This document shows, piece after piece, positions 1 through 64,000 of a stretch of DNA of 64,000 bases. Numbering within the stretch: the stretch's first letter is position 1; each line of letters opens with the position of its first letter. Made by a program: the position numbers and the translations under genes. Under the pieces are notes generated by a model that was given only the letters and a program-made list of their open reading frames with translations, was not told the origin of the DNA and searched no databases. Source of the stretch: Balanoglossus misakiensis (taxonomy: Eukaryota > Animalia > Hemichordata); assembly GCA_040954595.2 (NCBI GenBank), contig CM082577.2, positions 14,515,903 through 14,579,902 of the forward strand, in the 5' to 3' direction.

Positions 1-25
1 CACGCATGCGCAACCATTATTGACA

Positions 26-1160
26 ATGACGCCGTGATTTTGCTGAGCCTATAAACAATCGTAGCTGATCGTCAATGCCATACCCTTATATAGCGATGTT
101 ACCAACTCGCAGCCCGTCATATTGCTATCGCCATGGCATCGTCGGGTGGTTCTCCATACCCTAGTGAAGTTTATAAATCAACGAGTTCCCGAGAGTTAAG
201 TCTCAGAGAAAGTTTATTGTTCACTGACAGCAGCTGTGTGGCCCTGGCTGAATCAAATCTGTACGTGGACACTGCTGGGCGTGTCCGATGTATTTGCTGC
301 AAATTCAAACCTCGAGACTGTTTTTCACAAGCGCGAATAGGAGCCTTGGTCTTCGAGCATTATGTGTTTAACCAATCCTGCTACAGCCATAATGAACACC
401 GATATCCGAGAAGTGTACATGACAAAATGGAACATATTGGTTACATGTTGAAATTAGGGCGAGAGCGTGGACTAAGGTTTAAATTCATTAAACTGTTACG
501 CCACTGCAGACAACTCAGGCCATCCTGTCCATTCCAGGAAATTGTGATTATGGCTATATACTGCATCTCAGTGCACATTGTCGGGCCTGCCGTTCGTGTA
601 AATCACATTTCTCTTCCTGCTATGAAGAACTATGCACGTCGCCATATAGATGTTGGCAAAATGCACGGACCCTTGGTTGACTACTTACACAAGGCCTTCG
701 TGCAAGTCGCTGGTTATGATCCTTGGACAAACCCCCACGAACTATGTAGGGAAGCATTTAAAAATCAAAGGTTTTACTTTTGTGACGGAGGCTGTGCTCG
801 GTGCGATGTATGCAATTTCATGTTAGAACATGTCGTACCACCAGCTGATATAGATGACAATTACATTTGTAAAATATGTTACCACAAACCCGTCACATTA
901 GTTTCTAATTGCGGTCACCCTATTTGTGATGGTTGTTATACTAGGGTGAGGTTTTCAGACATTCCAAATCTGTGTCCGTTCTGTCGACAACCATTGCACT
1001 CCTTTATAACTATAAAATTTATGTGTTGTGTCGGTGTTTGCGGGACCTGAGCGAGTCGCACTGAATTTCAAGGTTGTATTCCATAATACACGATTTACTA
1101 GCAATTAAGCCTACGCAACTATTCTTTATTATGACGCTGTGATTTTGCTGAGTCTAGAAA
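26..1160 (+). repeat. 30-bp dispersed direct repeat flanking the IAP-like gene (26-55 and 1131-1160)
   Basis: ATGACGCCGTGATTTTGCTGAGCCTATAAA vs ATGACGCTGTGATTTTGCTGAGTCTAGAAA (3 mismatches). Confidence 0.7.
133..1050 (+). CDS. IAP-like protein: divergent BIR domain(s) plus C-terminal RING-HC
   Basis: BIR-like pattern LAESNLYVDTAGRVRCICC..EHYVFNQSC; a second partial BIR (RFYFCDGGCARCDVC); C-terminal RING CKICY..CGHPICDGC..CPFCRQ. Confidence 0.75.
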   Translation: MASSGGSPYPSEVYKSTSSRELSLRESLLFTDSSCVALAESNLYVDTAGRVRCICCKFKPRDCFSQARIGALVFEHYVFNQSCYSHNEHRYPRSVHDKMEHIGYMLKLGRERGLRFKFIKLLRHCRQLRPSCPFQEIVIMAIYCISVHIVGPAVRVNHISLPAMKNYARRHIDVGKMHGPLVDYLHKAFVQVAGYDPWTNPHELCREAFKNQRFYFCDGGCARCDVCNFMLEHVVPPADIDDNYICKICYHKPVTLVSNCGHPICDGCYTRVRFSDIPNLCPFCRQPLHSFITIKFMCCVGVCGT

Positions 1161-1651
1161 GAACTGATGTTGACTTTTGAGTAACTCATTTAGAACAGAC
1201 CGAGTAGGGCGCATTCGAAACTCGTCTTGAAAATACAATGTGAATTCATGCAGTGCTTATGTCGGTGAATAAAATAATCGTTGGTTGTATTCACAAAGTG
1301 TGTTCGGCTGTCTTTCTTCCCTTTACCCCGATGAGTGACCACTTGAATAAATGACTGTACGAAAAAATGTATTGAGTACGAATAGTCGTCGAATCCAGAG
1401 TTTTTCGGTACCAGTTCGTGTATATAATTTCCTGTCAAACGAAGGTATTCGAGACCCATGCAACTGGGGGCGCTACATAATCGGGGTTTTGCCTACGGTG
1501 GTCGCGCTCCGGCCAGCGCCATCACCCTGTAATGGTCATTCCGCTCGCTTGCGTTCTGACTGTAAAGTAATGACCAGCTTTCAACTCCTACAGTTAGTCT
1601 GAATTCATTTACTGTATACATTGCTCTTATTTATGTGTGTGGCAATAAATT

Positions 1652-3736
1652 ATGAGTGCCATGGATGAAAATGTACAGCTCGTGGTTGGGAGAAACGTGT
1701 ACAGTTTCTTTACCCACAAAGTTTGCCAGTCTATTCCTTACATAGAAAGTATGATGCAGTTTGAGCGCATGCGGTCGAGTTATAACGGCGTCTTGCAACT
1801 CAGCAATTCAAACATTCCAGACACACACTGGCACTTATTTCTCGGTTTTTTAAATTTAGGTAGAATACCACCTCTTGTTCGATACACAGATGTTAATGGC
1901 GGCGCAGCTACTTTCGCCATAGAAGAACACAATCTGGCGGAAGTTGCAGTAACAGCGGACTTCTTGCTCATGACGTCATTTACTCGGGCCCTCTCCCAGT
2001 TAATATTAGAAAGGTCCACGCTCTTTTCTGGTAATTGCGTTCAGTCTATGCACAATCTATTTATATTTTTCGATCAGATCAGTCGAAAAATACCGCACGA
2101 AAACGACTTGATAGACACTGCGGCTGCATTGTGTGCTCAAGTCACGGCAAATTTTCGGGGCGTTTCTGTCGGAAGGTTATGGTGTTTAGACACGTTAAGG
2201 CGATTTGTATTACGCAGGAATAGATTTATGGGGACCGAGAGAGACATATACACCACCGTGTATTGTTGGTTTGAACATTACAGACGTGAATTTGAGGCGA
2301 ATAGCAACCCGTTATCGTTTATCGAAATATTGTTGGCCATATGGCCCAACACTCCCATCCTCCAGTCGGAGATATATGACTTGGCATTTGGTATTATTAT
2401 GAGATATCTTGGGCAAGAGAACGGCTTAACGAAATACATAGATAACATATCTCATGAATTGTCTGATCGGGAACTCTTTGGTATAAACATACAACCATCC
2501 GACATTCACCATCGTATCGTGGAAGCACATGCAAAAACTATTCTTGATTCCATTAAAGCTACTTGGCGAAAAAACTACAAGCAACCTATAGATTGTACAT
2601 ATTCATATTTATTGATGGATCGAGATAAACTTCAATCTTACAATATGTACACAAATAACTGGTCGGATCTGCCCAATACGGATATGTTCTACAATAGTAT
2701 ATTTCCACCACCATCATCAAAATGTAGGCTATATGACGTCATGGTTGTCAGTGAAAGAAATAGTGTGTTTTGTCTGTTTAGACAAGATAACTTTTTGGTT
2801 CTTATTGTGAACCATATTGGGGATAACGATAGCCTTGTTTTGGGAGAATGTGGCTGGAAAGTTGTGTTCAATATAGCATTACAGCTAGGGGGGCTACCGT
2901 TGAATCCGCGTGGGTTTTACCAAATGTGCAACTTCGAGGAGTTTCTCATCATGAAAGATTCTACATCTCCGCATATAACGTGTGTTCACAGAGAAGGGCC
3001 GTGGAAAACGTTCAGGGATTGCAATGTACTGTTTTCAACGACGTACATCAGTGTCAAACCTGAATGGGAAATAAGAGACAAAACAATATGTCCAGTGTAT
3101 TCAGGCGAGAACCATCATAAGTTGTTTTGCGACATCTATGTTGTTGGCCCGGCATCCGAGTTATCCTTGTGCGTGTTAACGGTGGAGATCGATAAAATAT
3201 GCTGCAAAACACACATAGAATACGACCTTGTTGAGCAGAGGGTGCTTTTTGGTATGAAGTTAGAACGTTCAATAGCCACCCCCGACCTTGAAGAAGGGAA
3301 TTACATGCCTTCACTGTTCTTCTTATCAGCAATAGGGCTGGTGTGTTTGGGTAGGTTGAATATATCACACGACCGACAAGGACAGTATATGTTGATAAAC
3401 ATTCAGTGTTACAAGTACATCAAACACGACCAGTGTTGGGAACGCATTGATTTGTCGCATGGGTCATTCCAAACAGATGCATCTTGGGAAAGTGTTAGTC
3501 TGGAGTATAGTACACAGTCGCACGCGCTACCTCTCAAGGGTCATCTTGACGGGCCTCACACGTTGGTATTGTATGACGGGGACCGTCAAGAGAACCACGT
3601 AAAGCATTTATTTTCTCGAATGAACGTCGTAATAGATTTGTCAATACAAAATATAGAGGTTCGACCGCTATGTTCAGGTAGGATTACTTGTCCGTGTTCT
3701 CAGCATGGTAACCGAGACGGCAAAATATCTATGTAA
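1652..3736 (+). CDS. BTB-BACK protein with a divergent beta-rich (kelch-like?) C-terminus
   Basis: VQLVVG..THKVCQSIPYIESM and NLAEVAVTADFLLM fit BTB; TERDIYTTVYCWFEH fits BACK. Confidence 0.7.
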   Translation: MSAMDENVQLVVGRNVYSFFTHKVCQSIPYIESMMQFERMRSSYNGVLQLSNSNIPDTHWHLFLGFLNLGRIPPLVRYTDVNGGAATFAIEEHNLAEVAVTADFLLMTSFTRALSQLILERSTLFSGNCVQSMHNLFIFFDQISRKIPHENDLIDTAAALCAQVTANFRGVSVGRLWCLDTLRRFVLRRNRFMGTERDIYTTVYCWFEHYRREFEANSNPLSFIEILLAIWPNTPILQSEIYDLAFGIIMRYLGQENGLTKYIDNISHELSDRELFGINIQPSDIHHRIVEAHAKTILDSIKATWRKNYKQPIDCTYSYLLMDRDKLQSYNMYTNNWSDLPNTDMFYNSIFPPPSSKCRLYDVMVVSERNSVFCLFRQDNFLVLIVNHIGDNDSLVLGECGWKVVFNIALQLGGLPLNPRGFYQMCNFEEFLIMKDSTSPHITCVHREGPWKTFRDCNVLFSTTYISVKPEWEIRDKTICPVYSGENHHKLFCDIYVVGPASELSLCVLTVEIDKICCKTHIEYDLVEQRVLFGMKLERSIATPDLEEGNYMPSLFFLSAIGLVCLGRLNISHDRQGQYMLINIQCYKYIKHDQCWERIDLSHGSFQTDASWESVSLEYSTQSHALPLKGHLDGPHTLVLYDGDRQENHVKHLFSRMNVVIDLSIQNIEVRPLCSGRITCPCSQHGNRDGKISM

Positions 3737-3844
3737 CGCGGTGTAAGAAGAAAAGGTTGACTGGTTCTCCACACTGTATATAATACAGTGTGTTCAAGTC
3801 AGACGTTCAGTCGTTTTCTATCGCTGAACCAAGAACTGTGTACG

Positions 3845-5518
3845 ATGGCTAATATACTGAAATACTCGAGTCGACTTGCGTTTGATCCCATAACCCCGGA
3901 ATTGTTAAACATATTCGCGGACAATGATATTAAATGTCCAAACGTCTGTTCCAGAGAGTATAACTCCAGAAGTTTATCGTATCTCCTGTGTAAGACGGGA
4001 TCTCAAGCGTTCCCAAATTACGATATAAGTAAATTCAAACTTATCGATTCCAAAGCTATCCTGAGTGGCGACGTGGACATCTTTTTATCTGAACTGGTTC
4101 ACACGCCATTCTTTGCTAGCATTGCTATGCGTATAATAGCAGAGGTTACCGGAAGAGCCTATAACAAATACGATCCAATGGTGAAAGACGACAGACAGTG
4201 GGTAATGAAAGCTATAGAAGAAACTGATTGCAACCAACCAAATGACATTTTCAACTTGACTGGACTACGTCTCGAAAAGAAGAAACTCAAAAAAGACAAG
4301 GCTGACACTGGTTCGAACAAGTTTTCACATTATGATGTTGTTTTCCAATTTGGTGACAGCGCAAAAGTAGTAACACTACCAGGAGATTGTGATGATAACA
4401 TTGTAGATTGTTTTGATGCGACTGACAAAATTGTGGCGCGTCCTGCCTTACAGACGACAGAATTGAAGACGGGCACACAGCTAGTCGGATATTCCAACGT
4501 TTCGTTTAAGGGTAACTTTTGTATCACAGACGAAGAATTGGATACTGTCAAAGGGCAGATGAAATCACGTGGTGGTTCCTTGATAGGTGCAAACCATCTA
4601 CGACAGATTGATAGTGCCCGCTATATAATAGGGCTGTCATGTCGTTTTGGCGAATATGGAAACATGAAATTTCTGAAACTTCAGTTAGTCTATCTGATCG
4701 TTCAGTGTAGATATTTATATCTCTGCATGATTGAAGACAAAGACAACCCTCTCTATTCAGAAGTCAGACTGAGAGATGATGTTGACTTGAACACTTTCAG
4801 TTCGTTGTTTACGCAAGAACTACGGAAACTTTTTTACGGAGAAAACGACAACATAGGCCGTAAACTCAAATTGGCTGATGATATGCCCACATCAATATAC
4901 AACAAACACCTTGCTTCAGTCACCATGAGATCTTTTTATGAAGTCGGTCTCGAACAAAGAAACGGGAATCTGTTGGCGAAAGAAGCTATAAACACCAGTG
5001 CCGACGTTCAAAGTCAGGTTGCAGCGTTTTCCGATGTATTACGGCGTTCTAAGAGAGAATATAAACCTCTGCATATAGTCTACCACCCAGCTGTTGTACC
5101 AATGAACCGCGATAAAAGTAGCATAAGGGTTCCGCAGAATGTGAGGATTTACATAAGTGACTCGAAACGCGAGTCCAATGACCCGCCAGATGCCATGAAT
5201 GCCGCCCTCAAAATAATCTGTTACGGCAGTAAAGAGATAAAAAAAAACGTGGTGATGTCGTCGTTGTTAGACTCTGTCCAAGTTGTGCCATGGAAAGCTG
5301 TCTTTGAGAAAGATACTTCTTTGCAACAATCTACCGAATTAGACCAATCTAGTCTTGCACTCGCTGTCCAGAATATCGTTTGCCATTTGAATAGCAGTGA
5401 AGAAGAAGCGTGTGAAATGCTAGCCATCCCATGGGCCGATTATCTGGCGTCTAAAAACGAACAGTTGGCTATCTGTGCCGAGCCCGACGCCAAACGCATG
5501 CGAATTACAAGTAATTAG
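3845..5518 (+). CDS. Hypothetical viral protein with C-terminal NLS-like motif (PDAKRMR)
   Basis: Long open ORF, ATG at 3845, AATAAA downstream. Confidence 0.7.
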   Translation: MANILKYSSRLAFDPITPELLNIFADNDIKCPNVCSREYNSRSLSYLLCKTGSQAFPNYDISKFKLIDSKAILSGDVDIFLSELVHTPFFASIAMRIIAEVTGRAYNKYDPMVKDDRQWVMKAIEETDCNQPNDIFNLTGLRLEKKKLKKDKADTGSNKFSHYDVVFQFGDSAKVVTLPGDCDDNIVDCFDATDKIVARPALQTTELKTGTQLVGYSNVSFKGNFCITDEELDTVKGQMKSRGGSLIGANHLRQIDSARYIIGLSCRFGEYGNMKFLKLQLVYLIVQCRYLYLCMIEDKDNPLYSEVRLRDDVDLNTFSSLFTQELRKLFYGENDNIGRKLKLADDMPTSIYNKHLASVTMRSFYEVGLEQRNGNLLAKEAINTSADVQSQVAAFSDVLRRSKREYKPLHIVYHPAVVPMNRDKSSIRVPQNVRIYISDSKRESNDPPDAMNAALKIICYGSKEIKKNVVMSSLLDSVQVVPWKAVFEKDTSLQQSTELDQSSLALAVQNIVCHLNSSEEEACEMLAIPWADYLASKNEQLAICAEPDAKRMRITSN

Positions 5519-5715
5519 CCCGTACACAGTTGATTGACGAACATTTTTTAGTTATAATTATATGTGTTAGTTGAATAAAATATATGCTAATATTTAACGG
5601 AGATCGAACATTGACTATTCAGTTATAGTTGAAATAGAACTGAATACCCGTTTTCTTTAATTTTAACATTGCCGATCGTTAGGAATAGACTCATAGATTG
5701 CAATAAACTATCTTG

Positions 5716-6384
5716 TTACACTAAATGTTTAGTCGACCCTGGTAGATTATTATATTTCGGGTTGCTAGTCTCATTCAAAGTCCACACTAGCATATCGGTT
5801 ACAGTTGACGCAGAACAGTTCGCCATCAGATTGACATCCACGAATTTATCCACGTTTAGAACCACCCAGCAGGCACGAAGCAAAGGTTCTAGAGATGTAC
5901 AGACAGCAATGTGAATTAGTTCATCCGAATTTTGGCTATGACTAGTTAAGAAATTATCCAATGAGCCATATTTCAGCCACTTGTTCGCGCTCATATTATG
6001 CCAAAGCGCAACTCTGTCCGGCAAGGCCCTCAAACACGACAGTTTATTTGTTTGAACACCGGACCACATACAAACGCCATCGTCGCAATAGTCCAATTTT
6101 TTCCTTTTGGAAGGTACAGGTATATGCGCTGAAGTCTTTGGGACAAACACGTGCGTTTCCATCAATTGAAATAATTCTTGGCTAGACATAGTACCGGCGA
6201 ACCATCTCAGATGTACGTCTTGAGCCTGCATTGCCCAGTAGTCGTCGAATTCATCCTTTGCGGTCATATATCGGATGACGATATCATCGCTAACCTTTCC
6301 CTCATTACAATTAGATTGAAATAGTGTATCGTGCAAATAGGCGTCTCTGAGGACAATGTATTCATCGAACGATGTCGCACTCAT
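5716..6384 (-). CDS. Hypothetical protein (NLS-like PSKRKK)
   Basis: 222 aa ATG ORF filling the gap between genes; TATA-like element upstream. Confidence 0.6.
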   Translation of the reverse strand: MSATSFDEYIVLRDAYLHDTLFQSNCNEGKVSDDIVIRYMTAKDEFDDYWAMQAQDVHLRWFAGTMSSQELFQLMETHVFVPKTSAHIPVPSKRKKLDYCDDGVCMWSGVQTNKLSCLRALPDRVALWHNMSANKWLKYGSLDNFLTSHSQNSDELIHIAVCTSLEPLLRACWVVLNVDKFVDVNLMANCSASTVTDMLVWTLNETSNPKYNNLPGSTKHLV

Positions 6385-6515
6385 GCCTTATACACGCCGA
6401 ACTACATGACATAAATGAGCCCCCACTATTATATACTGCAATTTTGTTTATTTCATAATTCATTTGTAATTATACAGAGATGTTAGACGATGTGAAGAAA
6501 CAAAAACAATTGTGA

Positions 6516-7097
6516 CTAGTAGGCATCAACCAAGCATGGATTGAGTAGCTTCCTCATAAGTTGTCCAGTGAACTCTTCGTGGATGATCAAGCACGGAAGT
6601 CGATAGTCGTGGCAGATTTCTAGGAATGTGGACTGGAACTTCTTGTGCACATCGGCTAATTTGTCAAGCGCTCTTATTTCATAGGGTCGACCACGGCTGA
6701 CAATGTTTTTCTTACAATAATCCCAAGCCATATCTTTGAACACAATTATGAATTTATCTAGGTGTCCAAAGGCAGCCCGTATCATATCTTTCTCTGTCAG
6801 TTGTAAGTTGTATGTTTGCCTGATTCGCGAAAATGTCAAGTGTTGAATTATACTAGAGTCACAGATTCGCCCCTTCGACATTCGCCCTTCCGAGTTCCAC
6901 TGCAAATCGAGGGTGTGTTGGATGAATTGTCGTTGAAAATCACCCGGGTCAATTTCACCAGCATAGAAATCGGAAATTTTGGTCGAAAAAGATTCAGTAA
7001 ATTCGGGTACACACTCATATTCCAGCTCTCTGGCGACATAAAATGCATCGTGAGATTTACCGCAACCGATTGGGCCGTTAAGGAATATGGTGGCCAT
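6516..7097 (-). CDS. Deoxynucleoside kinase (dNK family)
   Basis: P-loop GPIGCGKS, VPE motif, ICDSSI (ERS-like), lid RGRPYE. Confidence 0.85.
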   Translation of the reverse strand: MATIFLNGPIGCGKSHDAFYVARELEYECVPEFTESFSTKISDFYAGEIDPGDFQRQFIQHTLDLQWNSEGRMSKGRICDSSIIQHLTFSRIRQTYNLQLTEKDMIRAAFGHLDKFIIVFKDMAWDYCKKNIVSRGRPYEIRALDKLADVHKKFQSTFLEICHDYRLPCLIIHEEFTGQLMRKLLNPCLVDAY

Positions 7098-7307
7098 CCA
7101 ATGAGTTTACTACAGTTTGTGTCGGGTCTATTTATACCATTCGTTACGACTACGATGATCAGAACCAAACGCTTCCGATAATGATTTGTTGCATGTGGAT
7201 CAACTAGGGGATGTCGCATGTTGTCCGTGTTCCGGAGTGTGAGAGCAACCACTATCCAAATTTAATAAAGATTTGTTTCGCAACAGCCTCTCAGTATTAC
7301 GGAGATC

Positions 7308-8216
7308 ATGACGGCTCATAGTTCTGCCAGACCCCATGATATCCCGTCCACGTGCATGTTTGATACATGTGAAAATACGCCACTCTCATACTGTTCCGTA
7401 CGGTACGGTGCATTGGAAGAAGAAATTCATCTGCACTACACTAGTGGCCTGAATAACGTAGAGAATGAAAGAGCGTACGCTCTTTGGGCCATAAATACAT
7501 CCTTAGAAGAGCCTAAAGCGATCAACTTTAACAATGGATTGCATCTTGCCTGGAAAACCGTCAACTTTGTTTCTTCTCCAAAAGCCGTTGTGTTAAACAC
7601 GAGCATGACAAGTCTCGCCGCTTGTGGTTATGAACCGTACAAATTGATATCATTGGTAGTAAGTCGGCGCCTAAAAACACCCTCTGTTAAGGCTTCTGTC
7701 GTTAGTGCATTCTGGGTAACGTCGGCACTCTCAAACTCTTACATTAAGTGCACCCTATTGAACCAAATGTTTATCGACCATTATCCTAGTATGCATTATA
7801 TATTTTTCACTGTTTTGGACAGTTTAGACAATTCTATCATGCGAAATAATGTATACGAATTCGCAAAAAAACTAGAGTACATATGTCATTCAGACTACAA
7901 AAAACAAGACCAGATTGTCCGCGCCATGCTCGCGCCGATAGCGTTAAAAAGCAGTGTTGAGGACACGACAATTAGACGGATACGTGTAGGTCATGGTATT
8001 TATGACCGTAAGGTCGGTGTGACCAGTGACACTATAAACATAATAGTTCCAGACCGCTGCTGGCCGTACGCATGGCATGACTGTACTCTGATCTATTCAT
8101 CAAAGATTAAAACGTACGAGAGGACTGACGAGAGAATCAGGTGGTTATCGTCCGCCTTTCTGAATGTATCGGATCTTCCAGACACTTTATTGCGTATGTT
8201 CAAACCTCTGGTGTAA
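7308..8216 (+). CDS. Hypothetical viral protein
   Basis: 302 aa ATG ORF, tandem with the next gene. Confidence 0.65.
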   Translation: MTAHSSARPHDIPSTCMFDTCENTPLSYCSVRYGALEEEIHLHYTSGLNNVENERAYALWAINTSLEEPKAINFNNGLHLAWKTVNFVSSPKAVVLNTSMTSLAACGYEPYKLISLVVSRRLKTPSVKASVVSAFWVTSALSNSYIKCTLLNQMFIDHYPSMHYIFFTVLDSLDNSIMRNNVYEFAKKLEYICHSDYKKQDQIVRAMLAPIALKSSVEDTTIRRIRVGHGIYDRKVGVTSDTINIIVPDRCWPYAWHDCTLIYSSKIKTYERTDERIRWLSSAFLNVSDLPDTLLRMFKPLV

Positions 8217-8222
8217 TCCGAA

Positions 8223-8804
8223 ATGACAATGGGAGACACGTTATACAGTAATGTGCATAGTGCCTGGGAGAACGTTTCCACCTTGGATATAACCATGGTG
8301 TTAGAGCAAGCCCATCCACAGACAACATGTTGCATCAATTGCACTGGTCTTGGTGGGAAGGTCATATATTCCCCCGGCGGATGCACCTGTCTGATATCAA
8401 AGATGAAACTCCCTAGTAAAGACCCCTCTTTTCAAGACAAACGGGTTTTTGAACATCCTACCATACATATGATAGTTCATTTGATGTCGTTTTTCTCAGA
8501 GAGTGTGGATTTCCAGGAGGACAAGTTCATTTTTAGGGAGATTGTACATGTTGGGCCCGACATAATTTCATTGATCATAGGTGCCCAGGACCTCAGAGGA
8601 GTATGTAATATTAAAGAGAGAACGTTGACTGTAACCGTTATACAGAGTCCGTCTATACTAATAAAGATTGAACCGTTAAACAAAGACCAGGAGCTGTCTT
8701 CACTGGTAACTAAATTGGCGCACCACACCTTTATTAAGAAAGGGATGAATCGACAAAGGTTGGCAAAGAGAAGACGGGTGAAAAGGCTACGCAAGATAAA
8801 CTAA
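8223..8804 (+). CDS. Hypothetical protein with Cys cluster and basic C-terminal NLS
   Basis: TCCINC..GCTC; RQRLAKRRRVKRLRK. Confidence 0.6.
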   Translation: MTMGDTLYSNVHSAWENVSTLDITMVLEQAHPQTTCCINCTGLGGKVIYSPGGCTCLISKMKLPSKDPSFQDKRVFEHPTIHMIVHLMSFFSESVDFQEDKFIFREIVHVGPDIISLIIGAQDLRGVCNIKERTLTVTVIQSPSILIKIEPLNKDQELSSLVTKLAHHTFIKKGMNRQRLAKRRRVKRLRKIN

Positions 8805-8991
8805 CTCTATATACGTTTATATACTTACGACTAGCGACTATTTGGCTGACATATTCAAGCCGTAAAATTTGTACCAAGAAGTTGACGAATCGTTCCCGAC
8901 GAAAAAAAAAGCACCGACCATACAGCGCACTTGAAAAGGTTACGCACTAATGAATGTGATTGTCCAAATATAAATCAAAGGCTATATAACA

Positions 8992-10890
8992 ATGGGTCGA
9001 TATGGTTTGGCTCATATTGTAACCGATGTCAAAAGACACGCTTCTGAAATTAGGGACCCTGTGTACGGCGTGCTTGCAGCGGACGTCAACAGGTGGCGAT
9101 TAACAAAACTCCCTGTCCGATGGGAGCATGTACACGGGAGAGGAGAAGGTAGTGAGGACATTGGAAAGTCTTCTATACTATCGAGTAAGGGTATTGGTTA
9201 CGTGAAAAACTGGTGGCTCGATTTTTCGTATCCAGGATCATATTTTGCAGTGGCCGTTTTATTGGAATTGGATGCCAAAGACTATATACAGAGTCCATTC
9301 TCTAGCGTGTTTAATAGCGTGTCATTGAGTCAAGATGCGAAGAATCGAGGGAAGTGCTTCGACATATCTCTAGTCAGAACTGGAGCAAGACATGGTACGC
9401 GTGCCTTGTTCTTTGATGACCTCAATCAAGTTCGTTTGGCAAGTCGCAAATATTTTGGTTTAGACTCAACTTTCACGGATGTCGTAAGTAAATACAAAGC
9501 GATCCGCGGGAGATATAACGCATACAGATCGAACGGTGGCTGCAGACTAAAGTATAAACGTGCAACATCCAACCAACATAATGTCAATATGGACGGTAGG
9601 GCGGACGGCAAAGCGTTGAATCATGAGGAACTGGAAATGACTAACCAGTTTACAAGTAAGCAAGATGCAGATCACGATACGCATGACACCCGAAAGGAAG
9701 GCGAAACACGACTGATACACATGTTAGGACAAAATAATGAAAAGGCCACTGTCCATGAGAGGACAGACTCGCCACGCACTCCTGCACCTAACACTGAAAA
9801 TTCGCTGGCTAAGGAGTTGGCGTTAGTCAGCAAATTGGCACAGAATCTTCCCAAAGAGGACGCTGTACAGTTGATGGAACTGTTTGAGAATCGGGACGAG
9901 AAAATAAATTCCATGGACAATATGGCGTTGACCATGTCGTTACAAGTTCAGAAAATCTTGCAACTAGTCAGTAACATAATGGACGAACAAAACACACCGG
10001 AATCCAGGAAACGCAGGGATGATCTTATGGAACTCCGTCAAAAACTCACCAGAGAGCCCATGGATCAAGGTCATATAAACGCCTCATTTTCGAAACTTGG
10101 TGAATCATACCAAGACATATCGAAGGAAGCAAACAAGGTTCCCAGAGCATCTATGGACGAGGCAGTCAGTAATAAACTGATCGACTACTATAAACGTGTT
10201 ACTAACGTGCTCAAGAAGCAATCAAACCCGGATACAATAAGTGAATCCAATATGTCCTCTTTGAGTAAAGATCAACAGGAACGCATGGCTAGAATTAAAC
10301 AACATATGTCAGAAAGCCCAGACATATACCAATACATACAGTCACTAGAGGCGGCAGTGGATAGTAGTCTACTCCAAGGTATACGTGAAAAATCCCCGCG
10401 ACCACACGGTAGTCTGTCGCGTCATGCTGCGCAACAAAATGCTACCTATAGAGACCGCGACGATGGGTATTCGCCACATTATCACACGCAAAAAATCACG
10501 GGACCTAGTCAGGAGCCCTACCAACGGCGTCAACCAACGCATGAGTGTATGTGTGAGGATTGTCAGCCCATACGTCACACCAAATCTCCCCACCTGCAGA
10601 ACCGACGCCAAGGATCTCCGCAATACCCCATAAAGACCCATCAATCTAAGCACAATTCTGAAGCTATGCAACAGCGCAAAGATGCGACCCAGTGTGATCG
10701 ACAGCAAGACTGTACTGCAAAATCGTGTCGCCAACCGGACTCCGAGGATAAAATCGACGCCAGTTTCAGTGGTCATTCGGAGCACCAACAGACATTCTGG
10801 AAATTGAGGAAGCCAATAGTATACGATAATGATTTTCCGGAAGGATTTTGTGACGACGGACCACCAATAGTCAAGAGAATCAAACATTAG
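8992..10890 (+). CDS. Capsid maturation protease (assemblin/HK97 prohead protease fold) fused to scaffold
   Basis: LPVRWEH (catalytic His), IGYV, SVSLS (catalytic Ser), DISLVRTGARHGT (oxyanion Arg); helical/low-complexity C-terminal scaffold; position beside the capsid genes. Confidence 0.8.
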   Translation: MGRYGLAHIVTDVKRHASEIRDPVYGVLAADVNRWRLTKLPVRWEHVHGRGEGSEDIGKSSILSSKGIGYVKNWWLDFSYPGSYFAVAVLLELDAKDYIQSPFSSVFNSVSLSQDAKNRGKCFDISLVRTGARHGTRALFFDDLNQVRLASRKYFGLDSTFTDVVSKYKAIRGRYNAYRSNGGCRLKYKRATSNQHNVNMDGRADGKALNHEELEMTNQFTSKQDADHDTHDTRKEGETRLIHMLGQNNEKATVHERTDSPRTPAPNTENSLAKELALVSKLAQNLPKEDAVQLMELFENRDEKINSMDNMALTMSLQVQKILQLVSNIMDEQNTPESRKRRDDLMELRQKLTREPMDQGHINASFSKLGESYQDISKEANKVPRASMDEAVSNKLIDYYKRVTNVLKKQSNPDTISESNMSSLSKDQQERMARIKQHMSESPDIYQYIQSLEAAVDSSLLQGIREKSPRPHGSLSRHAAQQNATYRDRDDGYSPHYHTQKITGPSQEPYQRRQPTHECMCEDCQPIRHTKSPHLQNRRQGSPQYPIKTHQSKHNSEAMQQRKDATQCDRQQDCTAKSCRQPDSEDKIDASFSGHSEHQQTFWKLRKPIVYDNDFPEGFCDDGPPIVKRIKH

Positions 10891-10924
10891 CGTGAGAGAA
10901 TAATTTACAACACAGGAAGAAAGA

Positions 10925-11845
10925 ATGTCCATCAGAAACGCGCAAGTAAAAGCCCCTCCAGTTGAAGGCCCAGTGATTGCGCTTGAAGTAGACCGCACGT
11001 TCGTTTCACAAAACTTGGACGGTGCGAAGTTATCGGTCACTCAGGATGTGCTCTACCCGAGAGACGACAAGGTCACAATTGTACCGGGACAGGTACTGTT
11101 GGGACACAGGGATTTTGCTTCTAGAAAGTGGGGAGTTGTTCCTTCACCAGCTGGGCTCATGGCAAAGTCATTTGATATACATACTGGAGATATCGAAAAA
11201 AGCAGGCAGATGTGGGAGTTAGACCCACAGGCGTATAAGGTACTGGGTATAGCTTCGACCGAATCCACCGATTGGGAAAAGGGTCAGCTAATGTCGATTG
11301 TGTCAAAGTCACCCAGTACGGGTTTTTTAAACACAGGAGGCAATTGGATAAGAGACGGACAACTTGTCTGTGTGCGTCTCCCAACCCACGAAGAAGCCAA
11401 TCAACACTTGCATCGGTATGGTTCGATCAAATTTGCCACCTATCCCCGCGACGATAACGACGTTCATTCAAATATATACGAGTTTATGGACTATCTAAGA
11501 ATGGAAAAGGATATTGCTGTAGCAACAGGTCACCACAACAAAAGAGAATCGCTGAAAGCGCTCACCGAGATACTATCGCGTTCTGGGGAATTCATTTCGA
11601 GTCATATAGTGCCAGAGCCAAGATCCCGAGCACAATTCGACAACTGGAAGCGTACGGGATATATTTTCAACACTCCATTAACCCTATTCACTGATGAAGC
11701 GCACAGGATATCTTTGCAACATTTTCTCAACAATGTGGTCAAACTTGCCAACACAATTAGATCAAAGAACGACCTGATAATCTTAGGACTCGCCAGGCAA
11801 GATATACACCCTTACGAATACGGGAGCATAGAACTCTACGTTTAA
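10925..11845 (+). CDS. Probable capsid triplex protein (triplex 2-like)
   Basis: VLGIA..FLNTGGNWIRDGQLVCVRLP and C-terminal ILGLARQDIHPYEYGSIEL resemble the triplex pattern as I recall it; ~300 aa; lies between protease and MCP. Confidence 0.6.
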   Translation: MSIRNAQVKAPPVEGPVIALEVDRTFVSQNLDGAKLSVTQDVLYPRDDKVTIVPGQVLLGHRDFASRKWGVVPSPAGLMAKSFDIHTGDIEKSRQMWELDPQAYKVLGIASTESTDWEKGQLMSIVSKSPSTGFLNTGGNWIRDGQLVCVRLPTHEEANQHLHRYGSIKFATYPRDDNDVHSNIYEFMDYLRMEKDIAVATGHHNKRESLKALTEILSRSGEFISSHIVPEPRSRAQFDNWKRTGYIFNTPLTLFTDEAHRISLQHFLNNVVKLANTIRSKNDLIILGLARQDIHPYEYGSIELYV

Positions 11846-12518
11846 TATCTGTACGCGGAACACGTGTAATGGCATAAGACAATTTACCGTGGATTGTAAT
11901 TTTTATCTTTATATATACATATTAAATAAATGTTACAAACAAAGTAATATAAGTAGTGAAACTTGCATGTCTACACACGAATAAATACACATAGACGATC
12001 ATATGGGTTAAAATGAATTTATTTTTAACATGTTGTAAGAGAGTGTGCTGTATGTGATAAACAATCACCTACACAGTTCTCATCTACATAACAATAAAAC
12101 TCCTTCTGTGATTGGTTCACCGCCGACCAGTCTCAAGTCCAGTTGGGGTCGTTAAAATTGCGGCCTTTATGACTTCAATGACTAATGAATGAAGTCAATA
12201 TGACCGCCGTTTCACCCCCCCCCCCCCCTCATATGTTACGGGGGAAATCATTACAACTGTACCATGGAATCCTCCTGTACATTACTTGTACCTTTCACCA
12301 TGGACTATGCGTTGTGCTTCTTCATCATCTTCGTAGATGTACCGAATATAACAGTCCATGGTGTCAGACTTGTAGCCACGAATAATGATTACTATCCTTT
12401 AGATGGGATTCAGCTATGCGTCTTCTCTGTTACAGCATGTTTCGCCAAAAGTGGTTCGTCAGAGATATTATATTAATAATGTGTTAGAATAGCGATACGT
12501 GTATAAAGGTATTTCAAA

Positions 12519-15500
12519 ATGCTGAATCCGTTCAGACGGGGTCAACCCAACATGAGCAGGCCTTTGATGACGTCTGATCTACTAAATTTTGACAATTTTT
12601 TTGCAGACGACGGGTCAAACCCGCCCTCTGGTCAGGGTCGATTCGGGGGAACATTCTCATCCAATCCAAACTATATCGGACATCGAAACCAGGGTCACAC
12701 TGCCACAGACACCGATTGGGTTGCCCCGAAAGATGTCTTATTGAGTCAAAGGATATTATACGACTCGATCTCGCCTGATGAAGGCGTTGTTAAAGTGGGT
12801 GGTGATAGGTTGGCTTGGTTTTGTCCCATCGCTATTTTCAATGGAAGACCCAATTTTGCAATACAGGAAATCATCGCCCCGGCTTCAGTTGTAGATAAAT
12901 GTACATCCGCGTCTACTCTGCCAACACTGGGCGTTGAAAAGCAGTCGAGACAGTATACCATGGATATGATGGGCGTTGCCATCAGTTTAGCTCCAGAGCT
13001 TATTCAAAGAGGGACTGTTAACCAGATAAGGAATGCGTACAAACTCAAGGTCAAACAGGTGGTCGACAGTATCGCAATGACACTACAGGCAGTAGTATAC
13101 AGTAATGTATTCGGTGGTCCCACACTCGAATACATGGAGTTTCGCAGGATGGGCAACGAAAGAGATGTTTCTAGAGCTAACCTATTTTATGGTACATATC
13201 AGAAAAGAATCGACAATTTTCTACTATGGAACCTGGGGCGAACAAACAAGAAAGCTGTGTTAATTGACTTGGATAACTGTTTGAATTACAGTTCGAACAA
13301 CGACGGTGATGCCGACACAATAATATGTCACCCTGTCGTCGCAGGTGTCTTGAGGGAAACTGTCGCGCCTAATCTAGGCACGCAAGAAACTCGAGAAACC
13401 TATTTTGTGAATACGTCTGATAATCACATTGTGTATAATCACCATCTTCAACCAGACCCAAACCTCTCCCACCAAGTTCATGCTCCAAATTTAAGAACAA
13501 TAGTTAATGCAAAAGTTAAGTACATTATTCCCTGTCCGGATGTACGAATAAACAATGTCAAGTCGAATCTCAGTGAACTCGAGGCCAACTTCAAATCGTT
13601 TAACGTTATAGGATATTGTCCATTACTGCAACAAATGGGTAGTCTACTGGACTTCAAACAAACCACATCTGTGGATTGGAATTCCATATACGTTACCGAC
13701 TTTGAGAAACGATACGATTCGAGGGTTACCTTGGACGAGGTGATGGAACAGGGTGGTTATTTTGTACCAGAAACATACAACGCGAGTTCTTATAACAATC
13801 TATTGAGAAGTGCAGACTTTATTGAATTGACGACCATAACACCAGCCGAGTATTATCGATCATGCACAATGCCTTTCACTGGAAAGGAGAAATCCTGCTT
13901 GTTAGATCCTAGTCGAAAAGTGTATTATGACCCGGACAGACAAACATTTCTACCCGCGTTCACTTATGGACACAGCAACGTGAGCACCTGTCCCGTCGAC
14001 AGGGGTGACATTGTCGCCGGTATGACGTTCATGTCCAGGACAATGGTTGGCCTCGGAGAGCATTGCGACGAGGAATTGTTATGCAACTATGTAAGAGACT
14101 GTCTGTCGCTGGAATGGTCTCAGGAGGATTTCGACACCCTTATGCTGTTTGATCGCACACCGTTTCACGAGGCAATGGGCGATGTGGCAGAAGTTGGCAA
14201 TACCAGTGATGGGAATGGAAGTGGAGAAGGTTCAGGTAGCCAGGGGACATTGGCCCAAAGGGTTATCAGGGACGTCACTTCTCATAGTGGCGCCACACAT
14301 TTTACCAATTACGATCAATTGCTAATCGTCCGTCATATTTGTCAGCAACGCAGATGCATCGATCGAGAAAGAGAGGAAGGTGGTCGTGCAGGTGCTACCG
14401 CTATGAACGCATTAGACTGCGCAATTGTCAACATTACTATGATTATAGAATGGGTAGACTTACTCTATGACAAATATAAAACAGTAACCAAATCCAGGCC
14501 AGATACTACACACAGTTGGTTGTTCACGCCATTGGGTCATGAGACTCTACAAAAAGTATTTCACGATGACCGCCTAGATGAAGCGGATGAGAGAGATTAC
14601 ACGCATATGTTACGCAACAAGGCTGCTCTGTACCACAATGTATTTCTGAGAGCATTTTCGCCGGTTGTATATGTTGCGGGAAATTCTTCTTTAGACGAAG
14701 CTATAGAGGCCGGCATCGTGAACGTTGTGGGGCTGGGTGACATTACACTGAACGAGGAGGTTTATCATTACAATTGTAACTTTAGTACATATTCAGCCAG
14801 GCGGACATTCAATACTATAGCTGATTCGTCATTCATACGCCCCAAGCAAAGATTTGTTATCTCCGATTTGAGTCCATTGCACTCATACAACAATGACTCT
14901 CCTGTCGATGCGGAACACTTTCTGAACCATAACTATTCCTACAGGTTGTCATGGATCTGCAGTTCGTCATACAGTCTCATGATCAAGTGTTTTACCATGA
15001 TTTTCATTAGCATGTTACAAAACCCAACCACTACTAGAGCGTTAGCAAAAGAAGGGATATATTTAAACACGGCGTTTCTTTTGTTCAGAAATGTGGTACA
15101 GCGGACATGTAGCATCGCCATGGCGCGATCTGGTAGAGAGAACAGGTTCTTGTTTTGTGGCAATAGCACTACAAATAGTTACCATAGTAATGCCACCAGT
15201 TATGTGACGAATTGTCGTTTCGAGACAAATATGGTGGACTTCGACCCGATCAATAACACCAGGGTACAGTTGCACGTGGGAGGTCTGGGTTATAACAGGG
15301 GGATGGGTTCAAAAATTAGGGACCCGTTCACGGAGGGGACGTCCGATGGTAGGGGCGACTTTGTTGTTGTACCTATGTGTCCGATCGTAGATGTTGGGCT
15401 CTGGAATCACATTCAACCTATGAACGGGCGAGTTACGTTCGAAGATGGTAATTCAAACAAAAAGGCCACGAGAATAGACACTGTCCAAGGTATTTACACC

Positions 15501-15986
15501 AATAATCCGTGGTCAACGGCTGGACTGTCAGAGGCTCAGATTATACATGGTAACATGCGACATCCCTTATGGGTTCACAATAGTAACAAGCACGGGACGT
15601 TCAAGTGTTTCTTACAGGCCAAGACACCGTCACCACAATACCAAGTTGGTATTGATGAATTTTATAGGCCCATAGATTCCAATGGTCTACAGAGAGAATC
15701 AAACATAGCTGTACAGGGTAGGCAGTACCACAACAACATTGACTGTCCATACGCTTTCAAGACTCTTAACAGAGGGTTTTATGGAATGGACGAAAATAGT
15801 AGCAATCGCTTCCAAGACGCCCTCAACGTCTCCACCGTTCGTGATGACGAAGGTTTACATCTGATGGATCCAATCACGATTCAACCGTCTGTCAAGAGAA
15901 CGGACAAGTACTACGCAGAGACTGGAATCCGTAAGAAATTCAAGCCAGACGACGCGTCGCGTCAACACAGACTAATACCTATTTAG
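12519..15986 (+). CDS. Major capsid protein (HK97-fold, herpes/mirusvirus type)
   Basis: 1155 aa; N-terminal floor-like segment (FCPI..SRQYTMDMMGVAISL..YKLKVKQVVDSIAMTLQAVVY; ADTIICHP); follows the protease-triplex genes. Confidence 0.7.
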   Translation: MLNPFRRGQPNMSRPLMTSDLLNFDNFFADDGSNPPSGQGRFGGTFSSNPNYIGHRNQGHTATDTDWVAPKDVLLSQRILYDSISPDEGVVKVGGDRLAWFCPIAIFNGRPNFAIQEIIAPASVVDKCTSASTLPTLGVEKQSRQYTMDMMGVAISLAPELIQRGTVNQIRNAYKLKVKQVVDSIAMTLQAVVYSNVFGGPTLEYMEFRRMGNERDVSRANLFYGTYQKRIDNFLLWNLGRTNKKAVLIDLDNCLNYSSNNDGDADTIICHPVVAGVLRETVAPNLGTQETRETYFVNTSDNHIVYNHHLQPDPNLSHQVHAPNLRTIVNAKVKYIIPCPDVRINNVKSNLSELEANFKSFNVIGYCPLLQQMGSLLDFKQTTSVDWNSIYVTDFEKRYDSRVTLDEVMEQGGYFVPETYNASSYNNLLRSADFIELTTITPAEYYRSCTMPFTGKEKSCLLDPSRKVYYDPDRQTFLPAFTYGHSNVSTCPVDRGDIVAGMTFMSRTMVGLGEHCDEELLCNYVRDCLSLEWSQEDFDTLMLFDRTPFHEAMGDVAEVGNTSDGNGSGEGSGSQGTLAQRVIRDVTSHSGATHFTNYDQLLIVRHICQQRRCIDREREEGGRAGATAMNALDCAIVNITMIIEWVDLLYDKYKTVTKSRPDTTHSWLFTPLGHETLQKVFHDDRLDEADERDYTHMLRNKAALYHNVFLRAFSPVVYVAGNSSLDEAIEAGIVNVVGLGDITLNEEVYHYNCNFSTYSARRTFNTIADSSFIRPKQRFVISDLSPLHSYNNDSPVDAEHFLNHNYSYRLSWICSSSYSLMIKCFTMIFISMLQNPTTTRALAKEGIYLNTAFLLFRNVVQRTCSIAMARSGRENRFLFCGNSTTNSYHSNATSYVTNCRFETNMVDFDPINNTRVQLHVGGLGYNRGMGSKIRDPFTEGTSDGRGDFVVVPMCPIVDVGLWNHIQPMNGRVTFEDGNSNKKATRIDTVQGIYTNNPWSTAGLSEAQIIHGNMRHPLWVHNSNKHGTFKCFLQAKTPSPQYQVGIDEFYRPIDSNGLQRESNIAVQGRQYHNNIDCPYAFKTLNRGFYGMDENSSNRFQDALNVSTVRDDEGLHLMDPITIQPSVKRTDKYYAETGIRKKFKPDDASRQHRLIPI

Positions 15987-16276
15987 ATCGAAGGGATAAC
16001 TGTCAAATCAGTTTCGTTTAATCCCACCCGCATAGATAGATAAAAGTTTTGTTAAGGCCAGAGAGAAAAAAAAATCTTGTTCATCGGATTTTTTGGACGA
16101 TGGTCCAGGAGCGGCGAGCGAATATTTTTTTTTTTTTTTTTTTTTAGGCTCGTGCTCTTTCATTTTGTTACCTGTATGTGTAGGTCTACCTGTGCTGTAC
16201 TATATGTAATGTATGACTTATACGGCCGAAATAAAAAGTTGAACCACCAGAAGTGACAACCACAATTTTTTCCGAG

Positions 16277-17658
16277 CATGGTGTATTATTTGCTGACCTT
16301 ATATTGGCAAGCTTCACAAATGGTGACCCCGACGTGATGAATTCTCAAGGCATGAGTGTATTGTATTTACAATCGTGACGTTACTGGTTACCGACTCACC
16401 CTCTCCAGACAAGTGACGCACACGATCACGGCCAGTATGTATGGCAGGAAATCACACGCATTAATTCCCGAATAAAATTTGGGATAACGATTATTTAAAA
16501 CGGAATGCTTGTTTTGAGAAAGCTGCCCGTCTCGCGCATAAAAGTTCAACATATTTGAAATATCTTAAATAAAAGTGAATAAGCTTTCAATATATATATA
16601 ATGACAACAAAATGGTTTAACACGTAACAAAAATATAAATTCTGTACAAAAATTCATGAATTCTTGTCAATGAATCTCAGATATAATAAATAATGTCTAT
16701 ACAGCGTGATTTTGATTGTCTTTTCCATGTAACGTAAATACCACAACGTAGTTCTTCTCCAGGCGATGGGAAAATATAGTCTCTTGCCATGGACGAGCGA
16801 AATTTAATCTATCAGGGAAATATATCTGCTCACAAATGCGCGCCATATTGGGTGGCAAAGCGCGTCGTCGTCATCAAAAGTGGAAATCAACACTAGAACG
16901 TGAACATCGCTTTTGATGTCCGTTTCTCGAGTCACAGTTTCAAGTCTGAATACTCCAACACGACATATTAAAGCTCTGTCTCTTCCACCTCCAGTTTTGA
17001 TTGTATAAACATCGTCGCGTCCGATGGCGCGATCATTTGGTGCAGCGTTCGGTCGGGTGCGAAATTTTCCCTTCAAGACGGTGTGATTTTTTTCCTCATA
17101 CTAATTCTGTGTAACTACGAGTCTTGGCTGTCATTATGAATACGATTTCAGTTCGGCAAAAACTTCTGAAAAATACGTACTCTCCTTGTTTATCCGTAAC
17201 ATGTTGGCACTACAGTCATTTATAATTTTCAGGCTTCTGTCCCCGAATCTGTCTCTGTCGTCTTCAACTAGGAACGGTTTTAGCGGATAACTGATCTCGT
17301 TGCCCACGTAACTATAGGATAAGTACAGACATGTGAGCACGACGGCTTGTAGCTCAGACTCGGAGGTGATTTTGTCGTCGACAAAGTCCCGACATAACAT
17401 GTACACGAAGACAAGGTTTGCCGGGGTGATGAAGGCAATGTCCTGCCACCCTTGCAAGAGCAGGGACCTGTCCACTGATCGCAGCCACATTATGGCATCG
17501 TTGCCTTCGAAGTCCCGCAAGCAGGAGCATCGCCGACTGAGGAAATTTCCCAGACACTTCAGCAGTTCTCCGGTGGACGCTTGGATGGTTTTCTTGGTGT
17601 TCGGCGTTTTCACCGCCATGGTGTATTATTTGCTGACCCTATATTGGCAAGCTTCACA
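16277..17658 (+). repeat. 42-bp direct repeat (16277-16318 and 17617-17658) bracketing the captured segment
   Basis: CATGGTGTATTATTTGCTGACC(T/C)TATATTGGCAAGCTTCACA, 1 mismatch. Confidence 0.9.
17134..17619 (-). CDS. CDK5R1: CDK5 activator (p35/p39 family), N-truncated p25-like core only
   Basis: [68 protein letters not shown] matches the p35 activation domain. Confidence 0.93.
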
Positions 17659-18038
17659 CGATGAACAATTTATTTTTCTTCCTGGCCTAATTGTCTCTGT
17701 ACTGTCCGTGTTGCCAGCCAATCCACTCATTTATTCCGCTGCTTTGATATAATTACATGCCTATGCAAATAGGGAAAGATATACAAATCTACATGCCTTT
17801 TTTTTATACACCACATAATACGTAAGTGCATGTATTCCAACTGTAATACATTGGATAGACCGTGTGCGTGCGTGTCACTATCCTGCGTGTAAAATTGGCG
17901 AGTATAATTTTTAGAGACAACTCGGCTTTTGTGGCTCATAATTCTAATTATATCAAAGTACAACGCCAACAGTCCTATACATCTGGCGTTGACATAACCT
18001 ATTAGCGTGTGCAGAGAACAGTATTGTTTAGTTGAACC

Positions 18039-18404
18039 ATGAGAATTTTACTCGCTACTTTTATGGGGGTTCTCTTTATATCATTTATTATCGGTCTTAC
18101 AAACTTCGTCAAATCTTTACCGTCACATCATAATCCAAAGTCCCCGATAGCGCCACCCTTTTATTTACGGTGGTGTAAAGATTCCCTCTATACTACGCTG
18201 TCAGAGACGACCGAATGGGTACCCGATCAATTAACGAATCTGATGTACAACTCCACCTACACCCCAATGCCATTGAGGAAAGTGAGCAAAGAAACAGTAG
18301 GTTGGATGGCACAGAGGCTTTTAAACATCAAGTCTGCTATTACGCCCAACGCTCCAAAAGCCTTAGTAGGATACACGATAGATATTTCTATACAGGGTCC
18401 TTAG
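18039..18404 (+). CDS. Small membrane/secreted protein
   Basis: N-terminal hydrophobic segment; overlaps the next ORF. Confidence 0.5.
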   Translation: MRILLATFMGVLFISFIIGLTNFVKSLPSHHNPKSPIAPPFYLRWCKDSLYTTLSETTEWVPDQLTNLMYNSTYTPMPLRKVSKETVGWMAQRLLNIKSAITPNAPKALVGYTIDISIQGP

Positions 18405-18916
18405 TAGTTGTGTTCGGACTAATGCTCGCTTCGCTGACCAACACTCTGTATCTCAACCATCTACATTCCAAGATAGCAGACGAACAATGCGAGTTGCCAT
18501 TCGGGGATGTCATTGATATCAACGAATATGGATACACTGTACACACATTCAATGGTCGTTTGTTGTTAAACAGAAAAAGTAGCGGGTCACAATTACCAGC
18601 AGGCCCTTGTACACACTTCAATTCGACTGTACAAGAAGCTGTCCAATGTGAATCTGAGATAATGTTATACGATATAAAAGGCGAACCATACTATGCTTTG
18701 CGCATGTTCAGAGATCAATCAAACCACACATTTTTAGTACAAGGGCCTTATAGTGGCAACGGCGACGAACACCAAGTCCACATCCGTACCGACCTTCAGT
18801 CTGGTAATGTCGTCGTTGGATATGGTCCAGTGCCGCCAAACAAAGTACCAGATGCAGAACTGTATGTAGACGGATTTATTTATGCTGCTACCTTGGATAG
18901 AAGTAGTTTCAATTAG
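18215..18916 (+). CDS. Probable type II membrane glycoprotein
   Basis: TM YFYTGSLVVVFGLMLASL followed by a beta-rich ectodomain with N-glycosylation sequons (NST, NHT). Confidence 0.55.
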   Translation: MGTRSINESDVQLHLHPNAIEESEQRNSRLDGTEAFKHQVCYYAQRSKSLSRIHDRYFYTGSLVVVFGLMLASLTNTLYLNHLHSKIADEQCELPFGDVIDINEYGYTVHTFNGRLLLNRKSSGSQLPAGPCTHFNSTVQEAVQCESEIMLYDIKGEPYYALRMFRDQSNHTFLVQGPYSGNGDEHQVHIRTDLQSGNVVVGYGPVPPNKVPDAELYVDGFIYAATLDRSSFN

Positions 18917-19009
18917 AACGAGACTGGGACACTGTTATCGAACATAACGGCGCCCCTATTTAATCCCACCTGTCAAACTAAGTATACCAGAACGAACGAC
19001 ATACTTGGC

Positions 19010-19588
19010 ATGACAGAACAAACGTCAATGTCGTCTCAATTAGACCCCGAAATGTGTATTTGTCGCATATGCCAAGAAGGTGAATCGTGTGCTGAAGGCG
19101 GCATGCTTTTGATTGCACCTTGTTTATGCAAAGGTAGTCTGAAGTTTGTCCACCGTAGGTGCATCCAAACCTGGATAAGAAGCGCTCGTATCAACCGATG
19201 TGAAATTTGTAATGCACGCTTCAAAATCATGGTTGAGACTAGACCAATATCAGAATGGACATTGCCGAAGATGACCAGAACGATATGGATAAATATTGCA
19301 CTTGTGTTGTCGTGTACTGTGTGTATATTAGGCATATCATTACACATGCACCTTTTGGTGGAATCCCTATTTCTAAAGATGGATGCACTGAATACATTTT
19401 TCGTGGTGGCTTGCGTGTTGCTGGCACTTATGGCGCTGACTGCATTTGTCCTCCTAGAGACTTTTAGGTGCGTGGACGTGTATGTGTGGTTAAGAGAGAA
19501 CAACAGAGAGATAGGTGTTAAGGACTATTGCCCATCTTCTCAACAAATACATGGTGGTGATGAAGACATACGCACGAATACGGTGTAG
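19010..19588 (+). CDS. MARCH-family (RING-CH) membrane E3 ubiquitin ligase
   Basis: CRICQ..LIAPCLCKGSLKFVHRRCIQTW..CEIC followed by two TM helices. Confidence 0.92.
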   Translation: MTEQTSMSSQLDPEMCICRICQEGESCAEGGMLLIAPCLCKGSLKFVHRRCIQTWIRSARINRCEICNARFKIMVETRPISEWTLPKMTRTIWINIALVLSCTVCILGISLHMHLLVESLFLKMDALNTFFVVACVLLALMALTAFVLLETFRCVDVYVWLRENNREIGVKDYCPSSQQIHGGDEDIRTNTV

Positions 19589-19818
19589 ACACCATGTAAT
19601 TGTTCCATACTCTATTTTTGTTTTGTTCATTACGATGACGACATTGTTGTCCAATCAGTATCCTCCCTTCTCACCCCCCATGATGAGTACGGCGATTTTG
19701 ACAATGAACGAGTCACATCGTTCGTCCATGTAATGAGCCGTTGGTGACATTCACCATATATAAGCAAGAGCGATTTCAGTCACTCTCGCCAATCACAGTT
19801 TGCCTATATCAAACAACA

Positions 19819-21087
19819 ATGTCCGAACTTATCGACGTGGTTTATGGAGTTGACGGGAAAAACATCGGAGAGGTATTCCACATTCCGTACTTCTGGTTAC
19901 CCAAGTTTATACCGGCATGGGATCGTTTGCTAGAACGAACAGGAGGTGGTCAAGAGGATGGCGATCGCCGGCGCCTCATTCTGAGATACCCCTTTCCATA
20001 CAAGGTGACGTCGAAAGATGTGGATGAAATTGTCAAGTTTGTCAGCGATTGTGTACATAACTATTCAACATTTTGTCGACCATCCGATGTTCCTTGGTCG
20101 AGGTTGACAGCTGTGCTCAGGCTGGTGGACCATTACAAGGTCACTCCATACCTCGACGCTTTGGTATCTTTTATACATAAAACCTCCATGAATGCGTACA
20201 CATCCCAAACCACCCTACACATGTTAGAAGCCTATCATGACCTTGTGCATGACTTGACGGAAGATGTACTACCTGCAGCAATCGTCAGAGTGGAGATCGC
20301 CACTCAATGCGTGTTAAATGCCAATTCGTGGAATTACATTTGTTCATGTCAAAAATGTCCCGAACACCCGCGACGCGACGAAGTCGCTTTGTTATTTTGT
20401 GGACACGAGAAACAGATTCACGCCTACTGGGAAAAGATGATGTCGTGCACTCTGACAAAGAATCTACGAAAGAGTAAATGGACCCTTGCCACTTTCGCGT
20501 GTATGGTCTCTGATGGTTGCCATGGAATAGCTACGCAATTACCGCAAAGTCCATCTTATTCTACTAATTTTCGTCTGCTCTTGCATTTGTGGTTGGCGAA
20601 AGGAGGTGAAGATGTACTTGCTGAACACGTTGCCCTTCTATCGTGCCTGTGTAGACAGGATGATCTTATGAGGCGTGCAGTCATTTTACAGGGCATGTTC
20701 AAGTACTCCGGAATGACCCAGAGTGCCATCAGAGATTCTCTGAAACCTATAACATCACGGAGACGTACCATACAACAGGTATGGGCGAGCGCCGCCGATG
20801 AAACATGCTATAATTGTTTGAATACACCGCAAGCGTCAAAATGGATTCATTGGAAAACATTTCCACGCGTGGCGTGTGATGTATGCGCAGAAGAGATGTG
20901 CCGGAAATGTTACGGTACGTGCGCATTGTGTGAACGAACTTTGTGTTTCGGATGCGCTACGTTTCTTACCAATGATAGAAGAATTGAATGGCTGATGACT
21001 AATGTGAGTAGGCGAGCAATACACGGTCATGGAGTATGTGTAGATTGTAGAGGCTTTCCGGGGAAGTTGGTACCCAACAAAAACTAA
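19819..21087 (+). CDS. BTB-like protein with C-terminal multi-CxxC zinc domain (paralog of 34766-36115)
   Basis: VLRLVDHYKVTPYL BTB-like helix; W..ICSC motif; CYNC..CDVC..CRKC..CALC..CFGC..CVDC. Confidence 0.6.
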   Translation: MSELIDVVYGVDGKNIGEVFHIPYFWLPKFIPAWDRLLERTGGGQEDGDRRRLILRYPFPYKVTSKDVDEIVKFVSDCVHNYSTFCRPSDVPWSRLTAVLRLVDHYKVTPYLDALVSFIHKTSMNAYTSQTTLHMLEAYHDLVHDLTEDVLPAAIVRVEIATQCVLNANSWNYICSCQKCPEHPRRDEVALLFCGHEKQIHAYWEKMMSCTLTKNLRKSKWTLATFACMVSDGCHGIATQLPQSPSYSTNFRLLLHLWLAKGGEDVLAEHVALLSCLCRQDDLMRRAVILQGMFKYSGMTQSAIRDSLKPITSRRRTIQQVWASAADETCYNCLNTPQASKWIHWKTFPRVACDVCAEEMCRKCYGTCALCERTLCFGCATFLTNDRRIEWLMTNVSRRAIHGHGVCVDCRGFPGKLVPNKN

Positions 21088-21536
21088 CAAGACTGTCAGG
21101 AATTGTACATGGCACGCAGTAAATGAAATATTCGCGATAGAAAGAACAATAGCAATAAGAAGAAGAATTACAACAAAGTGTCGTGTCCCTAAAATAACGG
21201 AACTGTTCAACATTGATGAAGATATGAGGTCGTTACCGCAACTTAAAGATGGCAGAACTATAACAATTGCCATAATAGTTCTTTTTTTTTATTTCTTGGG
21301 TGTGTCATAACATAGGTTCTACAAAATATACGGACTCTCCTTTCAATACATGCATCGTCCAATCAGGTAAATAAACAAACAACCCATAAATGTATGGATG
21401 TCTGCGATACTGTGTACATAATTTAACATAAATAAATAAATACATATCCGTATAAATGCCCACTTGTCTGTGTCCATCTTCGTATTTATATTGCAATTTT
21501 ATCACGGGTCAGAGCCTTATAACGTTAAACCTGGTC

Positions 21537-24500
21537 ATGAATGTAGGAAGGCGGCGTGTTTACCTGTTAAAACTAGAAGTCAAAGGGAGAGGAGTCAACG
21601 CATCCGACCTCTGTACCATCTTCGGCAAACTTCCCAATGGGCGTAGTATCGCGTTGGACATACTCGACCCAGTATATAGGATTTATTTGAATCCCATCAA
21701 CGAGGTTAGGGACGAGGAAGAAGTGTGCGCCCTCATTCATCAGTATACCAGCACGTTTTCCAATAACTTCAGCGTTGGTAAAACGTCAAAGGTAATCGGC
21801 AATGGTTACGCGGGGGATTCTCGACTGCCATTTTGGTACGTCGAGTCGTCGGAAAATGCGGTTGTTAAACAGGTGCAAAAAAATCTACCACGCTCCATTT
21901 TCAATTTTTTTATGGACGGCTGTGGAAAGGCCTATTTGGACGTAGCGGCCAATATGAACATCGGGGGTGTTGGTTGGCACTGGATTAAGTCGTCAAGATA
22001 CGTAACGGGATGCAAATGCCATTCGTGGTATGGCAAAGAACATGATCATGCCACTGTGAGTGATACCCACTCCATTGAGCCCCAACGAGAAGGCGAAAGT
22101 AGTCCACCACCACCCATTAACATTCTTCAACTGAAAGTTCATTGCTATCCAGACGGTGTAATCGCATTTATTACCTGTTCGTTGTTACGATGGGCAAAAG
22201 ATTTGACTTGTCTGTTTAATAATACATTCCGTAATTGTACCGTTGTGAAGTTTAGAACCACGATGTATGGTGGTGATATCTCAAATGTAGTAAATTGCAG
22301 GGATGAAGGTAATGTGTTACGCGCATTCACCAAAATCATCACTACCTGTGACTATGACTTTTTATGTGGATATTTTTTGGAAAAGGAACAGTTAAGAGTG
22401 TTAAAGGAGAGAAGTTGTCTTCACGGGCTCAACTTGATAAACCCTTTATTAATCAGGGATATTCGCCACACGCCTTTCATCAACAGGTGGGATAATGACC
22501 CACGCGGTATTGGCTTGATCGACATATGTACTGACAAACACGCGGATGGTCCGGACGCCTACAAATACATCAAAGACACTGTATTTAACAAAGGCTTCCT
22601 GAACACATACTTATCAACTTGCGAAGCGGCTACTATATTCTGTAGCCGACTAACTCACAAGAAGTCAAATGTAGATATTATACAGGTACCATACATGGAT
22701 TTTTTTGAGTCAGCTATGACTCGTAAGGCTAAACAACTTGGGTACGTCTTTGCATGCAGGGAAATCGGAGGAAGCAATGCGACGACGAGTCATTCTGAAT
22801 ATGAGATTGAAGCAGATCGAGGTCAAGGTTGTCAAGGCGGTTTGTTTCTCACGCCGGTTCAAGGGTTACACGTGGGCAATGCAGAATTGAGAGATTTTAA
22901 AAGCATGTACGGTTCCATAATAGTTGCATTTAACATCGACATCACCACTAGTTTGCAAGAATCACGCGCGGGTTTATTAAATGATGTAATTGAGATACCA
23001 GGTGGCTACAACTTTGTTAGCCCAAATGTTCGGCAGGGGTTACTACCGTCTATAGTTTCAAATCTTGTCGCGCAACGGGAACACTTCCAGAAAATTGCCC
23101 AGAGCAACAACGAAAACGGGAGTTGGTACGAAATGCAACAAATGGCACGGAAACAATTGATTGTGGGAGCTTACGGAGTCAATTTACGTCAGAGTATATT
23201 CACAAGCCCGTGTGTGGCTAAGGCCATTACATCCACTGGTAGATTCCTCTTTGAACGGATGAGAGTAACAGCCGCGTCATTCACCCACCCACATTTATTG
23301 ACGACACCCAGTGTCCTATTTGGAAATGCAGATTCTCTGATGACCAGTTTCCTGCCAGCACGTGAATTGTCTAACGTCGAATGGACCGAAGTTTTCATGG
23401 ATATTGGACAGTGTTTCCACGACGACATTCGTAAAGTAGTTCAAACCATGGGCGCGAATATAGATGCGCGTTTATTGCGGTTTGAGTCGAAAGGGCATGC
23501 AAAAATAGTAATGTGTACGAGTCGCAAACAACAGTATGTGATGTGCATTAGGTCAACTTCCAAAAAAGGATGTTGTTTAGTTGTCAAAGGGTTTGTATCG
23601 AACTCTACAAACTGCCATCCCTTGGTGAGAAACGTGGAAAGATGTATGCTGTCACTCCTGTTTGAAGGTCATGTATTGCTTAGGTCTGTAGAATCTGGGC
23701 AACTGTCAACACTTCACCCAAGTGAATTGTCCACACGCTCGCAACTGATATATGAAGCGTACGTAGCATCATCTGGGGTGTGGGTGAAGGTTGGAGATGC
23801 TATAAACCAAGATACTGGTGTTAAGAACTCCTTTCGTTTGCGAGATAATTTAGGCAGAGAATTGTGCGAACGCCTTTTTGACGAGGACGGCATTCCGATA
23901 CTCACCACTGACAGACTCAGAGAAATAAGGTCTGAAGTGGAGACGGTTGTGTTGTACACGTTAAACAGAGTCATAATGTTGCAAGAAGACACGCACCTGT
24001 TGATAAAACATTTGCCACCGAATGCTAACCCTGGTGCAAGGTCGACGTTGGAAAAACAATACATGCAATTTCACGGGAGATTGCCTTGTGATATATTATA
24101 TGTGAATACCAAAGAAGATGGACCAATGCACCCTCTTTTGGCTGTCTTCCAACAGAAAACACTAGAGACAGATGACACAATTGCATCGATAAAAAAGACC
24201 TTTATTGAGGGGGGTGACGAAGGTGGTCCGTATTCCATTATGAATGTTATGAGGCCCAACGTCAAGACATTACACGGAGTATTGTGCATGGAAACAGAAT
24301 CAACTGTGCAAAATCAGTTAAGAGTACAAAGACAGTTTCGGAAACGATTCGATTCTGTCCTCGCTATGTCCTCTAAGAAAGTCGAACACCCCGTGTGCAA
24401 TAATGAAGAGGAATATGTGATGACAAAATTGTTGAATTTTACCAACTGTCCGGATTGTAAAGTTATCACTGTAGATCGAGCTAATCGCGACTACAACTAC

Positions 24501-24740
24501 ACCGACATGTTCGGAACTGATGCGATAATCCGGAAGCATAATTTGGTTTTATTCAATGTATGCAAACAAAGTTCGCGTGTGTATTTCATATCCAATTGTA
24601 AGGATGTCCAGTGTGTAGGCGTATACAAATTTGCCACCTTGGTGAATCAATTGAAAATACTAACTGCACTTAAAAACAAGGAAGCAATGGTAAACAAAGT
24701 GTCAACTGTTTTGACTGAACGTCTCACGAAATCACAATGA
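21537..24740 (+). CDS. Family B DNA polymerase, Pol-delta-like, with degenerate exonuclease and polymerase motifs
   Basis: QGGLFLTP, DFKSMYGSIIVAFNI (motif A), GLLPSIV, KQLIVGAYG (B), ITSTGR, FGNADS (C), LRFE, VVKG; C-terminal CPDC..CKDVQC. Confidence 0.85.
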   Translation: MNVGRRRVYLLKLEVKGRGVNASDLCTIFGKLPNGRSIALDILDPVYRIYLNPINEVRDEEEVCALIHQYTSTFSNNFSVGKTSKVIGNGYAGDSRLPFWYVESSENAVVKQVQKNLPRSIFNFFMDGCGKAYLDVAANMNIGGVGWHWIKSSRYVTGCKCHSWYGKEHDHATVSDTHSIEPQREGESSPPPPINILQLKVHCYPDGVIAFITCSLLRWAKDLTCLFNNTFRNCTVVKFRTTMYGGDISNVVNCRDEGNVLRAFTKIITTCDYDFLCGYFLEKEQLRVLKERSCLHGLNLINPLLIRDIRHTPFINRWDNDPRGIGLIDICTDKHADGPDAYKYIKDTVFNKGFLNTYLSTCEAATIFCSRLTHKKSNVDIIQVPYMDFFESAMTRKAKQLGYVFACREIGGSNATTSHSEYEIEADRGQGCQGGLFLTPVQGLHVGNAELRDFKSMYGSIIVAFNIDITTSLQESRAGLLNDVIEIPGGYNFVSPNVRQGLLPSIVSNLVAQREHFQKIAQSNNENGSWYEMQQMARKQLIVGAYGVNLRQSIFTSPCVAKAITSTGRFLFERMRVTAASFTHPHLLTTPSVLFGNADSLMTSFLPARELSNVEWTEVFMDIGQCFHDDIRKVVQTMGANIDARLLRFESKGHAKIVMCTSRKQQYVMCIRSTSKKGCCLVVKGFVSNSTNCHPLVRNVERCMLSLLFEGHVLLRSVESGQLSTLHPSELSTRSQLIYEAYVASSGVWVKVGDAINQDTGVKNSFRLRDNLGRELCERLFDEDGIPILTTDRLREIRSEVETVVLYTLNRVIMLQEDTHLLIKHLPPNANPGARSTLEKQYMQFHGRLPCDILYVNTKEDGPMHPLLAVFQQKTLETDDTIASIKKTFIEGGDEGGPYSIMNVMRPNVKTLHGVLCMETESTVQNQLRVQRQFRKRFDSVLAMSSKKVEHPVCNNEEEYVMTKLLNFTNCPDCKVITVDRANRDYNYTDMFGTDAIIRKHNLVLFNVCKQSSRVYFISNCKDVQCVGVYKFATLVNQLKILTALKNKEAMVNKVSTVLTERLTKSQ

Positions 24741-25247
24741 GTGTCATACAATGGATGAGAAGGGTCGTGATAATACTACTAATAATAATATATATATGCA
24801 GTCGCTTTAATTGGTATGTTGGTTTTCGTATAATAAAGTGTATTGCAAATAGAACAGTCCAGAATAGTCTTCTGCGAGTGTAAATTAGCATACACATAAT
24901 ACCATATTAGCTGTCTAATGGCGTGGTTTCATTGTCAGAACAAAGAATATACAATAAACAATATATCCCTAGAAACATCGTATTTTTAACTCGCATTTAA
25001 TATCAAGTAACATTTTCAACAGATAATGTGTACATTGTGTTGTGTATTTCAAATGTTTTGTTTTATTTCGGGAGGTGTCGATGTTTAGAGTGTTCCTACA
25101 GAGAAACACTTGCATATAAAAATAGAGACTCAATATACTACATACAAAACACCACAGCCTATTTGTTATCCTATATCGTCTTCTTCGGTTGACTTTTGAC
25201 GTAGACAAATCTGCGATATGTTTTTTTTTCCATACTCGCCCCTCTTA

Positions 25248-28200
25248 TCACTTGACTGTTATCTGGTTTAGATTTTGGTCAAAGTTGTGACTCAACATAG
25301 ATTTGACATATGGAACGAGAGTGGTCAAATTTCTTTTGCTTTTGGTGACAACGATGTACTTAGCACTCCCTTTAGTGAAGTCTATCAGATGCTCATTCGT
25401 TGACACAAAACAGAGCGGGATCATTGCATCGTGCCGGTCTACAAATTTTACATTTCGAGTTTTACCCAGTAAAAGTATCAATCTGAACATAGTGGGTGTG
25501 GATGTGTTAGGGTCATGCGGAATCACAACTGGATAAAACGTTGCGACTTTAGTAGTCGCATGCCCCCTACACATTGCAGCCACTCGACTGAATTTGTTTA
25601 GTTCGCTGTCTCGGTGTCCGTTGTCATCGCGGTAGCACATAAACTGCCTCGCCTCTTCTAACATGACCGAGAATGATGGTTGTGGGTCGAAAAAGTCTGT
25701 CATGATGTTCTTGAATAAACTGTCTGTGTAAGAAGGGAGTCGTCTGTAAGCAGACGACACAAACGAGACGAAAGGACGTCCGTTTATCGCTAAGTCTACA
25801 TAGTTATCCCTACATGGCGCGTCGATCGTAACCCCTTTGCTTCGTAGCCGATGCGCTTCTTTCAATGCGTCCCTTTGTGTCTGTAAATACCGCACTATAT
25901 CCTGGCTCTCCCTTAACTGGCGAGATAAATCGCGCACTGTAACCTCGTGTTTATCGCAGCCGTCATGCGCCTTCTTTAGTCTGTCAATTTCAGCAGCTCT
26001 CTCGGCAGACAACTGTCGAATCGCTTTATTTTCCTTTCTCAGTGAGTTTACCAATGATTCCAAATCATGTTCGGATGAAACTTCCAAACATACTGTCTGC
26101 TCTATATTGGAGGTTTGGGATCCGGAAGGATCAATCCTACTCGCTTGACTGTCAATCGCACGAACACCCAGTATTCCTTTGGCATTTTCTAGTTCTCGTA
26201 GGCTTTTGTCACGGGTTTCAATAATCTTTTGTTGTTCTCTGATCTCGTTTTCAAAATGTCTCCTTAATTCGGCGATCTGAGATGTATGACTTTTTTCCAT
26301 CACTTTAACTTTATTTTCTAGTAGCCGTTTATCGCTTGCAATTTCCTGCATGCGCCTGTCCCGTGCGATATAATATTCCGGGGACCCTGCCTGAGATTGA
26401 CTATCCGACAAGTCACTATCTTGACCCTGCCCAATCCGGCTTTCGTCTCTAAAGGCCCGTGTATTTAAACTGTCCCTTTGTTCAGCTTGGATAAAGGAAG
26501 TTTCCAGCGAGTGTAATTTCGTTCGAAATTCACTATTTTCATCATTCAGGTCATTCGCCTTTCGTTTCCAGTCATTAAGATCGCCGATCGCATCGTCTAG
26601 CCTTAACTGAATTTCATTTAATTTTTGTTCAAATTCCCTTTGCTGCATAATGTTGTCTTCATTATTTCGTGCGACTAGTTCGACTTGCTCAAGCAGCTTG
26701 TTGCGCAAGGCTTCGTTCTCCGATACGAGGCCAGCATTCTCTTTTTGTTGTAACTCGTTTGACTTGACCGTGGATGTTATTTCAGTATTCTTGTCGCCAA
26801 GTTCTCGAGATATTTGTATATTTTCCTGACGGAGATTACGAAATCGACTATTTGTATCATCAAACTGACGTCTAAGTGACTCCAAGTCCATACGGAGCTG
26901 TCGATTGTTTGTCTCCGTCTGTCGATGTTGTTTGCTAAGTGCGTCTACATGTTCGTTTGCTACCACGACTTTGTCTTCCAGTTGGTCACGATCACGCTGG
27001 TACATATCACGCTCGATTCGCAGTTGGGCTATCTGTTTGTACGTGATGTCTGCTGTACTCTCCGCCTTCGCTTTCATATCCTGATTGTCTGACTTCAAGG
27101 TCTCAATTTCCTCCCTCAAATCGTCAACTTCTGCATTTGCTTCATCTAGTTGTTGTTTTAAGGCATTTCTGGTGTCCACAGACTGCCGAACTTTCATTTC
27201 TAAAGTATCAATCTCTCTCCTGGTTTTGGACTCTTTCTCTTTAAACTCTCTCAAACTTTTGTTGTCACTTAATGATTGTGAATTCAGTTCCTGTAACTTC
27301 TCTCGCTGTCGTTGATTATTCTGTTCTGATACGGCCTTTTCGTGAACGAATCGCTCAATTTTCTTGTTCAAGTAGTCGTTTTCTTCTCGTATTGCGTTTT
27401 CCTGTTCGGTTCTTTTTGAGATTTCAGCGCGCATTTGATTATACTCCATTACCTTTTCATGTAGCTCAGCCTTTAAACGCTTTGCTTCACCCATGTAACG
27501 ATTAGTCTCTCCATCAATCGACCCTGACTGTTTCCCTCTACCATTCGATTGCAGTTGTTCATTCTCGACCGATAGCTGGTAAATTTTCGCCTGAGCGTTT
27601 TTGTTACTGACAAAGACCTCTGTCCGTAATTTACTACAGTCGATATTCAACCGGGTAACCTGGGCTTGTAACTTCTCTTCCGCTTCTTTTTGTTTGGAAT
27701 TTGTTTCATTAGCATGTTGTAGACTGAGGCGAACATCCTCTAACTCGGTCTCAAATTTACGAATGTCTGACTGTCGTTCTTCTAATAAATTTTCTCTGAT
27801 TTCCAATTTATGCTCTAAAGAGTCAACGACCGATCGCGTGTCCGTTAACTCCGTTTGTAACCTCTCATTGTCTTGTTTGAGGTTGGAACGTGTAGTATCA
27901 TGTTGGACCTTTTGCGCATTAAGATCCCCTTGTAATTGGTTCTTTTCAGAGACCAATGCGGACAACTTAGTTTCTAGGCGCCTAATTTGGTGATTCAATT
28001 GTTCATTTGCGGCTTGTTCCTTGTGTAGAAGCTCCTTGGTAAATGCATTCTCACTAGACACACGCTTTACGTGTTGAGAAGTGTCTGTGAGATCACTGTC
28101 GATGGTATTCATTTTGGACGTGGCCGTCGCAAGTTGATCCTTCAGCGCATCAATCTCCTTCAACGCATCTGAAAGTTTCTGTTGGGTCTCCTCATGTTTA

Positions 28201-31200
28201 TCGTGTCTTGTTGACAGACTGGTGTTTTGCTCAGAAACAAGTCGTTCAAATTCTCTTGTCCGTTCCAACAGTTGTCCGTTGGTCTCAATCAATTTCCTTC
28301 TGTCTTCATTCAGATCCACGATATCGCGCTCGAGGTTTCGAATCAAATTAAAACTTTCATCATTGGAGCGTTCTATATCATCTTGCAATTTCTGTTTTAT
28401 CGCCTCAATGTTGTCTAATGACTTTCTCATACTTTCAAGCTCGCGCTGTTTCGCTCTGTTTTCTTCTTGAGTACGTACAATGCGTTTGGTCAACTCGCCA
28501 TTTTCGTTTTCTGCAATTTCTAATTTTTGTTTGGCCATTTCCATAGCATATAGTGACTGTTTCATAGAGTCAAGCTCGCGCTGTTTCGCTCTGTTTTCTT
28601 CTTGGGTACGTACATTGCGTTTGGTCAACTCGCCATTTTCGTTTTCCGCAATTTCTAATTTTTGTTTGGCAATTTCCATAGCATATAGTGACTGTTTCAT
28701 AGAGTCAACTTCTCGCTGTTTCGCCTCAACTAACGAATTTTGTTCTGTTTGTATACGTTCGATGTCCCGACTCAACGTGTCTTTTTCGTTCTCTACAACC
28801 ACCAGTTCCCTTTTTGCCGCCTCTACAGTTTCTAGTGACTGTTTCGCACTTTCGACCGCTCGCTGTTTCGCCAAAACTAAAGTTTTGTTTTCTGCTTGGA
28901 TACGTCCAATCTCTTCCACCAATTTGGCTGCCTCATTCTCTGCACATACTAATTTCCCTTTCATATCCTGCATGTTACGCTTATCCGCTGTGATTAGTGC
29001 CTCGTTGTCCGCTTTAAGATGCTCAATGTCATTTTCTAAATTTTCTATACGCGCCAACAATGATTTTATTTTTTGTTTGGCGTCAGTTTGACTCGTTTGT
29101 TCAGTTTGACCGTCGTTGACCCCCTCCGATACACGAAGAGTTCTGCAATTTTCTTCAGATAGTTCCCCATTTACAGAAAGCCTACTGCCACTCTCTCGAG
29201 GTCGCGGCAATCTTATTGGTTCATAATAATCAGTAAGAGATTTCAAGTCATCCTCCAGTGTATCAGTTTCAGTACCGGATACAAGGGGTATGTCAAATAT
29301 AGGATCCTCACCAACACTGGCGTTGCTGTTCGACGTATAGTGTATCAGTGACGGGGACATTGTTTGTGGTTTTGGAGTATGTAAGGTGTCGGGTGTATCG
29401 ACTGGAATCTCAACAAGCGAAGGCCGGGACTGTTTAGGCGACGCATGTCTTGGAGGATGTAAGGTGTCGGGTGTATCGACTGGAATCTCAACAAGCGAAG
29501 GCCGGGACTGTTTAGGCGACGCATGTCTTGGAGGATGTAAGGTGTCGGGTGTATCGACTGGCCTCTGAACAAGCGAAGACCGGGACTGTTTAGGCGACGA
29601 GTACAAGTCGTCGAGGCCACTCGACGTATCTTGAGGACAGACTGTCTGTAACAGTGAAGTAATGGTATCATCGAAAGGCGCGGTAGTTGAGGGCGCCGTT
29701 CGTGGTTTAGGGACAGGTAATGCCACCAGCGAGTCTGATGCAGGAGACGAAGTAGGCAACGATGATAGGTCTCTATGCTTAGTAACCTTCGAATCTTCTC
29801 GCGAGTCCAATGGAAGAGTGGTGCGTGTTTCTTCGGGGATGGTAATCTGCAAGGGTGTGGACGCTGATACCGGTGGGAATACGACGCCGTCAGTTGTGGA
29901 GGTGTCGACAAGAGAGGAAAACTGCTCCCAATTGTCAATTTTCTCAAGGGGATGGTCGCCAGGGGTTTGCGCATTAGACGAAGATGTCGATTTGCGTGAG
30001 AGTGCGTCAGAACCATTTCCGTCCACTCGTGTTGGAACATTTTGTACTAATTCACTAACGTCTTCGCTGTGGATCAATTCCTGTAAACCGGAATATCCGC
30101 CACTGTCTGCTTGATTTACATCTGATATAGCGGACGCCGTGTCTGAAGTATGTGTCATTTGTTCATCAGTGTCAACTACACGTATCGGGTCACTTGACTG
30201 GTCGTCGTATTGTTCTGTCAGTTCTGATAGGGATGCCTGGCAAATTTCCCCGGCTGGTTCAACATTTACAATGTTTTCAGGATGATACTCATATTCGTCT
30301 CTGTATCTGTCCAAAGTATTGTCAGTCACTCTGTCGTCGAACCCTCGAGGTGAAGGGTCCGTTTCAAGCACATTCTCGTATTGACTATTTGAAAAGTCAA
30401 CGTATCTTTGGTCATTGTCTGACAGAATGCCCGCATTGGCGCGTCCTGTCTTATATCTTCTATCCTCCGTAAACCTCGTGTCGCACAAAGCACCATATAC
30501 AATGGCGACAAGATTACCCTCAGTGTGTCCACATTTTAGAGTCCCCTGTATATTATTACCAAAGAGTGTTGGTAAGTCATCTGTAGCATTATCTGCCAAT
30601 AATTCTCTTAGGGCAGTTTGTTCTAAAGTACCACTTAAGACGTTATGTACATCTTTTTCGATTCGTATGAAACGTGCAAGACTCCTAAATAATTGATTAA
30701 AATTTATGTCCATGGACGTTTCTTTGTACTGAGCAAAAGTTGAATTAAGTGCCCGTGCAGCAGAATGCATGGCTACTCTCAATTGTTCAAACAATGGAAT
30801 ATTTATTGAGTCTGGTGTACCTAAACACTCTGGAAAGGTTGATAGGAAGTGCGGCTTTGTCTGGTGATCGTCGAATAAACCATTTATCAGGTCGAGCAGC
30901 TCGTTTCTATTCGTATGACTGTCGCTGGCAAGGTCCAAGATCGTTTCACAATTGGCGCACAAGTGACTCCACAGATATGGATATAAAGACAACACGCCCC
31001 AGACATTTGGAATTTCAGATAAGATTAATTGGAGTGTATGTTTTGACAGAATTATGTAAAACGTTGGCATTTGACTTTTGACATCCTGTTCGATATATTT
31101 AAAAAAATGATACATCGTACCCCTCTCATATTTCAAAAGCACACTGCACACATTCTCCAACCTATCCAAATCAACCTTTTCTATGCCTTCCACTACAAAG

Positions 31201-31988
31201 CTGTCCTCATTTTTAGCTAAATACCGATGTGCACCATAAGCGGTGTACGTGAAATTTTCGGATTTTACTCTGTGTGTGTGTTTGCTGGGGTTAGCGTCTG
31301 TTGATTTGGAATGGTAAGATGTGGTTCCTGGAAAACTCCGCATACAAGAGAAACATACGGCCTTGCGCGTCAACACGCGACATATGGCATTTTTTTTTAA
31401 GTCGTACGCCACATACAAATTTTTTGTAGAGTCTTTTTGCAACAAGAAGCCACCTCCTAGGACCAACATGTAGACGAGCCTATTGAACGTGGATGGTGGC
31501 AGGCTGCACGTCGACTTTGACCTGACATCTTTGTATATTGTTAACAGACTTTTGTACAATCTAAGCAGTTCGACGCAACATGGCGTGTCGCCTATTTTAC
31601 TCTCACGAACGGAGCACAATGTCTCGACGAATGCGTCGGTAAATCCACGTGCTAGAAATCTATTTTGGTCCGCAGCATGGACTATGAAACCATCGTCAAA
31701 CCCCGTTGAGATTATTCTATTTAACCTACACACGGGATTGGTGCTTGAAACCAGTTCGTCTTCTATCCTGTTAGTGGGTGTACACACCCTCTTGCCTATC
31801 TGGAGGTGACTTTGCCCATCTTCATCGTCTGAATGTGAACATTCACTCTCATTGGGCCGTTTTCGAGAAATCTCCTCTGGACATTCCATTAAAGGTTCAA
31901 ATGTTAATGCCCAAATACAAAACATAATTGCCCAAATACAAAACATTAGTATTAAGGTTTTATTATTATCAAATCTAGGTGACCACAT
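25248..31988 (-). CDS. Very large (~2200 aa) protein with S/T/P-rich linker and ~1000 aa coiled coil; possibly structural/tegument
   Basis: Uninterrupted ORF, heptad-rich E/K/Q/L segment; true start uncertain. Confidence 0.8.
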   Translation of the reverse strand: MWSPRFDNNKTLILMFCIWAIMFCIWALTFEPLMECPEEISRKRPNESECSHSDDEDGQSHLQIGKRVCTPTNRIEDELVSSTNPVCRLNRIISTGFDDGFIVHAADQNRFLARGFTDAFVETLCSVRESKIGDTPCCVELLRLYKSLLTIYKDVRSKSTCSLPPSTFNRLVYMLVLGGGFLLQKDSTKNLYVAYDLKKNAICRVLTRKAVCFSCMRSFPGTTSYHSKSTDANPSKHTHRVKSENFTYTAYGAHRYLAKNEDSFVVEGIEKVDLDRLENVCSVLLKYERGTMYHFFKYIEQDVKSQMPTFYIILSKHTLQLILSEIPNVWGVLSLYPYLWSHLCANCETILDLASDSHTNRNELLDLINGLFDDHQTKPHFLSTFPECLGTPDSINIPLFEQLRVAMHSAARALNSTFAQYKETSMDINFNQLFRSLARFIRIEKDVHNVLSGTLEQTALRELLADNATDDLPTLFGNNIQGTLKCGHTEGNLVAIVYGALCDTRFTEDRRYKTGRANAGILSDNDQRYVDFSNSQYENVLETDPSPRGFDDRVTDNTLDRYRDEYEYHPENIVNVEPAGEICQASLSELTEQYDDQSSDPIRVVDTDEQMTHTSDTASAISDVNQADSGGYSGLQELIHSEDVSELVQNVPTRVDGNGSDALSRKSTSSSNAQTPGDHPLEKIDNWEQFSSLVDTSTTDGVVFPPVSASTPLQITIPEETRTTLPLDSREDSKVTKHRDLSSLPTSSPASDSLVALPVPKPRTAPSTTAPFDDTITSLLQTVCPQDTSSGLDDLYSSPKQSRSSLVQRPVDTPDTLHPPRHASPKQSRPSLVEIPVDTPDTLHPPRHASPKQSRPSLVEIPVDTPDTLHTPKPQTMSPSLIHYTSNSNASVGEDPIFDIPLVSGTETDTLEDDLKSLTDYYEPIRLPRPRESGSRLSVNGELSEENCRTLRVSEGVNDGQTEQTSQTDAKQKIKSLLARIENLENDIEHLKADNEALITADKRNMQDMKGKLVCAENEAAKLVEEIGRIQAENKTLVLAKQRAVESAKQSLETVEAAKRELVVVENEKDTLSRDIERIQTEQNSLVEAKQREVDSMKQSLYAMEIAKQKLEIAENENGELTKRNVRTQEENRAKQRELDSMKQSLYAMEMAKQKLEIAENENGELTKRIVRTQEENRAKQRELESMRKSLDNIEAIKQKLQDDIERSNDESFNLIRNLERDIVDLNEDRRKLIETNGQLLERTREFERLVSEQNTSLSTRHDKHEETQQKLSDALKEIDALKDQLATATSKMNTIDSDLTDTSQHVKRVSSENAFTKELLHKEQAANEQLNHQIRRLETKLSALVSEKNQLQGDLNAQKVQHDTTRSNLKQDNERLQTELTDTRSVVDSLEHKLEIRENLLEERQSDIRKFETELEDVRLSLQHANETNSKQKEAEEKLQAQVTRLNIDCSKLRTEVFVSNKNAQAKIYQLSVENEQLQSNGRGKQSGSIDGETNRYMGEAKRLKAELHEKVMEYNQMRAEISKRTEQENAIREENDYLNKKIERFVHEKAVSEQNNQRQREKLQELNSQSLSDNKSLREFKEKESKTRREIDTLEMKVRQSVDTRNALKQQLDEANAEVDDLREEIETLKSDNQDMKAKAESTADITYKQIAQLRIERDMYQRDRDQLEDKVVVANEHVDALSKQHRQTETNNRQLRMDLESLRRQFDDTNSRFRNLRQENIQISRELGDKNTEITSTVKSNELQQKENAGLVSENEALRNKLLEQVELVARNNEDNIMQQREFEQKLNEIQLRLDDAIGDLNDWKRKANDLNDENSEFRTKLHSLETSFIQAEQRDSLNTRAFRDESRIGQGQDSDLSDSQSQAGSPEYYIARDRRMQEIASDKRLLENKVKVMEKSHTSQIAELRRHFENEIREQQKIIETRDKSLRELENAKGILGVRAIDSQASRIDPSGSQTSNIEQTVCLEVSSEHDLESLVNSLRKENKAIRQLSAERAAEIDRLKKAHDGCDKHEVTVRDLSRQLRESQDIVRYLQTQRDALKEAHRLRSKGVTIDAPCRDNYVDLAINGRPFVSFVSSAYRRLPSYTDSLFKNIMTDFFDPQPSFSVMLEEARQFMCYRDDNGHRDSELNKFSRVAAMCRGHATTKVATFYPVVIPHDPNTSTPTMFRLILLLGKTRNVKFVDRHDAMIPLCFVSTNEHLIDFTKGSAKYIVVTKSKRNLTTLVPYVKSMLSHNFDQNLNQITVK
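28435..28724 (-). repeat. 135-bp (45 aa) coding tandem repeat, about 2 copies
   Basis: AKQRELDSMKQSLYAME(I/M)AKQKLEIAENENGELTKR(N/I)VRTQEENR. Confidence 0.85.
29379..29599 (-). repeat. 78-bp (26 aa) coding tandem repeat, about 2.8 copies
   Basis: Units start at 29379, 29457, 29535; SPKQSRPSLVEIPVDTPDTLHPPRHA. Confidence 0.9.
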
Positions 31989-31989
31989 T

Positions 31990-33261
31990 ATGTGGACGAG
32001 GAGGCGGGCGAAATGGCGAGAGTTGATGGAAGAGAAATATCGAGTAAGGTGCGCGCGTCTGACTAGCCGAATCGGTATTACCTCCAGAACTGCTACGCAC
32101 TATAACTTTCCCGCGGTAACTCGTCGCACTTCGAGATTAACACCCGTTCAAGATGCATATGTACAGACCAGGGATGTAGAAGTGACGCCGGCCTTACCTC
32201 CCCTGGGAACAGATGTTGGCGTATCAGCAGGGCACACCATTACGGACGGTTTGATACGAGACTCCACCCCACAAACCCATACACAATCGGACAGGCGATT
32301 ACAACAAGCATCACCTGTTTCTACCACTAGGGTGCAAGACAGGTGTTCGCACTTGACCAGTACACCAACTTCAGAAACTAATTCGATTACGATACCGGAG
32401 AGAAATGATGGGATACATGTCGTTTATTCACAATTTGCCAATGCACAGGTACCCGACCAGGCCGAGAGAATTAACAAAACTGCGCTTGGTGTTATGGATA
32501 GTACAATACACACCCCAAATCAACAATCAGTCAGAACATGGACGAGGCGTCCGCCAACAAACCAGACAGATCGTTCCATTGCATCGTCAACGTCACCAGT
32601 AGACAATCATACAATAAATGAAGGGAGTCTCCCGCGGACGCCACCCAGACATAAGAATTCGGGTAAATCAAAACAAAAGACCAAAATCGGAATTGTTGGT
32701 AAAAAAAGAAATAATAAGAAAATAATATATGATAATCACGGCAACCAATATTTGCTATTGCAAGTCAGTGGGGTTGCCGACGCCTGTTTTTATCGATGCT
32801 GCGTTATTGCATCTGATACAACACTCCTACAAAAGTACCTATCCGGTCATATCCAACCTCATCATTTAGAAGATACGGTGGAGACTGGTGTGCCGAACCT
32901 AAGAATAAAAATGGCCAATCACATGGACGGTTGGCCCAGCGATCGAATTTTGCCAGAATTCGGAGTCGACATTTTGCGAGAGGGCGGGTTTCGTTCACTC
33001 GCTGACAGGTCCGAAAGTCTCAGAGGGACGTATCCACACTGCGCTTCTACCATCGAGATCATGTGCGCCAGTGAAGTGTTAAATAGACCTATTCGGTTGT
33101 TCCAGAAGTCACTTAACGATGAAGATGCTGTGGTTGAATGTCTGAATACCAGCAGCCGCCTTCCTATTGAGAGTGGTTGTGCCACTCCAATAAATATCCT
33201 GTACCGTTACTTTGGACCTGATGATCCAGGCAATCATTTCGACTTACTAATCAAGCAATAA
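31990..33261 (+). CDS. OTU-family deubiquitinase with disordered N-terminus
   Basis: VSGVADACFYRC (Cys), LR..MANHM, ASTIEIMCASEVLNRPI, INILY..GNHFDLL (His). Confidence 0.8.
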   Translation: MWTRRRAKWRELMEEKYRVRCARLTSRIGITSRTATHYNFPAVTRRTSRLTPVQDAYVQTRDVEVTPALPPLGTDVGVSAGHTITDGLIRDSTPQTHTQSDRRLQQASPVSTTRVQDRCSHLTSTPTSETNSITIPERNDGIHVVYSQFANAQVPDQAERINKTALGVMDSTIHTPNQQSVRTWTRRPPTNQTDRSIASSTSPVDNHTINEGSLPRTPPRHKNSGKSKQKTKIGIVGKKRNNKKIIYDNHGNQYLLLQVSGVADACFYRCCVIASDTTLLQKYLSGHIQPHHLEDTVETGVPNLRIKMANHMDGWPSDRILPEFGVDILREGGFRSLADRSESLRGTYPHCASTIEIMCASEVLNRPIRLFQKSLNDEDAVVECLNTSSRLPIESGCATPINILYRYFGPDDPGNHFDLLIKQ

Positions 33262-33585
33262 ACCACTTAATACAGTGTTGTAATTTTATTATATTTTCAT
33301 GAGGTATTGATGTATATGGGATTTTATAATTTAATGCACAAGCAGATCCAATAAAGAATTACAGCATAGTTCTAACGCTTGTTGTGTATATTGGATTTAT
33401 ACACCTCACCGACTTCATCATATCAACACAACTGTGTTGTAATAAGAACTACACACATATTATAAATCATGACACATATAACTCCATTTTATGTGCGTGT
33501 GTATGTCCAACGCAGCGAGCCATCGTTTTGAGAAGTACACTTTATTTGTAAACTCAATTCATTGAAACCACAGACATTCCAATAA

Positions 33586-34429
33586 CTACAGTGCTGAAGT
33601 ACAATATGCCCAAAAACTATTGAACATGCCTGAGATGTCACTATTGAAGCATGCCTGGGTATGATATGAGACATCATTGAGCTCTTGGACCAAACTCTCC
33701 ATCATCTCACTCAGGTCCGCGGAAACATACTCCAAATGTTGACGTATGTCCATTTCCGAGCTATGATAATCACTGCGCACGGGTACGCAATAATTGCGCC
33801 TGAGACCATCTAATAACGCAATAACTGCGAAACACATCTTTTCACGGTGTGTGCTCTGGATCGCGTGCTTCCTGTGATGATCATTGACAACTCTGTACAT
33901 TTCGATTAAGAGTGGGCGGAACAGGGACTTGTACACCTCTTCCATCTCTCCAGTATCCATATACATGGCACAATAATCATCTATTTGTTCTAAAACACCT
34001 TGGTTGATAGCACTCTGTTGAATTGCGTCTAGTTGCTCTAAGTCTGGAAGGTTGCAATCTCGCAAAAGTCTGTCCCATGGTACAAAACTTGACGTACAAC
34101 CATTGACATCCACGCGCCATATGTCGCCAACTGCAACGAGAGCAAGCGATATACAGTGAAACCGACCACAGGTGACAAAATATCACGAACGAGATGAGTT
34201 TGTGTCAGCGAGAACATGCATTCAACTACTTACGAAATTGGTAGATTTTTCCATCTGATGCACAGATGCGCGACTTTTCTAGTAAATCGTCCAGTGATAT
34301 ACATTCAGCTGTATATACTGTCTTCACACGCATATGTAGCTCCCCTATTCGGGCAAGGGCATCAGTCGTTGTGATGTTATCGCTCTGAGTGTACCCGTAT
34401 TCGCAGACGCCATTCGAGTCGAAGTCCAT
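33586..34429 (-). CDS. Spliced hypothetical protein, 246 aa (exons 34429-34234 and 34130-33586)
   Basis: Donor TTTC|GTAAGT and acceptor CTCTCGTTGCAG|TT define a 103-bp phase-1 intron that joins two track ORFs in frame. Confidence 0.7.
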
Positions 34430-34765
34430 CAGCGTTTCATCTCCATTAGTTTGCCAACTGAAAGCGAGCTTGTATCTCCTTGCTATTCAGTGTCTGTCCT
34501 GGTGAATACTGCGATGACCACTTGCATTAGTCGTACTGACATAATCTATTTATAAGAACCACATCGCATGCATATAAAACATATCACATAGCGCCAAATA
34601 CTATGCTGTCAGTGTTAGTCGAGTGGACCTCGGATTTAATTGACGTGTCATCTGTGATATCACTATTTCGGGGAGTGAACATTAATTGTGTCACCGTCTT
34701 GTAATCTTGGATGTCACCGTTTCACTTGGTGTATAATTACCTTGTGTCAGTTTATTGTAAATAAG

Positions 34766-36115
34766 ATGAACTGTCGTAATTCAGGAATCGATGTCCAAGG
34801 GCTGATAACTACAGCACCGGCGTTAGTATCCACAATGCTTGACAAACGTATCTCTTTGGAGTACACTACCAGCAATGGCTCAAGTAACGTTATTATTGTC
34901 GATGAAGCCAGACTGGAAAAAATGTCACCCCCTTTGTTCGCTCAAACTTCATGGCCCCACGGACACTCGTGTAAAAAGGCCAAAGTCACCACTGCAATTG
35001 CCCCAGATGGAGAGAGAGTACGATCGCTTATGTTGGCACCTAGTACTTACATAAGCCAAGATTATGTCGATCACTTTGGACATTTAATGGACTTCATCTC
35101 TGAATCAAAGGTTGGCCTGCGCTTATCCGACATACATTGGGGTTGCATTCAACTCGCTGACTTTCTGCAGGTCACGTATTATTTAGAACATGTCCTAAAA
35201 ACTATGGATCGCTTGTTGTTTGTATCACCGGGCGAAAAAACAAATTCATTTTATGGAGCCCTTGGAGACATATTAGTGGCTATCGAAAGATTATCACTGA
35301 ATGATATTCCCTATTTTGTCGAACTGCGAGATTCGGTGGGTGATGAGCTGTTTGCCGGATGTCGTTGGCGACGCATGTGCTCGTGCAATAGCCTGTTGGA
35401 GAACACGGGGTTCAACGGGCTCCCCTTTCAGCTTCACGTACACACTCCCTTTAATGAAGAAACATTTTGGCGTCGCCTTGAAAACTGTAGAGCTATACGG
35501 GCAATTGACCATCAGTCTTCAGACTCTCTTGACACGAGGTTGACGCCTGCGTTGCGTTTTCTCTCGTCGCACAACGACCGTAGATTGGCATTTGACATGC
35601 TCGTCCACTTTGTCTTAGCTAAACAGGCCTCCATGGACGATTATGCGACACTATGTGAAATCATGTGTAATTTGTGCGCAAAGGAGAGGCGAAAGGATGT
35701 CGCATTACGCAGACTTCGTATCATCGAGCGCATGTTTAACTACAAATTTCGATTTTACCAGAAAGAGACAGCAGCCGTGGTCGACGTTATTTCTACTATG
35801 CTCACTGAAGTGTCACGTGCATACGACGCACGAACGGGCGATACTCAAACAAAGTGCCACAACTGCGCTACCTCTTTCGATAAGGCTGTCGTCACCCCTT
35901 CCAAGTGTAAAGTCTGTGACACAATGACATGCGAACTATGTAAAGACCGATGTATGTTGTGTAAGCAAGAAACTTGTCTCCCTTGTGGCAAGTTTGTTGC
36001 CTTCAAGACGGAGAGAGGGGATGCATTCTATTCCGAGTATAACGTGTCACCCGCATTCCGTAGTAGTTATCCAGCGTTCTGCATTGACTGCGCCTTGAAC
36101 AAATATGAACAATGA
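34766..36115 (+). CDS. BTB-like protein with C-terminal multi-CxxC zinc domain (paralog of 19819-21087)
   Basis: CIQLADFLQVTYYL; WRRMCSC; CHNC..CKVC..CELC..CMLC..CLPC..CIDC. Confidence 0.6.
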   Translation: MNCRNSGIDVQGLITTAPALVSTMLDKRISLEYTTSNGSSNVIIVDEARLEKMSPPLFAQTSWPHGHSCKKAKVTTAIAPDGERVRSLMLAPSTYISQDYVDHFGHLMDFISESKVGLRLSDIHWGCIQLADFLQVTYYLEHVLKTMDRLLFVSPGEKTNSFYGALGDILVAIERLSLNDIPYFVELRDSVGDELFAGCRWRRMCSCNSLLENTGFNGLPFQLHVHTPFNEETFWRRLENCRAIRAIDHQSSDSLDTRLTPALRFLSSHNDRRLAFDMLVHFVLAKQASMDDYATLCEIMCNLCAKERRKDVALRRLRIIERMFNYKFRFYQKETAAVVDVISTMLTEVSRAYDARTGDTQTKCHNCATSFDKAVVTPSKCKVCDTMTCELCKDRCMLCKQETCLPCGKFVAFKTERGDAFYSEYNVSPAFRSSYPAFCIDCALNKYEQ

Positions 36116-36247
36116 AAAGATGACACATGTATCGAGGGTAAACCCACAGACTGGAATGTCTCACCTGCGTCCCATACGCATTTTTGTCGTATGTTTTGTA
36201 AGAAGACAGACAGTGTATATTTTGTACTTGACGTTTATTTATCACCT

Positions 36248-36700
36248 TTTGTTACATTAAAAAATAACATAATTGTATCGGCAGTATTAACGTCGTCTTG
36301 TTTTTTATTGTATGCGGGGGGGGTGGTACAACCAAACCACACAGTTTAAAATCCATATCAATTGTAAGACAACCAGTGTAAATTTTGTACGCTACATTCA
36401 TTGATCAATATTTGTTGAACAACAAAAAATAACATAATTGTATTGTCTGTCTTATAGTCGCTTTGTTTTCTATTGTATGTGAAGGGGGGGGGGGTACAAC
36501 CAGACCACACAGTTTAAAATCCATATCAAGTGTAAGACAACCAGTGTAAATTTTGTACGCTACATTCATTGATCAATATTTGTTGCATTAAAAAAAGATA
36601 ACATAATTGTATTGGCTGTCTTAACGTCGTTTTTTTCTGTATTTTACGCGAAGGGGGGGGGGGAGGCACAGCCAAACTCTATAGTTAAAACTCAATATCA
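36248..36700. repeat. ~167-bp non-coding tandem repeat, about 2.7 copies, each with a poly-G tract
   Basis: TAACATAATTGTAT at 36265, 36430 and 36599; long identical blocks (TGTAAGACAACCAGTGTAAATTTTGTACGCTACATTCATTGATCAATATTTGTTG). Confidence 0.85.
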
Positions 36701-37704
36701 GTAGTAAACTTATGATCTTCTTTGTTTCCAGAGCCAAACTTTCGATATTCGCTGACTCTTCTTTCGAAAAAGTTTGTTTTTCCATCAAGAGCGATGTTTT
36801 CCATAAAGGGAAAGGGATTGTCTACTTTATACAGTTTATCCACGCCCAATTCTCCAAGTAATCTGTCCGCCACAAATTCCACGTATTGTTTCATTTTGTT
36901 GGCATTCATCCCGAGCAAGGGTTCTGGAAGGCTTTCGTCGACAAATACCTTCTCGATCTCAGTACCTTCTTTTACAATGTCAATAACTGTGTCCTCGGGG
37001 GGTTTGTCTCGAAGAGGTAATTTATGGTACATGAGACAAGCAAAATCGCAATGTAATCCCTCGTCACGACTGATTAACTCATTAGAATGACACAGACCGG
37101 GTAGAAACCCCTTTTGCTTTAACCAAAATATACCGGCGAAAGCCGAAGAAAATAGAACCCCTTCGACCACGGCAAACGCCACCAGTCTAGTAGCGAAAGT
37201 AGACGCCTCGTCTTCAATCCACTTTGAGATCCATTTTGCCTTTAGATTAATACTCGGTACGGTTAATACAGCATTAAAGAGTCTTTGTTGCTCTTGGCTG
37301 TTCTCGGCGTAAGTCTCTATTAAGAGTTTGTACATCTCCGAATGAATGTTTTCCATTGCTGTTTGAAAGTCGTAGAAATATTGGGCTTCCAATATGGTCA
37401 CTTCACGAGAGAATCTATTGACTAAATTCTCGGAGACTATCATATCGCTACTCGCAAAAAAGGCTAAGATCATTTTCACGTACATTTGCTGTGTCTCTGT
37501 CATGAGTTTCCACGTCATCAAATCTTTACTAGTATCTACTTCACCTGGGACCCAGTAGGAAGACTTAGCCTTCTCATACATGTCCCACAGGTCATGGTGT
37601 TCAATATCTCTGACACAAAACCGACGGAGGTCTATGGTTTTATTCGTTCCCTTAGATACAGCTATTTTTGACTGTACCTCACGGAGGATATTTGTCGCGT
37701 CCAT
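36685..37704 (-). CDS. RRM2: Ribonucleotide reductase small subunit (class Ia R2)
   Basis: LAFFASSD, ENIHSEMY, VEGVLFSSAF, ISRDEGLH, GKTNFFERRV, C-terminal FTTDIEF. Confidence 0.97.
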   Translation of the reverse strand: MDATNILREVQSKIAVSKGTNKTIDLRRFCVRDIEHHDLWDMYEKAKSSYWVPGEVDTSKDLMTWKLMTETQQMYVKMILAFFASSDMIVSENLVNRFSREVTILEAQYFYDFQTAMENIHSEMYKLLIETYAENSQEQQRLFNAVLTVPSINLKAKWISKWIEDEASTFATRLVAFAVVEGVLFSSAFAGIFWLKQKGFLPGLCHSNELISRDEGLHCDFACLMYHKLPLRDKPPEDTVIDIVKEGTEIEKVFVDESLPEPLLGMNANKMKQYVEFVADRLLGELGVDKLYKVDNPFPFMENIALDGKTNFFERRVSEYRKFGSGNKEDHKFTTDIEF

Positions 37705-37937
37705 GTAATCGGTTCACAAAAAGACATATGATAAACTGGCCGTTATCTTCAATTATTTATACGTTCATGAAAACAGAATCACAACAAACATAATTCACAT
37801 GTGTTGCGTATGTATAGTAATGTCGTAAATGAAGTGACCGTTTGATATTTTCTTCAGGGACGCGGTTGAGAACCAATGTACATGGTTTGTGCCCAGACGC
37901 AATTGGTTAGTACACCACCCTTTTATTCAATCACTTA

Positions 37938-38743
37938 GGCTGCATTCACAAACACCTCTGGAGGGGGGGGGCGGGAGAATTCAATTTTTTTTACCGCTAA
38001 TTTTCACATGCCCCCCTTCCGAACTGCCAATATTTTCAAACCCCCCCCCCCTTCCGAACTGCCAAAGTTTTGAAATCCCCCCATTGTCTTTCACAGAGCA
38101 AAACACATCACCTATCTATCTTGTAAAAAGAAAAACAGCGCTCCCATGAAAAGAATTTGAAACTGATGTTTCCCCTCATCAGTGGGTATTAAAACTGAAC
38201 ATTGTTTTTATTTGTTAAGTACATATATTTGTATTCTGTGTTGGGAGAATTTGTAAACCGAGAATTGAAGGGGGTGGGTTTGGGAGGGGGTGTCCCCCTC
38301 CCACGTAAGAAAATTTTCTAAAATACAGAGCTCAAAGCTGCATTTTAAGGAACCCGGCAAAAGCAAATTAACTCAACTACCGGTTTGTTGGGGAGGACAA
38401 ATTTAACCGTCGCCGAGCAAAGTTATCATGGGGTGGGGGCAAGTCCCCTGACCTGGGTCACTAGATAAACCAGTCAATGATTGAAAGGTGTTGATGAATT
38501 GAGGGGGTGGGTGTGGCAGGAGGTTTCCCCCTCCCACATTAGAAAATTTTGTAAAATAAAGGGCGCGAAACTGCATTTTTGTGGACTCAAAATAAATATT
38601 TAGTCGTCAAAGTTTTCAAGTCCCCCCCCCCTTTCAGTCCCTAAATTATTTCAAACCCCCCCCCTCACATACCCTCAATTTTTTCAAACCCCCCCCCCCT
38701 TAATTCTCCTGCCCCCCCTCCAGAGGTGTTTGTGAATGCAGTC
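37938..38743. mobile_element. MITE, PIF/Harbinger-like (806 bp)
   Basis: ~43-bp TIR GGCTGCATTCACAAACACCTCTGGAGGGGGGG..GGAGAATT; TTA target duplication at 37935-37937 and 38744-38746; internal poly-C/G subrepeats; no coding capacity. Confidence 0.9.
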
Positions 38744-38970
38744 TTAGAAGGGGTTCATTACATCAATTTGTGACAAAGAAGAGAAGATACACAGTTCACA
38801 TCGTGCGTTTCATGATGTTTATTACTTTCCGTACTCGGACCTTGTAGAACCAGCAACCGGATACGACACCACCGTCGGCTTGTGGGAGTTCTACCAATTA
38901 TAATATATAAGTATAAGAACAACAGATAAACGCCTTATCGATATTGAGGCTTTTACATCCGCGGAAGACG

Positions 38971-39513
38971 ATGTCTGCGTGCAAACAGCTAACGGGCAAC
39001 ATACACGATCGACGTCCGGAACTATCCAGTCTGTTGCTGCAAGTATTGAAAGGTGCTGACAGGGATCATTTGAGTGACATGAATAGCGGTAAACATGTAA
39101 AGCTCTATCGCAGACTGGTCTCCATACAACCGAACCATCACGAGGTGTCTCACGGTGTATATGTCCTACTCAGTTTAGCATTGAGGCGTGACATGCACCA
39201 TGAACTAGAATTGATAAGTTACATATGCTCGGAATGGTTACGGTTGTATAAGGTAAAGGTATCAGCCAACACCCTTCACAACATGTACCATCGTGTTATT
39301 GAAACCGTTGCCAAGAGTAATTTGGCGGATGCGACGTTGTGTACCAGTGTAAGACCCACAGAATCGTGCGACGGTGAAGCTGTGGCATATTTTATACTTC
39401 GGTCATTGTACGCACTTGTGGAAGTACCAGCAGGTATGATGCTTGACTCGCTCAAAACTGGTAAGGAGCAACTGTGGCATCGCAAGGCGTGTACGATATG
39501 TAGTCAATTGTAG
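38971..39513 (+). CDS. Hypothetical protein; weak resemblance to an H2B-H2A histone-fold doublet
   Basis: ATG ORF with TATA upstream; histone-like helix spacing judged by eye only. Confidence 0.5.
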   Translation: MSACKQLTGNIHDRRPELSSLLLQVLKGADRDHLSDMNSGKHVKLYRRLVSIQPNHHEVSHGVYVLLSLALRRDMHHELELISYICSEWLRLYKVKVSANTLHNMYHRVIETVAKSNLADATLCTSVRPTESCDGEAVAYFILRSLYALVEVPAGMMLDSLKTGKEQLWHRKACTICSQL

Positions 39514-39633
39514 GTCTTTGTGTTGCGCCATCGACGGAAAGAGCAAACATTATGTGATGCGACTATTGGTGATGTCTACACAACCCGGCAATATAAAATC
39601 AGTAGACGTCCATCACATTTGATCATTCAGCCC

Positions 39634-40944
39634 ATGCAATCGGACATGACAACTCTGTCGGAAAACACCAATAAGGTCGTGCCAGTAGTAAATGTTATTC
39701 CAATCGAGGCAAGTGCAAGCAAGACAGATTGCTGTCAAATGACGAACGAGGGCTTGAACACAAAAGCAGTGTACGATTTGTTTCCAGATTTTTCAGATGA
39801 AGACTCATGCATGGAATTCGCTCGATTATCCTGCAGTTTGGACGACGACGTATTCACCGAAACACAAATTGGATCAATGTCAGGCGTTTCAGAGAAGCTT
39901 AGTGACAAGACACCAGCGGTGATAAAAGACAACGCGTGTACCAAGACGCAGCAACGTCCATCATCGATTGATCTGCAGTCACCCTTCTCAACTTGGAATA
40001 TCAGTCCCATGTCTGGTATCGATTCCGCACCGGGTAGATTTTACTACATGCGTTTGGGATCCATCTCCGATGCCGAAGAAAGTGATACTGGAGTCATCGA
40101 CAAGGTATCGGACTGCTCCGAGCCTATGCACAACACACTGCCACATTTTCCATCATCTCCTATCGACATCCCATTAACACCGGATGCCGTTAAGGATGAC
40201 TCTGAGTCGATAGCCTTATCAAACGGCAACACAAGGATGGGGGCTACAAACAAGTCAATGCTTCTTCCGCGTCATAACGAAGAAGGCGATAATCTTACTG
40301 CTTATGACATGATGTCAACGAGGCGTAAAAAGTCCACGAAGAATAAACCACGTGATTTGGACAAACATGAAACTTCCCCCCAAATGGAAGACCAACTGCC
40401 AGCCAAATTATCTACGCCGCGTTCAAGGTCTAAGAAGACTAAGCCACCTGGTCGGAAAAAGCGTGAAACTTCCCCCCAAATGGAAGACCAACTGCCAGCC
40501 AAATTATCTACGCCGCGTTCAAGGTCTAAGAAGACTAAGCCACCTGGTCGGAAAAAGCGTGAAACTTCCCCCCACACGGAAGACCAACTGCCAGCCAAAT
40601 TATCTACGCCGCGTTCAAGGTCTAAGAAGACTAAGCCACCTGGTCGGAAAAAGTGTGAAACTTCCCCCCACACGGAAGACCAACTGCCAGCCAAATTATC
40701 TACGCCGCGTTCAAGGTCTAAGAAGGCTAAGCCACCTGGTCGGAAAAAGTGTGAAACTTCCCCCCACACGGAAGACCATCTGTCAGCCAAATTATCTACG
40801 CCGCGTTCAAGGTCTAAGAAGACTAAGCCACTTGGGCGGAAAAAGCGTGAAACTTCCCCCTACATGGACGAACAACTGCCAGCCAAAAAATCTAACAAAG
40901 CTTCGAAATCGAACAAGACTAAGTCGCACAGGGTGAACAAATAG
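39634..40944 (+). CDS. Acidic N-terminal / highly basic repetitive C-terminal protein (putative DNA-binding)
   Basis: C-terminal half consists of K/R/S/P-rich 32-aa repeats. Confidence 0.7.
   Translation: MQSDMTTLSENTNKVVPVVNVIPIEASASKTDCCQMTNEGLNTKAVYDLFPDFSDEDSCMEFARLSCSLDDDVFTETQIGSMSGVSEKLSDKTPAVIKDNACTKTQQRPSSIDLQSPFSTWNISPMSGIDSAPGRFYYMRLGSISDAEESDTGVIDKVSDCSEPMHNTLPHFPSSPIDIPLTPDAVKDDSESIALSNGNTRMGATNKSMLLPRHNEEGDNLTAYDMMSTRRKKSTKNKPRDLDKHETSPQMEDQLPAKLSTPRSRSKKTKPPGRKKRETSPQMEDQLPAKLSTPRSRSKKTKPPGRKKRETSPHTEDQLPAKLSTPRSRSKKTKPPGRKKCETSPHTEDQLPAKLSTPRSRSKKAKPPGRKKCETSPHTEDHLSAKLSTPRSRSKKTKPLGRKKRETSPYMDEQLPAKKSNKASKSNKTKSHRVNK
40368..40888 (+). repeat. 96-bp (32 aa) coding tandem repeat, about 5.4 copies
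   Basis: Units start at 40368, 40464, 40560, 40656, 40752, 40848; ETSPxxEDQLPAKLSTPRSRSKKTKPPGRKKR. Confidence 0.95.
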
Positions 40945-41144
40945 GACCATTGAATCGAACGAATTAAATGCATAAAATAACCATTGTTCCGTATAACATA
41001 CTATTAATTGTACCGATATGTCGTTTCACCGACACTGGTTATAGTCTAACGTTTTTAGTTTGAATGTATGAACGTTCTACTATACGCATGGGTTGTAGTG
41101 CTGTTCGTGAACCTGTCAATTATTGCGAATAAAGTGTTCTGATA

Positions 41145-42206
41145 TTAAATATACATTGACTCGTAATTCTGTTGCATGTTCAGATCTATCTTTGGTGGTC
41201 TTGCTTGTACATCTGTAGAGAATTCATAATTCAAGCAGAACGATCCAACTTGTTTTGTAAAACAAGGTGTCTCTAACCCTCTCTTCCCTATTCCAACATA
41301 GCCCATACTCTTACACTGACTGAATATATTATCGTCGCTAGAGTAACTGAGAGCTGGATATGCGTAATTAAACGCAGGGTTGCCTCCATTCGACCTCATT
41401 CCTACCACATAATGTAATTTAGATCCCGAATATGTGATTCCGTCTGTTCCGCCACTCGACCATTTAGCATTTGGTACTGGTGTAATGTCTGTCACGCCAG
41501 AATACATACACGTAATTAAAGGAATATGCCATCCGTGAAAGACTTCTTGACCATTGAATGACTTCATGAAACCAATGGGACTGAAACAATTCGTAAACAT
41601 TTCAGGTGAATCGATAAGACTCAACACAAGTTCGATTGAATCCAGACCATAGTTTTCGTTGGCATACCTAATGTAGTCATCGTAATTAAACACCTCATTA
41701 GCTACAGTCTTCCAGTTTGACCGTTCCCTTTCATCTGATGCCTTTTTAGTGATAATGTTTTGTAACCATTTCAATGGCATCGCCTTCTTAAATTCACCCC
41801 TTGGGCCACGAAATTGGTACTTTGGGAAACCAACCGCTGACTGACCATAATTAAGAGTCACTTTCTCTGGACCAGTATACAATAGCAAGAAATCGCCTCT
41901 GTTGAAAAAGTCTCCCAAGTCGTGGTTAAATGGTCTGTTAGTGCACGTGATATCGTGCGTGTATTCCCTGATTGTCTTATAATCAGGATTTACTTGATCT
42001 GCAAATAAGGGAGCTACTAATGGACCGTCGGTTTGCGTGAATACATTGTGTAAATCCCATGGGTCGTGATAACTGGGCGTGTCGAACGGGGGATATAGCG
42101 TCGGATTTGGGACTGGGTTTATTCTCGACCGTGTGACAACATCCCTATGGACACCTTGATAAGTAGGTTTCCTGTTAGGATATGGAAATAAATCAGCCAG
42201 TTCCAT
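41145..42206 (-). CDS. Probable structural protein, candidate triplex 1
   Basis: 353 aa; Pro-rich N-terminal arm; FSPIGFM..ITCMYSGVTDI..GSKLHYVV beta pattern. Confidence 0.4.
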   Translation of the reverse strand: MELADLFPYPNRKPTYQGVHRDVVTRSRINPVPNPTLYPPFDTPSYHDPWDLHNVFTQTDGPLVAPLFADQVNPDYKTIREYTHDITCTNRPFNHDLGDFFNRGDFLLLYTGPEKVTLNYGQSAVGFPKYQFRGPRGEFKKAMPLKWLQNIITKKASDERERSNWKTVANEVFNYDDYIRYANENYGLDSIELVLSLIDSPEMFTNCFSPIGFMKSFNGQEVFHGWHIPLITCMYSGVTDITPVPNAKWSSGGTDGITYSGSKLHYVVGMRSNGGNPAFNYAYPALSYSSDDNIFSQCKSMGYVGIGKRGLETPCFTKQVGSFCLNYEFSTDVQARPPKIDLNMQQNYESMYI

Positions 42207-42298
42207 TTCGTGTAATAATTGTGCAATGCACCAACTTGTTTAATATGTATCTTTATGTTTGTTGCACTCGGATGTAAAAAAAAGTCCACTCATTACAC

Positions 42299-42606
42299 TT
42301 CTTACATACTGCATTCTAACGCGCACACTGCGTGTGTTTATGGTCACGTCGCATTTAATTCATCATTATATTAATTGTAGTTGACAAAAGGACTTGAATA
42401 AAAAAACAAATACGCTCATGACGTATCCTTACATACCAGACTCTAATGCATATGCTATGTTTGAGCGCGTACATGACGCATTTAATTCATCATTATATTA
42501 ATTGTAGTTGTCAAAAGGAATTTAATAAAAAAAACAAATACGCTCATGACATTTCCTTACATACCAGACTCTAACGCATATGCTATGTTTGAGCGCGTAC
42601 ATGACA
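42299..42606. repeat. ~127-bp AT-rich non-coding tandem repeat, about 2.4 copies
   Basis: GCATTTAATTCATCATTATATTAATTGTAGTTG at 42351 and 42478; CCTTACATACCAGACTCTAA..GAGCGCGTACATGAC repeated. Confidence 0.85.
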
Positions 42607-42691
42607 TATTGAAATCCGTCTAATTCAACGCACATCGTAACGATATCAGTTCGTATCAAGACGAATAATTGTTCTTTAGTTCCTGTCTCTT

Positions 42692-43084
42692 CTATCTAAC
42701 CATTTTCATATGGATAGGTTCCACTCCCGATCGCCCTTCATATCGAGCACATATAGCACTGTCTTGTAAGAGTCTGATCGTATACATCTCGGCTGCCATC
42801 TGAAGACTGTCAAAAGCTTGTCGAGTAAATTTGATCTCTTTTGAATGATTTCTGCGAACGATCTCTCTAACTATAGCTTTGAAAACCGGTTCGTCGATGA
42901 CGAATGGATGTCCTGTATAAAAATAATAACAGTGAATATTGAACGAGTATCACGGCCGCTAAAGTTATTGTGAATTAAGCGTCAGTTCATGCCGGAGTTA
43001 TTGAGTGTACATACCGATGGTCGGTGAACGATTCTCTTTGATTGAACATCTTTGCTTGTACGGTGAAAACGCTTTCCCCCGCAT
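42692..43084 (-). CDS. Divergent, tailless histone H3-like protein, 96 aa, spliced (exons 43084-43015 and 42912-42692); absent from the ORF track
   Basis: Manual translation gives MRGKAFSPYKQRCSIKENRSPTIG/HPFVIDEPVFKAIVREIVRRNHSKEIKFTRQAFDSLQMAAEMYTIRLLQDSAICARYEGRSGVEPIHMKMVR*, which aligns with H3 [69 protein letters not shown]; donor G|GTATGT, acceptor TTTTATACAG|; TATATA at 43145-43150. Confidence 0.82.
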
Positions 43085-43236
43085 GATGATACGTCTTTTG
43101 AGAAGTCTGAACCCGAACTGTCCTTGATAGACGATACTAAGAACTATATACAAGAGTTATGTCACGTGGTAATAGACATCGATATGAATGTACTAATTTA
43201 ACTGCTTCACATGACAAGCTATGCATTGTGTAGACC

Positions 43237-43434
43237 GACATCATGACTACTTACTCCGACCTGTGATGCCAAACTGTAGTTCCCATGTTTTATCACCGCA
43301 TACTGCACGTCCTGGCGTCCTCACATCAGCATATGTGCGACTTTACACTTTGAAATCATGACATCGTGATTACTTACTCCAACATGTGATGCCATACTAT
43401 ATTTCCCATGTTTTATCACCGCATACTGCACGTC
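43237..43434. repeat. Imperfect ~75-bp duplication (period 123 bp) in the divergent H3-like/DUF4419 promoter region
   Basis: GACATC..TACTTACTCC..TGTGATGCCA..TTCCCATGTTTTATCACCGCATACTGCACGTC at 43237 and 43360. Confidence 0.8.
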
Positions 43435-43563
43435 GTTCTTAGACTATTTCATGATGCCACCGATGCGACTTCACGCGCTTATATATATGTGTGTACACAC
43501 ACACGACCGCATACCCATCTTGTTCACATCGCCAATAACCGAGAAGTCCACACAAGTGTTGAC

Positions 43564-45183
43564 ATGGCCGAACTATTCAGTGTTTCAATAAGGAGGCCGG
43601 TCAGTATCATTTTGTAATACCTTTTCCGTATTTTTACATCTTCGGGTGGCATAACCCCCACCTTTTATTTCTTTACTTAGGTGAGTATGTGGCATTTGAG
43701 ACACGTAAATAAGGACGCGAAATGTAAAGCTATGGGAATAGCCAAGAAATTAGAGACAGCGCCCACTAGCGGCCGAAAAACAATGTCGAAAGGTGAGTAT
43801 CGCGCGTTCGTCAGATATGCGTTATATTTAATGGTTTTGCGTTTCTGTGCGGTCGTTGATGACCGAGCCAATGATCCGTGTAAAATCAGCACCCATACTT
43901 CGAGATATCGGTGGTTTCTTGAACCATTGTATTTTATTCCGGTTTCAGGCACGAACATCGTTCTACACAATTCAGTACAGTGTTCACAGCCCTTACCCGA
44001 AACCTCTCACGTATTGGACGCCTTGACTAGAGTACATTGTGTGATTGAAGGCTGTTACAACCCAAGTGCCAGAATAGTCAGCACCGATAATGTACACGGT
44101 CTAATGCACGCTGTGCAGATGGCATACAGAAAAAGCTATCCGTTGGTTTTGAGTCCAGATATTGTGTGGTTGTGTATTTCACAAGGATTTATGCAACACA
44201 TGTGCTCCGACGACCGTTTGTACCGCCTACTAATCAAAACTCACGAGAATACAAGCGTTGAATCTACCATGTCCCACCTCGACGACAAGTCAGAATTTGG
44301 GGAATGGAAAACTGCGTTAATCGACTTGTCAAACCATGTTCGCGAAACCCTAGGAGAGTGTAATTACGGAATGATGACACCAGACTTTACCACAACCAGC
44401 CTACAAGATAAAATTGTAGGAGATTTGACAGTGTCTGCCCAAGTGGACCCGAAGTTTTCGTATTTGCTGCAACCAGGTGAAGTAAAAAATCAGCGTCCTT
44501 TGACTTCGAATGGAATTCCCTCTATTTTTTTAGAAGGCTGCCTAGATGATTGGACGGCGATCCGGCGTAATACTGTCAAATTGGGGTGTTATGATCTGAA
44601 CTGGTGGACCGATGGTGTGGTAAAAATTCTTGACAAATTTATAAAGGCGAAAGAAGGAGTGATCGACAGAGAATTCTGGTCAGGCATATATGAGGCAAGT
44701 ATTGTAAAGGAGATTGCATGAATTATTGTATTTACCCCTCTTAGTTGTTTCGAGTATCAATTATTTTGAACCATGTATATGTATTCCGCGGTTACAATCA
44801 TAACACGTTTGTGTTTTGGGGGTTTTCTGTGGGGTGGGGGGTGGGGGTGGAATACCATCCCTTATACATCGTCTCTTTCGCTCTCTCATTATCAGATGGT
44901 TGAGTACCCATGTGGCCCATGTATCACCGGGTGGATCGTCGACCTGTTTCCGTATTTCATGTACAAACAGGACCGAGAATCAACAATACTGGCGGACTCT
45001 TTTCCATCTGGTCTGTCGATAAACCCTTTCAACGTGGGACAATCCGCAGAAGTCTCGAAACTGGCGCTTGTAAGCGGGTTCATGGGAGTATCTCAAGACG
45101 CTGATACACTAGCTCTCAGACCGGAATTGGGATGGGTCGTTCTCAACCACAACAAGAACAACGGCTCACCGACCAAGATATAA
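43564..45183 (+). CDS. DUF4419-family protein, four exons (43564-43599, 43681-43792, 43949-44694, 44896-45183)
   Basis: HGLMHAVQMAY..YPLVLSPDIVWLCISQGF, PDFTTT, GIPSIFLEGCLDDW, EFWSGIY, ITGW..FPY, FPSG, LVSGFMG..LRPELGW; canonical splice signals join the pieces in frame. Confidence 0.8.
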
Positions 45184-45465
45184 CAGTTGATATTGTAAAA
45201 TATGTTTGAAATCATTCGTTATACAGAGAATAAAATAGAGTCGATGCGCGTGCGTAGGTTTGACAAGAGAACATTGTTACCTGTATGCATGGAGAGCGTC
45301 CAAAAGTATGAGGCTCCCATTTCTTAGACATGGCGAAATATGGCCACCTTGAAAGTGTTTGTTAAAACGTTATACAATTTTAGAAGGAAATATATCACAC
45401 TTGACACAATAACTTCTGTCCGCGTATTTATTTATTTAGTTAGTAAAATACAAGTTCTTTTATAT

Positions 45466-46854
45466 TTACTGGGTGAACATATGAGGATGAATATTACGCT
45501 TTATGGCAGAATCTCTGTTTTCTCCGTGTTTATTTTTCTCTTCTTTGGGAGTGGACTGACTGGAATCTATGTCGGTCTCTTGTGAAGTTTCGGTGTGTAT
45601 AAGGTGTCTCGTATTCCCAATCATTTCGATGTCCGGAGGTAACCTCCCCCGGTTATTCGCAATAGCATACGCGGTAGAAGTTGATGAAGGTACATACCCA
45701 CCATGGAACGCGAGCAGTAATCCGTGATATACAGTCAATATGGCCGCTCGGATCACCCACGCTGTATACAATATTTTCCCCCATAAAGGTCCGACACTGT
45801 TTATAGGACAGTGCCTTGCATCTCTTCCAGCTAAATTTGAAGAAAGTATACTTTGTATACACTTGTCTTCAGAGACAATGTCATGTACACTGTAACATTT
45901 CGGGAACGCAGGTATCCCATCGTTTACACATGGCCCGCTAATGAGAAAAATGCCATGTTTGAGTAAATCCAAGACAGCATATGCTACCGAGCTGAGGGCA
46001 AAAATATAAGCCACTACAGACAGTACCCGGACAACGCAGGTGTCTTCCTGTTTACGATTGGACTCTCGATATAGCAAGACTTTACTCCCTTCTAAGTAAT
46101 AACTCAATATACAGTTCACTAAAAATGCCATCGTTGGGGGCCATGTTATTAGCTCATATTTACCATAGGATGGTAGCAATTCGACAAACAAACAAGCTAT
46201 CATAATTATCATTCCAAACAAATACTTTGTAAAGGGAATATTCCCGTATACAAACGACTGATATTGTCTGTCGTATATGTGAAACTGCGTATCTGTAGTA
46301 CATCGTTCTTGCCCGCGTGTATGTATATGTATTAACAGTGGTAAAACTCCGCTTGGAACATATCTCAACAGACACATAATTATGTAATACATGGCTGCTG
46401 CTTCTCGTCCCAATCTCACGTCCGGACACCGTTCGTAGTCCACGTTGAATTTCAGAGGATTTTGTACAGACAGGAAGCGAGTACATTGAGCCAGTGACAT
46501 ATTTAGACATTGCACGTTCGTTCTCACATCCCGTTCGGCAGTGGAACAGTTAGCCAAGTGTTCCATTATATTAAACATCAGAGACACGTTTGCACAAACG
46601 AAAAGTAGAATACATGCCACCGAGGCCAATTTCGATAGTATCGTATGCACCATCACATCCCGTTTTTCGTGCGATTCACTAGCAAATTTAGAACACAAGT
46701 AATATACTATAGCCGGAAAGATGACTTCATAGTCTACCAGTGAATATATGTCCGTTTGAAAGAGAATTTCTACTAACCACGTTAAGAGTAGGCACAATAC
46801 AATGATAGTGGCCCAAAATTGGTCTTTCATTATTCCAATATCATACAATAACAT
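45466..46854 (-). CDS. Multi-pass membrane protein with an internal two-fold duplication
   Basis: About 8 hydrophobic segments; both halves show YYL..E..K....V..L..VA, a Cys-rich loop and CP...G. Confidence 0.75.
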   Translation of the reverse strand: MLLYDIGIMKDQFWATIIVLCLLLTWLVEILFQTDIYSLVDYEVIFPAIVYYLCSKFASESHEKRDVMVHTILSKLASVACILLFVCANVSLMFNIMEHLANCSTAERDVRTNVQCLNMSLAQCTRFLSVQNPLKFNVDYERCPDVRLGREAAAMYYIIMCLLRYVPSGVLPLLIHIHTRGQERCTTDTQFHIYDRQYQSFVYGNIPFTKYLFGMIIMIACLFVELLPSYGKYELITWPPTMAFLVNCILSYYLEGSKVLLYRESNRKQEDTCVVRVLSVVAYIFALSSVAYAVLDLLKHGIFLISGPCVNDGIPAFPKCYSVHDIVSEDKCIQSILSSNLAGRDARHCPINSVGPLWGKILYTAWVIRAAILTVYHGLLLAFHGGYVPSSTSTAYAIANNRGRLPPDIEMIGNTRHLIHTETSQETDIDSSQSTPKEEKNKHGENRDSAIKRNIHPHMFTQ

Positions 46855-46914
46855 TTACGGGATCGAATGCACGCAAATACAAAATATATATATATGTTAA
46901 GTTTTTTAGGGTCC

Positions 46915-47766
46915 TTATCGCCTGCAACTAGGAAACACAGGTATCTCAGTCATTAATTTACCGCGTCCGACACATACAAATGATCGGGTGTTTTTGAAAA
47001 CAGCGTGACATCCTTTGTCGAATTCTTCTGGAAACCTTGGGTCCCAACCAGCCTCCTTCAACATTCTGGTGAACGCAGACTCTGTTAATATTTGACTCAA
47101 TTTGATAACTTTGGGTGATTCGGTCGGGTCTATTTTGTCTTTGAAACGTGTAAATAACCCCTTTTTACGCGATGACTCAAGTATCAATTTAGGCATTCCA
47201 GTCGACTGATACAATCTGATATCACTATTCCTGACACACTTGCGGACACAATCGTCCATTTTACACCAATCTATATATTTGTCTTTGAATTCAACACGCT
47301 TAAACTGCACGGGGATACTGGTTGGAGGTACAGGTAGAGATATTTCACGACCGTCACCCCTCATTACCCAACGGAGCTGTTGCCAGTTGCATAACATGGT
47401 TACATAATACTGTTGTAAATCCACATATTGTTTCCCAAGCAGATCTATTGGTACATCACATTCTCTTATATCAACAAACACAGTTTTGTCATTAGTTGCA
47501 CACCGAACAGGTATGTTTGCATATGCGCACACGTATGGGTTCGGCAACTCCAAATCGTCGACAGATTGTTCATAGGAACCAAATCTCAAACAGTCTGTGC
47601 TACAGTCTAAAACCACTGTGACCCGAGGTGGTAATTGATCGATATGCAATGAGAAAAAAGTGGATTCTTTGGCTGTGTCCATCTTTGTGACACCATGACC
47701 TAAAACATTAATACATTTGCTCACGTTCATCCATGTATTAACACATTCACACGTCGGTTGGTTCAT
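46915..47766 (-). CDS. Hypothetical viral protein
   Basis: 283 aa ATG ORF. Confidence 0.65.
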   Translation of the reverse strand: MNQPTCECVNTWMNVSKCINVLGHGVTKMDTAKESTFFSLHIDQLPPRVTVVLDCSTDCLRFGSYEQSVDDLELPNPYVCAYANIPVRCATNDKTVFVDIRECDVPIDLLGKQYVDLQQYYVTMLCNWQQLRWVMRGDGREISLPVPPTSIPVQFKRVEFKDKYIDWCKMDDCVRKCVRNSDIRLYQSTGMPKLILESSRKKGLFTRFKDKIDPTESPKVIKLSQILTESAFTRMLKEAGWDPRFPEEFDKGCHAVFKNTRSFVCVGRGKLMTEIPVFPSCRR

Positions 47767-47859
47767 CTACATTTATTTTACTCGTGCGAAACATTTGAAA
47801 TCTAATTACTGACAAAACTGAGTGTAAAAAGGGTGTTACGTGTCTTGGTATAAGTTATA

Positions 47860-49104
47860 ATGAGTTATCTGAGCTACCGTTGCGGCGGTAACCGCGACAA
47901 GAAATACCCCAAAAAAACAGTTTCGTATAACGATCAGAACCTAACGCCGAACTTCCCTGAACAACAGATCCATTCACTGGTGAACCTTCTACAGAACGTT
48001 AATTTAGGACAAGGTGCCCTTACGCAAGATGTCCCTAATGAACAGGTACAAAGTTTGCGGCCAAAAGTGTTGTACGCAAAAAAAGCTCATGGAGAGAAGA
48101 GTTCGGAAGCATTCTCTGGCCTTTTTGGGCGCAAAATCCCGCCCGTCGTTTTTGCGAACGAATTAGACTCTCCGGGTTGGGACGTATGTCTGGAGATGGT
48201 ATGGGAACCTAATTTCCGTATTCTCGACGAAAGGAACACTCGTAAATGTATTGACTTGAGTGTAGCTTCCAAACAATATGACGCTGTAGTCAGAGAAGTT
48301 GGTACAGCACCTTCTAAAACAGTTTGGCGATTATTTCGACCGGAAATGATTGGCGCTATTCGGCTTTTGTCACCCCACAGACATTTTCAAACACCAAAGT
48401 GGGAACCCACTGAAATACCAACATGTCCAGAGTTTGCGTCATGGGAGTCTGGCAGTCGTCGTCTACTGTCAGAAGAAGTCAATTTCTTATTAACACCAGA
48501 ATGCGAATACAATGCATGTACCTTAATGGTGAGTGAGGCATTGAGTGAGCACTTCGGTGATTGTTACGACCTTCGCACAGACGTTATTGATGTAGAATCA
48601 TGCGCTAGACGCCTGGGCCAAAAACCAGAGAAGTTGGCGGAGCAGATGATTAATACGTTCTTAAAATGTACCTACTTTCGCCAGAGTGGGTGTTGGCTAT
48701 CTAAGCAATCGACAACTTATCGCGATATAGCGATTTGGAAATATAGTGGGCTGCGTCCGTCACACCTGTTTTCACACGACGGACAACACATGGAAAGGCA
48801 TGTTGTGCGGCATCACCCGACCAGATGTGAGTTGTTCATACCAGATGGTAAACACAGTATGTGTTGCAGACCATCCCATCTATGCTATGGTTCGTGCAAA
48901 GCAAACTCAAGAGACATGGAATTGAGAAAGGCAGTATCTAATTTATTATCATTGATCGACGACAGTTCAACGCATAATCACACGTGGTTAAAAGTACAAA
49001 CACATATAGATAGTTTAGCTGAATTATTAAATCCACGCGGCTACGTTAATCGAGAAGTTAATCACCCGTTTGACCAGGACACCATCCCAGTATCCACAGA
49101 GTAA
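47860..49104 (+). CDS. HNH/His-Me finger endonuclease-domain protein
   Basis: GCWLS..VVRHHPTRC..CCRPSHLCYGSCKANSRD matches the H..C..C.NP.HL..G...N..D HNH pattern. Confidence 0.7.
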   Translation: MSYLSYRCGGNRDKKYPKKTVSYNDQNLTPNFPEQQIHSLVNLLQNVNLGQGALTQDVPNEQVQSLRPKVLYAKKAHGEKSSEAFSGLFGRKIPPVVFANELDSPGWDVCLEMVWEPNFRILDERNTRKCIDLSVASKQYDAVVREVGTAPSKTVWRLFRPEMIGAIRLLSPHRHFQTPKWEPTEIPTCPEFASWESGSRRLLSEEVNFLLTPECEYNACTLMVSEALSEHFGDCYDLRTDVIDVESCARRLGQKPEKLAEQMINTFLKCTYFRQSGCWLSKQSTTYRDIAIWKYSGLRPSHLFSHDGQHMERHVVRHHPTRCELFIPDGKHSMCCRPSHLCYGSCKANSRDMELRKAVSNLLSLIDDSSTHNHTWLKVQTHIDSLAELLNPRGYVNREVNHPFDQDTIPVSTE

Positions 49105-49177
49105 GAATGTTTACGGAGGAAGCAGGTGTAACCGGATATATTTCCGAACGACACCCATCTGACGACAACTTCTTGAA

Positions 49178-49685
49178 AGGCACATAAGCTGCAACTCTTG
49201 GGATAATTATCATAATTTTTGTTTCAAACTGTACTACCATTAGTCTATGCAGATGAAGGCATAGAAATAAACACAAGCATTATAAACCCTAAATATGAGT
49301 GGATATGCAAGTTCTAAGCAGATAAATAATAAAGCTTTGCCGCAAGCGATTATGGCCGCAACCGTGGGGAAATAAAAAAAAAAAAGAAAATGTTGCATTT
49401 CCGGTTATGAAACTTTATAAACAAAACATGAACTCATCCACTTGAGCTCATGGAATTAGTAAATGTACACCACTGAGACATTGTATTTTCCTTTTTCTTT
49501 CCAATATTGCTCTTTTTTTAAACATTGCAGGAATTTTGGTTTTTCTTCAATTTGTGGCCATTTTGTCATAAATACGTGTTGAGCTTGATATATTATCATG
49601 AAATATCATTTAATAGACACGATTAGAAGCATATACGAGATTATTTAAAACTTTAATTTTTTGTCCAGTTGCAGCTCATGTGCCT
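49178..49685. mobile_element. MITE, Kolobok-like (508 bp)
   Basis: 19-bp TIR AGGCACATAAGCTGCAACT (49178-49196) vs reverse complement of 49667-49685 AGGCACATGAGCTGCAACT; flanked by TGAA and TCAA (degenerate TTAA); AT-rich, non-coding interior. Confidence 0.7.
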
Positions 49686-50067
49686 TCAAGTCTTTCTTTC
49701 CGGCTATCTCTTTCGCGTGATTACGGATATGAATACTTCTCACTCTAAGGTATTTGTACGCAACAGGTTACTCTAAAATGACTCAAGTGCACAGGCGGTC
49801 ATCACGGCCTCCTCCAGATGCAAATATTTCACGTTACTCACTACGTGCACATTTTCAGGTGGAATAATATGCATGGTCGTGTAGTCGTTATTTTGGTTTT
49901 TCCTCTGTTTTGAGTTTGAAAGGTTTGGTTTATACCCTTGTCGATAGTTGCGTCAGTATCACATTTCATAGAGAATTCCTCGTTCTGTCGCATAACTGCA
50001 AATCATAAGTAATCCCGGCGTCATAAAATTATCTTCCACATATGTACGCAACCTGATCATTTCCAAT

Positions 50068-53000
50068 TTAATACATTGGGGCTTTATAACCCCCAAACTC
50101 GCCATTGTCTTCCAACCCGTCGTGTCCTTCAACAATTTTAGACTTTACAGTAGGTGCCAGCTTGAAAATATTAGTTTGGGGGGTTACCGCGTCAACTTCG
50201 TTTGAGATTTCAACAAACCTTGAATCGCGCAGCTTGTTAACAATTAGGTCAATTTCATTGTCATCGACTGAACGAGGGAAATATCGACGAATGTCGAATA
50301 AATAAAACGGTTCCTGTTTGGATGTCGATGCAAAATCTAACACAGGTTTCTCTAAGGTCTCGCGTATTTTAATCTTGAAGTCGTTGACGGCCTTCTCGTC
50401 TTTTAATAAAACCGTGTCATAGTCTGTAGAACTCACAAGCACCTGCCTTGACTTGTTTTTAATGTCAAACGATTCTCTGGACATCAATGGCTGCTTACAT
50501 AGATTAAATTGTATGATGTTTAACTGACGTCGATTGTATACCGGTGTCTTACAAATAGGACAGGACACTTGTTCAACGTTCTCATCAAAGGCGTTCACTC
50601 TCATATATTCTTGCAAGCACGTTTCGTGGAAAAGATGACATCCATTCCAACAGTCTATCACGTTATTTTGTTCAGAATATTTTATTAATTCTTTGTCTGA
50701 CATTTCTTCTCCGTGATCCCGTCTCAATCTCAACTCGCGACAGTTTATCGCCTGCAATTGCCGGTATGGCCCCAGCTTATCCAAACATAGGGCGCAATTC
50801 GTGGCCTCCCATTCTCCGCGTTCGTATTCCGGGGATGTGCAATCCGAAGAAGGTTCCGTGAACGACGTGTCGTAATAAGATTCGTCAAAGAGGACAACGC
50901 ACTTATAAGGGTCACCACATCTGTAATAACGCTTTCGGAATAGGTTTATCTGGGCACCGGTTCTGTTTTGATTTAACATATTGAATAAATTTACTACACA
51001 CGACGTCCACAGTGCAAAAAAATTTCCAGGTCTAACCAAACACCCGCTGACACATTGACTTTGTGTGCGATGTTGCAGAAAAGATACGCCTTCCTTACTG
51101 AGATGGAACGTATCAGAGAAAAATTTAACCACTTCCGATTTGACAGAAAGTATGGCATCTTGGGTAGGAGTTTTGGAATGTACCATCAGATATTTTATCA
51201 AATAGCAAAGTCCATAAAAACAATCGTTGGGGTTAATTTGAATTTCACGCGGATCCAGTAATACAAGTCGGCGGTCATTAGCTGGACGCAATTGTCCAGG
51301 ACCGTGTTTTTCACGAAGGGTTGTTGAAGCACCATGAAATGGCACTCTGGAAAACACTCGTCCATAGCCCACACCTGTAGTAGTTCCGATTGGAATTAAT
51401 TGACAACTGCTCTCGGAGTTTGTAGGTGGCTTTGTCAAAACACTGTCGTTTTGTTGTAACGGGGCCGATTGAGAATTTCCATCTCGGTCGTGATCACTTC
51501 TCCTACTGGCTGTGACAATCGGTGTACAACTACCCCGCAGTTCAACGGGACAAGTTAGGCGTGGCTTTGTCAAAACACTGTCGTTTTGTTGTAACGGGGC
51601 CGATTGAGAATTTCCATCTCGGTCGTGATCACTTCTCCTACTGGCTGTGACAATAGGTGTACAACTACCCCGCAGTTCAACTGGACAAGTTTGACGTGGC
51701 TTTGTCAAAACACTGTCGTTTTGTTGTAACGGGGCCGATTGAGAATTTCCATCTCGGTCGTGATCACTTCTCCTACTGGCTGTGACAATCGGTGTACAAC
51801 TACCCCGCAGTTCAACGGGACAAGTTAGGCGTGGCTTTGTCAAAACACTGTCGTTTTGTTGTAACGGGGCCGATTGAGAATTTCCATCTCGGTCGTGATC
51901 ACTTCGCCTACTGGTTGTGACAATAGGTGTACAACTACCCCGCAGTTTAACTGGACAAGTTTGACGTGGCTTTGTGCACAGCATAGGATCTAACCCCTTT
52001 TCTGCACTCTGCACACCAGTACCAAACGAAGTTGCTTGTTTATCGTCATCCTCACTGTCATCTGAAGATGAAGACCATTTTGTCAATTCGGGATGTGTTA
52101 AGGTGGAGTTGTCGACACGCTCTATCCTTTTTTTAATAGCACACAGCTCACTTCCGCGCGCCGTGTCCTGACCGACATTCCTTTGTCTTCTGTTACAAAG
52201 CCGATTGGCCAATACGCTAGCGCGGATGGTTGACTCGGTGCGATCTCCCTCGTGTACTTCCAATTGTAACACTTTATCAGAGTGAAGACTAAAATCTCGT
52301 CCCGCACACCTTTGGAGAGAGTTCTGAAAGTCAACATCCGCCAGGTGTATTGCCTTCCATTGCTGACTGGAAAATACAGATTCCTCGCACTTTCGTCTGA
52401 AATCAGCAACAGAATTGTTTTCGTCTGTTCTTTGTTTCAACACGGACAACCACATTTCATGCAACATGTTGTATTTAGTGTCGTCGATAACTCCCAGTTT
52501 ACCCGCATGTAGATGCCTACTGAGCGTGGTTAACGTACGATCCATTGCTTTACAAAGGTCCCCATCACTTGTGTCTCGAATGCATTTTTGCAAGCGTGTA
52601 ATTTCAGCCCCTAAATTGTTAAGTTTGGTTGAATTCTGTGTATGTATCTTGACGAATTCTTTACACCTTTCACCTAGGTTCGGCATTCTCATGCATAAAT
52701 CTCTATTTAACATTCTCGGGTTTCGATCAAGCCATTTATTTTCGTCAGAGAAATGGTAGAAATCGGCGGTAGAACACGCATCAATACTCTTAACTTCTTC
52801 AATCTGTTCCTCTGTATATCCGTGATCTCGCAATATATGCCTATTTAAGGACCGTTCATTATGAAAGCGGTCGTGGCAATTACGTATTCTACAAGTAAAT
52901 CGAAACCCTAGTAAGACTTCCTGGGTTTTCGCGTATGGTCCTAATTCTTCCATAAGAACTCGTATTTTCCGGCGTCTGTCCGGTTGGTCTTCTGCAAGCA

Positions 53001-54015
53001 AGTCGAAGTGGCTGACTGATTCCGACAAACCAAACACTCTGACGTTGGTGAGTGACCAATCAAACGTGGACAGGTACTCTGTTAAACCACGAGTGTGAAT
53101 AAATCCATATTTCTGTCGCAAATGTTCTAAAAGGACATGGAAATAGCACACTCCTCGTGGTTGATTGTCATTATCAGCCAAGAAATAAATGCAATCGGAA
53201 ACAATAGTTTTGGGGACATTCGCCACTAATTTATCGCCATGCATTCGGACAAGTGTGACGTTGTTATTACAAGTATCGCAGTTGACAACGCTTCTAAGAC
53301 GGCCTAGGAAAAATACGCATGTTTGAAATCCCAGGTTTCGTTCCTTTAGGTTAGTCATTGAGACATAGTCGCCACTGGTCAATGCCCTTTGCAAGAATCG
53401 CCATTGGTCGCGCATAAACGCGGGTTCTCCAATCAAGATAGAATGGGGTCGGTTAAGCATGGCCCTTGACAAGATCATACTGTGATCTCTGTCGCTAAAC
53501 GTGTAAAACTTATCAAGGCCACTGGTGTCTCTCATGTCATTAACCCATTCGGGGTACACTGTGTGTGTCTCTCTCTGTTCGTCGTTTGTCTTCATGCGCT
53601 TGTTAGCACTCTTGGTGTCTCCGTCACTCGCGTTCACGAGTGGACTGAGAGTCGTCGACAATGCTCGAACGAAATCAGCTTGACTCGCGTATATGCCATA
53701 CAGACTGAAATTTTTTGGTCTCATTACCATCTCGTTGATTAGTTGATATAAATCAATCCGGAACCCGGGTGTCGGTTGACCAGTAGAAAATTCACGGGCC
53801 ATGTTAGCAATTTGATTAATAGTCAAACAATCATGTTGGCTGACAACTTTGTATATCTTTTCAAGAAACGTGTGCAATGACTTTTCTTGCACAGTGGTCG
53901 AGTCAGTGTTCAGTTTATCGATGGTAGATGAAGGTTTCCGCCCAGAGCCTGAGTCGACGCCAAACACCAATAAAACGTCTTTACTGAGTTCTGGATAGAG
54001 CGGGGACAGATTCAT
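50068..54015 (-). CDS. Large protein with C2H2 zinc finger, internal repeats and C-terminal RING-H2
   Basis: FTCRIRNCHDRFHNERSLNRHILRDH; CALCL..CWNGCHLFHETCL..CPICK. Confidence 0.8.
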   Translation of the reverse strand: MNLSPLYPELSKDVLLVFGVDSGSGRKPSSTIDKLNTDSTTVQEKSLHTFLEKIYKVVSQHDCLTINQIANMAREFSTGQPTPGFRIDLYQLINEMVMRPKNFSLYGIYASQADFVRALSTTLSPLVNASDGDTKSANKRMKTNDEQRETHTVYPEWVNDMRDTSGLDKFYTFSDRDHSMILSRAMLNRPHSILIGEPAFMRDQWRFLQRALTSGDYVSMTNLKERNLGFQTCVFFLGRLRSVVNCDTCNNNVTLVRMHGDKLVANVPKTIVSDCIYFLADNDNQPRGVCYFHVLLEHLRQKYGFIHTRGLTEYLSTFDWSLTNVRVFGLSESVSHFDLLAEDQPDRRRKIRVLMEELGPYAKTQEVLLGFRFTCRIRNCHDRFHNERSLNRHILRDHGYTEEQIEEVKSIDACSTADFYHFSDENKWLDRNPRMLNRDLCMRMPNLGERCKEFVKIHTQNSTKLNNLGAEITRLQKCIRDTSDGDLCKAMDRTLTTLSRHLHAGKLGVIDDTKYNMLHEMWLSVLKQRTDENNSVADFRRKCEESVFSSQQWKAIHLADVDFQNSLQRCAGRDFSLHSDKVLQLEVHEGDRTESTIRASVLANRLCNRRQRNVGQDTARGSELCAIKKRIERVDNSTLTHPELTKWSSSSDDSEDDDKQATSFGTGVQSAEKGLDPMLCTKPRQTCPVKLRGSCTPIVTTSRRSDHDRDGNSQSAPLQQNDSVLTKPRLTCPVELRGSCTPIVTASRRSDHDRDGNSQSAPLQQNDSVLTKPRQTCPVELRGSCTPIVTASRRSDHDRDGNSQSAPLQQNDSVLTKPRLTCPVELRGSCTPIVTASRRSDHDRDGNSQSAPLQQNDSVLTKPPTNSESSCQLIPIGTTTGVGYGRVFSRVPFHGASTTLREKHGPGQLRPANDRRLVLLDPREIQINPNDCFYGLCYLIKYLMVHSKTPTQDAILSVKSEVVKFFSDTFHLSKEGVSFLQHRTQSQCVSGCLVRPGNFFALWTSCVVNLFNMLNQNRTGAQINLFRKRYYRCGDPYKCVVLFDESYYDTSFTEPSSDCTSPEYERGEWEATNCALCLDKLGPYRQLQAINCRELRLRRDHGEEMSDKELIKYSEQNNVIDCWNGCHLFHETCLQEYMRVNAFDENVEQVSCPICKTPVYNRRQLNIIQFNLCKQPLMSRESFDIKNKSRQVLVSSTDYDTVLLKDEKAVNDFKIKIRETLEKPVLDFASTSKQEPFYLFDIRRYFPRSVDDNEIDLIVNKLRDSRFVEISNEVDAVTPQTNIFKLAPTVKSKIVEGHDGLEDNGEFGGYKAPMY
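51426..51975 (-). repeat. 135-bp (45 aa) coding tandem repeat, 4 copies, alternating A/B
   Basis: Units start at 51426, 51561, 51696, 51831. Confidence 0.95.
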
Positions 54016-54322
54016 TTCATTACTTTTCTCGGTTATTCGCCGAAACTGTTTTGGAACGTACGCTAATATCCACTTACAAAAGAGGGCACGGTAGTGTGTA
54101 GAGGTAATGTGCTGTAATTGAATCTTTGTAAGAACACCTGTCGAGAAAAGTGCCTCATTAAACAGGACTCATCTTCCTTGTTTAATATATATCTTTATGT
54201 TTTCATTATCGTCTGCATATACAAAATACATTTCAATACCCCACGATTGATAAGAGAGACTGTATCCTATTTATTCACGTGTATGTTTTTGAGGAAGAAA
54301 CGACCATGTCGTATTCAGTGAA

Positions 54323-55114
54323 TTAGTTTCTTGTACGTGACACCCCTTGAATGCTGTCAGTATCTGCATGGTCTATTAGTAAGTCCGACTCGTAATCGTC
54401 TGTAGGATAAGGGTCGTTGTTTCTAAAATTGATCTCTCTAGTCAGCCTCTTGTGGTGATACAAATGTGTCGCTAAATGTACGAACGAAAACACGGCAATT
54501 ATAATGAGACCACCCTTTACAACGTCTTCACCGAACACTTTACAGAACCCAGTGTCTCTGTAATTGGGCGTCAGAAAACACATGGGTATGCTTTGGGCCG
54601 TTACCACAAGAATGCCGATGACAAAAAGTGGAAACACATGTATAGCTATTCTCTCTCGCATATGGGGTTCCATGAGAGACTCCAGTATCTTCTCTTCCCC
54701 TTTGAAAGTCTTGTAAAGGAGATACACTACGTTCAGCATCACGATAGCGCAGTCTATATACGCGGGATACACGCAAAATCTCAATATACCGTATAAATCT
54801 GGGATCTTACACGGGTCTCCACCCGCTCTTTCACCTTGTACGACTAACATAATGGCTGCGATTGTGAAAAAAACAGCGTACACAAACTTTTGAAGATGAA
54901 GTAACAGATGGTCGTGAAATGCCCTCAGTCCCTTCTGTCTATAAACGTCTGTGACGCCATCATCCAGTCTCTTGAATTCTTGAACAGTTTTTAGGAAAAC
55001 CTTTCTAGACGAATGCGTTAAAGTATCCCACCTGTCGCCCATCTGATTCTTAAACGGCCGTTTAGTCACATGTTGTTTACCGACAATCCGGGTATATTTT
55101 TTGCCGGGTGTCAT
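54323..55114 (-). CDS. Four-TM membrane protein
   Basis: Four hydrophobic stretches; basic N-terminus and acidic C-terminus. Confidence 0.7.
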   Translation of the reverse strand: MTPGKKYTRIVGKQHVTKRPFKNQMGDRWDTLTHSSRKVFLKTVQEFKRLDDGVTDVYRQKGLRAFHDHLLLHLQKFVYAVFFTIAAIMLVVQGERAGGDPCKIPDLYGILRFCVYPAYIDCAIVMLNVVYLLYKTFKGEEKILESLMEPHMRERIAIHVFPLFVIGILVVTAQSIPMCFLTPNYRDTGFCKVFGEDVVKGGLIIIAVFSFVHLATHLYHHKRLTREINFRNNDPYPTDDYESDLLIDHADTDSIQGVSRTRN

Positions 55115-55180
55115 TCTGATTTACTTAGTTACTTGTCTAATAACGTCGACGTTAATAGAACTAACCAGTGAATAAGTGTG

Positions 55181-55999
55181 ATGTCTCGCGCACACCCTTA
55201 CACTACTTTAAAAAAAAATCGCCTCAAGACTTATTTGACAGTAACGCTGGTAGAAAAATGTAAGATAAATATTAAAAGGGCAAGAAAGGGTTACGTGGCT
55301 ATCGACAAACGGTCTTCTAAAGAATGTCAGCTCACCGGTGTCTACAAGCAGATCAGAAAATATCATTTACCAGCAGAGTGTTACACAAATATTAAGCTAC
55401 GACGACAACGGCGATCGCGCACATACAGCACTAAATGCCCAAGGGAAGCCATGTACTTAGGAAAAAACATTGACAAATCAGTCAAACTTATGTTAAAAGA
55501 GAAACCTATCGCACACACTCCGGTGACACAAAGCATATTCAATTCATTGCGATATTTGGGATACACTCCGCTGACAGCACAACTTCCTGTCACAAACTTC
55601 CAACCGGATCAACAAGATTGTAAGTGGGGTGCAACTGTTGGTGTATTAGACCTCGTAGCATACAACCAAGAAAAGAAAATATATACAGCGATTGAACTCA
55701 AAACAACCTCTAAACACTACAGTGATATTAAAAAAGAACACGATTGGGCGAACCTTAATCCTTCGACCGGCTACAGGCGGTCTTTTTATTCTCAAGCGGT
55801 ACTACAATCCCAGTTAGGAGCTCTCATGCTAATTAATACATTCAACTTAACAAGCGCTGATAGCTTAGTCATTGTTTATTCTTTCGCAGATAAATCCACC
55901 GTTATCGAATGTGTAGGACAATTTAATAACACCACGTCGGCATCTGAATTGTTTCCATGGGTTGTAGGTTACAGGAAACAATGTGTACACAGAAGGTGA
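55181..55999 (+). CDS. PD-(D/E)XK nuclease
   Basis: GVLDLVAY..AIELKT..QSQLGALML. Confidence 0.75.
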   Translation: MSRAHPYTTLKKNRLKTYLTVTLVEKCKINIKRARKGYVAIDKRSSKECQLTGVYKQIRKYHLPAECYTNIKLRRQRRSRTYSTKCPREAMYLGKNIDKSVKLMLKEKPIAHTPVTQSIFNSLRYLGYTPLTAQLPVTNFQPDQQDCKWGATVGVLDLVAYNQEKKIYTAIELKTTSKHYSDIKKEHDWANLNPSTGYRRSFYSQAVLQSQLGALMLINTFNLTSADSLVIVYSFADKSTVIECVGQFNNTTSASELFPWVVGYRKQCVHRR

Positions 56000-56037
56000 G
56001 ATGTGTCACCTCGCGTCGACTGATAAACATCACGTCA

Positions 56038-56334
56038 CATATATATATATATATATAGATATATATATATATATATTAATATTAAGCAGTGTATTTACGC
56101 CAACTTATTAGTTGCTAAACACTACGTCATGTATATGGGATAATAAATATTAATCATTCCCGGTACGGCGACGTATTAGTCGCTAAACATTACGTCATGT
56201 ATATGGTATAATGAATATTAATCATTCCCGGTACGGCGACGTATTAGTCGCTAAACATTACGTCATGTCTATGGGGTAATGAATATTAATCAGTCCCGGT
56301 GCGCCGACGTATAAGTCGATAAACATGACGTCAT
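56038..56334. repeat. (AT)n tract followed by a 68-bp tandem repeat (about 3.5 copies) carrying CRE/ATF-like sites
   Basis: Units start at 56106, 56174, 56242, 56310; (T/C)TACGTCAT in the first three units and perfect ATGACGTCAT at 56325-56334. Confidence 0.9.
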
Positions 56335-56385
56335 ACTTTGTTCTTTTATATTGGACTCGCACGTCGAGTGCCGTCAATCAGCACC

Positions 56386-57237
56386 ATGACTAGCACACGT
56401 GCACAAACGAGGGAAAAACGGAAAGCCAGCATCCGTAATTGCATGTCAGTGTTTAAGCGCTGTGAATTATACAGTTCTGCCAGTGGGATGATCGTCAAAA
56501 CATTGTTTAATCGGAACAGCGCACCAGGCTTGGACACAAAGAACTGGGTGTTATCTATTCCCGAAGCTCCGGTTAGCCCTGATATGGAATTTGCCAGAGA
56601 TGCCATTCCCCAGTCCTATTATCTCAATGACGCTGGACTAGGCTGCATTCTCCATCACTGGTTGAGACGGTTCCCTGTCTGCTTCAGGCATGGCATGGGG
56701 AGGCCACGCACCATAGACCTGTTTCTCAACACTATCCAAAACCGGTTGAGACTGCCGTTCATATGGTGTGTAAAAGCTGATTTCGTACGTGATCAACAAC
56801 TTTCTGAGACCACGAGTAAACACACCGTGAGATCCGTTCATATCAATAATGCCAGGCTTTACATCAACGCGGTCGTGCAAAACTCATTGGATGAGAAAGT
56901 ACCCTTGCGCTCTCTCCTGGCCTTACCGGAAATGAAACTGATCGATCGGAATAGGGACCCGGACGAAAACGCCGCCATTCTGGACGCATTTCAGAATGTG
57001 TTCCGAGAGGTCTATGCCAGAAGCAAGAAGGAACATCCGTACCCTATGGTTGCAGAGGTCTCCGACAAGAAATACAAAGTCACGGTGAGTGAGTACTTTG
57101 TACCATTAACACGGAATGAAGATCCTAACAACTGTACGGCGATTTCAGAAGAGTACAGAGAACTTCGTTCGTACGATGACTCCAAGGATGTACAGTGCTT
57201 GGTGTTTGACACGGGACATGGCACTAATGGACAGTAA
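56386..57237 (+). CDS. Hypothetical protein downstream of the CRE-rich repeat
   Basis: Good Kozak context (ACCATGA); long ORF. Confidence 0.65.
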   Translation: MTSTRAQTREKRKASIRNCMSVFKRCELYSSASGMIVKTLFNRNSAPGLDTKNWVLSIPEAPVSPDMEFARDAIPQSYYLNDAGLGCILHHWLRRFPVCFRHGMGRPRTIDLFLNTIQNRLRLPFIWCVKADFVRDQQLSETTSKHTVRSVHINNARLYINAVVQNSLDEKVPLRSLLALPEMKLIDRNRDPDENAAILDAFQNVFREVYARSKKEHPYPMVAEVSDKKYKVTVSEYFVPLTRNEDPNNCTAISEEYRELRSYDDSKDVQCLVFDTGHGTNGQ

Positions 57238-57668
57238 CATGGCGTACTTACAAGATGTGATTATCCCACATCTGTGTTGGGACAGTTGGAACTTTTGATT
57301 AGAACTTAATTCACAACTTGTAAAGCACATAGGCAATAATTCACTTTAGTTTATTTTATTCCATTTTATCGTTCAATACTGAGCACGTTTGCATGCGCCA
57401 GTTTTTGTTGACGTTACTTATCCGAGCTATTTACATAATTGTTTTGTTTGGTTTGTTTATATTATTGTCTGTGCGACGTACACTGTTTACCATATTATGT
57501 TGGTTACTTTTTATTATTTAAAAAGGGGCAATAGCAAAAGTGGTGTATATTTGACTGATTTGTTAAATGTAGGTTTATTAGATGCATTTTATTAGATAAA
57601 TGACATTCCAAATATAATCGCCTTGTTCTGTTTGTCACTTTTTTTAAAAATAGACATGGGAATGCCTG

Positions 57669-58754
57669 TCATGCATTTTTGTGTTGAACTAGGTGGGTAA
57701 AGTCGATCCGATGAGGCTCTCCACCACCCAAATGCGTCCAAGTGAGGAAGTTAATGATTTTGGGAACATTGAGGGACCGATATTTTATGCGTACACCTGT
57801 CTCTTTTATCAACAGTTCAAATAACAGAGTATGATCGTCATCGATGTCCACAAAATGGAAGGAAAACATTTCTAAATAATCCATCATTGTCACGATATTC
57901 TGTCCTAACGGGTTCAAGCAAAACTGGGTCGCTTTCAACGCCCTACACAGCATGCAATGGTGTTGTCCAAATTGTTGATAACTTGTATTACATTTTTGCA
58001 ATTCACCCGACACCAGTTTTTTTATAGCGTCTGCATTTAGACATTCGCTCAGGATCAACTGATCGTCACAATCACAACGTTTGCTGATGTAGGTACTGAT
58101 ACAGTTAGTACCGCTTGAGCACGGACGGGTCGCAAAGTTGTGAAATTCGCGAGGGGTGAAACAACATTCATTCATCATCGAAAGCGACCAGACGTCCGGC
58201 TGGAGCATTTCGTTGGGAATGCTTTTCATTCTGTCCACAATTGTCGCACATTTCAAGATATCCGACGTGACTTTCCTCTGGATGTACCGTCTAAGCGACA
58301 CGTCACTATCCTCGCGATGACCGCGAGACTTGACGAATTGATCAAACATGTCTGAGTCACAGCATGTCACGTCCCACGCCGCCTCGCCCTTTCCTACAAC
58401 GCGTTTCCTAAACCGCGTAGCAGAACTTTTACTGGACGCGTGACAAGTATCGGCAATGACTCGTGGACTGTGATCCCAATGTCTCAGTATCCTCTTTCTA
58501 CTGATGGCATTTTGAAATGTATTGTCTTCGTCTGACGACAAGCAAAATGCATCGTCCTCTTGGGAGGCTTTTACTGACTGTACGGAGTCTTGATCAGTGG
58601 GTGCTGTTCTTTGTGGCATTTCAGTAAATAACTCTGGTATGGTCTTTTGTTTTTTGGCCGACATCTCTCTATCCCTATCAAATGGTAGTGTGGCTTTAGG
58701 CGCGTCGCTTATGCCGTTAAATACACAGGCTGAACTGGTGTTCACGGTAACCAC
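57669..58754 (-). CDS. Cys-rich putative zinc-binding protein
   Basis: RPCSSGTNC..CDC..LSECL..HCMLCR; start may be at MSAKK. Confidence 0.6.
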   Translation of the reverse strand: MVTVNTSSACVFNGISDAPKATLPFDRDREMSAKKQKTIPELFTEMPQRTAPTDQDSVQSVKASQEDDAFCLSSDEDNTFQNAISRKRILRHWDHSPRVIADTCHASSKSSATRFRKRVVGKGEAAWDVTCCDSDMFDQFVKSRGHREDSDVSLRRYIQRKVTSDILKCATIVDRMKSIPNEMLQPDVWSLSMMNECCFTPREFHNFATRPCSSGTNCISTYISKRCDCDDQLILSECLNADAIKKLVSGELQKCNTSYQQFGQHHCMLCRALKATQFCLNPLGQNIVTMMDYLEMFSFHFVDIDDDHTLLFELLIKETGVRIKYRSLNVPKIINFLTWTHLGGGEPHRIDFTHLVQHKNA

Positions 58755-58990
58755 GACTGTATTTTATCCTTGACTGTGTGTCCGATACTTTTAAATAATG
58801 TCAAATCTGAAAGAATCACTAAAGAGATTAGGATGACCAACAGAAATACAGTGCAAACGCTAGCACACAGGTTACACATGCCTCTGTCCACATTTCTGTC
58901 ATTATGTCTACGTTAATGTCGCGTGTATGTTATTTTTACATCGATAGAGCTCTGATTATCAGAGATTAATTTGTCTTTATTATTATTGCT

Positions 58991-60469
58991 ATGAGTGATC
59001 CAAAGTGTACCATCAGGAGCGCAGAAGATTACAGACAGTGGGTCGAAACACGTAAAAGCGAAACGATGAAGGCGGCTTGTAAAGAGTTTGAGAAAGGCGG
59101 TCACACTCAACTTTTTCTTCTGGATCAGGAACACATGGAAGTACTGCGAGACAGTTTTCACAACAATCCGATCTGTCACTGCGTTCTCACTCGAATTTCG
59201 GACAGTATTTCGGTGTCTGCTATGTTTGAATCAGGTTTAGAATCGTGTGGCCTTCCAGGACACCAGAAAGATGACCCGCTTGTTTCGTGTAGAGTGGGTA
59301 TACTGAACGACTTTGAAAAATCGTTGAAAGGGAAATTGCAGTCATTTATTCGTTCTGTAATCCGATCTGTGTGGATATATGGTTTTGTCGTCATAAGGGA
59401 TTACACAGACGGTACATTTCCCGATGTGCTTGACGACGACAGCTATGTTATTTTTCGAGGCGAGAGCGGAGAACTGTACGCGCGCGAAGTCACTGGTAAG
59501 GATGGGATACGAGTCGTATGCAGGGACCAGCCCGACATGAACGGTCGCGTCAGAGGTGCCATGTCTTATTTATATGATAGAAATTTGAAACTATTAAACT
59601 TGCACAGGTGCAGAGATATGAGCATTCGAAATGCGTGTCGCCATTTTTTCGTGACAGGTTACAGAGATGATGAAGATGAAAAGGACTCCAAACGCAAACG
59701 CTTGGATGCGGATGAACTCGAAAACAAATTAACTCAAAGCGCTATTCAAGCAGTTCTTCGTGCCAGGCTTGGTGTAAGTTCTTCTACCGCCCCAAATTCG
59801 AGTATATTAAACGAAGAACGTGATAACATGTGTAATATACACGAAAAGTCTAAACTCATAGAGGAATTAGAACAAACTAAAACGCGAAATGCCACCTTGA
59901 TGCGATGTCTGGGTGAGATAAAACTGGGACAGTTATTCAACGGGCACGCCCGTTCTTCACAGGCGACTCTCGATAGTGAAGACGCATCCGACCACGTTGT
60001 CCAAAATCTTGGTGAAGACAAAAAACTCGAGGCCTATTCATTAAACGTTCGTCCACTCGATACAAGTGTGTATGAAGACAACTTCAACCAGCAGGTTCGC
60101 AACACTCTGTTGGGTAGTATCACGCTTAAAAATAACGGTGATCCTGGACGAAGACATTGGGGAAAGCACGGTGCGCACGACGGTGTGTCCGGGAAGGAAA
60201 ATGTGCAGTTGCTGGTTGACGCGTGCTCTCTGGCTTGGCAAGATTTTATAATAAATGCAGCTCTTGCCCCGTGGATTGAAAAAACGGGCGTTCGTTTGAT
60301 ACCTAAAAGAAGTAAACGCATCGAAGACTTACATTCAATTATCCCTTTCATGAAATATATAAAGAAGGACAGATTCACGAAAATACTCGCAGAAACGCTC
60401 GACGTACCAATGGACGATTTTGATACGGGTGTAGAACAAAATTTGGATATATTTAAAGAGTTTGATTAA
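58991..60469 (+). CDS. Probable portal protein
   Basis: 492 aa; FIRSVIRSVWIYGFVVI helix-G-strand and PDMNGRVRGAMSYL..long helix resemble the HK97-lineage portal pattern; central coiled coil. Confidence 0.5.
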   Translation: MSDPKCTIRSAEDYRQWVETRKSETMKAACKEFEKGGHTQLFLLDQEHMEVLRDSFHNNPICHCVLTRISDSISVSAMFESGLESCGLPGHQKDDPLVSCRVGILNDFEKSLKGKLQSFIRSVIRSVWIYGFVVIRDYTDGTFPDVLDDDSYVIFRGESGELYAREVTGKDGIRVVCRDQPDMNGRVRGAMSYLYDRNLKLLNLHRCRDMSIRNACRHFFVTGYRDDEDEKDSKRKRLDADELENKLTQSAIQAVLRARLGVSSSTAPNSSILNEERDNMCNIHEKSKLIEELEQTKTRNATLMRCLGEIKLGQLFNGHARSSQATLDSEDASDHVVQNLGEDKKLEAYSLNVRPLDTSVYEDNFNQQVRNTLLGSITLKNNGDPGRRHWGKHGAHDGVSGKENVQLLVDACSLAWQDFIINAALAPWIEKTGVRLIPKRSKRIEDLHSIIPFMKYIKKDRFTKILAETLDVPMDDFDTGVEQNLDIFKEFD

Positions 60470-60472
60470 CAT

Positions 60473-61366
60473 ATGTTTATAGAAGTCAAAATGGTCGACA
60501 GTGACAGACGGATCGTGTCCACGCACGACATTATTTCGAATCGGTTCCTGAGATGCCGATTGAAAATTTACTTGCCTGGTTTAGTCTTATCCACAACCGT
60601 TATCAGTTCCGTTGATATGTGGCGAATTGGAATGCGTGAAATGAAGAAGGTCATGGATCAACGTGGTAAAACGCTAAACAAGAATATCATGCAGATGACG
60701 AAGTGTCCTCTGACATATTTATCCCATGAATTTCGCGATAATGGCGTTAAACGCGAATATTCAAGGGTAATAGCTAATTATAAAACGAGGGAACGTAAGA
60801 GATTAGAGGCAAAGGGGATTCGCGCGCTTGTGCATAGATTAACAGAATCGACGTACACTGACAAAGAGTCAATCGCAGCTTTAAGGTCTGATTTGACTAA
60901 AAGGGAACAGCGTATTTCGAGACTCGACCTTAAAACACACACACAAGCGCCAATGTTACCATCGGTTAACCAGGTATGTCAATGTGCAAAAGCGGATATC
61001 TTGTATGATGGGGAACAAATGCCACCGCGTGAAATTAACACTGGATCATCAGATAGTGAAGAAGAATATCAGACTGGTCACACCAGTGACAGCGATGGAT
61101 ACAACCACGACAATGAAGATAGTTCGGATGAGGAAGACATTGACGGTGACAGTGCGTTCGCACCCACACATAGAGAAAAACTGTGCAGTATGGCCTTCTT
61201 GAGACACAACCCTTATGGGGTTGTAGGGTTTAACACAAGGCACGATGAAGAGAGGTTACACTGGTATAGGCTAGTAAAAAAGAACGAGAAAAATAGGATA
61301 AACAGTGTTAAACATCTCAGTATACACGACGTGCGTCAATTATGGGCCAGAAAGCGTGTAAAGTAA
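60473..61366 (+). CDS. Hypothetical protein with acidic tract
   Basis: 297 aa ORF 3 bp after the portal candidate. Confidence 0.65.
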   Translation: MFIEVKMVDSDRRIVSTHDIISNRFLRCRLKIYLPGLVLSTTVISSVDMWRIGMREMKKVMDQRGKTLNKNIMQMTKCPLTYLSHEFRDNGVKREYSRVIANYKTRERKRLEAKGIRALVHRLTESTYTDKESIAALRSDLTKREQRISRLDLKTHTQAPMLPSVNQVCQCAKADILYDGEQMPPREINTGSSDSEEEYQTGHTSDSDGYNHDNEDSSDEEDIDGDSAFAPTHREKLCSMAFLRHNPYGVVGFNTRHDEERLHWYRLVKKNEKNRINSVKHLSIHDVRQLWARKRVK

Positions 61367-61409
61367 ACTGTATATTAACGGGGTGGTTATGTCAATGGCA
61401 TGATTGACG

Positions 61410-61955
61410 ATGATCAAATATTTCGCGTTCTATTTGGCATTTGTGTGCGTCGTAAGCGGCGTTACAACCGGTTACGGCATGACATTGTTAGACCTTAGGA
61501 AGTGTACCAATGAAACAATTCCGTGGTACTGTGCAGACCATAGTTACTGTCCACCATGTAATGAATCTAAAACATATACGCGTGTTTGTTCTGATATCAT
61601 AACAATAGGAAAATCTGACGACGATCAGACTGTGTCTGTTGTCGGTAACATTTGCAACTGTACTTGCGGCAACATCACATGCGGCCGCATAAATTCCACA
61701 TTCCATTTATACATTCGACAGCCATCCGAATGTCAACTACCTGTAGATTGGAATGATTATCCATCTGTTGGTGATGATGTAACGCCCAATGACCGGTACG
61801 CACCAAAACAAGTTCAACAGAACGTGCATACGTCAAATGACGGCCGCATCAGTATCTGTCCAATGTTTGGAGTGAACACAGCTGATTCTCCCATATCTTC
61901 AAGGTCGTCATTGATAACAGTTATTCTCACATTGAGTGCGGTTGCTTTTCAATAA
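61410..61955 (+). CDS. Cys-rich surface glycoprotein, possibly GPI-anchored
   Basis: Signal peptide, multiple N-x-S/T sequons, hydrophobic C-terminus after small residues. Confidence 0.65.
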   Translation: MIKYFAFYLAFVCVVSGVTTGYGMTLLDLRKCTNETIPWYCADHSYCPPCNESKTYTRVCSDIITIGKSDDDQTVSVVGNICNCTCGNITCGRINSTFHLYIRQPSECQLPVDWNDYPSVGDDVTPNDRYAPKQVQQNVHTSNDGRISICPMFGVNTADSPISSRSSLITVILTLSAVAFQ

Positions 61956-62374
61956 AATCACCCACTTCTTATTCACATACTTTTTCGTCTGAACTTTTAT
62001 CAACATGCACAAGCACTTCTGGTTATAACAACAATGTTTTATTACGAAATTACATATACATGTATTTATATATATATATATATATATTTCTACAGCGATA
62101 ATTGTGGAGTTCACACGGATATATAGAGTACTGCTCTCCTGTTATTACGTAACATTTAAATACACGCCAAAAGCAGATACACACAATGGCCTCAAGAGGG
62201 CGTCCTAACACGGTGTACTTTTAGACAATGGTAAGTATTTAGCACGGACACTACAATAATCATATGATTTTAATAAAAGCATAAAATCGGATCTGATCGT
62301 TCAGAATACGTGTGGTGACGTGCTACACTTTATAAGTGTAGAACTCTGGATAGTGTAGATTATACACCCACGCG

Positions 62375-62938
62375 TCATGATTTCTTTTGTTTGTACTTTT
62401 CATGTTCTTTGCATATTAACCGTAACTCGCCGCAGATTGACCTTAACAATCTAAGGGTTTCCATAGTTATCGTTTTTATCCCAGAGTCCGGATCACATGC
62501 CTGTGTTTCTACCATCAACAGTAATGTTCGGAACAGCCGGATCTGTTCGGCGTGCAGACGCTCCGCCGATGGAATCACGTGTAAAACAAAATGTATGTTA
62601 ATTTCATCTTTTGTCAACCGCTTCAGGCTACATTTCAATGCATGCATGTCGGGTGATGACTCAGGAAAGGCGTTCGCGTAATCCGTCAAACATTCTTGAA
62701 CATCGTCGACAAGGTTGGCATCTGGGACGTACCCTGATTCGGCATATTGTCTTTCAGCCCATGCGATGGGGTTAAGAGAAGGAGCGTTTCGTTGTTCGTT
62801 AGTGAGTTTAATCTTACATAATGGACAGGGGTTCTTATTCACTCCCATCCAATCCAGTTTGATCGTGGCTATTGGAGACAAATCGGATCGATTTGTACCG
62901 CCGTTCATCACGTCAATGAAGTCAATGCTACTGTTCAT
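62375..62938 (-). CDS. Zinc-binding (CxxC..HxxxH) helical protein
   Basis: CPLC..IHFVLH followed by amphipathic helices. Confidence 0.6.
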   Translation of the reverse strand: MNSSIDFIDVMNGGTNRSDLSPIATIKLDWMGVNKNPCPLCKIKLTNEQRNAPSLNPIAWAERQYAESGYVPDANLVDDVQECLTDYANAFPESSPDMHALKCSLKRLTKDEINIHFVLHVIPSAERLHAEQIRLFRTLLLMVETQACDPDSGIKTITMETLRLLRSICGELRLICKEHEKYKQKKS

Positions 62939-63168
62939 TGTTATGCCAATTACAAATTATGAAATATTAAAGATGTAATTACATGGTGTTTTTGTTCGAT
63001 ACAGACAGCTACTATTGTATAGACTTTCTCTCGGCTGAATCCTCGGATAAGCGCACCTATGGATTATAACGAAATTGCGTAGTAAAGTCCCACTACATTT
63101 AATTACCTGCTACATTACATTAATACATACAAACATGAGTATAATACTTGCGAGGGGGGGGGGTGTGA

Positions 63169-63543
63169 TCAAAATACGACAAAATCTTTGTCATCAAGTA
63201 TTAATTCTGTCCGGACATGCGTCTTTTGTAGGGGCTGGTCTATGCAATAATGTTCAGTTGTGGGACTAATGTGGCTTGAGGTAAACAGTGAGCTACCAAA
63301 ATCCTCATCGATTAGTATGCTACTGCCGGCGTCGCTATTGTCAACGTCTGATGGGGTCGTGATACCAACATTTTCAGGCGGGTGTGAGTGGTCTGTTTTA
63401 TCATAGTCGCCAACTAACGTGCTGTCATCACTGTCAGAGTCTGACAAGAGTTTGTTACCACCATCTTGAAAGGAAGACAGTTCGTCTGCATTTGGTGATC
63501 TAGGCTCGTCGCCATGGTCCATGTATCCACTATGTTCAGACAT
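63169..63543 (-). CDS. Small acidic hypothetical protein
   Basis: D/S-rich 124 aa ATG ORF. Confidence 0.45.
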   Translation of the reverse strand: MSEHSGYMDHGDEPRSPNADELSSFQDGGNKLLSDSDSDDSTLVGDYDKTDHSHPPENVGITTPSDVDNSDAGSSILIDEDFGSSLFTSSHISPTTEHYCIDQPLQKTHVRTELILDDKDFVVF

Positions 63544-64000
63544 TCGATACTCTGTACAATCCTCTTATATTTAAGTCCACTCTTGACGCTAATACGTTTA
63601 AGTATATACCATGAGCCAACAGGGTACTGAAGAGTCCCCTGCTCCCGTGCAGCGACCTCCTTCTTCGCCCAAATCTTCAAAATCACCTCTGTCTAATGTC
63701 AGAGAAGCCGCAGATATCTTTATGAGGATGTTACAGATTACAGTGCTTAACGTAACCGATTCAAACCCTGAAGGCAACAACGAAAGCCATGACGACAGGA
63801 AGCACAAACAACTTGTATCTAGTCTCTCATGACTGTTCTTTGACACACATTGTTGGCACGCTCGAAGCACAATGTTCATTGGCGTGGCTTCGGTTCCTAT
63901 ACGAAAACAGACTGAGGCCATCGGCACCCAGAGAGACTGCCTCACTGACAACTGACTTATATGACATGGGAAAAACAATTGACAGGCACTATGTTAATGT

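Follow-up and report, generated by a model that had tools for sequence, protein, structure and literature searches.

Animal Pack-TIRs are terminal inverted repeat (TIR) elements flanked by a target-site duplication (TSD) that enclose a captured piece of a host gene. In the published text available, most single-copy examples are attributed to gap filling by template switching and 87% belong to hAT or TcMariner, the main text never using the word "harbinger" (Tan et al., 2021; PMC8277862). One of them, Ssk-FB4, has template-switch junctions and de novo filler at one end (PMC8277862). Plant Pack-TYPE elements, PIF/Harbinger elements among them, have non-autonomous ends and TTA/TAA target sites and were screened for captured coding DNA (PMC8903248). 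Host transposons also enter large DNA viruses: among moth elements inserted in AcMNPV, those of the Harbinger type, at TAA/TTA sites, led in number in two of three sample sets (PMC4735498, PMC8383894, PMC6004678), and baculovirus insertions remain infrequent and reportedly are purged in the course of ten cycles (PMC8383894). In the available text of these three reports, no captured host gene was found in a viral insertion. Neither host transposons in viral genomes nor elements of the Pack type are new. The 64,000-nucleotide stretch of Balanoglossus misakiensis contig CM082577.2 analyzed here (the window) holds a Pack-TIR with a recent host gene capture, seen almost in the act, in a virus. It shares with animal Pack-TIRs the TIRs and TSD around a single-copy piece of a host gene, and with Ssk-FB4 the template-switch type of junction and the filler at one end. 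It differs from animal Pack-TIRs in being Harbinger-type, in residing in a virus and in supplying the start codon of a whole folded domain, and from plant Pack-TYPE elements in residing in the virus of an animal host, with no amplification of the packed form seen. Unlike the baculovirus insertions, it appears fixed in the sample and lies about 2% from its donor.

Herpesviral v-cyclins, which are old, conserved, expressed and tested, offer a second parallel, as host-derived cyclin-fold CDK activators in herpes-like viruses; such an activator is predicted here, in a copy about 2% from its donor and seen in one isolate only. The captured sequence is a clear member of the p35/p39 CDK5 activators (PF03261) and, like p25 (PDB 1ung, 1h4l), lacks p10. 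It differs from p25 in having lost an invariant Trp, in being about 34 residues shorter at the N end by what we take to be the matching numbering, and in its origin by gene truncation, p25 arising by calpain cleavage.

The element occupies positions 16056-17687 (1,632 bp) with TAA on both sides (Table 1). Its inverted termini begin GGCCAG and are identical in 27 of 31 outer aligned columns. With a score of 23, this pair ranks at the top of the 242 TAA/TTA-flanked candidate pairs in the window that share five identical end letters, and the best scores in 20 shuffles ranged from 18.5 to 21. The two copies of the 42-nt direct repeat agree at 41 of 42 positions and bracket an insert of 1,298 nt, leaving 292 nt as the arithmetic length of an "empty" element. 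PF03261 is the sole Pfam match inside the element, and the same scan found no transposase domain; Rfam returned no match at E ≤ 0.1 over 15900-18100. The original prediction, a p35-family ORF within a TIR pair with a TAA duplication and a 42-bp repeat bracketing a capture of about 1.3 kb, is borne out. A TTAA-type element was ruled out, as the right flank reads TAAT and the TAA of host copies is preceded by differing letters. A second Harbinger-type non-autonomous element, outside the end-letter criterion of the scan, is found at 37938-38743 (806 bp, flanked by TTA at either end, its open frames not exceeding 69 codons), with terminal arms 94% complementary over 36 nt, target site included.

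Table 1. Features of the gene-carrying element and the capsid gene beside it.
Feature	Position	Strand	Basis
Herpes-like (HK97-fold) major capsid protein gene, probable	12519..15986	+	70 bp before element
Left target-site copy, TAA	16053..16055	.	
Left terminal inverted repeat (GGCCAG...), high-copy host repeat	16056..16086	+	alignment, contig depth
Left interior of host element, common to several divergent host copies	16087..16276	+	depth 628-1,378, several variant contigs in X1
42-nt repeat, copy 1, native place in host element	16277..16318	+	16319-16320 still match host element; host contigs depart at 16320
10-nt filler, likely templated from two 42-mer pieces	16321..16330	+	
Captured host p35 3' region, shortened	16331..17133	-	host contig continues 715 nt; X3 alignment
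Open 161-aa p35-family ORF, activation domain only	17134..17619	-	PF03261
42-nt repeat, copy 2; first 3 nt are the ORF's ATG on the minus strand	17617..17658	+	junction contig 17587-17646, depth 138.8, 0 differences
Right terminal inverted repeat	17659..17687	-	direct join to repeat copy 2 only at viral depth
Right target-site copy, TAA	17688..17690	.	

Host copies of the element were read through assembled contigs of three runs (X1, X2 and X3), all of one sample; the window itself may derive from these runs, contig depth gives only a rough measure, and rare variants can be lost from contigs. The third run, X3, is small and of unrecorded kind, and it covers only host-type p35 and the element ends. 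Summed contig depth reached 3,747-5,114 in X1 and 6,290-11,127 in X2 for the left TIR, and 4,930 and 40,381 for the right TIR, against about 135-152 (X1) and 300-480 (X2) for the viral flanks. At 25-130 times the depth of the flanks, the ends are therefore a high-copy host repeat. TAA stands directly before the left TIR in three of the host loose ends listed (two X3 contigs and one X1 group), and one right-end loose end among those listed has neither TAA nor TTA. Such target sites characterize PIF/Harbinger elements in the available text of two reports (PMC8903248, PMC4735498). The element is likely a non-autonomous, Harbinger-type DNA transposon of the acorn-worm host, as had been predicted. 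An autonomous partner would have matching ends and encode a Harbinger DDE transposase together with a Myb/SANT protein.

The accompanying claim that its parent was a simple MITE of about 290 bp holds for the arithmetic length but fails for a host family. The 42-mer meets the right TIR in a single unbranched X1 contig (17629-17688) of depth 143.8, matching viral depth (flanks 134.8-152.1), and in host copies the 42-mer is followed by another interior, at least 639 nt long (depth 237.7 in X1). Sample contigs contained none of the many near-identical short empty copies that a 292-bp MITE would leave, and the first 22 nt of the 42-mer had no match in metagenome contigs. Because host copies carry another interior after the 42-mer, the cargo replaced the interior of the parent and is not a simple insertion; a 42-mer that was the target-site duplication of such an insertion was ruled out, since host copies never continue into the right TIR. 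The viral depth of the packed-form junction argues against a multi-copy host family of the packed form, and would fit a single hemizygous host copy as well as capture inside the virus.

The cargo is 1,286 bp of the gene for the CDK5 activator p35 (16331-17616), and its ORF matches PF03261 with E 8.4e-87 and 292 bits against a cut-off of 25, over profile positions 181-333 of 336. The closest named proteins among the matches listed are p35 of Ptychodera flava (96%), Glandiceps talaboti (92%) and Saccoglossus kowalevskii (86%), the next being at 74%. In a domain tree of 18 rows, with 17 of the 240 homologues picked to span phyla, the captured copy groups with hemichordate p35s (support 96/94), which supplies the phylogeny proposed as a check on host origin. 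A complete host p35 gene, about 2% from the captured copy, is present in the same sample. A 2,725-nt X3 contig matches 16331-17616 in an alignment that starts at contig letter 716 and contains 25 differing letters and 44 gap letters; beyond both alignment ends the contig is unlike the window. Host p35 contigs depart from the window at 17616 in all three runs. These host contigs and the 96% P. flava orthologue support the predicted capture of host p35. The predicted loss of p10 is likewise confirmed: relative to the 301-residue P. flava p35 (P0121), the first 141 residues are gone, including the myristoylation-type MGTVLS start, and the native stop is kept. One ATTAAA/AATAAA-type signal is found near 16808, in the captured 3' region. 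Retroposition was ruled out, as there is no poly(A), both ends are cut and the host sequence continues for 715 nt.

The window is gene-dense, and a Pfam scan of 40 ORFs identified a family-B polymerase, a ribonucleotide reductase small chain, a deoxynucleoside kinase and RING proteins. The putative capsid ORF (1,155 aa) has 14 relatives among 1.84 billion representatives, and the ten looked up all lack a name. With a low-confidence model built from a 12-row alignment (pLDDT 41.7), the HSV-1 major capsid protein and Ranid herpesvirus ORF80 were the only matches at E ≤ 0.001, and the list of PDB structures was headed by herpes capsids (E 3e-3); the single-sequence model reached a pLDDT of only 28.9. 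Atlas features of the ORF indicate HK97 capsids, although recognition is weak. Profile comparison of this ORF with PDB sequences was uninformative, and the viral contig collection yielded no relatives of the gene. No Pfam name for a terminase or portal appeared among the 40 window ORFs, and Atlas had no usable match at 58991-60469. We read the window as an unclassified herpes-like DNA virus of a barely sampled lineage, every supporting line being weak.

A block of six genes (5716-15986) ending in the capsid gene is syntenic in metagenomic locus L001, with 34-54% identity, and four of the six are found in L002; the genes after the capsid differ among the window and the two loci. Neither the element nor p35 occurs in the 15.6 and 19.2 kb fetched for these loci. 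The usual motif of family-B polymerases is YGDTDS; the polymerase at 21456-24740 has FGNADS, along with KQLIVGAYG, and only three homologues at E ≤ 0.001, all without names (best 49%). DUF4419 is split over two consecutive ORFs at 43687-45183 (profile 1-195 and 249-303), which may reflect a split gene, an intron or a frameshift. Intergenic tandem repeats with periods of 68-169 nt are located at 36256-36663, 42301-42616, 43237-43434 and 56075-56334. Three RING-type genes (133-1050, 19010-19588 and 50068-54015) are likely host-derived ubiquitin ligases, one of them a clear RINGv/MARCH-like membrane protein (E 4.6e-13).

That the captured p35 belongs to this viral sequence, as predicted, is supported by junction-specific contigs at viral depth in two runs and by unbranched flank contigs. 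In X1 the p35 bubble separates a window type of depth 142.3 from a host type of depth 59.6 by six differences in 124 nt, and the contig joining p35 to the 42-mer carries the window sequence at viral depth (Table 1). The viral flank contigs (12.2 and 10.8 kb) have 0-2 differences from the window and reach 29 nt into each TIR. Neither an empty-site contig nor a joint that skips the element or the insert is listed among the sample contigs, in which rare variants may drop out, and the element is apparently fixed in the viral population of this sample. X1 contigs, and X2 contigs where they cover, differ from the window at positions 16185, 17383, 19108 and 19999; either another viral haplotype or mistakes in the window sequence may account for this.

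An assembly chimera, with a host repeat and host p35 wrongly built into a viral contig, would fit the high-copy repeats at both ends; the junction records have 29-30 letters on their shorter side, against a bar of 31 letters on both sides, and the runs may be the source of the window. We nevertheless regard this explanation as hardly credible: a distinct p35 haplotype at viral depth, junction contigs in two runs, flanks that pass unbranched into both TIRs and an exact TAA duplication all argue against it. The viral sequence might instead be an endogenous, multi-copy provirus in which an ordinary host Pack-TIR landed within the host genome. Two host-type elements in 64 kb and the apparent fixation would agree with residence in the host germ line, as would a viral depth only about 2.3 times that of host p35 in X1. 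The long, dense ORFs with little decay do not agree with it, nor do viral flanks assembled as single unbranched contigs with 0-2 differences, nor a virus-to-host depth ratio that varies by run, from about 2.3 in X1 to about 4 or more in X2 (a rough measure, X2 being uneven). A provirus seems unlikely.

From left to right, the element consists of a TIR, 190 nt of interior, the 42-mer with two native letters, a 10-nt filler, 1,286 nt of reversed p35, the 42-mer again and the right TIR. In the filler region (16320-16330), two segments identical to parts of the 42-mer cover 10 of 11 letters, a coverage that 1.1% of random 11-mers from the window equal. We infer that a break inside the element was repaired through serial template switching, the route published for most single-copy animal Pack-TIRs (PMC8277862). 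Repair would have followed the 42-mer, then a short templated filler, then the host p35 locus in reverse, and would have returned to the start of the 42-mer and the right TIR. Such repair would have swapped out the interior and set an in-frame ATG on the activation domain by accident. The capture may have preceded the jump, in the host genome, or followed it, in the viral genome, and both orders fit. Since then the captured copy would have drifted, and Gly in place of an invariant Trp probably disables either the fold or the contact with CDK5.

The ATG of the ORF occupies the opening 3 nt of the right repeat copy and has an ACCATGG context, in agreement with the prediction that the start codon comes from the repeat beside the right TIR. 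The cut falls about eight codons ahead of the Pfam domain, with the ATG exactly at the cut. Random cuts in non-coding DNA of the window yielded an upstream in-frame ATG in 28% of cases, one with a -3 purine in 15% and one exactly at the cut in 2.3%, odds to be read in light of the ORF having come to notice because it is open. TATA boxes usually lie about 30 nt from the start site of transcription. The TATA-like AATATAGG is present as predicted, and its TATA starts 24 nt before the ATG, so that the transcript would begin at or past the ATG; as a promoter, the motif is too close. The nearest TATAWAW is at 17808, with three ATGs between it and the start of the ORF.

Comparison with the host contig lists 23 differences (25 were counted), nine of them in the ORF: four silent, which may be host polymorphism, and five replacements. 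Two replacements were rejected as firm virus-side changes: Lys131, also Lys in P. flava, and Phe79, for which an X1 contig has the host letter at 17383. With Lys131 ancestral and Phe79 not found in X1, three to four virus-side replacements remain. Two of these affect sites with at least 90% conservation, a class that makes up 66 of 150 columns: Gly126, where all 240 homologues listed have Trp, and Val105, where 228 of the 240 (95%) have Met. The conserved core of the activation domain is therefore not intact. P. flava and Glandiceps differ at five positions, none within the 66 conserved columns. Searches of the literature for a structural role of Trp258/Met237 found nothing relevant, so the effect of losing the Trp is gauged from conservation only. 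Replacement divergence (1.1-1.3%) is indistinguishable from non-coding divergence (1.7%; Fisher p 0.46). Relative to the host allele, raw dN/dS comes to 0.22-0.36 with all four silent differences counted as virus-side (Fisher p 0.05-0.12) and to 0.44-0.58 with half of them so counted. Stops, frameshifts and indels are absent from the ORF, and 44 unpolarized gap letters separate the non-coding cargo from the host sequence.

We consider the captured p35 to be probably an unconstrained, decaying passenger under relaxed constraint rather than a working CDK5 activator. Conserved columns have been hit in a manner unlike the divergence between P. flava and Glandiceps, and replacements have accumulated on par with non-coding change. 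An upstream in-frame ATG is common enough among random cuts, and the element at 37938-38743 carries no cargo, from which it follows that the virus takes up such elements empty. Against decay, the frame has stayed intact beside a gapped non-coding cargo, the lower dN/dS range holds if every silent difference is counted, and an ATG exactly at a cut so near the domain is rare by chance. The lack of an empty-site contig also speaks against a passenger, given that baculovirus transposon insertions are reportedly purged.

The original prediction had instead described a deregulated CDK5 hyperactivator, of which the loss of p10 stands; the claim of hyperactivity is weakened by Gly for the invariant Trp and Val for the nearly invariant Met. 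By length the ORF presumably corresponds to about residues 133-293 of human p35, an offset that assumes a p35 of 307 residues. This span lies inside fragment 122-291, the activating control, and reaches beyond the dominant-negative fragment 150-279, in the available text of one report (PMC4034031). A young, expressed viral gene resembling p25, activating host CDK5 free of p10 control, would thus be compatible with the extent of the ORF, the lost MGTVLS start, the open frame in good Kozak context and the apparent fixation. We think such a gene improbable in light of the two altered residues, the position of the TATA-like motif and the three ATGs downstream of the nearest TATAWAW, and p35 occurs in neither related viral locus over the 15.6 and 19.2 kb compared. 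Alternatively, the protein might be expressed and bind CDK5 without activating it, as a dominant-negative decoy in which the changes at conserved sites were selected. Truncated p35 fragments can act in this way (PMC4034031, in the text available), and the frame is still open despite both changes; however, loss of the Trp more plausibly destabilizes than retunes the protein, the share of changes in conserved columns (two of three to four, against 44% of columns) matches drift, and the TATA-like motif is as ill placed for a decoy as for an activator. A selected decoy is accordingly rated very improbable. Taken as one proposal, an expressed, working CDK5 modulator, whether p25 mimic or decoy, built in one step by a transposon that removed p10 from host p35, gave it a start codon and brought it into a herpes-like virus of acorn worms, is doubtful, and we retain the decaying passenger as the preferred reading.

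No gene-carrying TIR element in a virus was found in the available text of the literature, of which supplementary tables could list some. A limited literature search also found no viral CDK5 activator. In the viral contig collection, three pattern matches to p35 yielded no confirmed case, and no viral name occurs among the p35 matches listed (240, of 454 and 1,205).

Viral acquisition of host genes has mostly been inferred from old, diverged cases, and here the donor, the transposon family and the viral copy are found in one sample. Readable junctions and a distance of about 2% mark a very young capture, with donor and vector in hand. The element demonstrates that a host DNA transposon can carry and truncate a host gene, and give it a start codon, within a virus, and its later fate, decay or domestication, is open to direct test. 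If the captured ORF proves to work, it would give this family its first viral CDK5 modulator and rank among the youngest captured viral genes. Should its protein act on CDK5, it would represent a new viral route into host kinase control.

Follow-up and report, generated by a model that had tools for sequence, protein, structure and literature searches.

How large DNA viruses pick up genes from their hosts is a long-standing question, and the intermediate steps are seldom preserved. The locus studied here raises that question directly: in a 64-kb stretch of DNA (the window, meaning the whole stretch that was analyzed), three elements with terminal inverted repeats (TIRs) lie between genes, and one of them holds part of a host gene. 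Where did these elements come from, and is their cargo of use to the virus? We consider it fairly probable that the window comes from the gene-dense genome of a herpes-type virus, that this virus likely infects a ptychoderid acorn worm, that the three insertions likely hopped in from that host, and that the truncated host CDK5R1 within one of them is likely a passenger.

The viral identity of the window is suggested by its genes. Leads for the major capsid protein (12519..15986, plus strand) were of the HK97 type. Its low-confidence model (mean pLDDT 42) matched herpes capsid chains in a structure comparison with Z scores of 10.8 to 12.4, the best of which (Z 12.4) had an rmsd of 5.1 over 310 residues, and the best unrelated row in the same comparison scored Z 4.4. 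The model also aligned to the VP5 upper domain 1no7 with an rmsd of 4.5 over 254 residues. We read the protein as a predicted HK97-type capsid protein with a large upper domain, of the herpes type. A family B DNA polymerase (21456..24740, plus strand) had one close relative, at 46%, and a ribonucleotide reductase small chain is encoded at 36685..37704 on the minus strand. Two syntenic relatives of the virus, L001 and L002, were found. Scans of IMG/VR returned no relative of the polymerase, the capsid protein, the cargo open reading frame (ORF) described below or the element 2 TIR; a Rfam search gave no match, and a PHROG search of 19 proteins gave no useful one. Terminase, portal and triplex genes had no family match within the 64-kb window, and the structure model of 10925..11845 reached a pLDDT of only 37 and was unusable. 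The Atlas yielded no usable match either. A split DUF4419 gene was considered as a sign of viral decay and rejected; because it carries splice-like motifs, it is not counted against an intact virus. The longest viral ORFs are open, up to 2,246 aa, and together with the herpes-type capsid protein they agree with an earlier, sequence-only reading of this DNA that took the virus to be viable: it is apparently intact and of a nuclear type.

The three insertions, element 1 (16056..17687), element 2 (37938..38743) and element 3 (49178..49685), stand out by their ends. Their TIR scores were 16, 28 and 14, the best random scores were 13, 10 and 9, and each element scored above 100,000 of 100,000 random end pairs from the window. 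No sequence is common to the three beyond A/T runs. All are intergenic, with a longest stop-free frame of 51 codons touching any element edge; the capsid gene stops 69 bp short of element 1, and the ATG of the reductase gene is 233 bp from element 2. Because coding sequence makes up 81.5% of the backbone (38 ORFs), the probability of three intergenic insertions by chance is 0.006 by length and 0.02 with target-motif weighting (n = 3, from a gene set that ignores small exons). Family searches of 40 ORFs and 48 further frames of the window found no transposase or integrase, no telomeric repeat was seen in the 64 kb, and a scan of 17 intergenic gaps yielded no convincing fourth element. A looser scan for TIRs with target site duplications (TSDs; 14 bp, 2 mismatches) gave 58 matches against 31 to 47 in five shuffles and therefore does not discriminate. 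L001 and L002 showed no clear TIR element, and both are too divergent, and rearranged past the capsid gene, for an empty-site comparison. The sequence-only reading had described three unrelated host-type MITEs, all intergenic, in a window with no transposase, and had proposed that selection filtered the insertions. Their coordinates, ends, unrelatedness and positions hold, as does the missing transposase, and the intergenic placement is nonrandom; the MITE label fails for element 1, which encodes a 161-aa CDK5-activator ORF and, at 1,632 bp, is not a small, non-coding element.

Elements 2 and 3 are small and non-coding, with no Pfam match in overlapping frames of at least 55 aa, and by structure they would be MITEs. 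Element 2 (806 bp) is flanked by an exact TTA duplication, is complementary at 29 of 30 terminal bases and contains C/G-run subterminal repeats and an 85-bp internal direct repeat. It appears Harbinger-like: a 3-bp TWA target duplication, listed for the PIF/Harbinger superfamily in a table of PMC9033116, is present in element 2 and, as TAA, in element 1. Element 3 (508 bp) has a 19-bp TIR with 18 of 19 bases complementary, and its AG...CT termini agree with the 5'-RR...YY-3' of Kolobok elements, whose definition and presence in hemichordates are given in PMC9587614. Its flanks, TGAA and TCAA, are each one base off the Kolobok TTAA, so there is no exact target duplication, and we call it Kolobok-like in the sense of a likeness, with no membership claimed.

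Element 1 is a non-autonomous TIR element of the Pack-TIR type, in which non-transposon host sequence lies inside one TIR/TSD unit with Harbinger-like ends. Exact TAA duplications flank it at 16053..16055 and 17688..17690, and its gapped TIR begins GGCCAG. The left arm (16056..16318), made up of TIR and subterminal sequence, ends in the first copy (16277..16318, plus strand) of a 42-bp direct repeat found on either side of the cargo. A 12-bp filler (16319..16330) then joins the arm to host DNA, bounded by the end of the repeat and by the start of a contig match from run X3 at 16331. The captured CDK5R1 segment (16331..17616, minus strand; 1,286 bp) consists of the 3' 483 bp of coding sequence and 803 bp of downstream sequence. 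The right end (17617..17687) contains the second repeat copy (17617..17658, 41 of 42 bases identical to the first) and a 29-bp TIR. The sequence-only reading had overlooked this captured gene.

The ORF in the cargo (17134..17619, minus strand; 161 aa) encodes an N-terminally truncated CDK5 activator (Pfam PF03261, E 8e-87). The repeat of the element supplies its ATG, which coincides exactly with the breakpoint, is in frame and has the context ACCATGG. The N terminus is absent and the whole CDK5-activation core is retained, spanning residues 1-146 of the 147-residue p25 core chain in 1h4l; a candidate polyadenylation-like hexamer lies downstream (16803..16808, minus strand). For a passenger, such a start codon in such a context, beside a cut that left the whole core, is a notable coincidence. 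Among the matches listed in a literature search, none named a viral CDK5 activator, which is a weak negative.

The cargo also indicates the host. The encoded protein is 96% identical to p35 of Ptychodera flava, 92% to that of Glandiceps and 86% to that of Saccoglossus, with the remaining 117 of 120 listed matches at 74% at most, and in the tree, support was 98/88 for grouping with Ptychodera and 99/98 for a position inside the acorn worms. The 96% identity to P. flava makes a ptychoderid acorn worm the likely host. The elements had been suggested as a possible means of identifying the host; a host group is indeed indicated, by the captured gene rather than by the elements as such.

Read-level evidence came from one sample (runs X1, X2 and X3) and concerns element 1 and its surroundings. 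Ends of element 1 occur behind other flanks in X1, where loose ends precede 16053 in 3 contigs and 16055 in 4, and two X3 contigs carry TAA plus GGCCAG behind different flanks. At 17672, in the right TIR, 7 to 8 contigs were found in X1 and X2, and variant contigs over 16167..16318 had a summed depth far above that of the viral flanks. The ends are multi-copy in the host in this sample, and each arm is that of a host transposon family, variant left arms and right TIRs being present; a cargo-free form was not seen as a joint in the sample contigs. The donor is visible as well. In an X3 contig of 2,725 nt, the match covers exactly 16331..17616, at 25 differing letters and 44 gap letters. Both ends of the contig continue unlike the window; in frame, the continuation encodes a peptide agreeing with 9 of the 10 residues just upstream in P. 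flava p35. This p35 contig is without the element. Run X3 covered 7 of 30 bins and left the viral flanks without cover; no conclusion is based on that gap, the kind of run being a guess. The other flanks and the p35 contig support the proposed host-type origin for element 1, and the suggested role of the virus as a candidate vector for horizontal transposon transfer gains no support: the sole identified donor matches an animal found in the sample that yielded the virus.

A DNA transposon likely moved this host DNA into the virus. Host transposases acting in trans in an infected nucleus may have brought three elements into viral DNA, two of them Harbinger-like with TWA targets and one Kolobok-like. 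Next to its right TIR, on the inner side, element 1 acquired 1,286 bp of CDK5R1, perhaps by template-switch repair, which fits because a 42-bp duplication and a 12-bp filler lie at the joints. In the resulting arrangement, the ATG of the repeat continues in frame into the truncated gene, opening a frame of 161 aa that keeps the activation core whole. Genic insertions would have been purged while these intergenic ones drifted to the majority, and the cargo may since have gained replacements at conserved residues.

CDK5R1 could also have been captured on the viral DNA, an empty element inserting first and an internal break then being repaired from the host chromosome, which we regard as possible though doubtful. 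In X1, window-type cargo had a depth of 142, like the viral flanks at 135 to 152, and one host-type contig stood at 60 (depth not being copy number); no extra Pack copies are therefore evident in the sample, a hint only, drawn from the contig pieces listed. Single-copy Pack-TIRs, moreover, arise mostly from gap filling after insertion, according to PMC8277862. The same paper, however, reports a strong bias of Pack-TIRs to capture nearby DNA, which favors formation in the host, and such a copy in the host could since have vanished or could be polymorphic, with 150 contig pieces beyond those listed.

The reading of an infecting virus that received transposons would change if the virus were an integrated, inherited element of host chromosomes, Teratorn-like or endogenous, where transposons landed as in any host DNA. 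We judge this unlikely. Neither a host-virus junction, for which the sequence-only reading had proposed a search, nor an integrase, transposase or telomeric repeat occurs in the 64 kb, the long ORFs are open, and the viral contigs exceed the host-type contigs in summed depth at a ratio that differs between X1 and X2 (a hint only, since depth is not copy number). Latency or integration had been put forward to explain the insertions, a step that the data do not support: lytic viruses too acquire host transposons, and baculoviruses and iridoviruses take them up in ordinary infection (PMC8383894).

If the cargo were a working viral gene, a DNA transposon would have built it in one step, cutting p35 to a p25-like core and adding a start codon, and a herpes-type acorn-worm virus would express it to switch on host CDK5. 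We think this improbable, both as a function for the cargo and as an account of its making. The in-frame ATG, the intact 161-codon frame with its native stop, the downstream hexamer and the coverage of the core chain all fit such a gene, as does the minimal activation domain, residues 147-292 of human p35 in PMC4607440. Silent changes are slightly over-represented: of the 9 coding differences listed against the X3 contig, 5 change the protein, with 77.5% expected under neutrality (P = 0.12). Against this, the window and X1 share replacements at residues 105, 122 and 126, which are conserved among acorn worms, residue 126, where one of the five protein changes falls, being invariant in 120 of 120 homologs; a divergence of about 2% from the host contig is too small for an open frame to prove selection; and the ORF has no relative in IMG/VR viral contigs. 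Compared with P. flava, the ORF has 6 differences, 4 of them where three acorn worms agree. Weighing against a passenger, 25 of the 120 homologs show at least three departures from conserved columns, equal to the window ORF, and the replacement at residue 131, one of the five, agrees with P. flava and is therefore likely a host polymorphism. Residue 151, which departs from the animal-wide column, was dropped as a virus-side change since P. flava shares it. The cargo is probably a passenger that is not under selection.

Misjoining of host repeats to a viral contig by the assembler is very improbable: repeat ends are natural break points, and the window differs from the X1 and X2 contigs at 5 places in 8 kb, but exact TAA and TTA duplications sit at the joints, X1 contigs of 12,197 and 10,806 nt extend out of the viral flank into element 1 at its two ends (by 29 letters, where a bridge would require 31), an X1 contig spans the filler and enters the cargo with zero differences, and no joint skipping element 1 is among those listed.

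Because one can see here the vehicle with its TIRs and target duplication, the two breakpoints, the start codon that was gained and, in the same sample, a donor gene nearly identical to the cargo, gene capture by way of a DNA transposon can be tested directly. The cargo also ties a herpes-type lineage, with relatives, to hemichordates, and no herpes-type virus of hemichordates was among the literature matches listed.

The presence of host MITEs in viruses is already known. Teratorn, reportedly a fusion of piggyBac and a herpesvirus, resembles this genome in pairing herpes-type sequence with DNA transposon sequence, but the window has no transposase and its elements ride along as small passengers and do not form the ends of a viral unit. 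In poxviruses, a host mobile element is likewise said to bring host genes to the virus, by LINE-1-mediated retrotransposition, whereas here the gene is cut at both ends and lies inside a DNA transposon. The predicted product of the ORF is like p25, the calpain product of p35/CDK5R1 (PMC4607440; PDB 1ung, 1h4l), in retaining the C-terminal activation core and lacking the N-terminal part that anchors p35 to membranes; it differs in arising from genetic truncation, in being shorter and in its replacements at conserved residues. The MITEs of ascoviruses, polydnaviruses and pandoraviruses (PMC6004678) are also non-autonomous TIR elements that sit in large dsDNA viruses and need host transposases, but they are 116-422 bp long, non-coding, of hAT, CACTA or mariner type and often multi-copy in the virus, whereas ours, in a herpes-type virus, are Harbinger- or Kolobok-like single copies of 508-1,632 bp, and one of them includes a gene. 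Baculovirus and iridovirus populations also show host-to-virus transposition during nuclear replication, and their single insertions are mostly rare and purged within ten cycles (PMC8383894); element 1, in contrast, is the assembled form, with a cargo about 2% from the host contig. In build, there is a likeness to animal Pack-TIRs (Tan et al. 2021, PMC8277862), which share with element 1 a TIR element, an internal gene fragment, an apparently single copy and, as in Ssk-FB4, filler at one breakpoint; element 1 differs from them in sitting in a virus genome and in a cargo bracketed by a 42-bp duplication that supplies its start codon.

Three TIR elements were confirmed in the window, and the coordinates given by the sequence-only reading proved right: element 1 at 16056-17687, element 2 at 37938-38743, and element 3 at 49178-49685. 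In a 30-base global alignment their end pairs scored 16, 28, and 14, respectively, and 0 of 100,000 random end pairs drawn from the window scored as high. Element 1 is flanked on both sides by TAA and element 2 by TTA, TWA duplications of the Harbinger type (tabulated for that superfamily in PMC9033116). Element 3 has the RR...YY termini of Kolobok-type elements, as defined in PMC9587614, and its flanks, TGAA and TCAA, are an imperfect duplication that failed as TTAA. The elements have no sequence in common except A/T runs, in keeping with their description as unrelated, and no transposase or integrase family was found among 40 ORFs and 48 further frames of the 64-kb window, as that reading had also noted for transposases. 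Its observation of three MITEs was real but partly misread, since element 1 is more than a simple MITE: it holds a CDK5-activator ORF.

This ORF (17134-17619, minus strand, 161 aa; PF03261, E 8e-87) aligns with the p25 core chain of PDB 1h4l (147 residues) from residue 1 to residue 146. Contigs from three sequencing runs of one sample (X1 to X3) were compared over 13000-21000. The match of a 2,725-nt X3 contig is confined to 16331-17616 (25 other letters, 44 gap letters), and the contig is unlike the window beyond both ends; beyond 17616 it continues into an in-frame upstream p35 peptide identical to Ptychodera flava at 9 of 10 residues. Two copies of a 42-bp direct repeat, at 16277-16318 and 17617-17658 (41/42 identical), flank the captured piece, which has a 12-bp filler on its left side. 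Because the ATG (17619-17617) falls within this repeat, the start codon was supplied by the element, and residues 1-141 of the 301-residue host protein are absent. Element 1 is of the Pack-TIR type, and its ends, duplications, cargo limits, start codon, and donor group are shown by these data.

Ends of element 1 were present at several other flanks in this one sample, which bears out the description "host-type" for this element, the only one covered by read evidence. X1 contigs had loose ends before 16053 (3) and 16055 (4), two X3 contigs had TAA+GGCCAG after different flanks, and the right TIR occurred in 7-8 contigs. Two X1 contigs (12,197 and 10,806 nt) extend out of the viral flanks by 29 letters into each end of element 1, just below the 31 letters needed for a bridge call. 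None of the joints listed lacked the element, although contigs lose rare variants and empty sites may exist. The cargo may have been captured either in the host or on viral DNA. In X1, depth was 142 for the window-type cargo contig, 135-152 for the viral flanks, and 60 for the host-type contig, a hint that the sampled animal carries no further Pack copies, although depth is not copy number. The window differs from X1/X2 contigs at 16185, 17383, 19108, 19999, and 20723 at all listed depth, so it either is a sister isolate or contains base errors; if the former, element 1 is common to two viral samples.

Among 120 listed full-length matches of 1,159, the cargo protein was closest to P. flava (96% identity), followed by Glandiceps talaboti (92%) and Saccoglossus kowalevskii (86%), and no other exceeded 74%. 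In a 24-row tree with 23 named homologs hand-picked across phyla, the cargo was sister to Ptychodera (98/88) within acorn worms (99/98). The donor was likely a ptychoderid acorn worm, and because the close p35 match comes from the same sample as the virus, this ptychoderid is likely the viral host. With the donor likely the host itself, movement is from host to virus and not between species, and the proposed role as a vector for horizontal transfer gains no support from it.

From predicted capsid structure and gene order, we take the window to come from a herpes-type virus that belongs to an unnamed lineage. Its genes include a family B polymerase, a ribonucleotide reductase small chain, a deoxynucleoside kinase, and RING proteins; no terminase or portal genes were identified in the window. 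ORF 12519-15986 had 14 relatives in a search of 1.84 billion representatives. Its model, poor overall (pLDDT 42), aligned to herpesvirus capsid chains with Z up to 12.4 (rmsd 5.1, 310 residues) and to the isolated VP5 upper domain with Z 10.8, against 4.4 for the top unrelated row, and further searches agreed with a herpes-type capsid. Two metagenome contigs, L001 (51%) and L002 (38%), retain the block of genes that precedes the capsid gene; together with proteins P0121-P0131 and P0137 they represent the unnamed lineage. Spacers are very short in L001, while in the window a gap of 673 bp (11846-12518) holds no more than a weak inverted repeat.

Other features were also observed. A divergent histone H3-like frame at 42695-42949 (minus strand; Pfam Histone E 1.5e-09, top PDB matches histone H3) has no ATG of its own and starts with a splice-acceptor-like motif; it probably represents one exon of a histone gene of the virus. 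The DUF4419 gene (43681-45183, plus strand), spread over two ORFs, has acceptor-like stretches as well as donor-like GTGAGT motifs (43681 and 43793) and is likely spliced, which would fit nuclear transcription. A RING-variant protein at 19010-19588 (plus strand; RINGv E 4.6e-13, C-terminal half hydrophobic), which we take to be MARCH/K3-like, may be a ubiquitin ligase that modulates immunity, and its gene is a further candidate for host derivation. Intergenic tandem repeats at 36203-36663 (unit ~165 bp), 42301-42616 (~128 bp), 43237-43434 (~123 bp), and 56075-56334 (~68 bp) are candidate origins or promoter arrays. A 2,246-aa ORF (25248-31988, minus strand) has internal 135-bp and 78-bp repeats, and two other genes (40219-40986 and 51291-52100) carry tandem repeats, of 96 and 135 bp, in their coding sequence.

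No gene is interrupted by any element, as claimed. Element 1 starts 69 bp downstream of the capsid gene stop. Element 2 has a divergent start codon on either side, at distances of 233 and 227 bp, and element 3 has convergent stops, at 73 and 382 bp; the longest stop-free frame at any edge is 51 codons. With 81.5% of the backbone coding (38 ORFs), three intergenic insertions have P=0.006, or 0.02 when TWA and TTAA sites are given weight. Resting on three events, the evidence is modest, and selection against genic insertions is a reasonable part of the earlier explanation. Latency or integration, its other part, is not needed: host transposons enter baculoviruses and iridoviruses during ordinary infection, where insertions are mostly rare and short-lived (PMC8383894). 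Given that starfish and ribbon-worm genomes contain herpes-related regions (10.1101/2025.04.19.649669), integration of this virus in host chromosomes is a serious alternative, if an unlikely one. Set against the mostly short-lived insertions of baculoviruses and iridoviruses, three assembled ones and ~2% cargo divergence suggest that they have long persisted in this lineage of viruses.

A functional cargo seems improbable. The ATG at the joint is in frame in the context ACCATGG, the frame is open with its native stop, a polyadenylation-like hexamer lies at 16808, and, by our residue mapping, the ORF appears to keep the minimal domain needed for activation, given in PMC4607440 as human p35 residues 147-292. 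However, 5 of 9 listed coding differences from the X3 contig are replacements (4 silent), including residue 126, invariant in 120/120 homologs, and residue 105, conserved in 90%. Four of six differences from P. flava (79, 105, 122, and 126) fall where three acorn worms agree, the change at 79 being in the window and not in X1. The replacement count is compatible with neutrality (P=0.12), decay is not outright evident, and 25/120 homologs have at least three departures at conserved columns. The cargo is more likely a passenger.

MITEs within viruses are already known (PMC6004678). By a shallow literature search, a Pack-TIR with a host gene in a herpes-type genome appears to be new, as does the hemichordate link of this herpes-type lineage.

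Follow-up and report, generated by a model that had tools for sequence, protein, structure and literature searches.

The locus carries an intact gene for a Pol-delta-like family B DNA polymerase (PolB), with altered polymerase motifs and an exonuclease domain that is apparently dead, at positions 21537..24740 of the window, i.e., the whole 64 kb stretch of DNA analysed. The gene call (1067 aa plus stop) is based on the open reading frame, a PF00136 domain and a structural model, and the gene and all features described below lie on the + strand. The ORF is intact, as the earlier note had claimed. It runs from 21456 to 24740 and encodes 1094 aa when read from its first ATG, or 1067 aa when read from ATG 21537. 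We take the latter as the start: the Met aligned with it is the first residue of P0001, a full-length relative. The first in-frame ATG (21456) is overlapped by a TATAAA (21451..21456), a candidate promoter element on sequence reading ~80 nt upstream of ATG 21537, and therefore probably lies inside the promoter. An AATAAA in an AT-rich region ~90 nt past the stop codon (24832..24837) is a candidate poly(A) signal. DNA sequencing contigs matching the gene were identical to it, with zero variants, and left part of the gene without a contig; the two matching DNA runs represent one sample, which may be the source, and the sequencing runs listed as matching the gene included no RNA run.

Both sequence and fold bore out the proposal that the product is a Pol-delta-like PolB. 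PF00136 matched residues 423-720 (E 3.3e-20), scoring 72.7 bits where the curated cut-off is 23, and the Pfam families PF03104 (exonuclease domain) and zf-C4pol gave no match at E up to 1. The best PDB sequence match in HMMER was yeast Pol delta (3iay; E 3.3e-14), over two stretches covering the N-terminal domain and the palm, followed by human Pol delta (1.2e-12), Pol alpha (1.6e-9) and HSV-1 UL30 (3.7e-9). N-terminal, exonuclease, palm, fingers and thumb domains were all present in a confident AF2 model (pLDDT 85.5, pTM 0.84), for which the best Foldseek match was again Pol delta (3iay, 1e-38), with HSV-1 UL30 next (5.7e-35). With VIA-align, E. coli Pol II and yeast Pol delta were effectively tied (Z 25.2-25.6; 640-810 residues of the model aligned), and the Pol delta structures as a group (yeast Pol3 and human POLD1; 3iay, 6p1h, 7kc0, 6tny, 9ekb) reached Z 25.2-25.3 over 758-809 residues. 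Active polymerases head the structural matches listed, among them Pol delta and Pol alpha of eukaryotes, UL30 of HSV and Pol II of E. coli. The N-terminal domain (aa 1-190; 21537..22106), modelled mostly at pLDDT 75-97, is similar to that of Pol delta, with residues 20-203 aligned by HMMER to yeast Pol3 131-324. ESM Atlas returned generic PolB clusters only.

Although eukaryotic Pol delta provides the nearest named relatives, it shares just 14-18% identity with our polymerase and belongs to a separate clade in an unrooted quick tree; it also keeps the ExoI and ExoII carboxylates and canonical motifs B, C and KKRY, and does not have the ~85-aa insertion described below. Viral replicases, including HSV-1 UL30 (Z 23.5), the ASFV polymerase (Z 24) and those of medusavirus, EhV-86 and baculoviruses, have the same overall PolB architecture, and none is a close relative; these replicases keep ExoI-III and YGDTDS. 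Matches in BFVD had 9-17% identity, and the best among the matches listed was an unnamed entry (13%).

The exonuclease fold, at aa 191-400 (22107..22736), is confidently modelled and without catalytic residues. In a HMMER alignment to Pol delta and in two multiple alignments, ExoI FDIE is replaced by L199-K-V-H202 (22131..22142) and ExoII GYN..FD by G278-YFLEKE-Q285 (22368..22391), so that the carboxylates by which proofreading PolBs are recognized (ExoI DxE; ExoII (N)x2-3(F/Y)D) give way to LKVH and EKEQ at the aligned positions, with NFD changed to KEQ. The ExoI and ExoII carboxylates are also replaced in P0001, and most of the exonuclease domain is deleted in P0002, the third member of the family. 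Across the wider clade, ExoI DxE was found in 0/17 rows, versus 5/5 Pol-delta-like rows. That the polymerase is proofreading-dead, one of the options raised in the earlier note, is therefore well supported at the level of sequence.

The same three alignments recovered every altered polymerase motif on the list in that note. Motif A (D453-FKSMYG-S460; 22893..22916) keeps the metal-ligand Asp, aligned to yeast Pol3 D608, and the steric-gate Tyr458, with Met457 at the position of Pol3 Leu612. Motif B (K539-QLIVGAY-G547; 23151..23177) keeps its Lys, Tyr and Gly, and the Asn-Ser pair has become Val-Gly. In motif C (F595-G-N597-A-D599-S600; 23319..23336) the second, metal-binding Asp is kept and the first is lost, being Asn here and His in P0001 and P0002; 55 of the 58 rows covering this motif have the DTD of the canonical YxDTDS, and the three without it are our polymerase (FGNADS), P0001 and P0002. 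The equivalent of KKRY is K664-QQ-Y667 (23526..23537). Thus, D453 and D599, the two metal-binding Asp residues said to be retained, are indeed kept, together with Tyr458, finger Arg514, motif B Lys539, Tyr546 and Gly547, and Lys664 and Tyr667. No Lys is present four residues after Arg514, the position of a Lys with a role in the RB69 polymerase. Residues invariant in the 11 rows of alignment A1 were D453, F454, S456, Y458, S460, R514, K539, G547, G596, D599, S600, K664 and Y667. In PolB structures, it is the second of the two motif C Asp residues that coordinates the metal, the first being directed away from the catalytic centre (PMC8764526, PMC7390963).

The longest runs identical in our polymerase, P0001 and P0002 were RDFKSMYGSI (motif A; the longest of all), GGLFL, LIVGA (motif B) and DSLMT (motif C), and identity between our polymerase and P0001 was 56-59% in the palm and fingers versus 44% in the N-terminal and exonuclease domains. 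Judging from these patterns, the polymerase site of the family is under constraint.

Two further features lie downstream of the motifs. A beta-rich insertion of ~85 aa follows the KxxY motif (aa ~701-790; 23637..23906), with strands at 713-781 in the model; it is present in 13/17 clade rows and 0/5 Pol-delta-like rows and serves as a clade marker. The C-terminal domain (aa 951-1067; 24387..24737) has four conserved Cys, in the pairs C971-PD-C974 (24447..24458) and C1021-KDVQ-C1026 (24597..24614), followed by a long helix in the model. These four Cys are conserved in 7/7 rows of the query family and group Y (see below) and aligned with Cys in 5/5 Pol-delta-like rows, and among the structures listed by VIA-align only Pol delta holoenzyme chains (6p1h, 6tny, 9ekb) continue through model residues 1049-1058. 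The tail had been called CysB-like on account of CPDC..CKDVQC, which is present; it forms a single four-Cys module rather than the full pair of C4 motifs (CysA and CysB) of Pol delta, of whose eight cysteines four are conserved.

P0001 (1048 aa) is 46-47% identical to our polymerase over its full length (E about 1e-292) and carries the same altered motifs, which are therefore not due to chance; P0002 is 34% identical. These three proteins, hereafter the query family, belong to a clade of 17 metagenomic PolBs that also includes group X (P0005, P0007, P0011, P0013, P0021, P0026, P0034 and P0169-P0171) and group Y (P0006, P0008, P0009 and P0023). Like the query family, groups X and Y have no ExoI DxE, commonly have the ~85-aa insertion and fall on the same side of a branch with SH-aLRT 100 that sets the clade (14 rows) apart from the Pol-delta-like rows, in a tree from a quick, unrooted LG+G4 search with composition and long-branch warnings. 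Unlike the query family, they retain the DTD of motif C, present in 14/17 clade rows and missing its first Asp only in the query family, and a KK(R/K/C)Y-type or KKKQY motif, found in 15/17 clade rows; the corresponding motif is KQQY in our polymerase and P0001 and KQRY in P0002. Other traits are shared across the clade: Val at the Asn position of motif B is common to the query family and group X, RDF in motif A to the query family and three of the four group Y rows (WDF in P0023), and the four-Cys tail to the query family and group Y, seven members in total. No PolB with intact ExoI fell inside the clade in the quick LG+G4 tree.

Searches for named or better-placed relatives gave few matches. 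Names were sought for 19 relatives from a collection of ~15 billion proteins, and no clade member among them has one; IMG/VR contained no match to the clade. A profile search with alignment A1 recovered P0001 and a crustacean Pol alpha, and nothing else. No relative was found in viral contigs with the query, P0006, group X or group Y alignments, in genome contigs with P0008 or P0021, or in a phage collection by tblastn with our polymerase. In metagenome contigs, matches to a profile of alignment A4 were confined to L001 and L002, which represent two fragments of the P0002 gene. As read from its sequences, the clade is a group of exonuclease-dead viral PolBs without a name.

The PolB gene is carried by a large DNA virus, probably with an animal as host. 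The 64 kb window is part of a probably larger genome, and within it no second PolB was found among 679 six-frame ORFs of at least 40 aa (next best E 0.88), no PF00136 domain in the 35 other ORFs of at least 150 aa, and no recognizable helicase, primase or clamp gene. Likewise, the 10.7 kb of the P0002 virus represented by L001 and L002 held no second PolB among 111 ORFs.

We consider the best explanation, at a probability of roughly 0.45, to be that this intact, Pol-delta-like, proofreading-dead PolB is still active and is the replicase of its virus, rather than a scaffold of the UL8 type. Sequence features of its kin count in favor of an active enzyme, as groups X and Y have canonical polymerase motifs and DTD persists in most of the clade. 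The constrained polymerase site and the archaeal PolB2/Dpo2 precedent described below also speak for activity, and the lack of a second PolB in the window speaks for the replicase role. Counting against it, several second-shell positions have been lost at once in the query family (the first motif C Asp, the motif B Asn-Ser pair, two basic residues of KKRY and the Lys four residues after Arg514), and no helicase, primase or clamp gene was recognized nearby. Catalysis would continue with a remodelled second shell, in which the motif C Asp is replaced by Asn or His, the motif B Asn by Val and KKRY by KQQY, and the likely cost would be altered fidelity or metal preference. Fidelity would rest on nucleotide selection, host mismatch repair or proofreading in trans, and the four-Cys tail would be a metal-binding docking site for a partner protein, much as the B-subunit is docked by the C-terminal domain of Pol delta. 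An exonuclease-dead sole replicase would be unusual, because the well-studied replicases of large eukaryotic dsDNA viruses all proofread, to our knowledge. No virus of this kind is described as using an exonuclease-dead PolB for its polymerase in the literature covered, which mostly excludes subscription journals.

A somewhat unlikely alternative is that the protein is a specialized second polymerase comparable to Pol zeta, Pol alpha or PolB2/Dpo2, active, of low fidelity and without proofreading, with bulk replication performed by a canonical PolB encoded outside the window; it could serve to bypass lesions, to extend mismatches or primers, or to mutagenize deliberately. An error-prone or primer-extending polymerase, as suggested in the earlier note, is a possibility. 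There would be room for such a partner, as the window covers only part of the genome, and the kept C-terminal Cys domain recalls Pol zeta, which shares its B-subunit with Pol delta. Pol alpha and Pol zeta are active despite inactivated exonuclease domains (PMC7544198). Moreover, PolB2/Dpo2, a translesion extender, is the best functional analogue of our polymerase, the resemblance being one of motif pattern only. Its Exo motifs are either missing or drastically altered, and motif C has substitutions at the conserved Tyr and at the first Asp; Dpo2, although predicted to be inactive, matches the replicase Dpo1 in nucleotide incorporation and shows no exonuclease activity (PMC8764526, PMC7390963). 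Unlike our polymerase, PolB2/Dpo2 is archaeal, ~555 aa long and without an exonuclease domain or Cys tail, and Dpo2 is a damage-inducible translesion enzyme working beside a replicase, whereas the protein described here groups with Pol-delta-like viral PolBs. The second-polymerase reading is further weakened by the failure to find another PolB in the window or in the P0002 virus sequence, by the group X and Y kin, which have canonical polymerase motifs and resemble standard polymerases of the elements that encode them, and by the lack, within the clade, of a PolB with intact ExoI that could represent the partner lineage.

We regard as unlikely that the protein is a catalytically inactive PolB derivative serving as a scaffold or accessory subunit, like UL8, poxvirus F12 or the C-terminal half of Pol epsilon. 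In favor of this reading, the catalytic site departs from the canonical residues at several positions together, and docking could be the sole function of the conserved C-terminal domain. UL8, which Kazlauskas and Venclovas reportedly described in 2014 as an inactivated PolB, resembles our polymerase in its PolB fold, its occurrence in a large nuclear DNA virus and its non-canonical motifs, and the exaptation of dead PolBs by large DNA viruses is well established (PMC4304020). However, our alignment shows no variation at either metal-ligand Asp, at the steric-gate Tyr, at the finger Arg or at the Lys of motif B, all of which are retained, and conservation within the query family is highest in the altered motifs, whereas a decaying site would be expected to vary. 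UL8, F12 and the C-terminal half of Pol epsilon have lost these residues, whereas our polymerase retains D453, D599 and its nucleotide-binding residues. Furthermore, PolB2, predicted to be dead on similar grounds, proved to be active, as the reports cited above describe.

The UL8-like inactivation intermediate proposed in the earlier note is accordingly not supported, given the retention of D453, D599, Y458, R514 and K539, the identity of the altered motifs across the family and the active polymerases among the closest structures. In direct searches, UL8 was absent from the 50 PDB sequences examined at E up to 1 and from the 50 matches listed each from BFVD, Foldseek and VIA-align, absences that leave room for a match, and in the HSV fork complex 9yc9 the chain matching our model was UL30, not UL8. 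UL8 has not been detected in alloherpesviruses, according to one report (PMC13030845). A herpes-like affiliation of the virus is a conjecture.

A recently captured, decaying host Pol delta gene rather than a working viral gene is highly improbable: Pol delta is the best cellular match, including in the N-terminal and C-terminal Cys domains, and the window has other host-derived genes (a CDK5 activator and an RNR small subunit), but identity to Pol delta is just ~14-18% in structural alignments, 1067 codons are intact, two intact relatives (47% and 34% identical) occur in related viruses, and the clade stands apart from the Pol-delta-like rows.

Extending the reading of an active, non-proofreading viral replicase, it is conceivable, if doubtful, that an uncharted lineage of large eukaryotic dsDNA viruses replicates with a Pol-delta-derived enzyme that abandoned proofreading long ago, here with a single-Asp motif C centre, and that the four-Cys tail plugs into host Pol delta accessory subunits, borrowing processivity and perhaps proofreading in trans. 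An intact, conserved and exonuclease-dead PolB with one motif C Asp, in a virus whose host is probably an animal, would provide a natural test of which parts of the PolB active site are expendable and of how a virus with 64 kb or more of DNA manages when its polymerase does not proofread. The 17-member clade marks a virus group missed by current references, and the gene, like the PolB2 story, warns against calling polymerases dead from motif erosion alone.

Besides the polymerase, the window holds two genes of host origin, one for a CDK5 activator that shares ~70% identity with human p25 and one for an RNR small subunit of animal type; no viral CDK5 activator was reported in the literature covered, from which subscription journals are mostly missing. 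Of 31 window ORFs other than PolB, 30 had no match to a PHROGs family. The 1155-aa ORF at 12519-15986 had no phmmer match in the PDB, and its single-sequence AF2 model was not confident (pLDDT 28.9); its ESM Atlas features weakly recall an HK97-type phage capsid, with a score of 0.91 and recognition below the stated level. The ORF at 31852-33258 matched a PHROGs family of unknown function weakly (E 0.0033).

A single open frame spans 21456–24740 on the plus strand. We took the PolB gene to start at 21537 (21537–24740, plus strand, 1067 aa), given that the first Met of its relative P0001 aligns with the Met at this position and that a TATAAA (21451–21456) overlaps the upstream ATG of the frame. 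This TATAAA and an AATAAA 3′ of the gene (24832–24837) are at most compatible with a Pol II-type unit, since the flanks are AT-rich. The protein (hereafter the query) matched PF00136 (E = 3.3e-20, 72.7 bits, Pfam cut-off 23), and neither the PolB exonuclease family nor the Pol delta zinc-finger family gave a Pfam match at E up to 1. Its best PDB sequence match was yeast Pol delta (3.3e-14), in two stretches covering the N-terminal domain (20–203) and the palm (432–605), followed by human Pol delta (1.2e-12), Pol alpha (1.6e-9), and HSV-1 UL30 (3.7e-9). The 35 other window ORFs of 150 aa or more held no second PF00136 match, and a PolB profile run against 679 six-frame window ORFs (40 aa or more) recovered the query alone (next best E = 0.88); it is the only PolB within the 64-kb window.

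Alignment with full-length yeast Pol3 by HMMER (7kc0 numbering), together with two multiple alignments, bore out every motif change listed in the earlier note: canonical FDIE of ExoI is LKVH (from L199), GYN..FD of ExoII is GYFLEKEQ (G278), DFxSLYPS of motif A is DFKSMYGS (D453), KxxxNSxYG of motif B is KQLIVGAYG (K539), YGDTDS of motif C is FGNADS (F595), and KKRY is KQQY (K664). The exonuclease carboxylates are absent in these alignments. Of the polymerase site, both metal-ligand Asp are retained, as are the motif B Lys, the steric-gate Tyr, and one finger Arg. The metal ligands that the note had described as remaining, in motif A and as the second Asp of motif C, are D453 and D599, both invariant in 11 aligned PolBs together with F454, S456, Y458, S460, R514, K539, G547, G596, S600, K664, and Y667. 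In motif A, D453, M457, and Y458 align with D608, L612, and Y613 of Pol3. Met at the Leu612 position occurs naturally in Pol epsilon and is known as a mutator substitution in Pol delta, and M457 is therefore no sign of inactivity.

When 1.84 billion representative proteins were scanned with the query, 552 matched at E up to 1e-3 and only three at E up to 1e-30. Its relatives included P0001 (1048 aa, 47% identity over the full length), P0002 (745 aa, 34–37% identity), and two fragments, P0003 and P0004. The altered motifs recur in P0001 and P0002, as DFKSMYGS and K(L)LIVGA(F/Y)G, with motif C reading FGHADS in P0001 and CGHTDS in P0002 and the KKRY site KQQY and KQRY, respectively; P0002 has most of the exonuclease domain deleted (roughly query residues 200–330). 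Given that the longest identical runs across the three proteins (RDFKSMYGSI, GGLFL, LIVGA, and DSLMT) are the polymerase motifs themselves, and that identity between the query and P0001 is 56–59% in palm and fingers versus 44% in the N-terminal and exonuclease domains, we infer that purifying selection is probably acting on a working, non-canonical active site in this query family.

ExoI DxE was missing in 16 of the 59 rows covering ExoI in a 61-row alignment: the three members of the query family, four of metagenomic group Y (P0006, P0008, P0009, and P0023), seven of metagenomic group X (P0005, P0007, P0011, P0013, P0021, P0026, and P0034), and two unrelated rows, P0046 and P0055; the other 14 belong to one clade. 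Motif C DTD was kept in 55 of 58 covering rows, the exceptions being the query family. A more careful 22-row alignment, with three further group X members, held 17 clade and 5 Pol-delta-like rows. DxE was retained in 0/17 and 5/5 of these, respectively, DTD in 14/17 and 5/5, and an insertion of about 85 aa after KxxY was present in 13/17 and 0/5; four tail Cys occurred in the query family and group Y (7/7) and in no group X row (0/10), and aligned with Cys in all five Pol-delta-like rows. In a quick, unrooted maximum-likelihood tree (LG+G4, 58 rows, 747 columns; fragments P0003, P0004, and P0022 omitted), the query family and groups X and Y were set apart together from the remaining rows by a branch with SH-aLRT 100; within the clade, support was 100 for the query family, 100 for X, and 25 for Y, which was not resolved. 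The tree tool warned of unusual composition and of a long branch leading to P0023. Long-branch attraction seems unlikely as the sole cause of the grouping, since the insertion, tail, and motif variants are shared. The simplest history is a single loss of proofreading deep in the clade with canonical polymerase chemistry retained, and a later loss of the first motif C Asp on the query's branch. No source searched contained a named member of this clade, and IMG/VR, searched with the query, P0006, and group X and Y alignments, contained no member; the matches ranking behind the kin of group X itself were eukaryotic Pol delta (about 1e-13).

The AlphaFold2 model of the query, built from the 61-row alignment, was confident (pLDDT 85.5, pTM 0.84). 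Foldseek against PDB placed yeast and human Pol delta on top (1e-38), followed by HSV-1 UL30, Pol alpha, ASFV polymerase, and E. coli Pol II, while E. coli Pol II and yeast Pol delta tied in VIA-align (Z 25.2–25.6). Among the VIA-align matches listed, only Pol delta holoenzyme chains aligned through the C-terminal domain (6p1h to residue 1049, 6tny to 1058, and 9ekb to 1057), whereas alignments of the other polymerases ended near residue 944. The conserved four-Cys tail could bind metal and dock a partner, speculatively the accessory subunits of host Pol delta. All predicted viral structures listed as matches were generic PolBs (9–17% identity), an unnamed entry ranking first and Ranid herpesvirus 2 polymerase 35th, with no close relative in a known virus among them.

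We consider the query to be a polymerase that is proofreading-dead yet competent in catalysis and that most likely serves its virus as replicase (probability roughly 0.45). According to PMC8764526, the second motif C Asp binds metal in solved PolBs and the first is directed away from the active center; Sulfolobus Dpo2 (PolB2), which like the query has neither the Exo motifs nor the first Asp of motif C, was long predicted dead, yet its nucleotide incorporation equals that of the replicase Dpo1, with no exonuclease activity. Pol alpha and Pol zeta are likewise described as active despite dead Exo domains (PMC7544198). These precedents and the position of the first Asp argue for competence. A specialized second polymerase is a less probable reading. 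Somewhat more doubtful is the dead scaffold suggested by the earlier note, which had asked whether the protein is a UL8-like inactivation intermediate: its proofreading-dead component stands, the exonuclease carboxylates being gone, but a competent polymerase is favored over a scaffold. In the HSV fork complex 9yc9, the chain matching the model is the polymerase and not UL8, and UL8 is described in PMC13030845 as not found in alloherpesviruses. A decaying host Pol delta copy is very improbable, and some other explanation makes up the residue. Exonuclease-dead PolBs are an already known kind; what is new here is the unnamed viral clade and the unusual single-Asp motif C.

With its long, densely packed ORFs, which lack introns and occupy both strands, the window resembles the genome of a large dsDNA virus infecting a metazoan. 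Searches with its ORFs gave no placement in a virus family. The virus encoding P0002 is related to it: a gene neighboring P0002 shares 43% identity with window ORF 41148–42239. Two F-box/LRR proteins, a Death-domain protein, and a Bcl-2-like protein (L001 3538–7450, L001 5230–5760, and L002 3–527, on two metagenome contigs of this virus) adjoin its PolB and point to a metazoan host.

The window also encodes an animal-type RNR small subunit (36685–37704; Pfam 1.6e-97, best PDB match mouse R2), a deoxynucleoside kinase (6516–7097), and a CDK5 activator (p35/p25) core (17134–17619, minus strand, 161 aa; PF03261 E = 8e-87, about 70% identity to human p25). The last of these appears to be a viral gene of host origin, and the literature searched gave no account of a CDK5 activator encoded by a virus. 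An 85-aa stop-to-stop frame (42695–42949, minus) carries a divergent H3-like histone fold (PF00125, 1.5e-9; best PDB matches H3 variants, about 3e-5). A RING-variant (MARCH-like) protein (PF12906, 4.6e-13) and weaker RING-finger matches (19010–19588, plus; 133–1050, plus; 50068–54015, minus) suggest several ubiquitin-ligase-type genes. The 1155-aa ORF 12519–15986 (plus) had language-model features nearest HK97-type phage major capsid clusters, which is a weak lead (score 0.91), and its single-sequence fold gave no usable model (pLDDT 28.9); a herpes- or mirus-like capsid is an idea only.

Directly upstream of PolB lies one of two Cys-rich ORFs (19741–21087 and 34688–36115, both plus) whose similarity (20% identity over 358 aa, E = 5e-9) marks them as distant paralogs. 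Immediately downstream, on the opposite strand, ORF 25248–31988 (minus, 2246 aa) has long coiled-coil stretches, internal protein repeats, and DNA repeats (135 bp × 2.1 at 28435–28724; 78 bp × 2.9 at 29372–29599), and no informative family was found for it. Pfam DUF4419 is divided between ORFs 43681–44721 (plus, profile 1–195) and 44770–45180 (plus, profile 249–303), which could mean that an intron separates them, that the frame has shifted, or that the gene is broken. Two large ORFs without recognized function contain in-frame tandem repeats with 95–96% matches: 39520–40944 (96 bp × 5.5 at 40368–40894) and 50068–54015 (minus; 135 bp × 4.1 at 51426–51975). Intergenic non-coding tandem repeats at 36203–36663 (168 bp × 2.8), 42301–42605 (128 bp × 2.4), and 56106–56334 (68 bp × 3.4) are candidate regulatory or origin regions.
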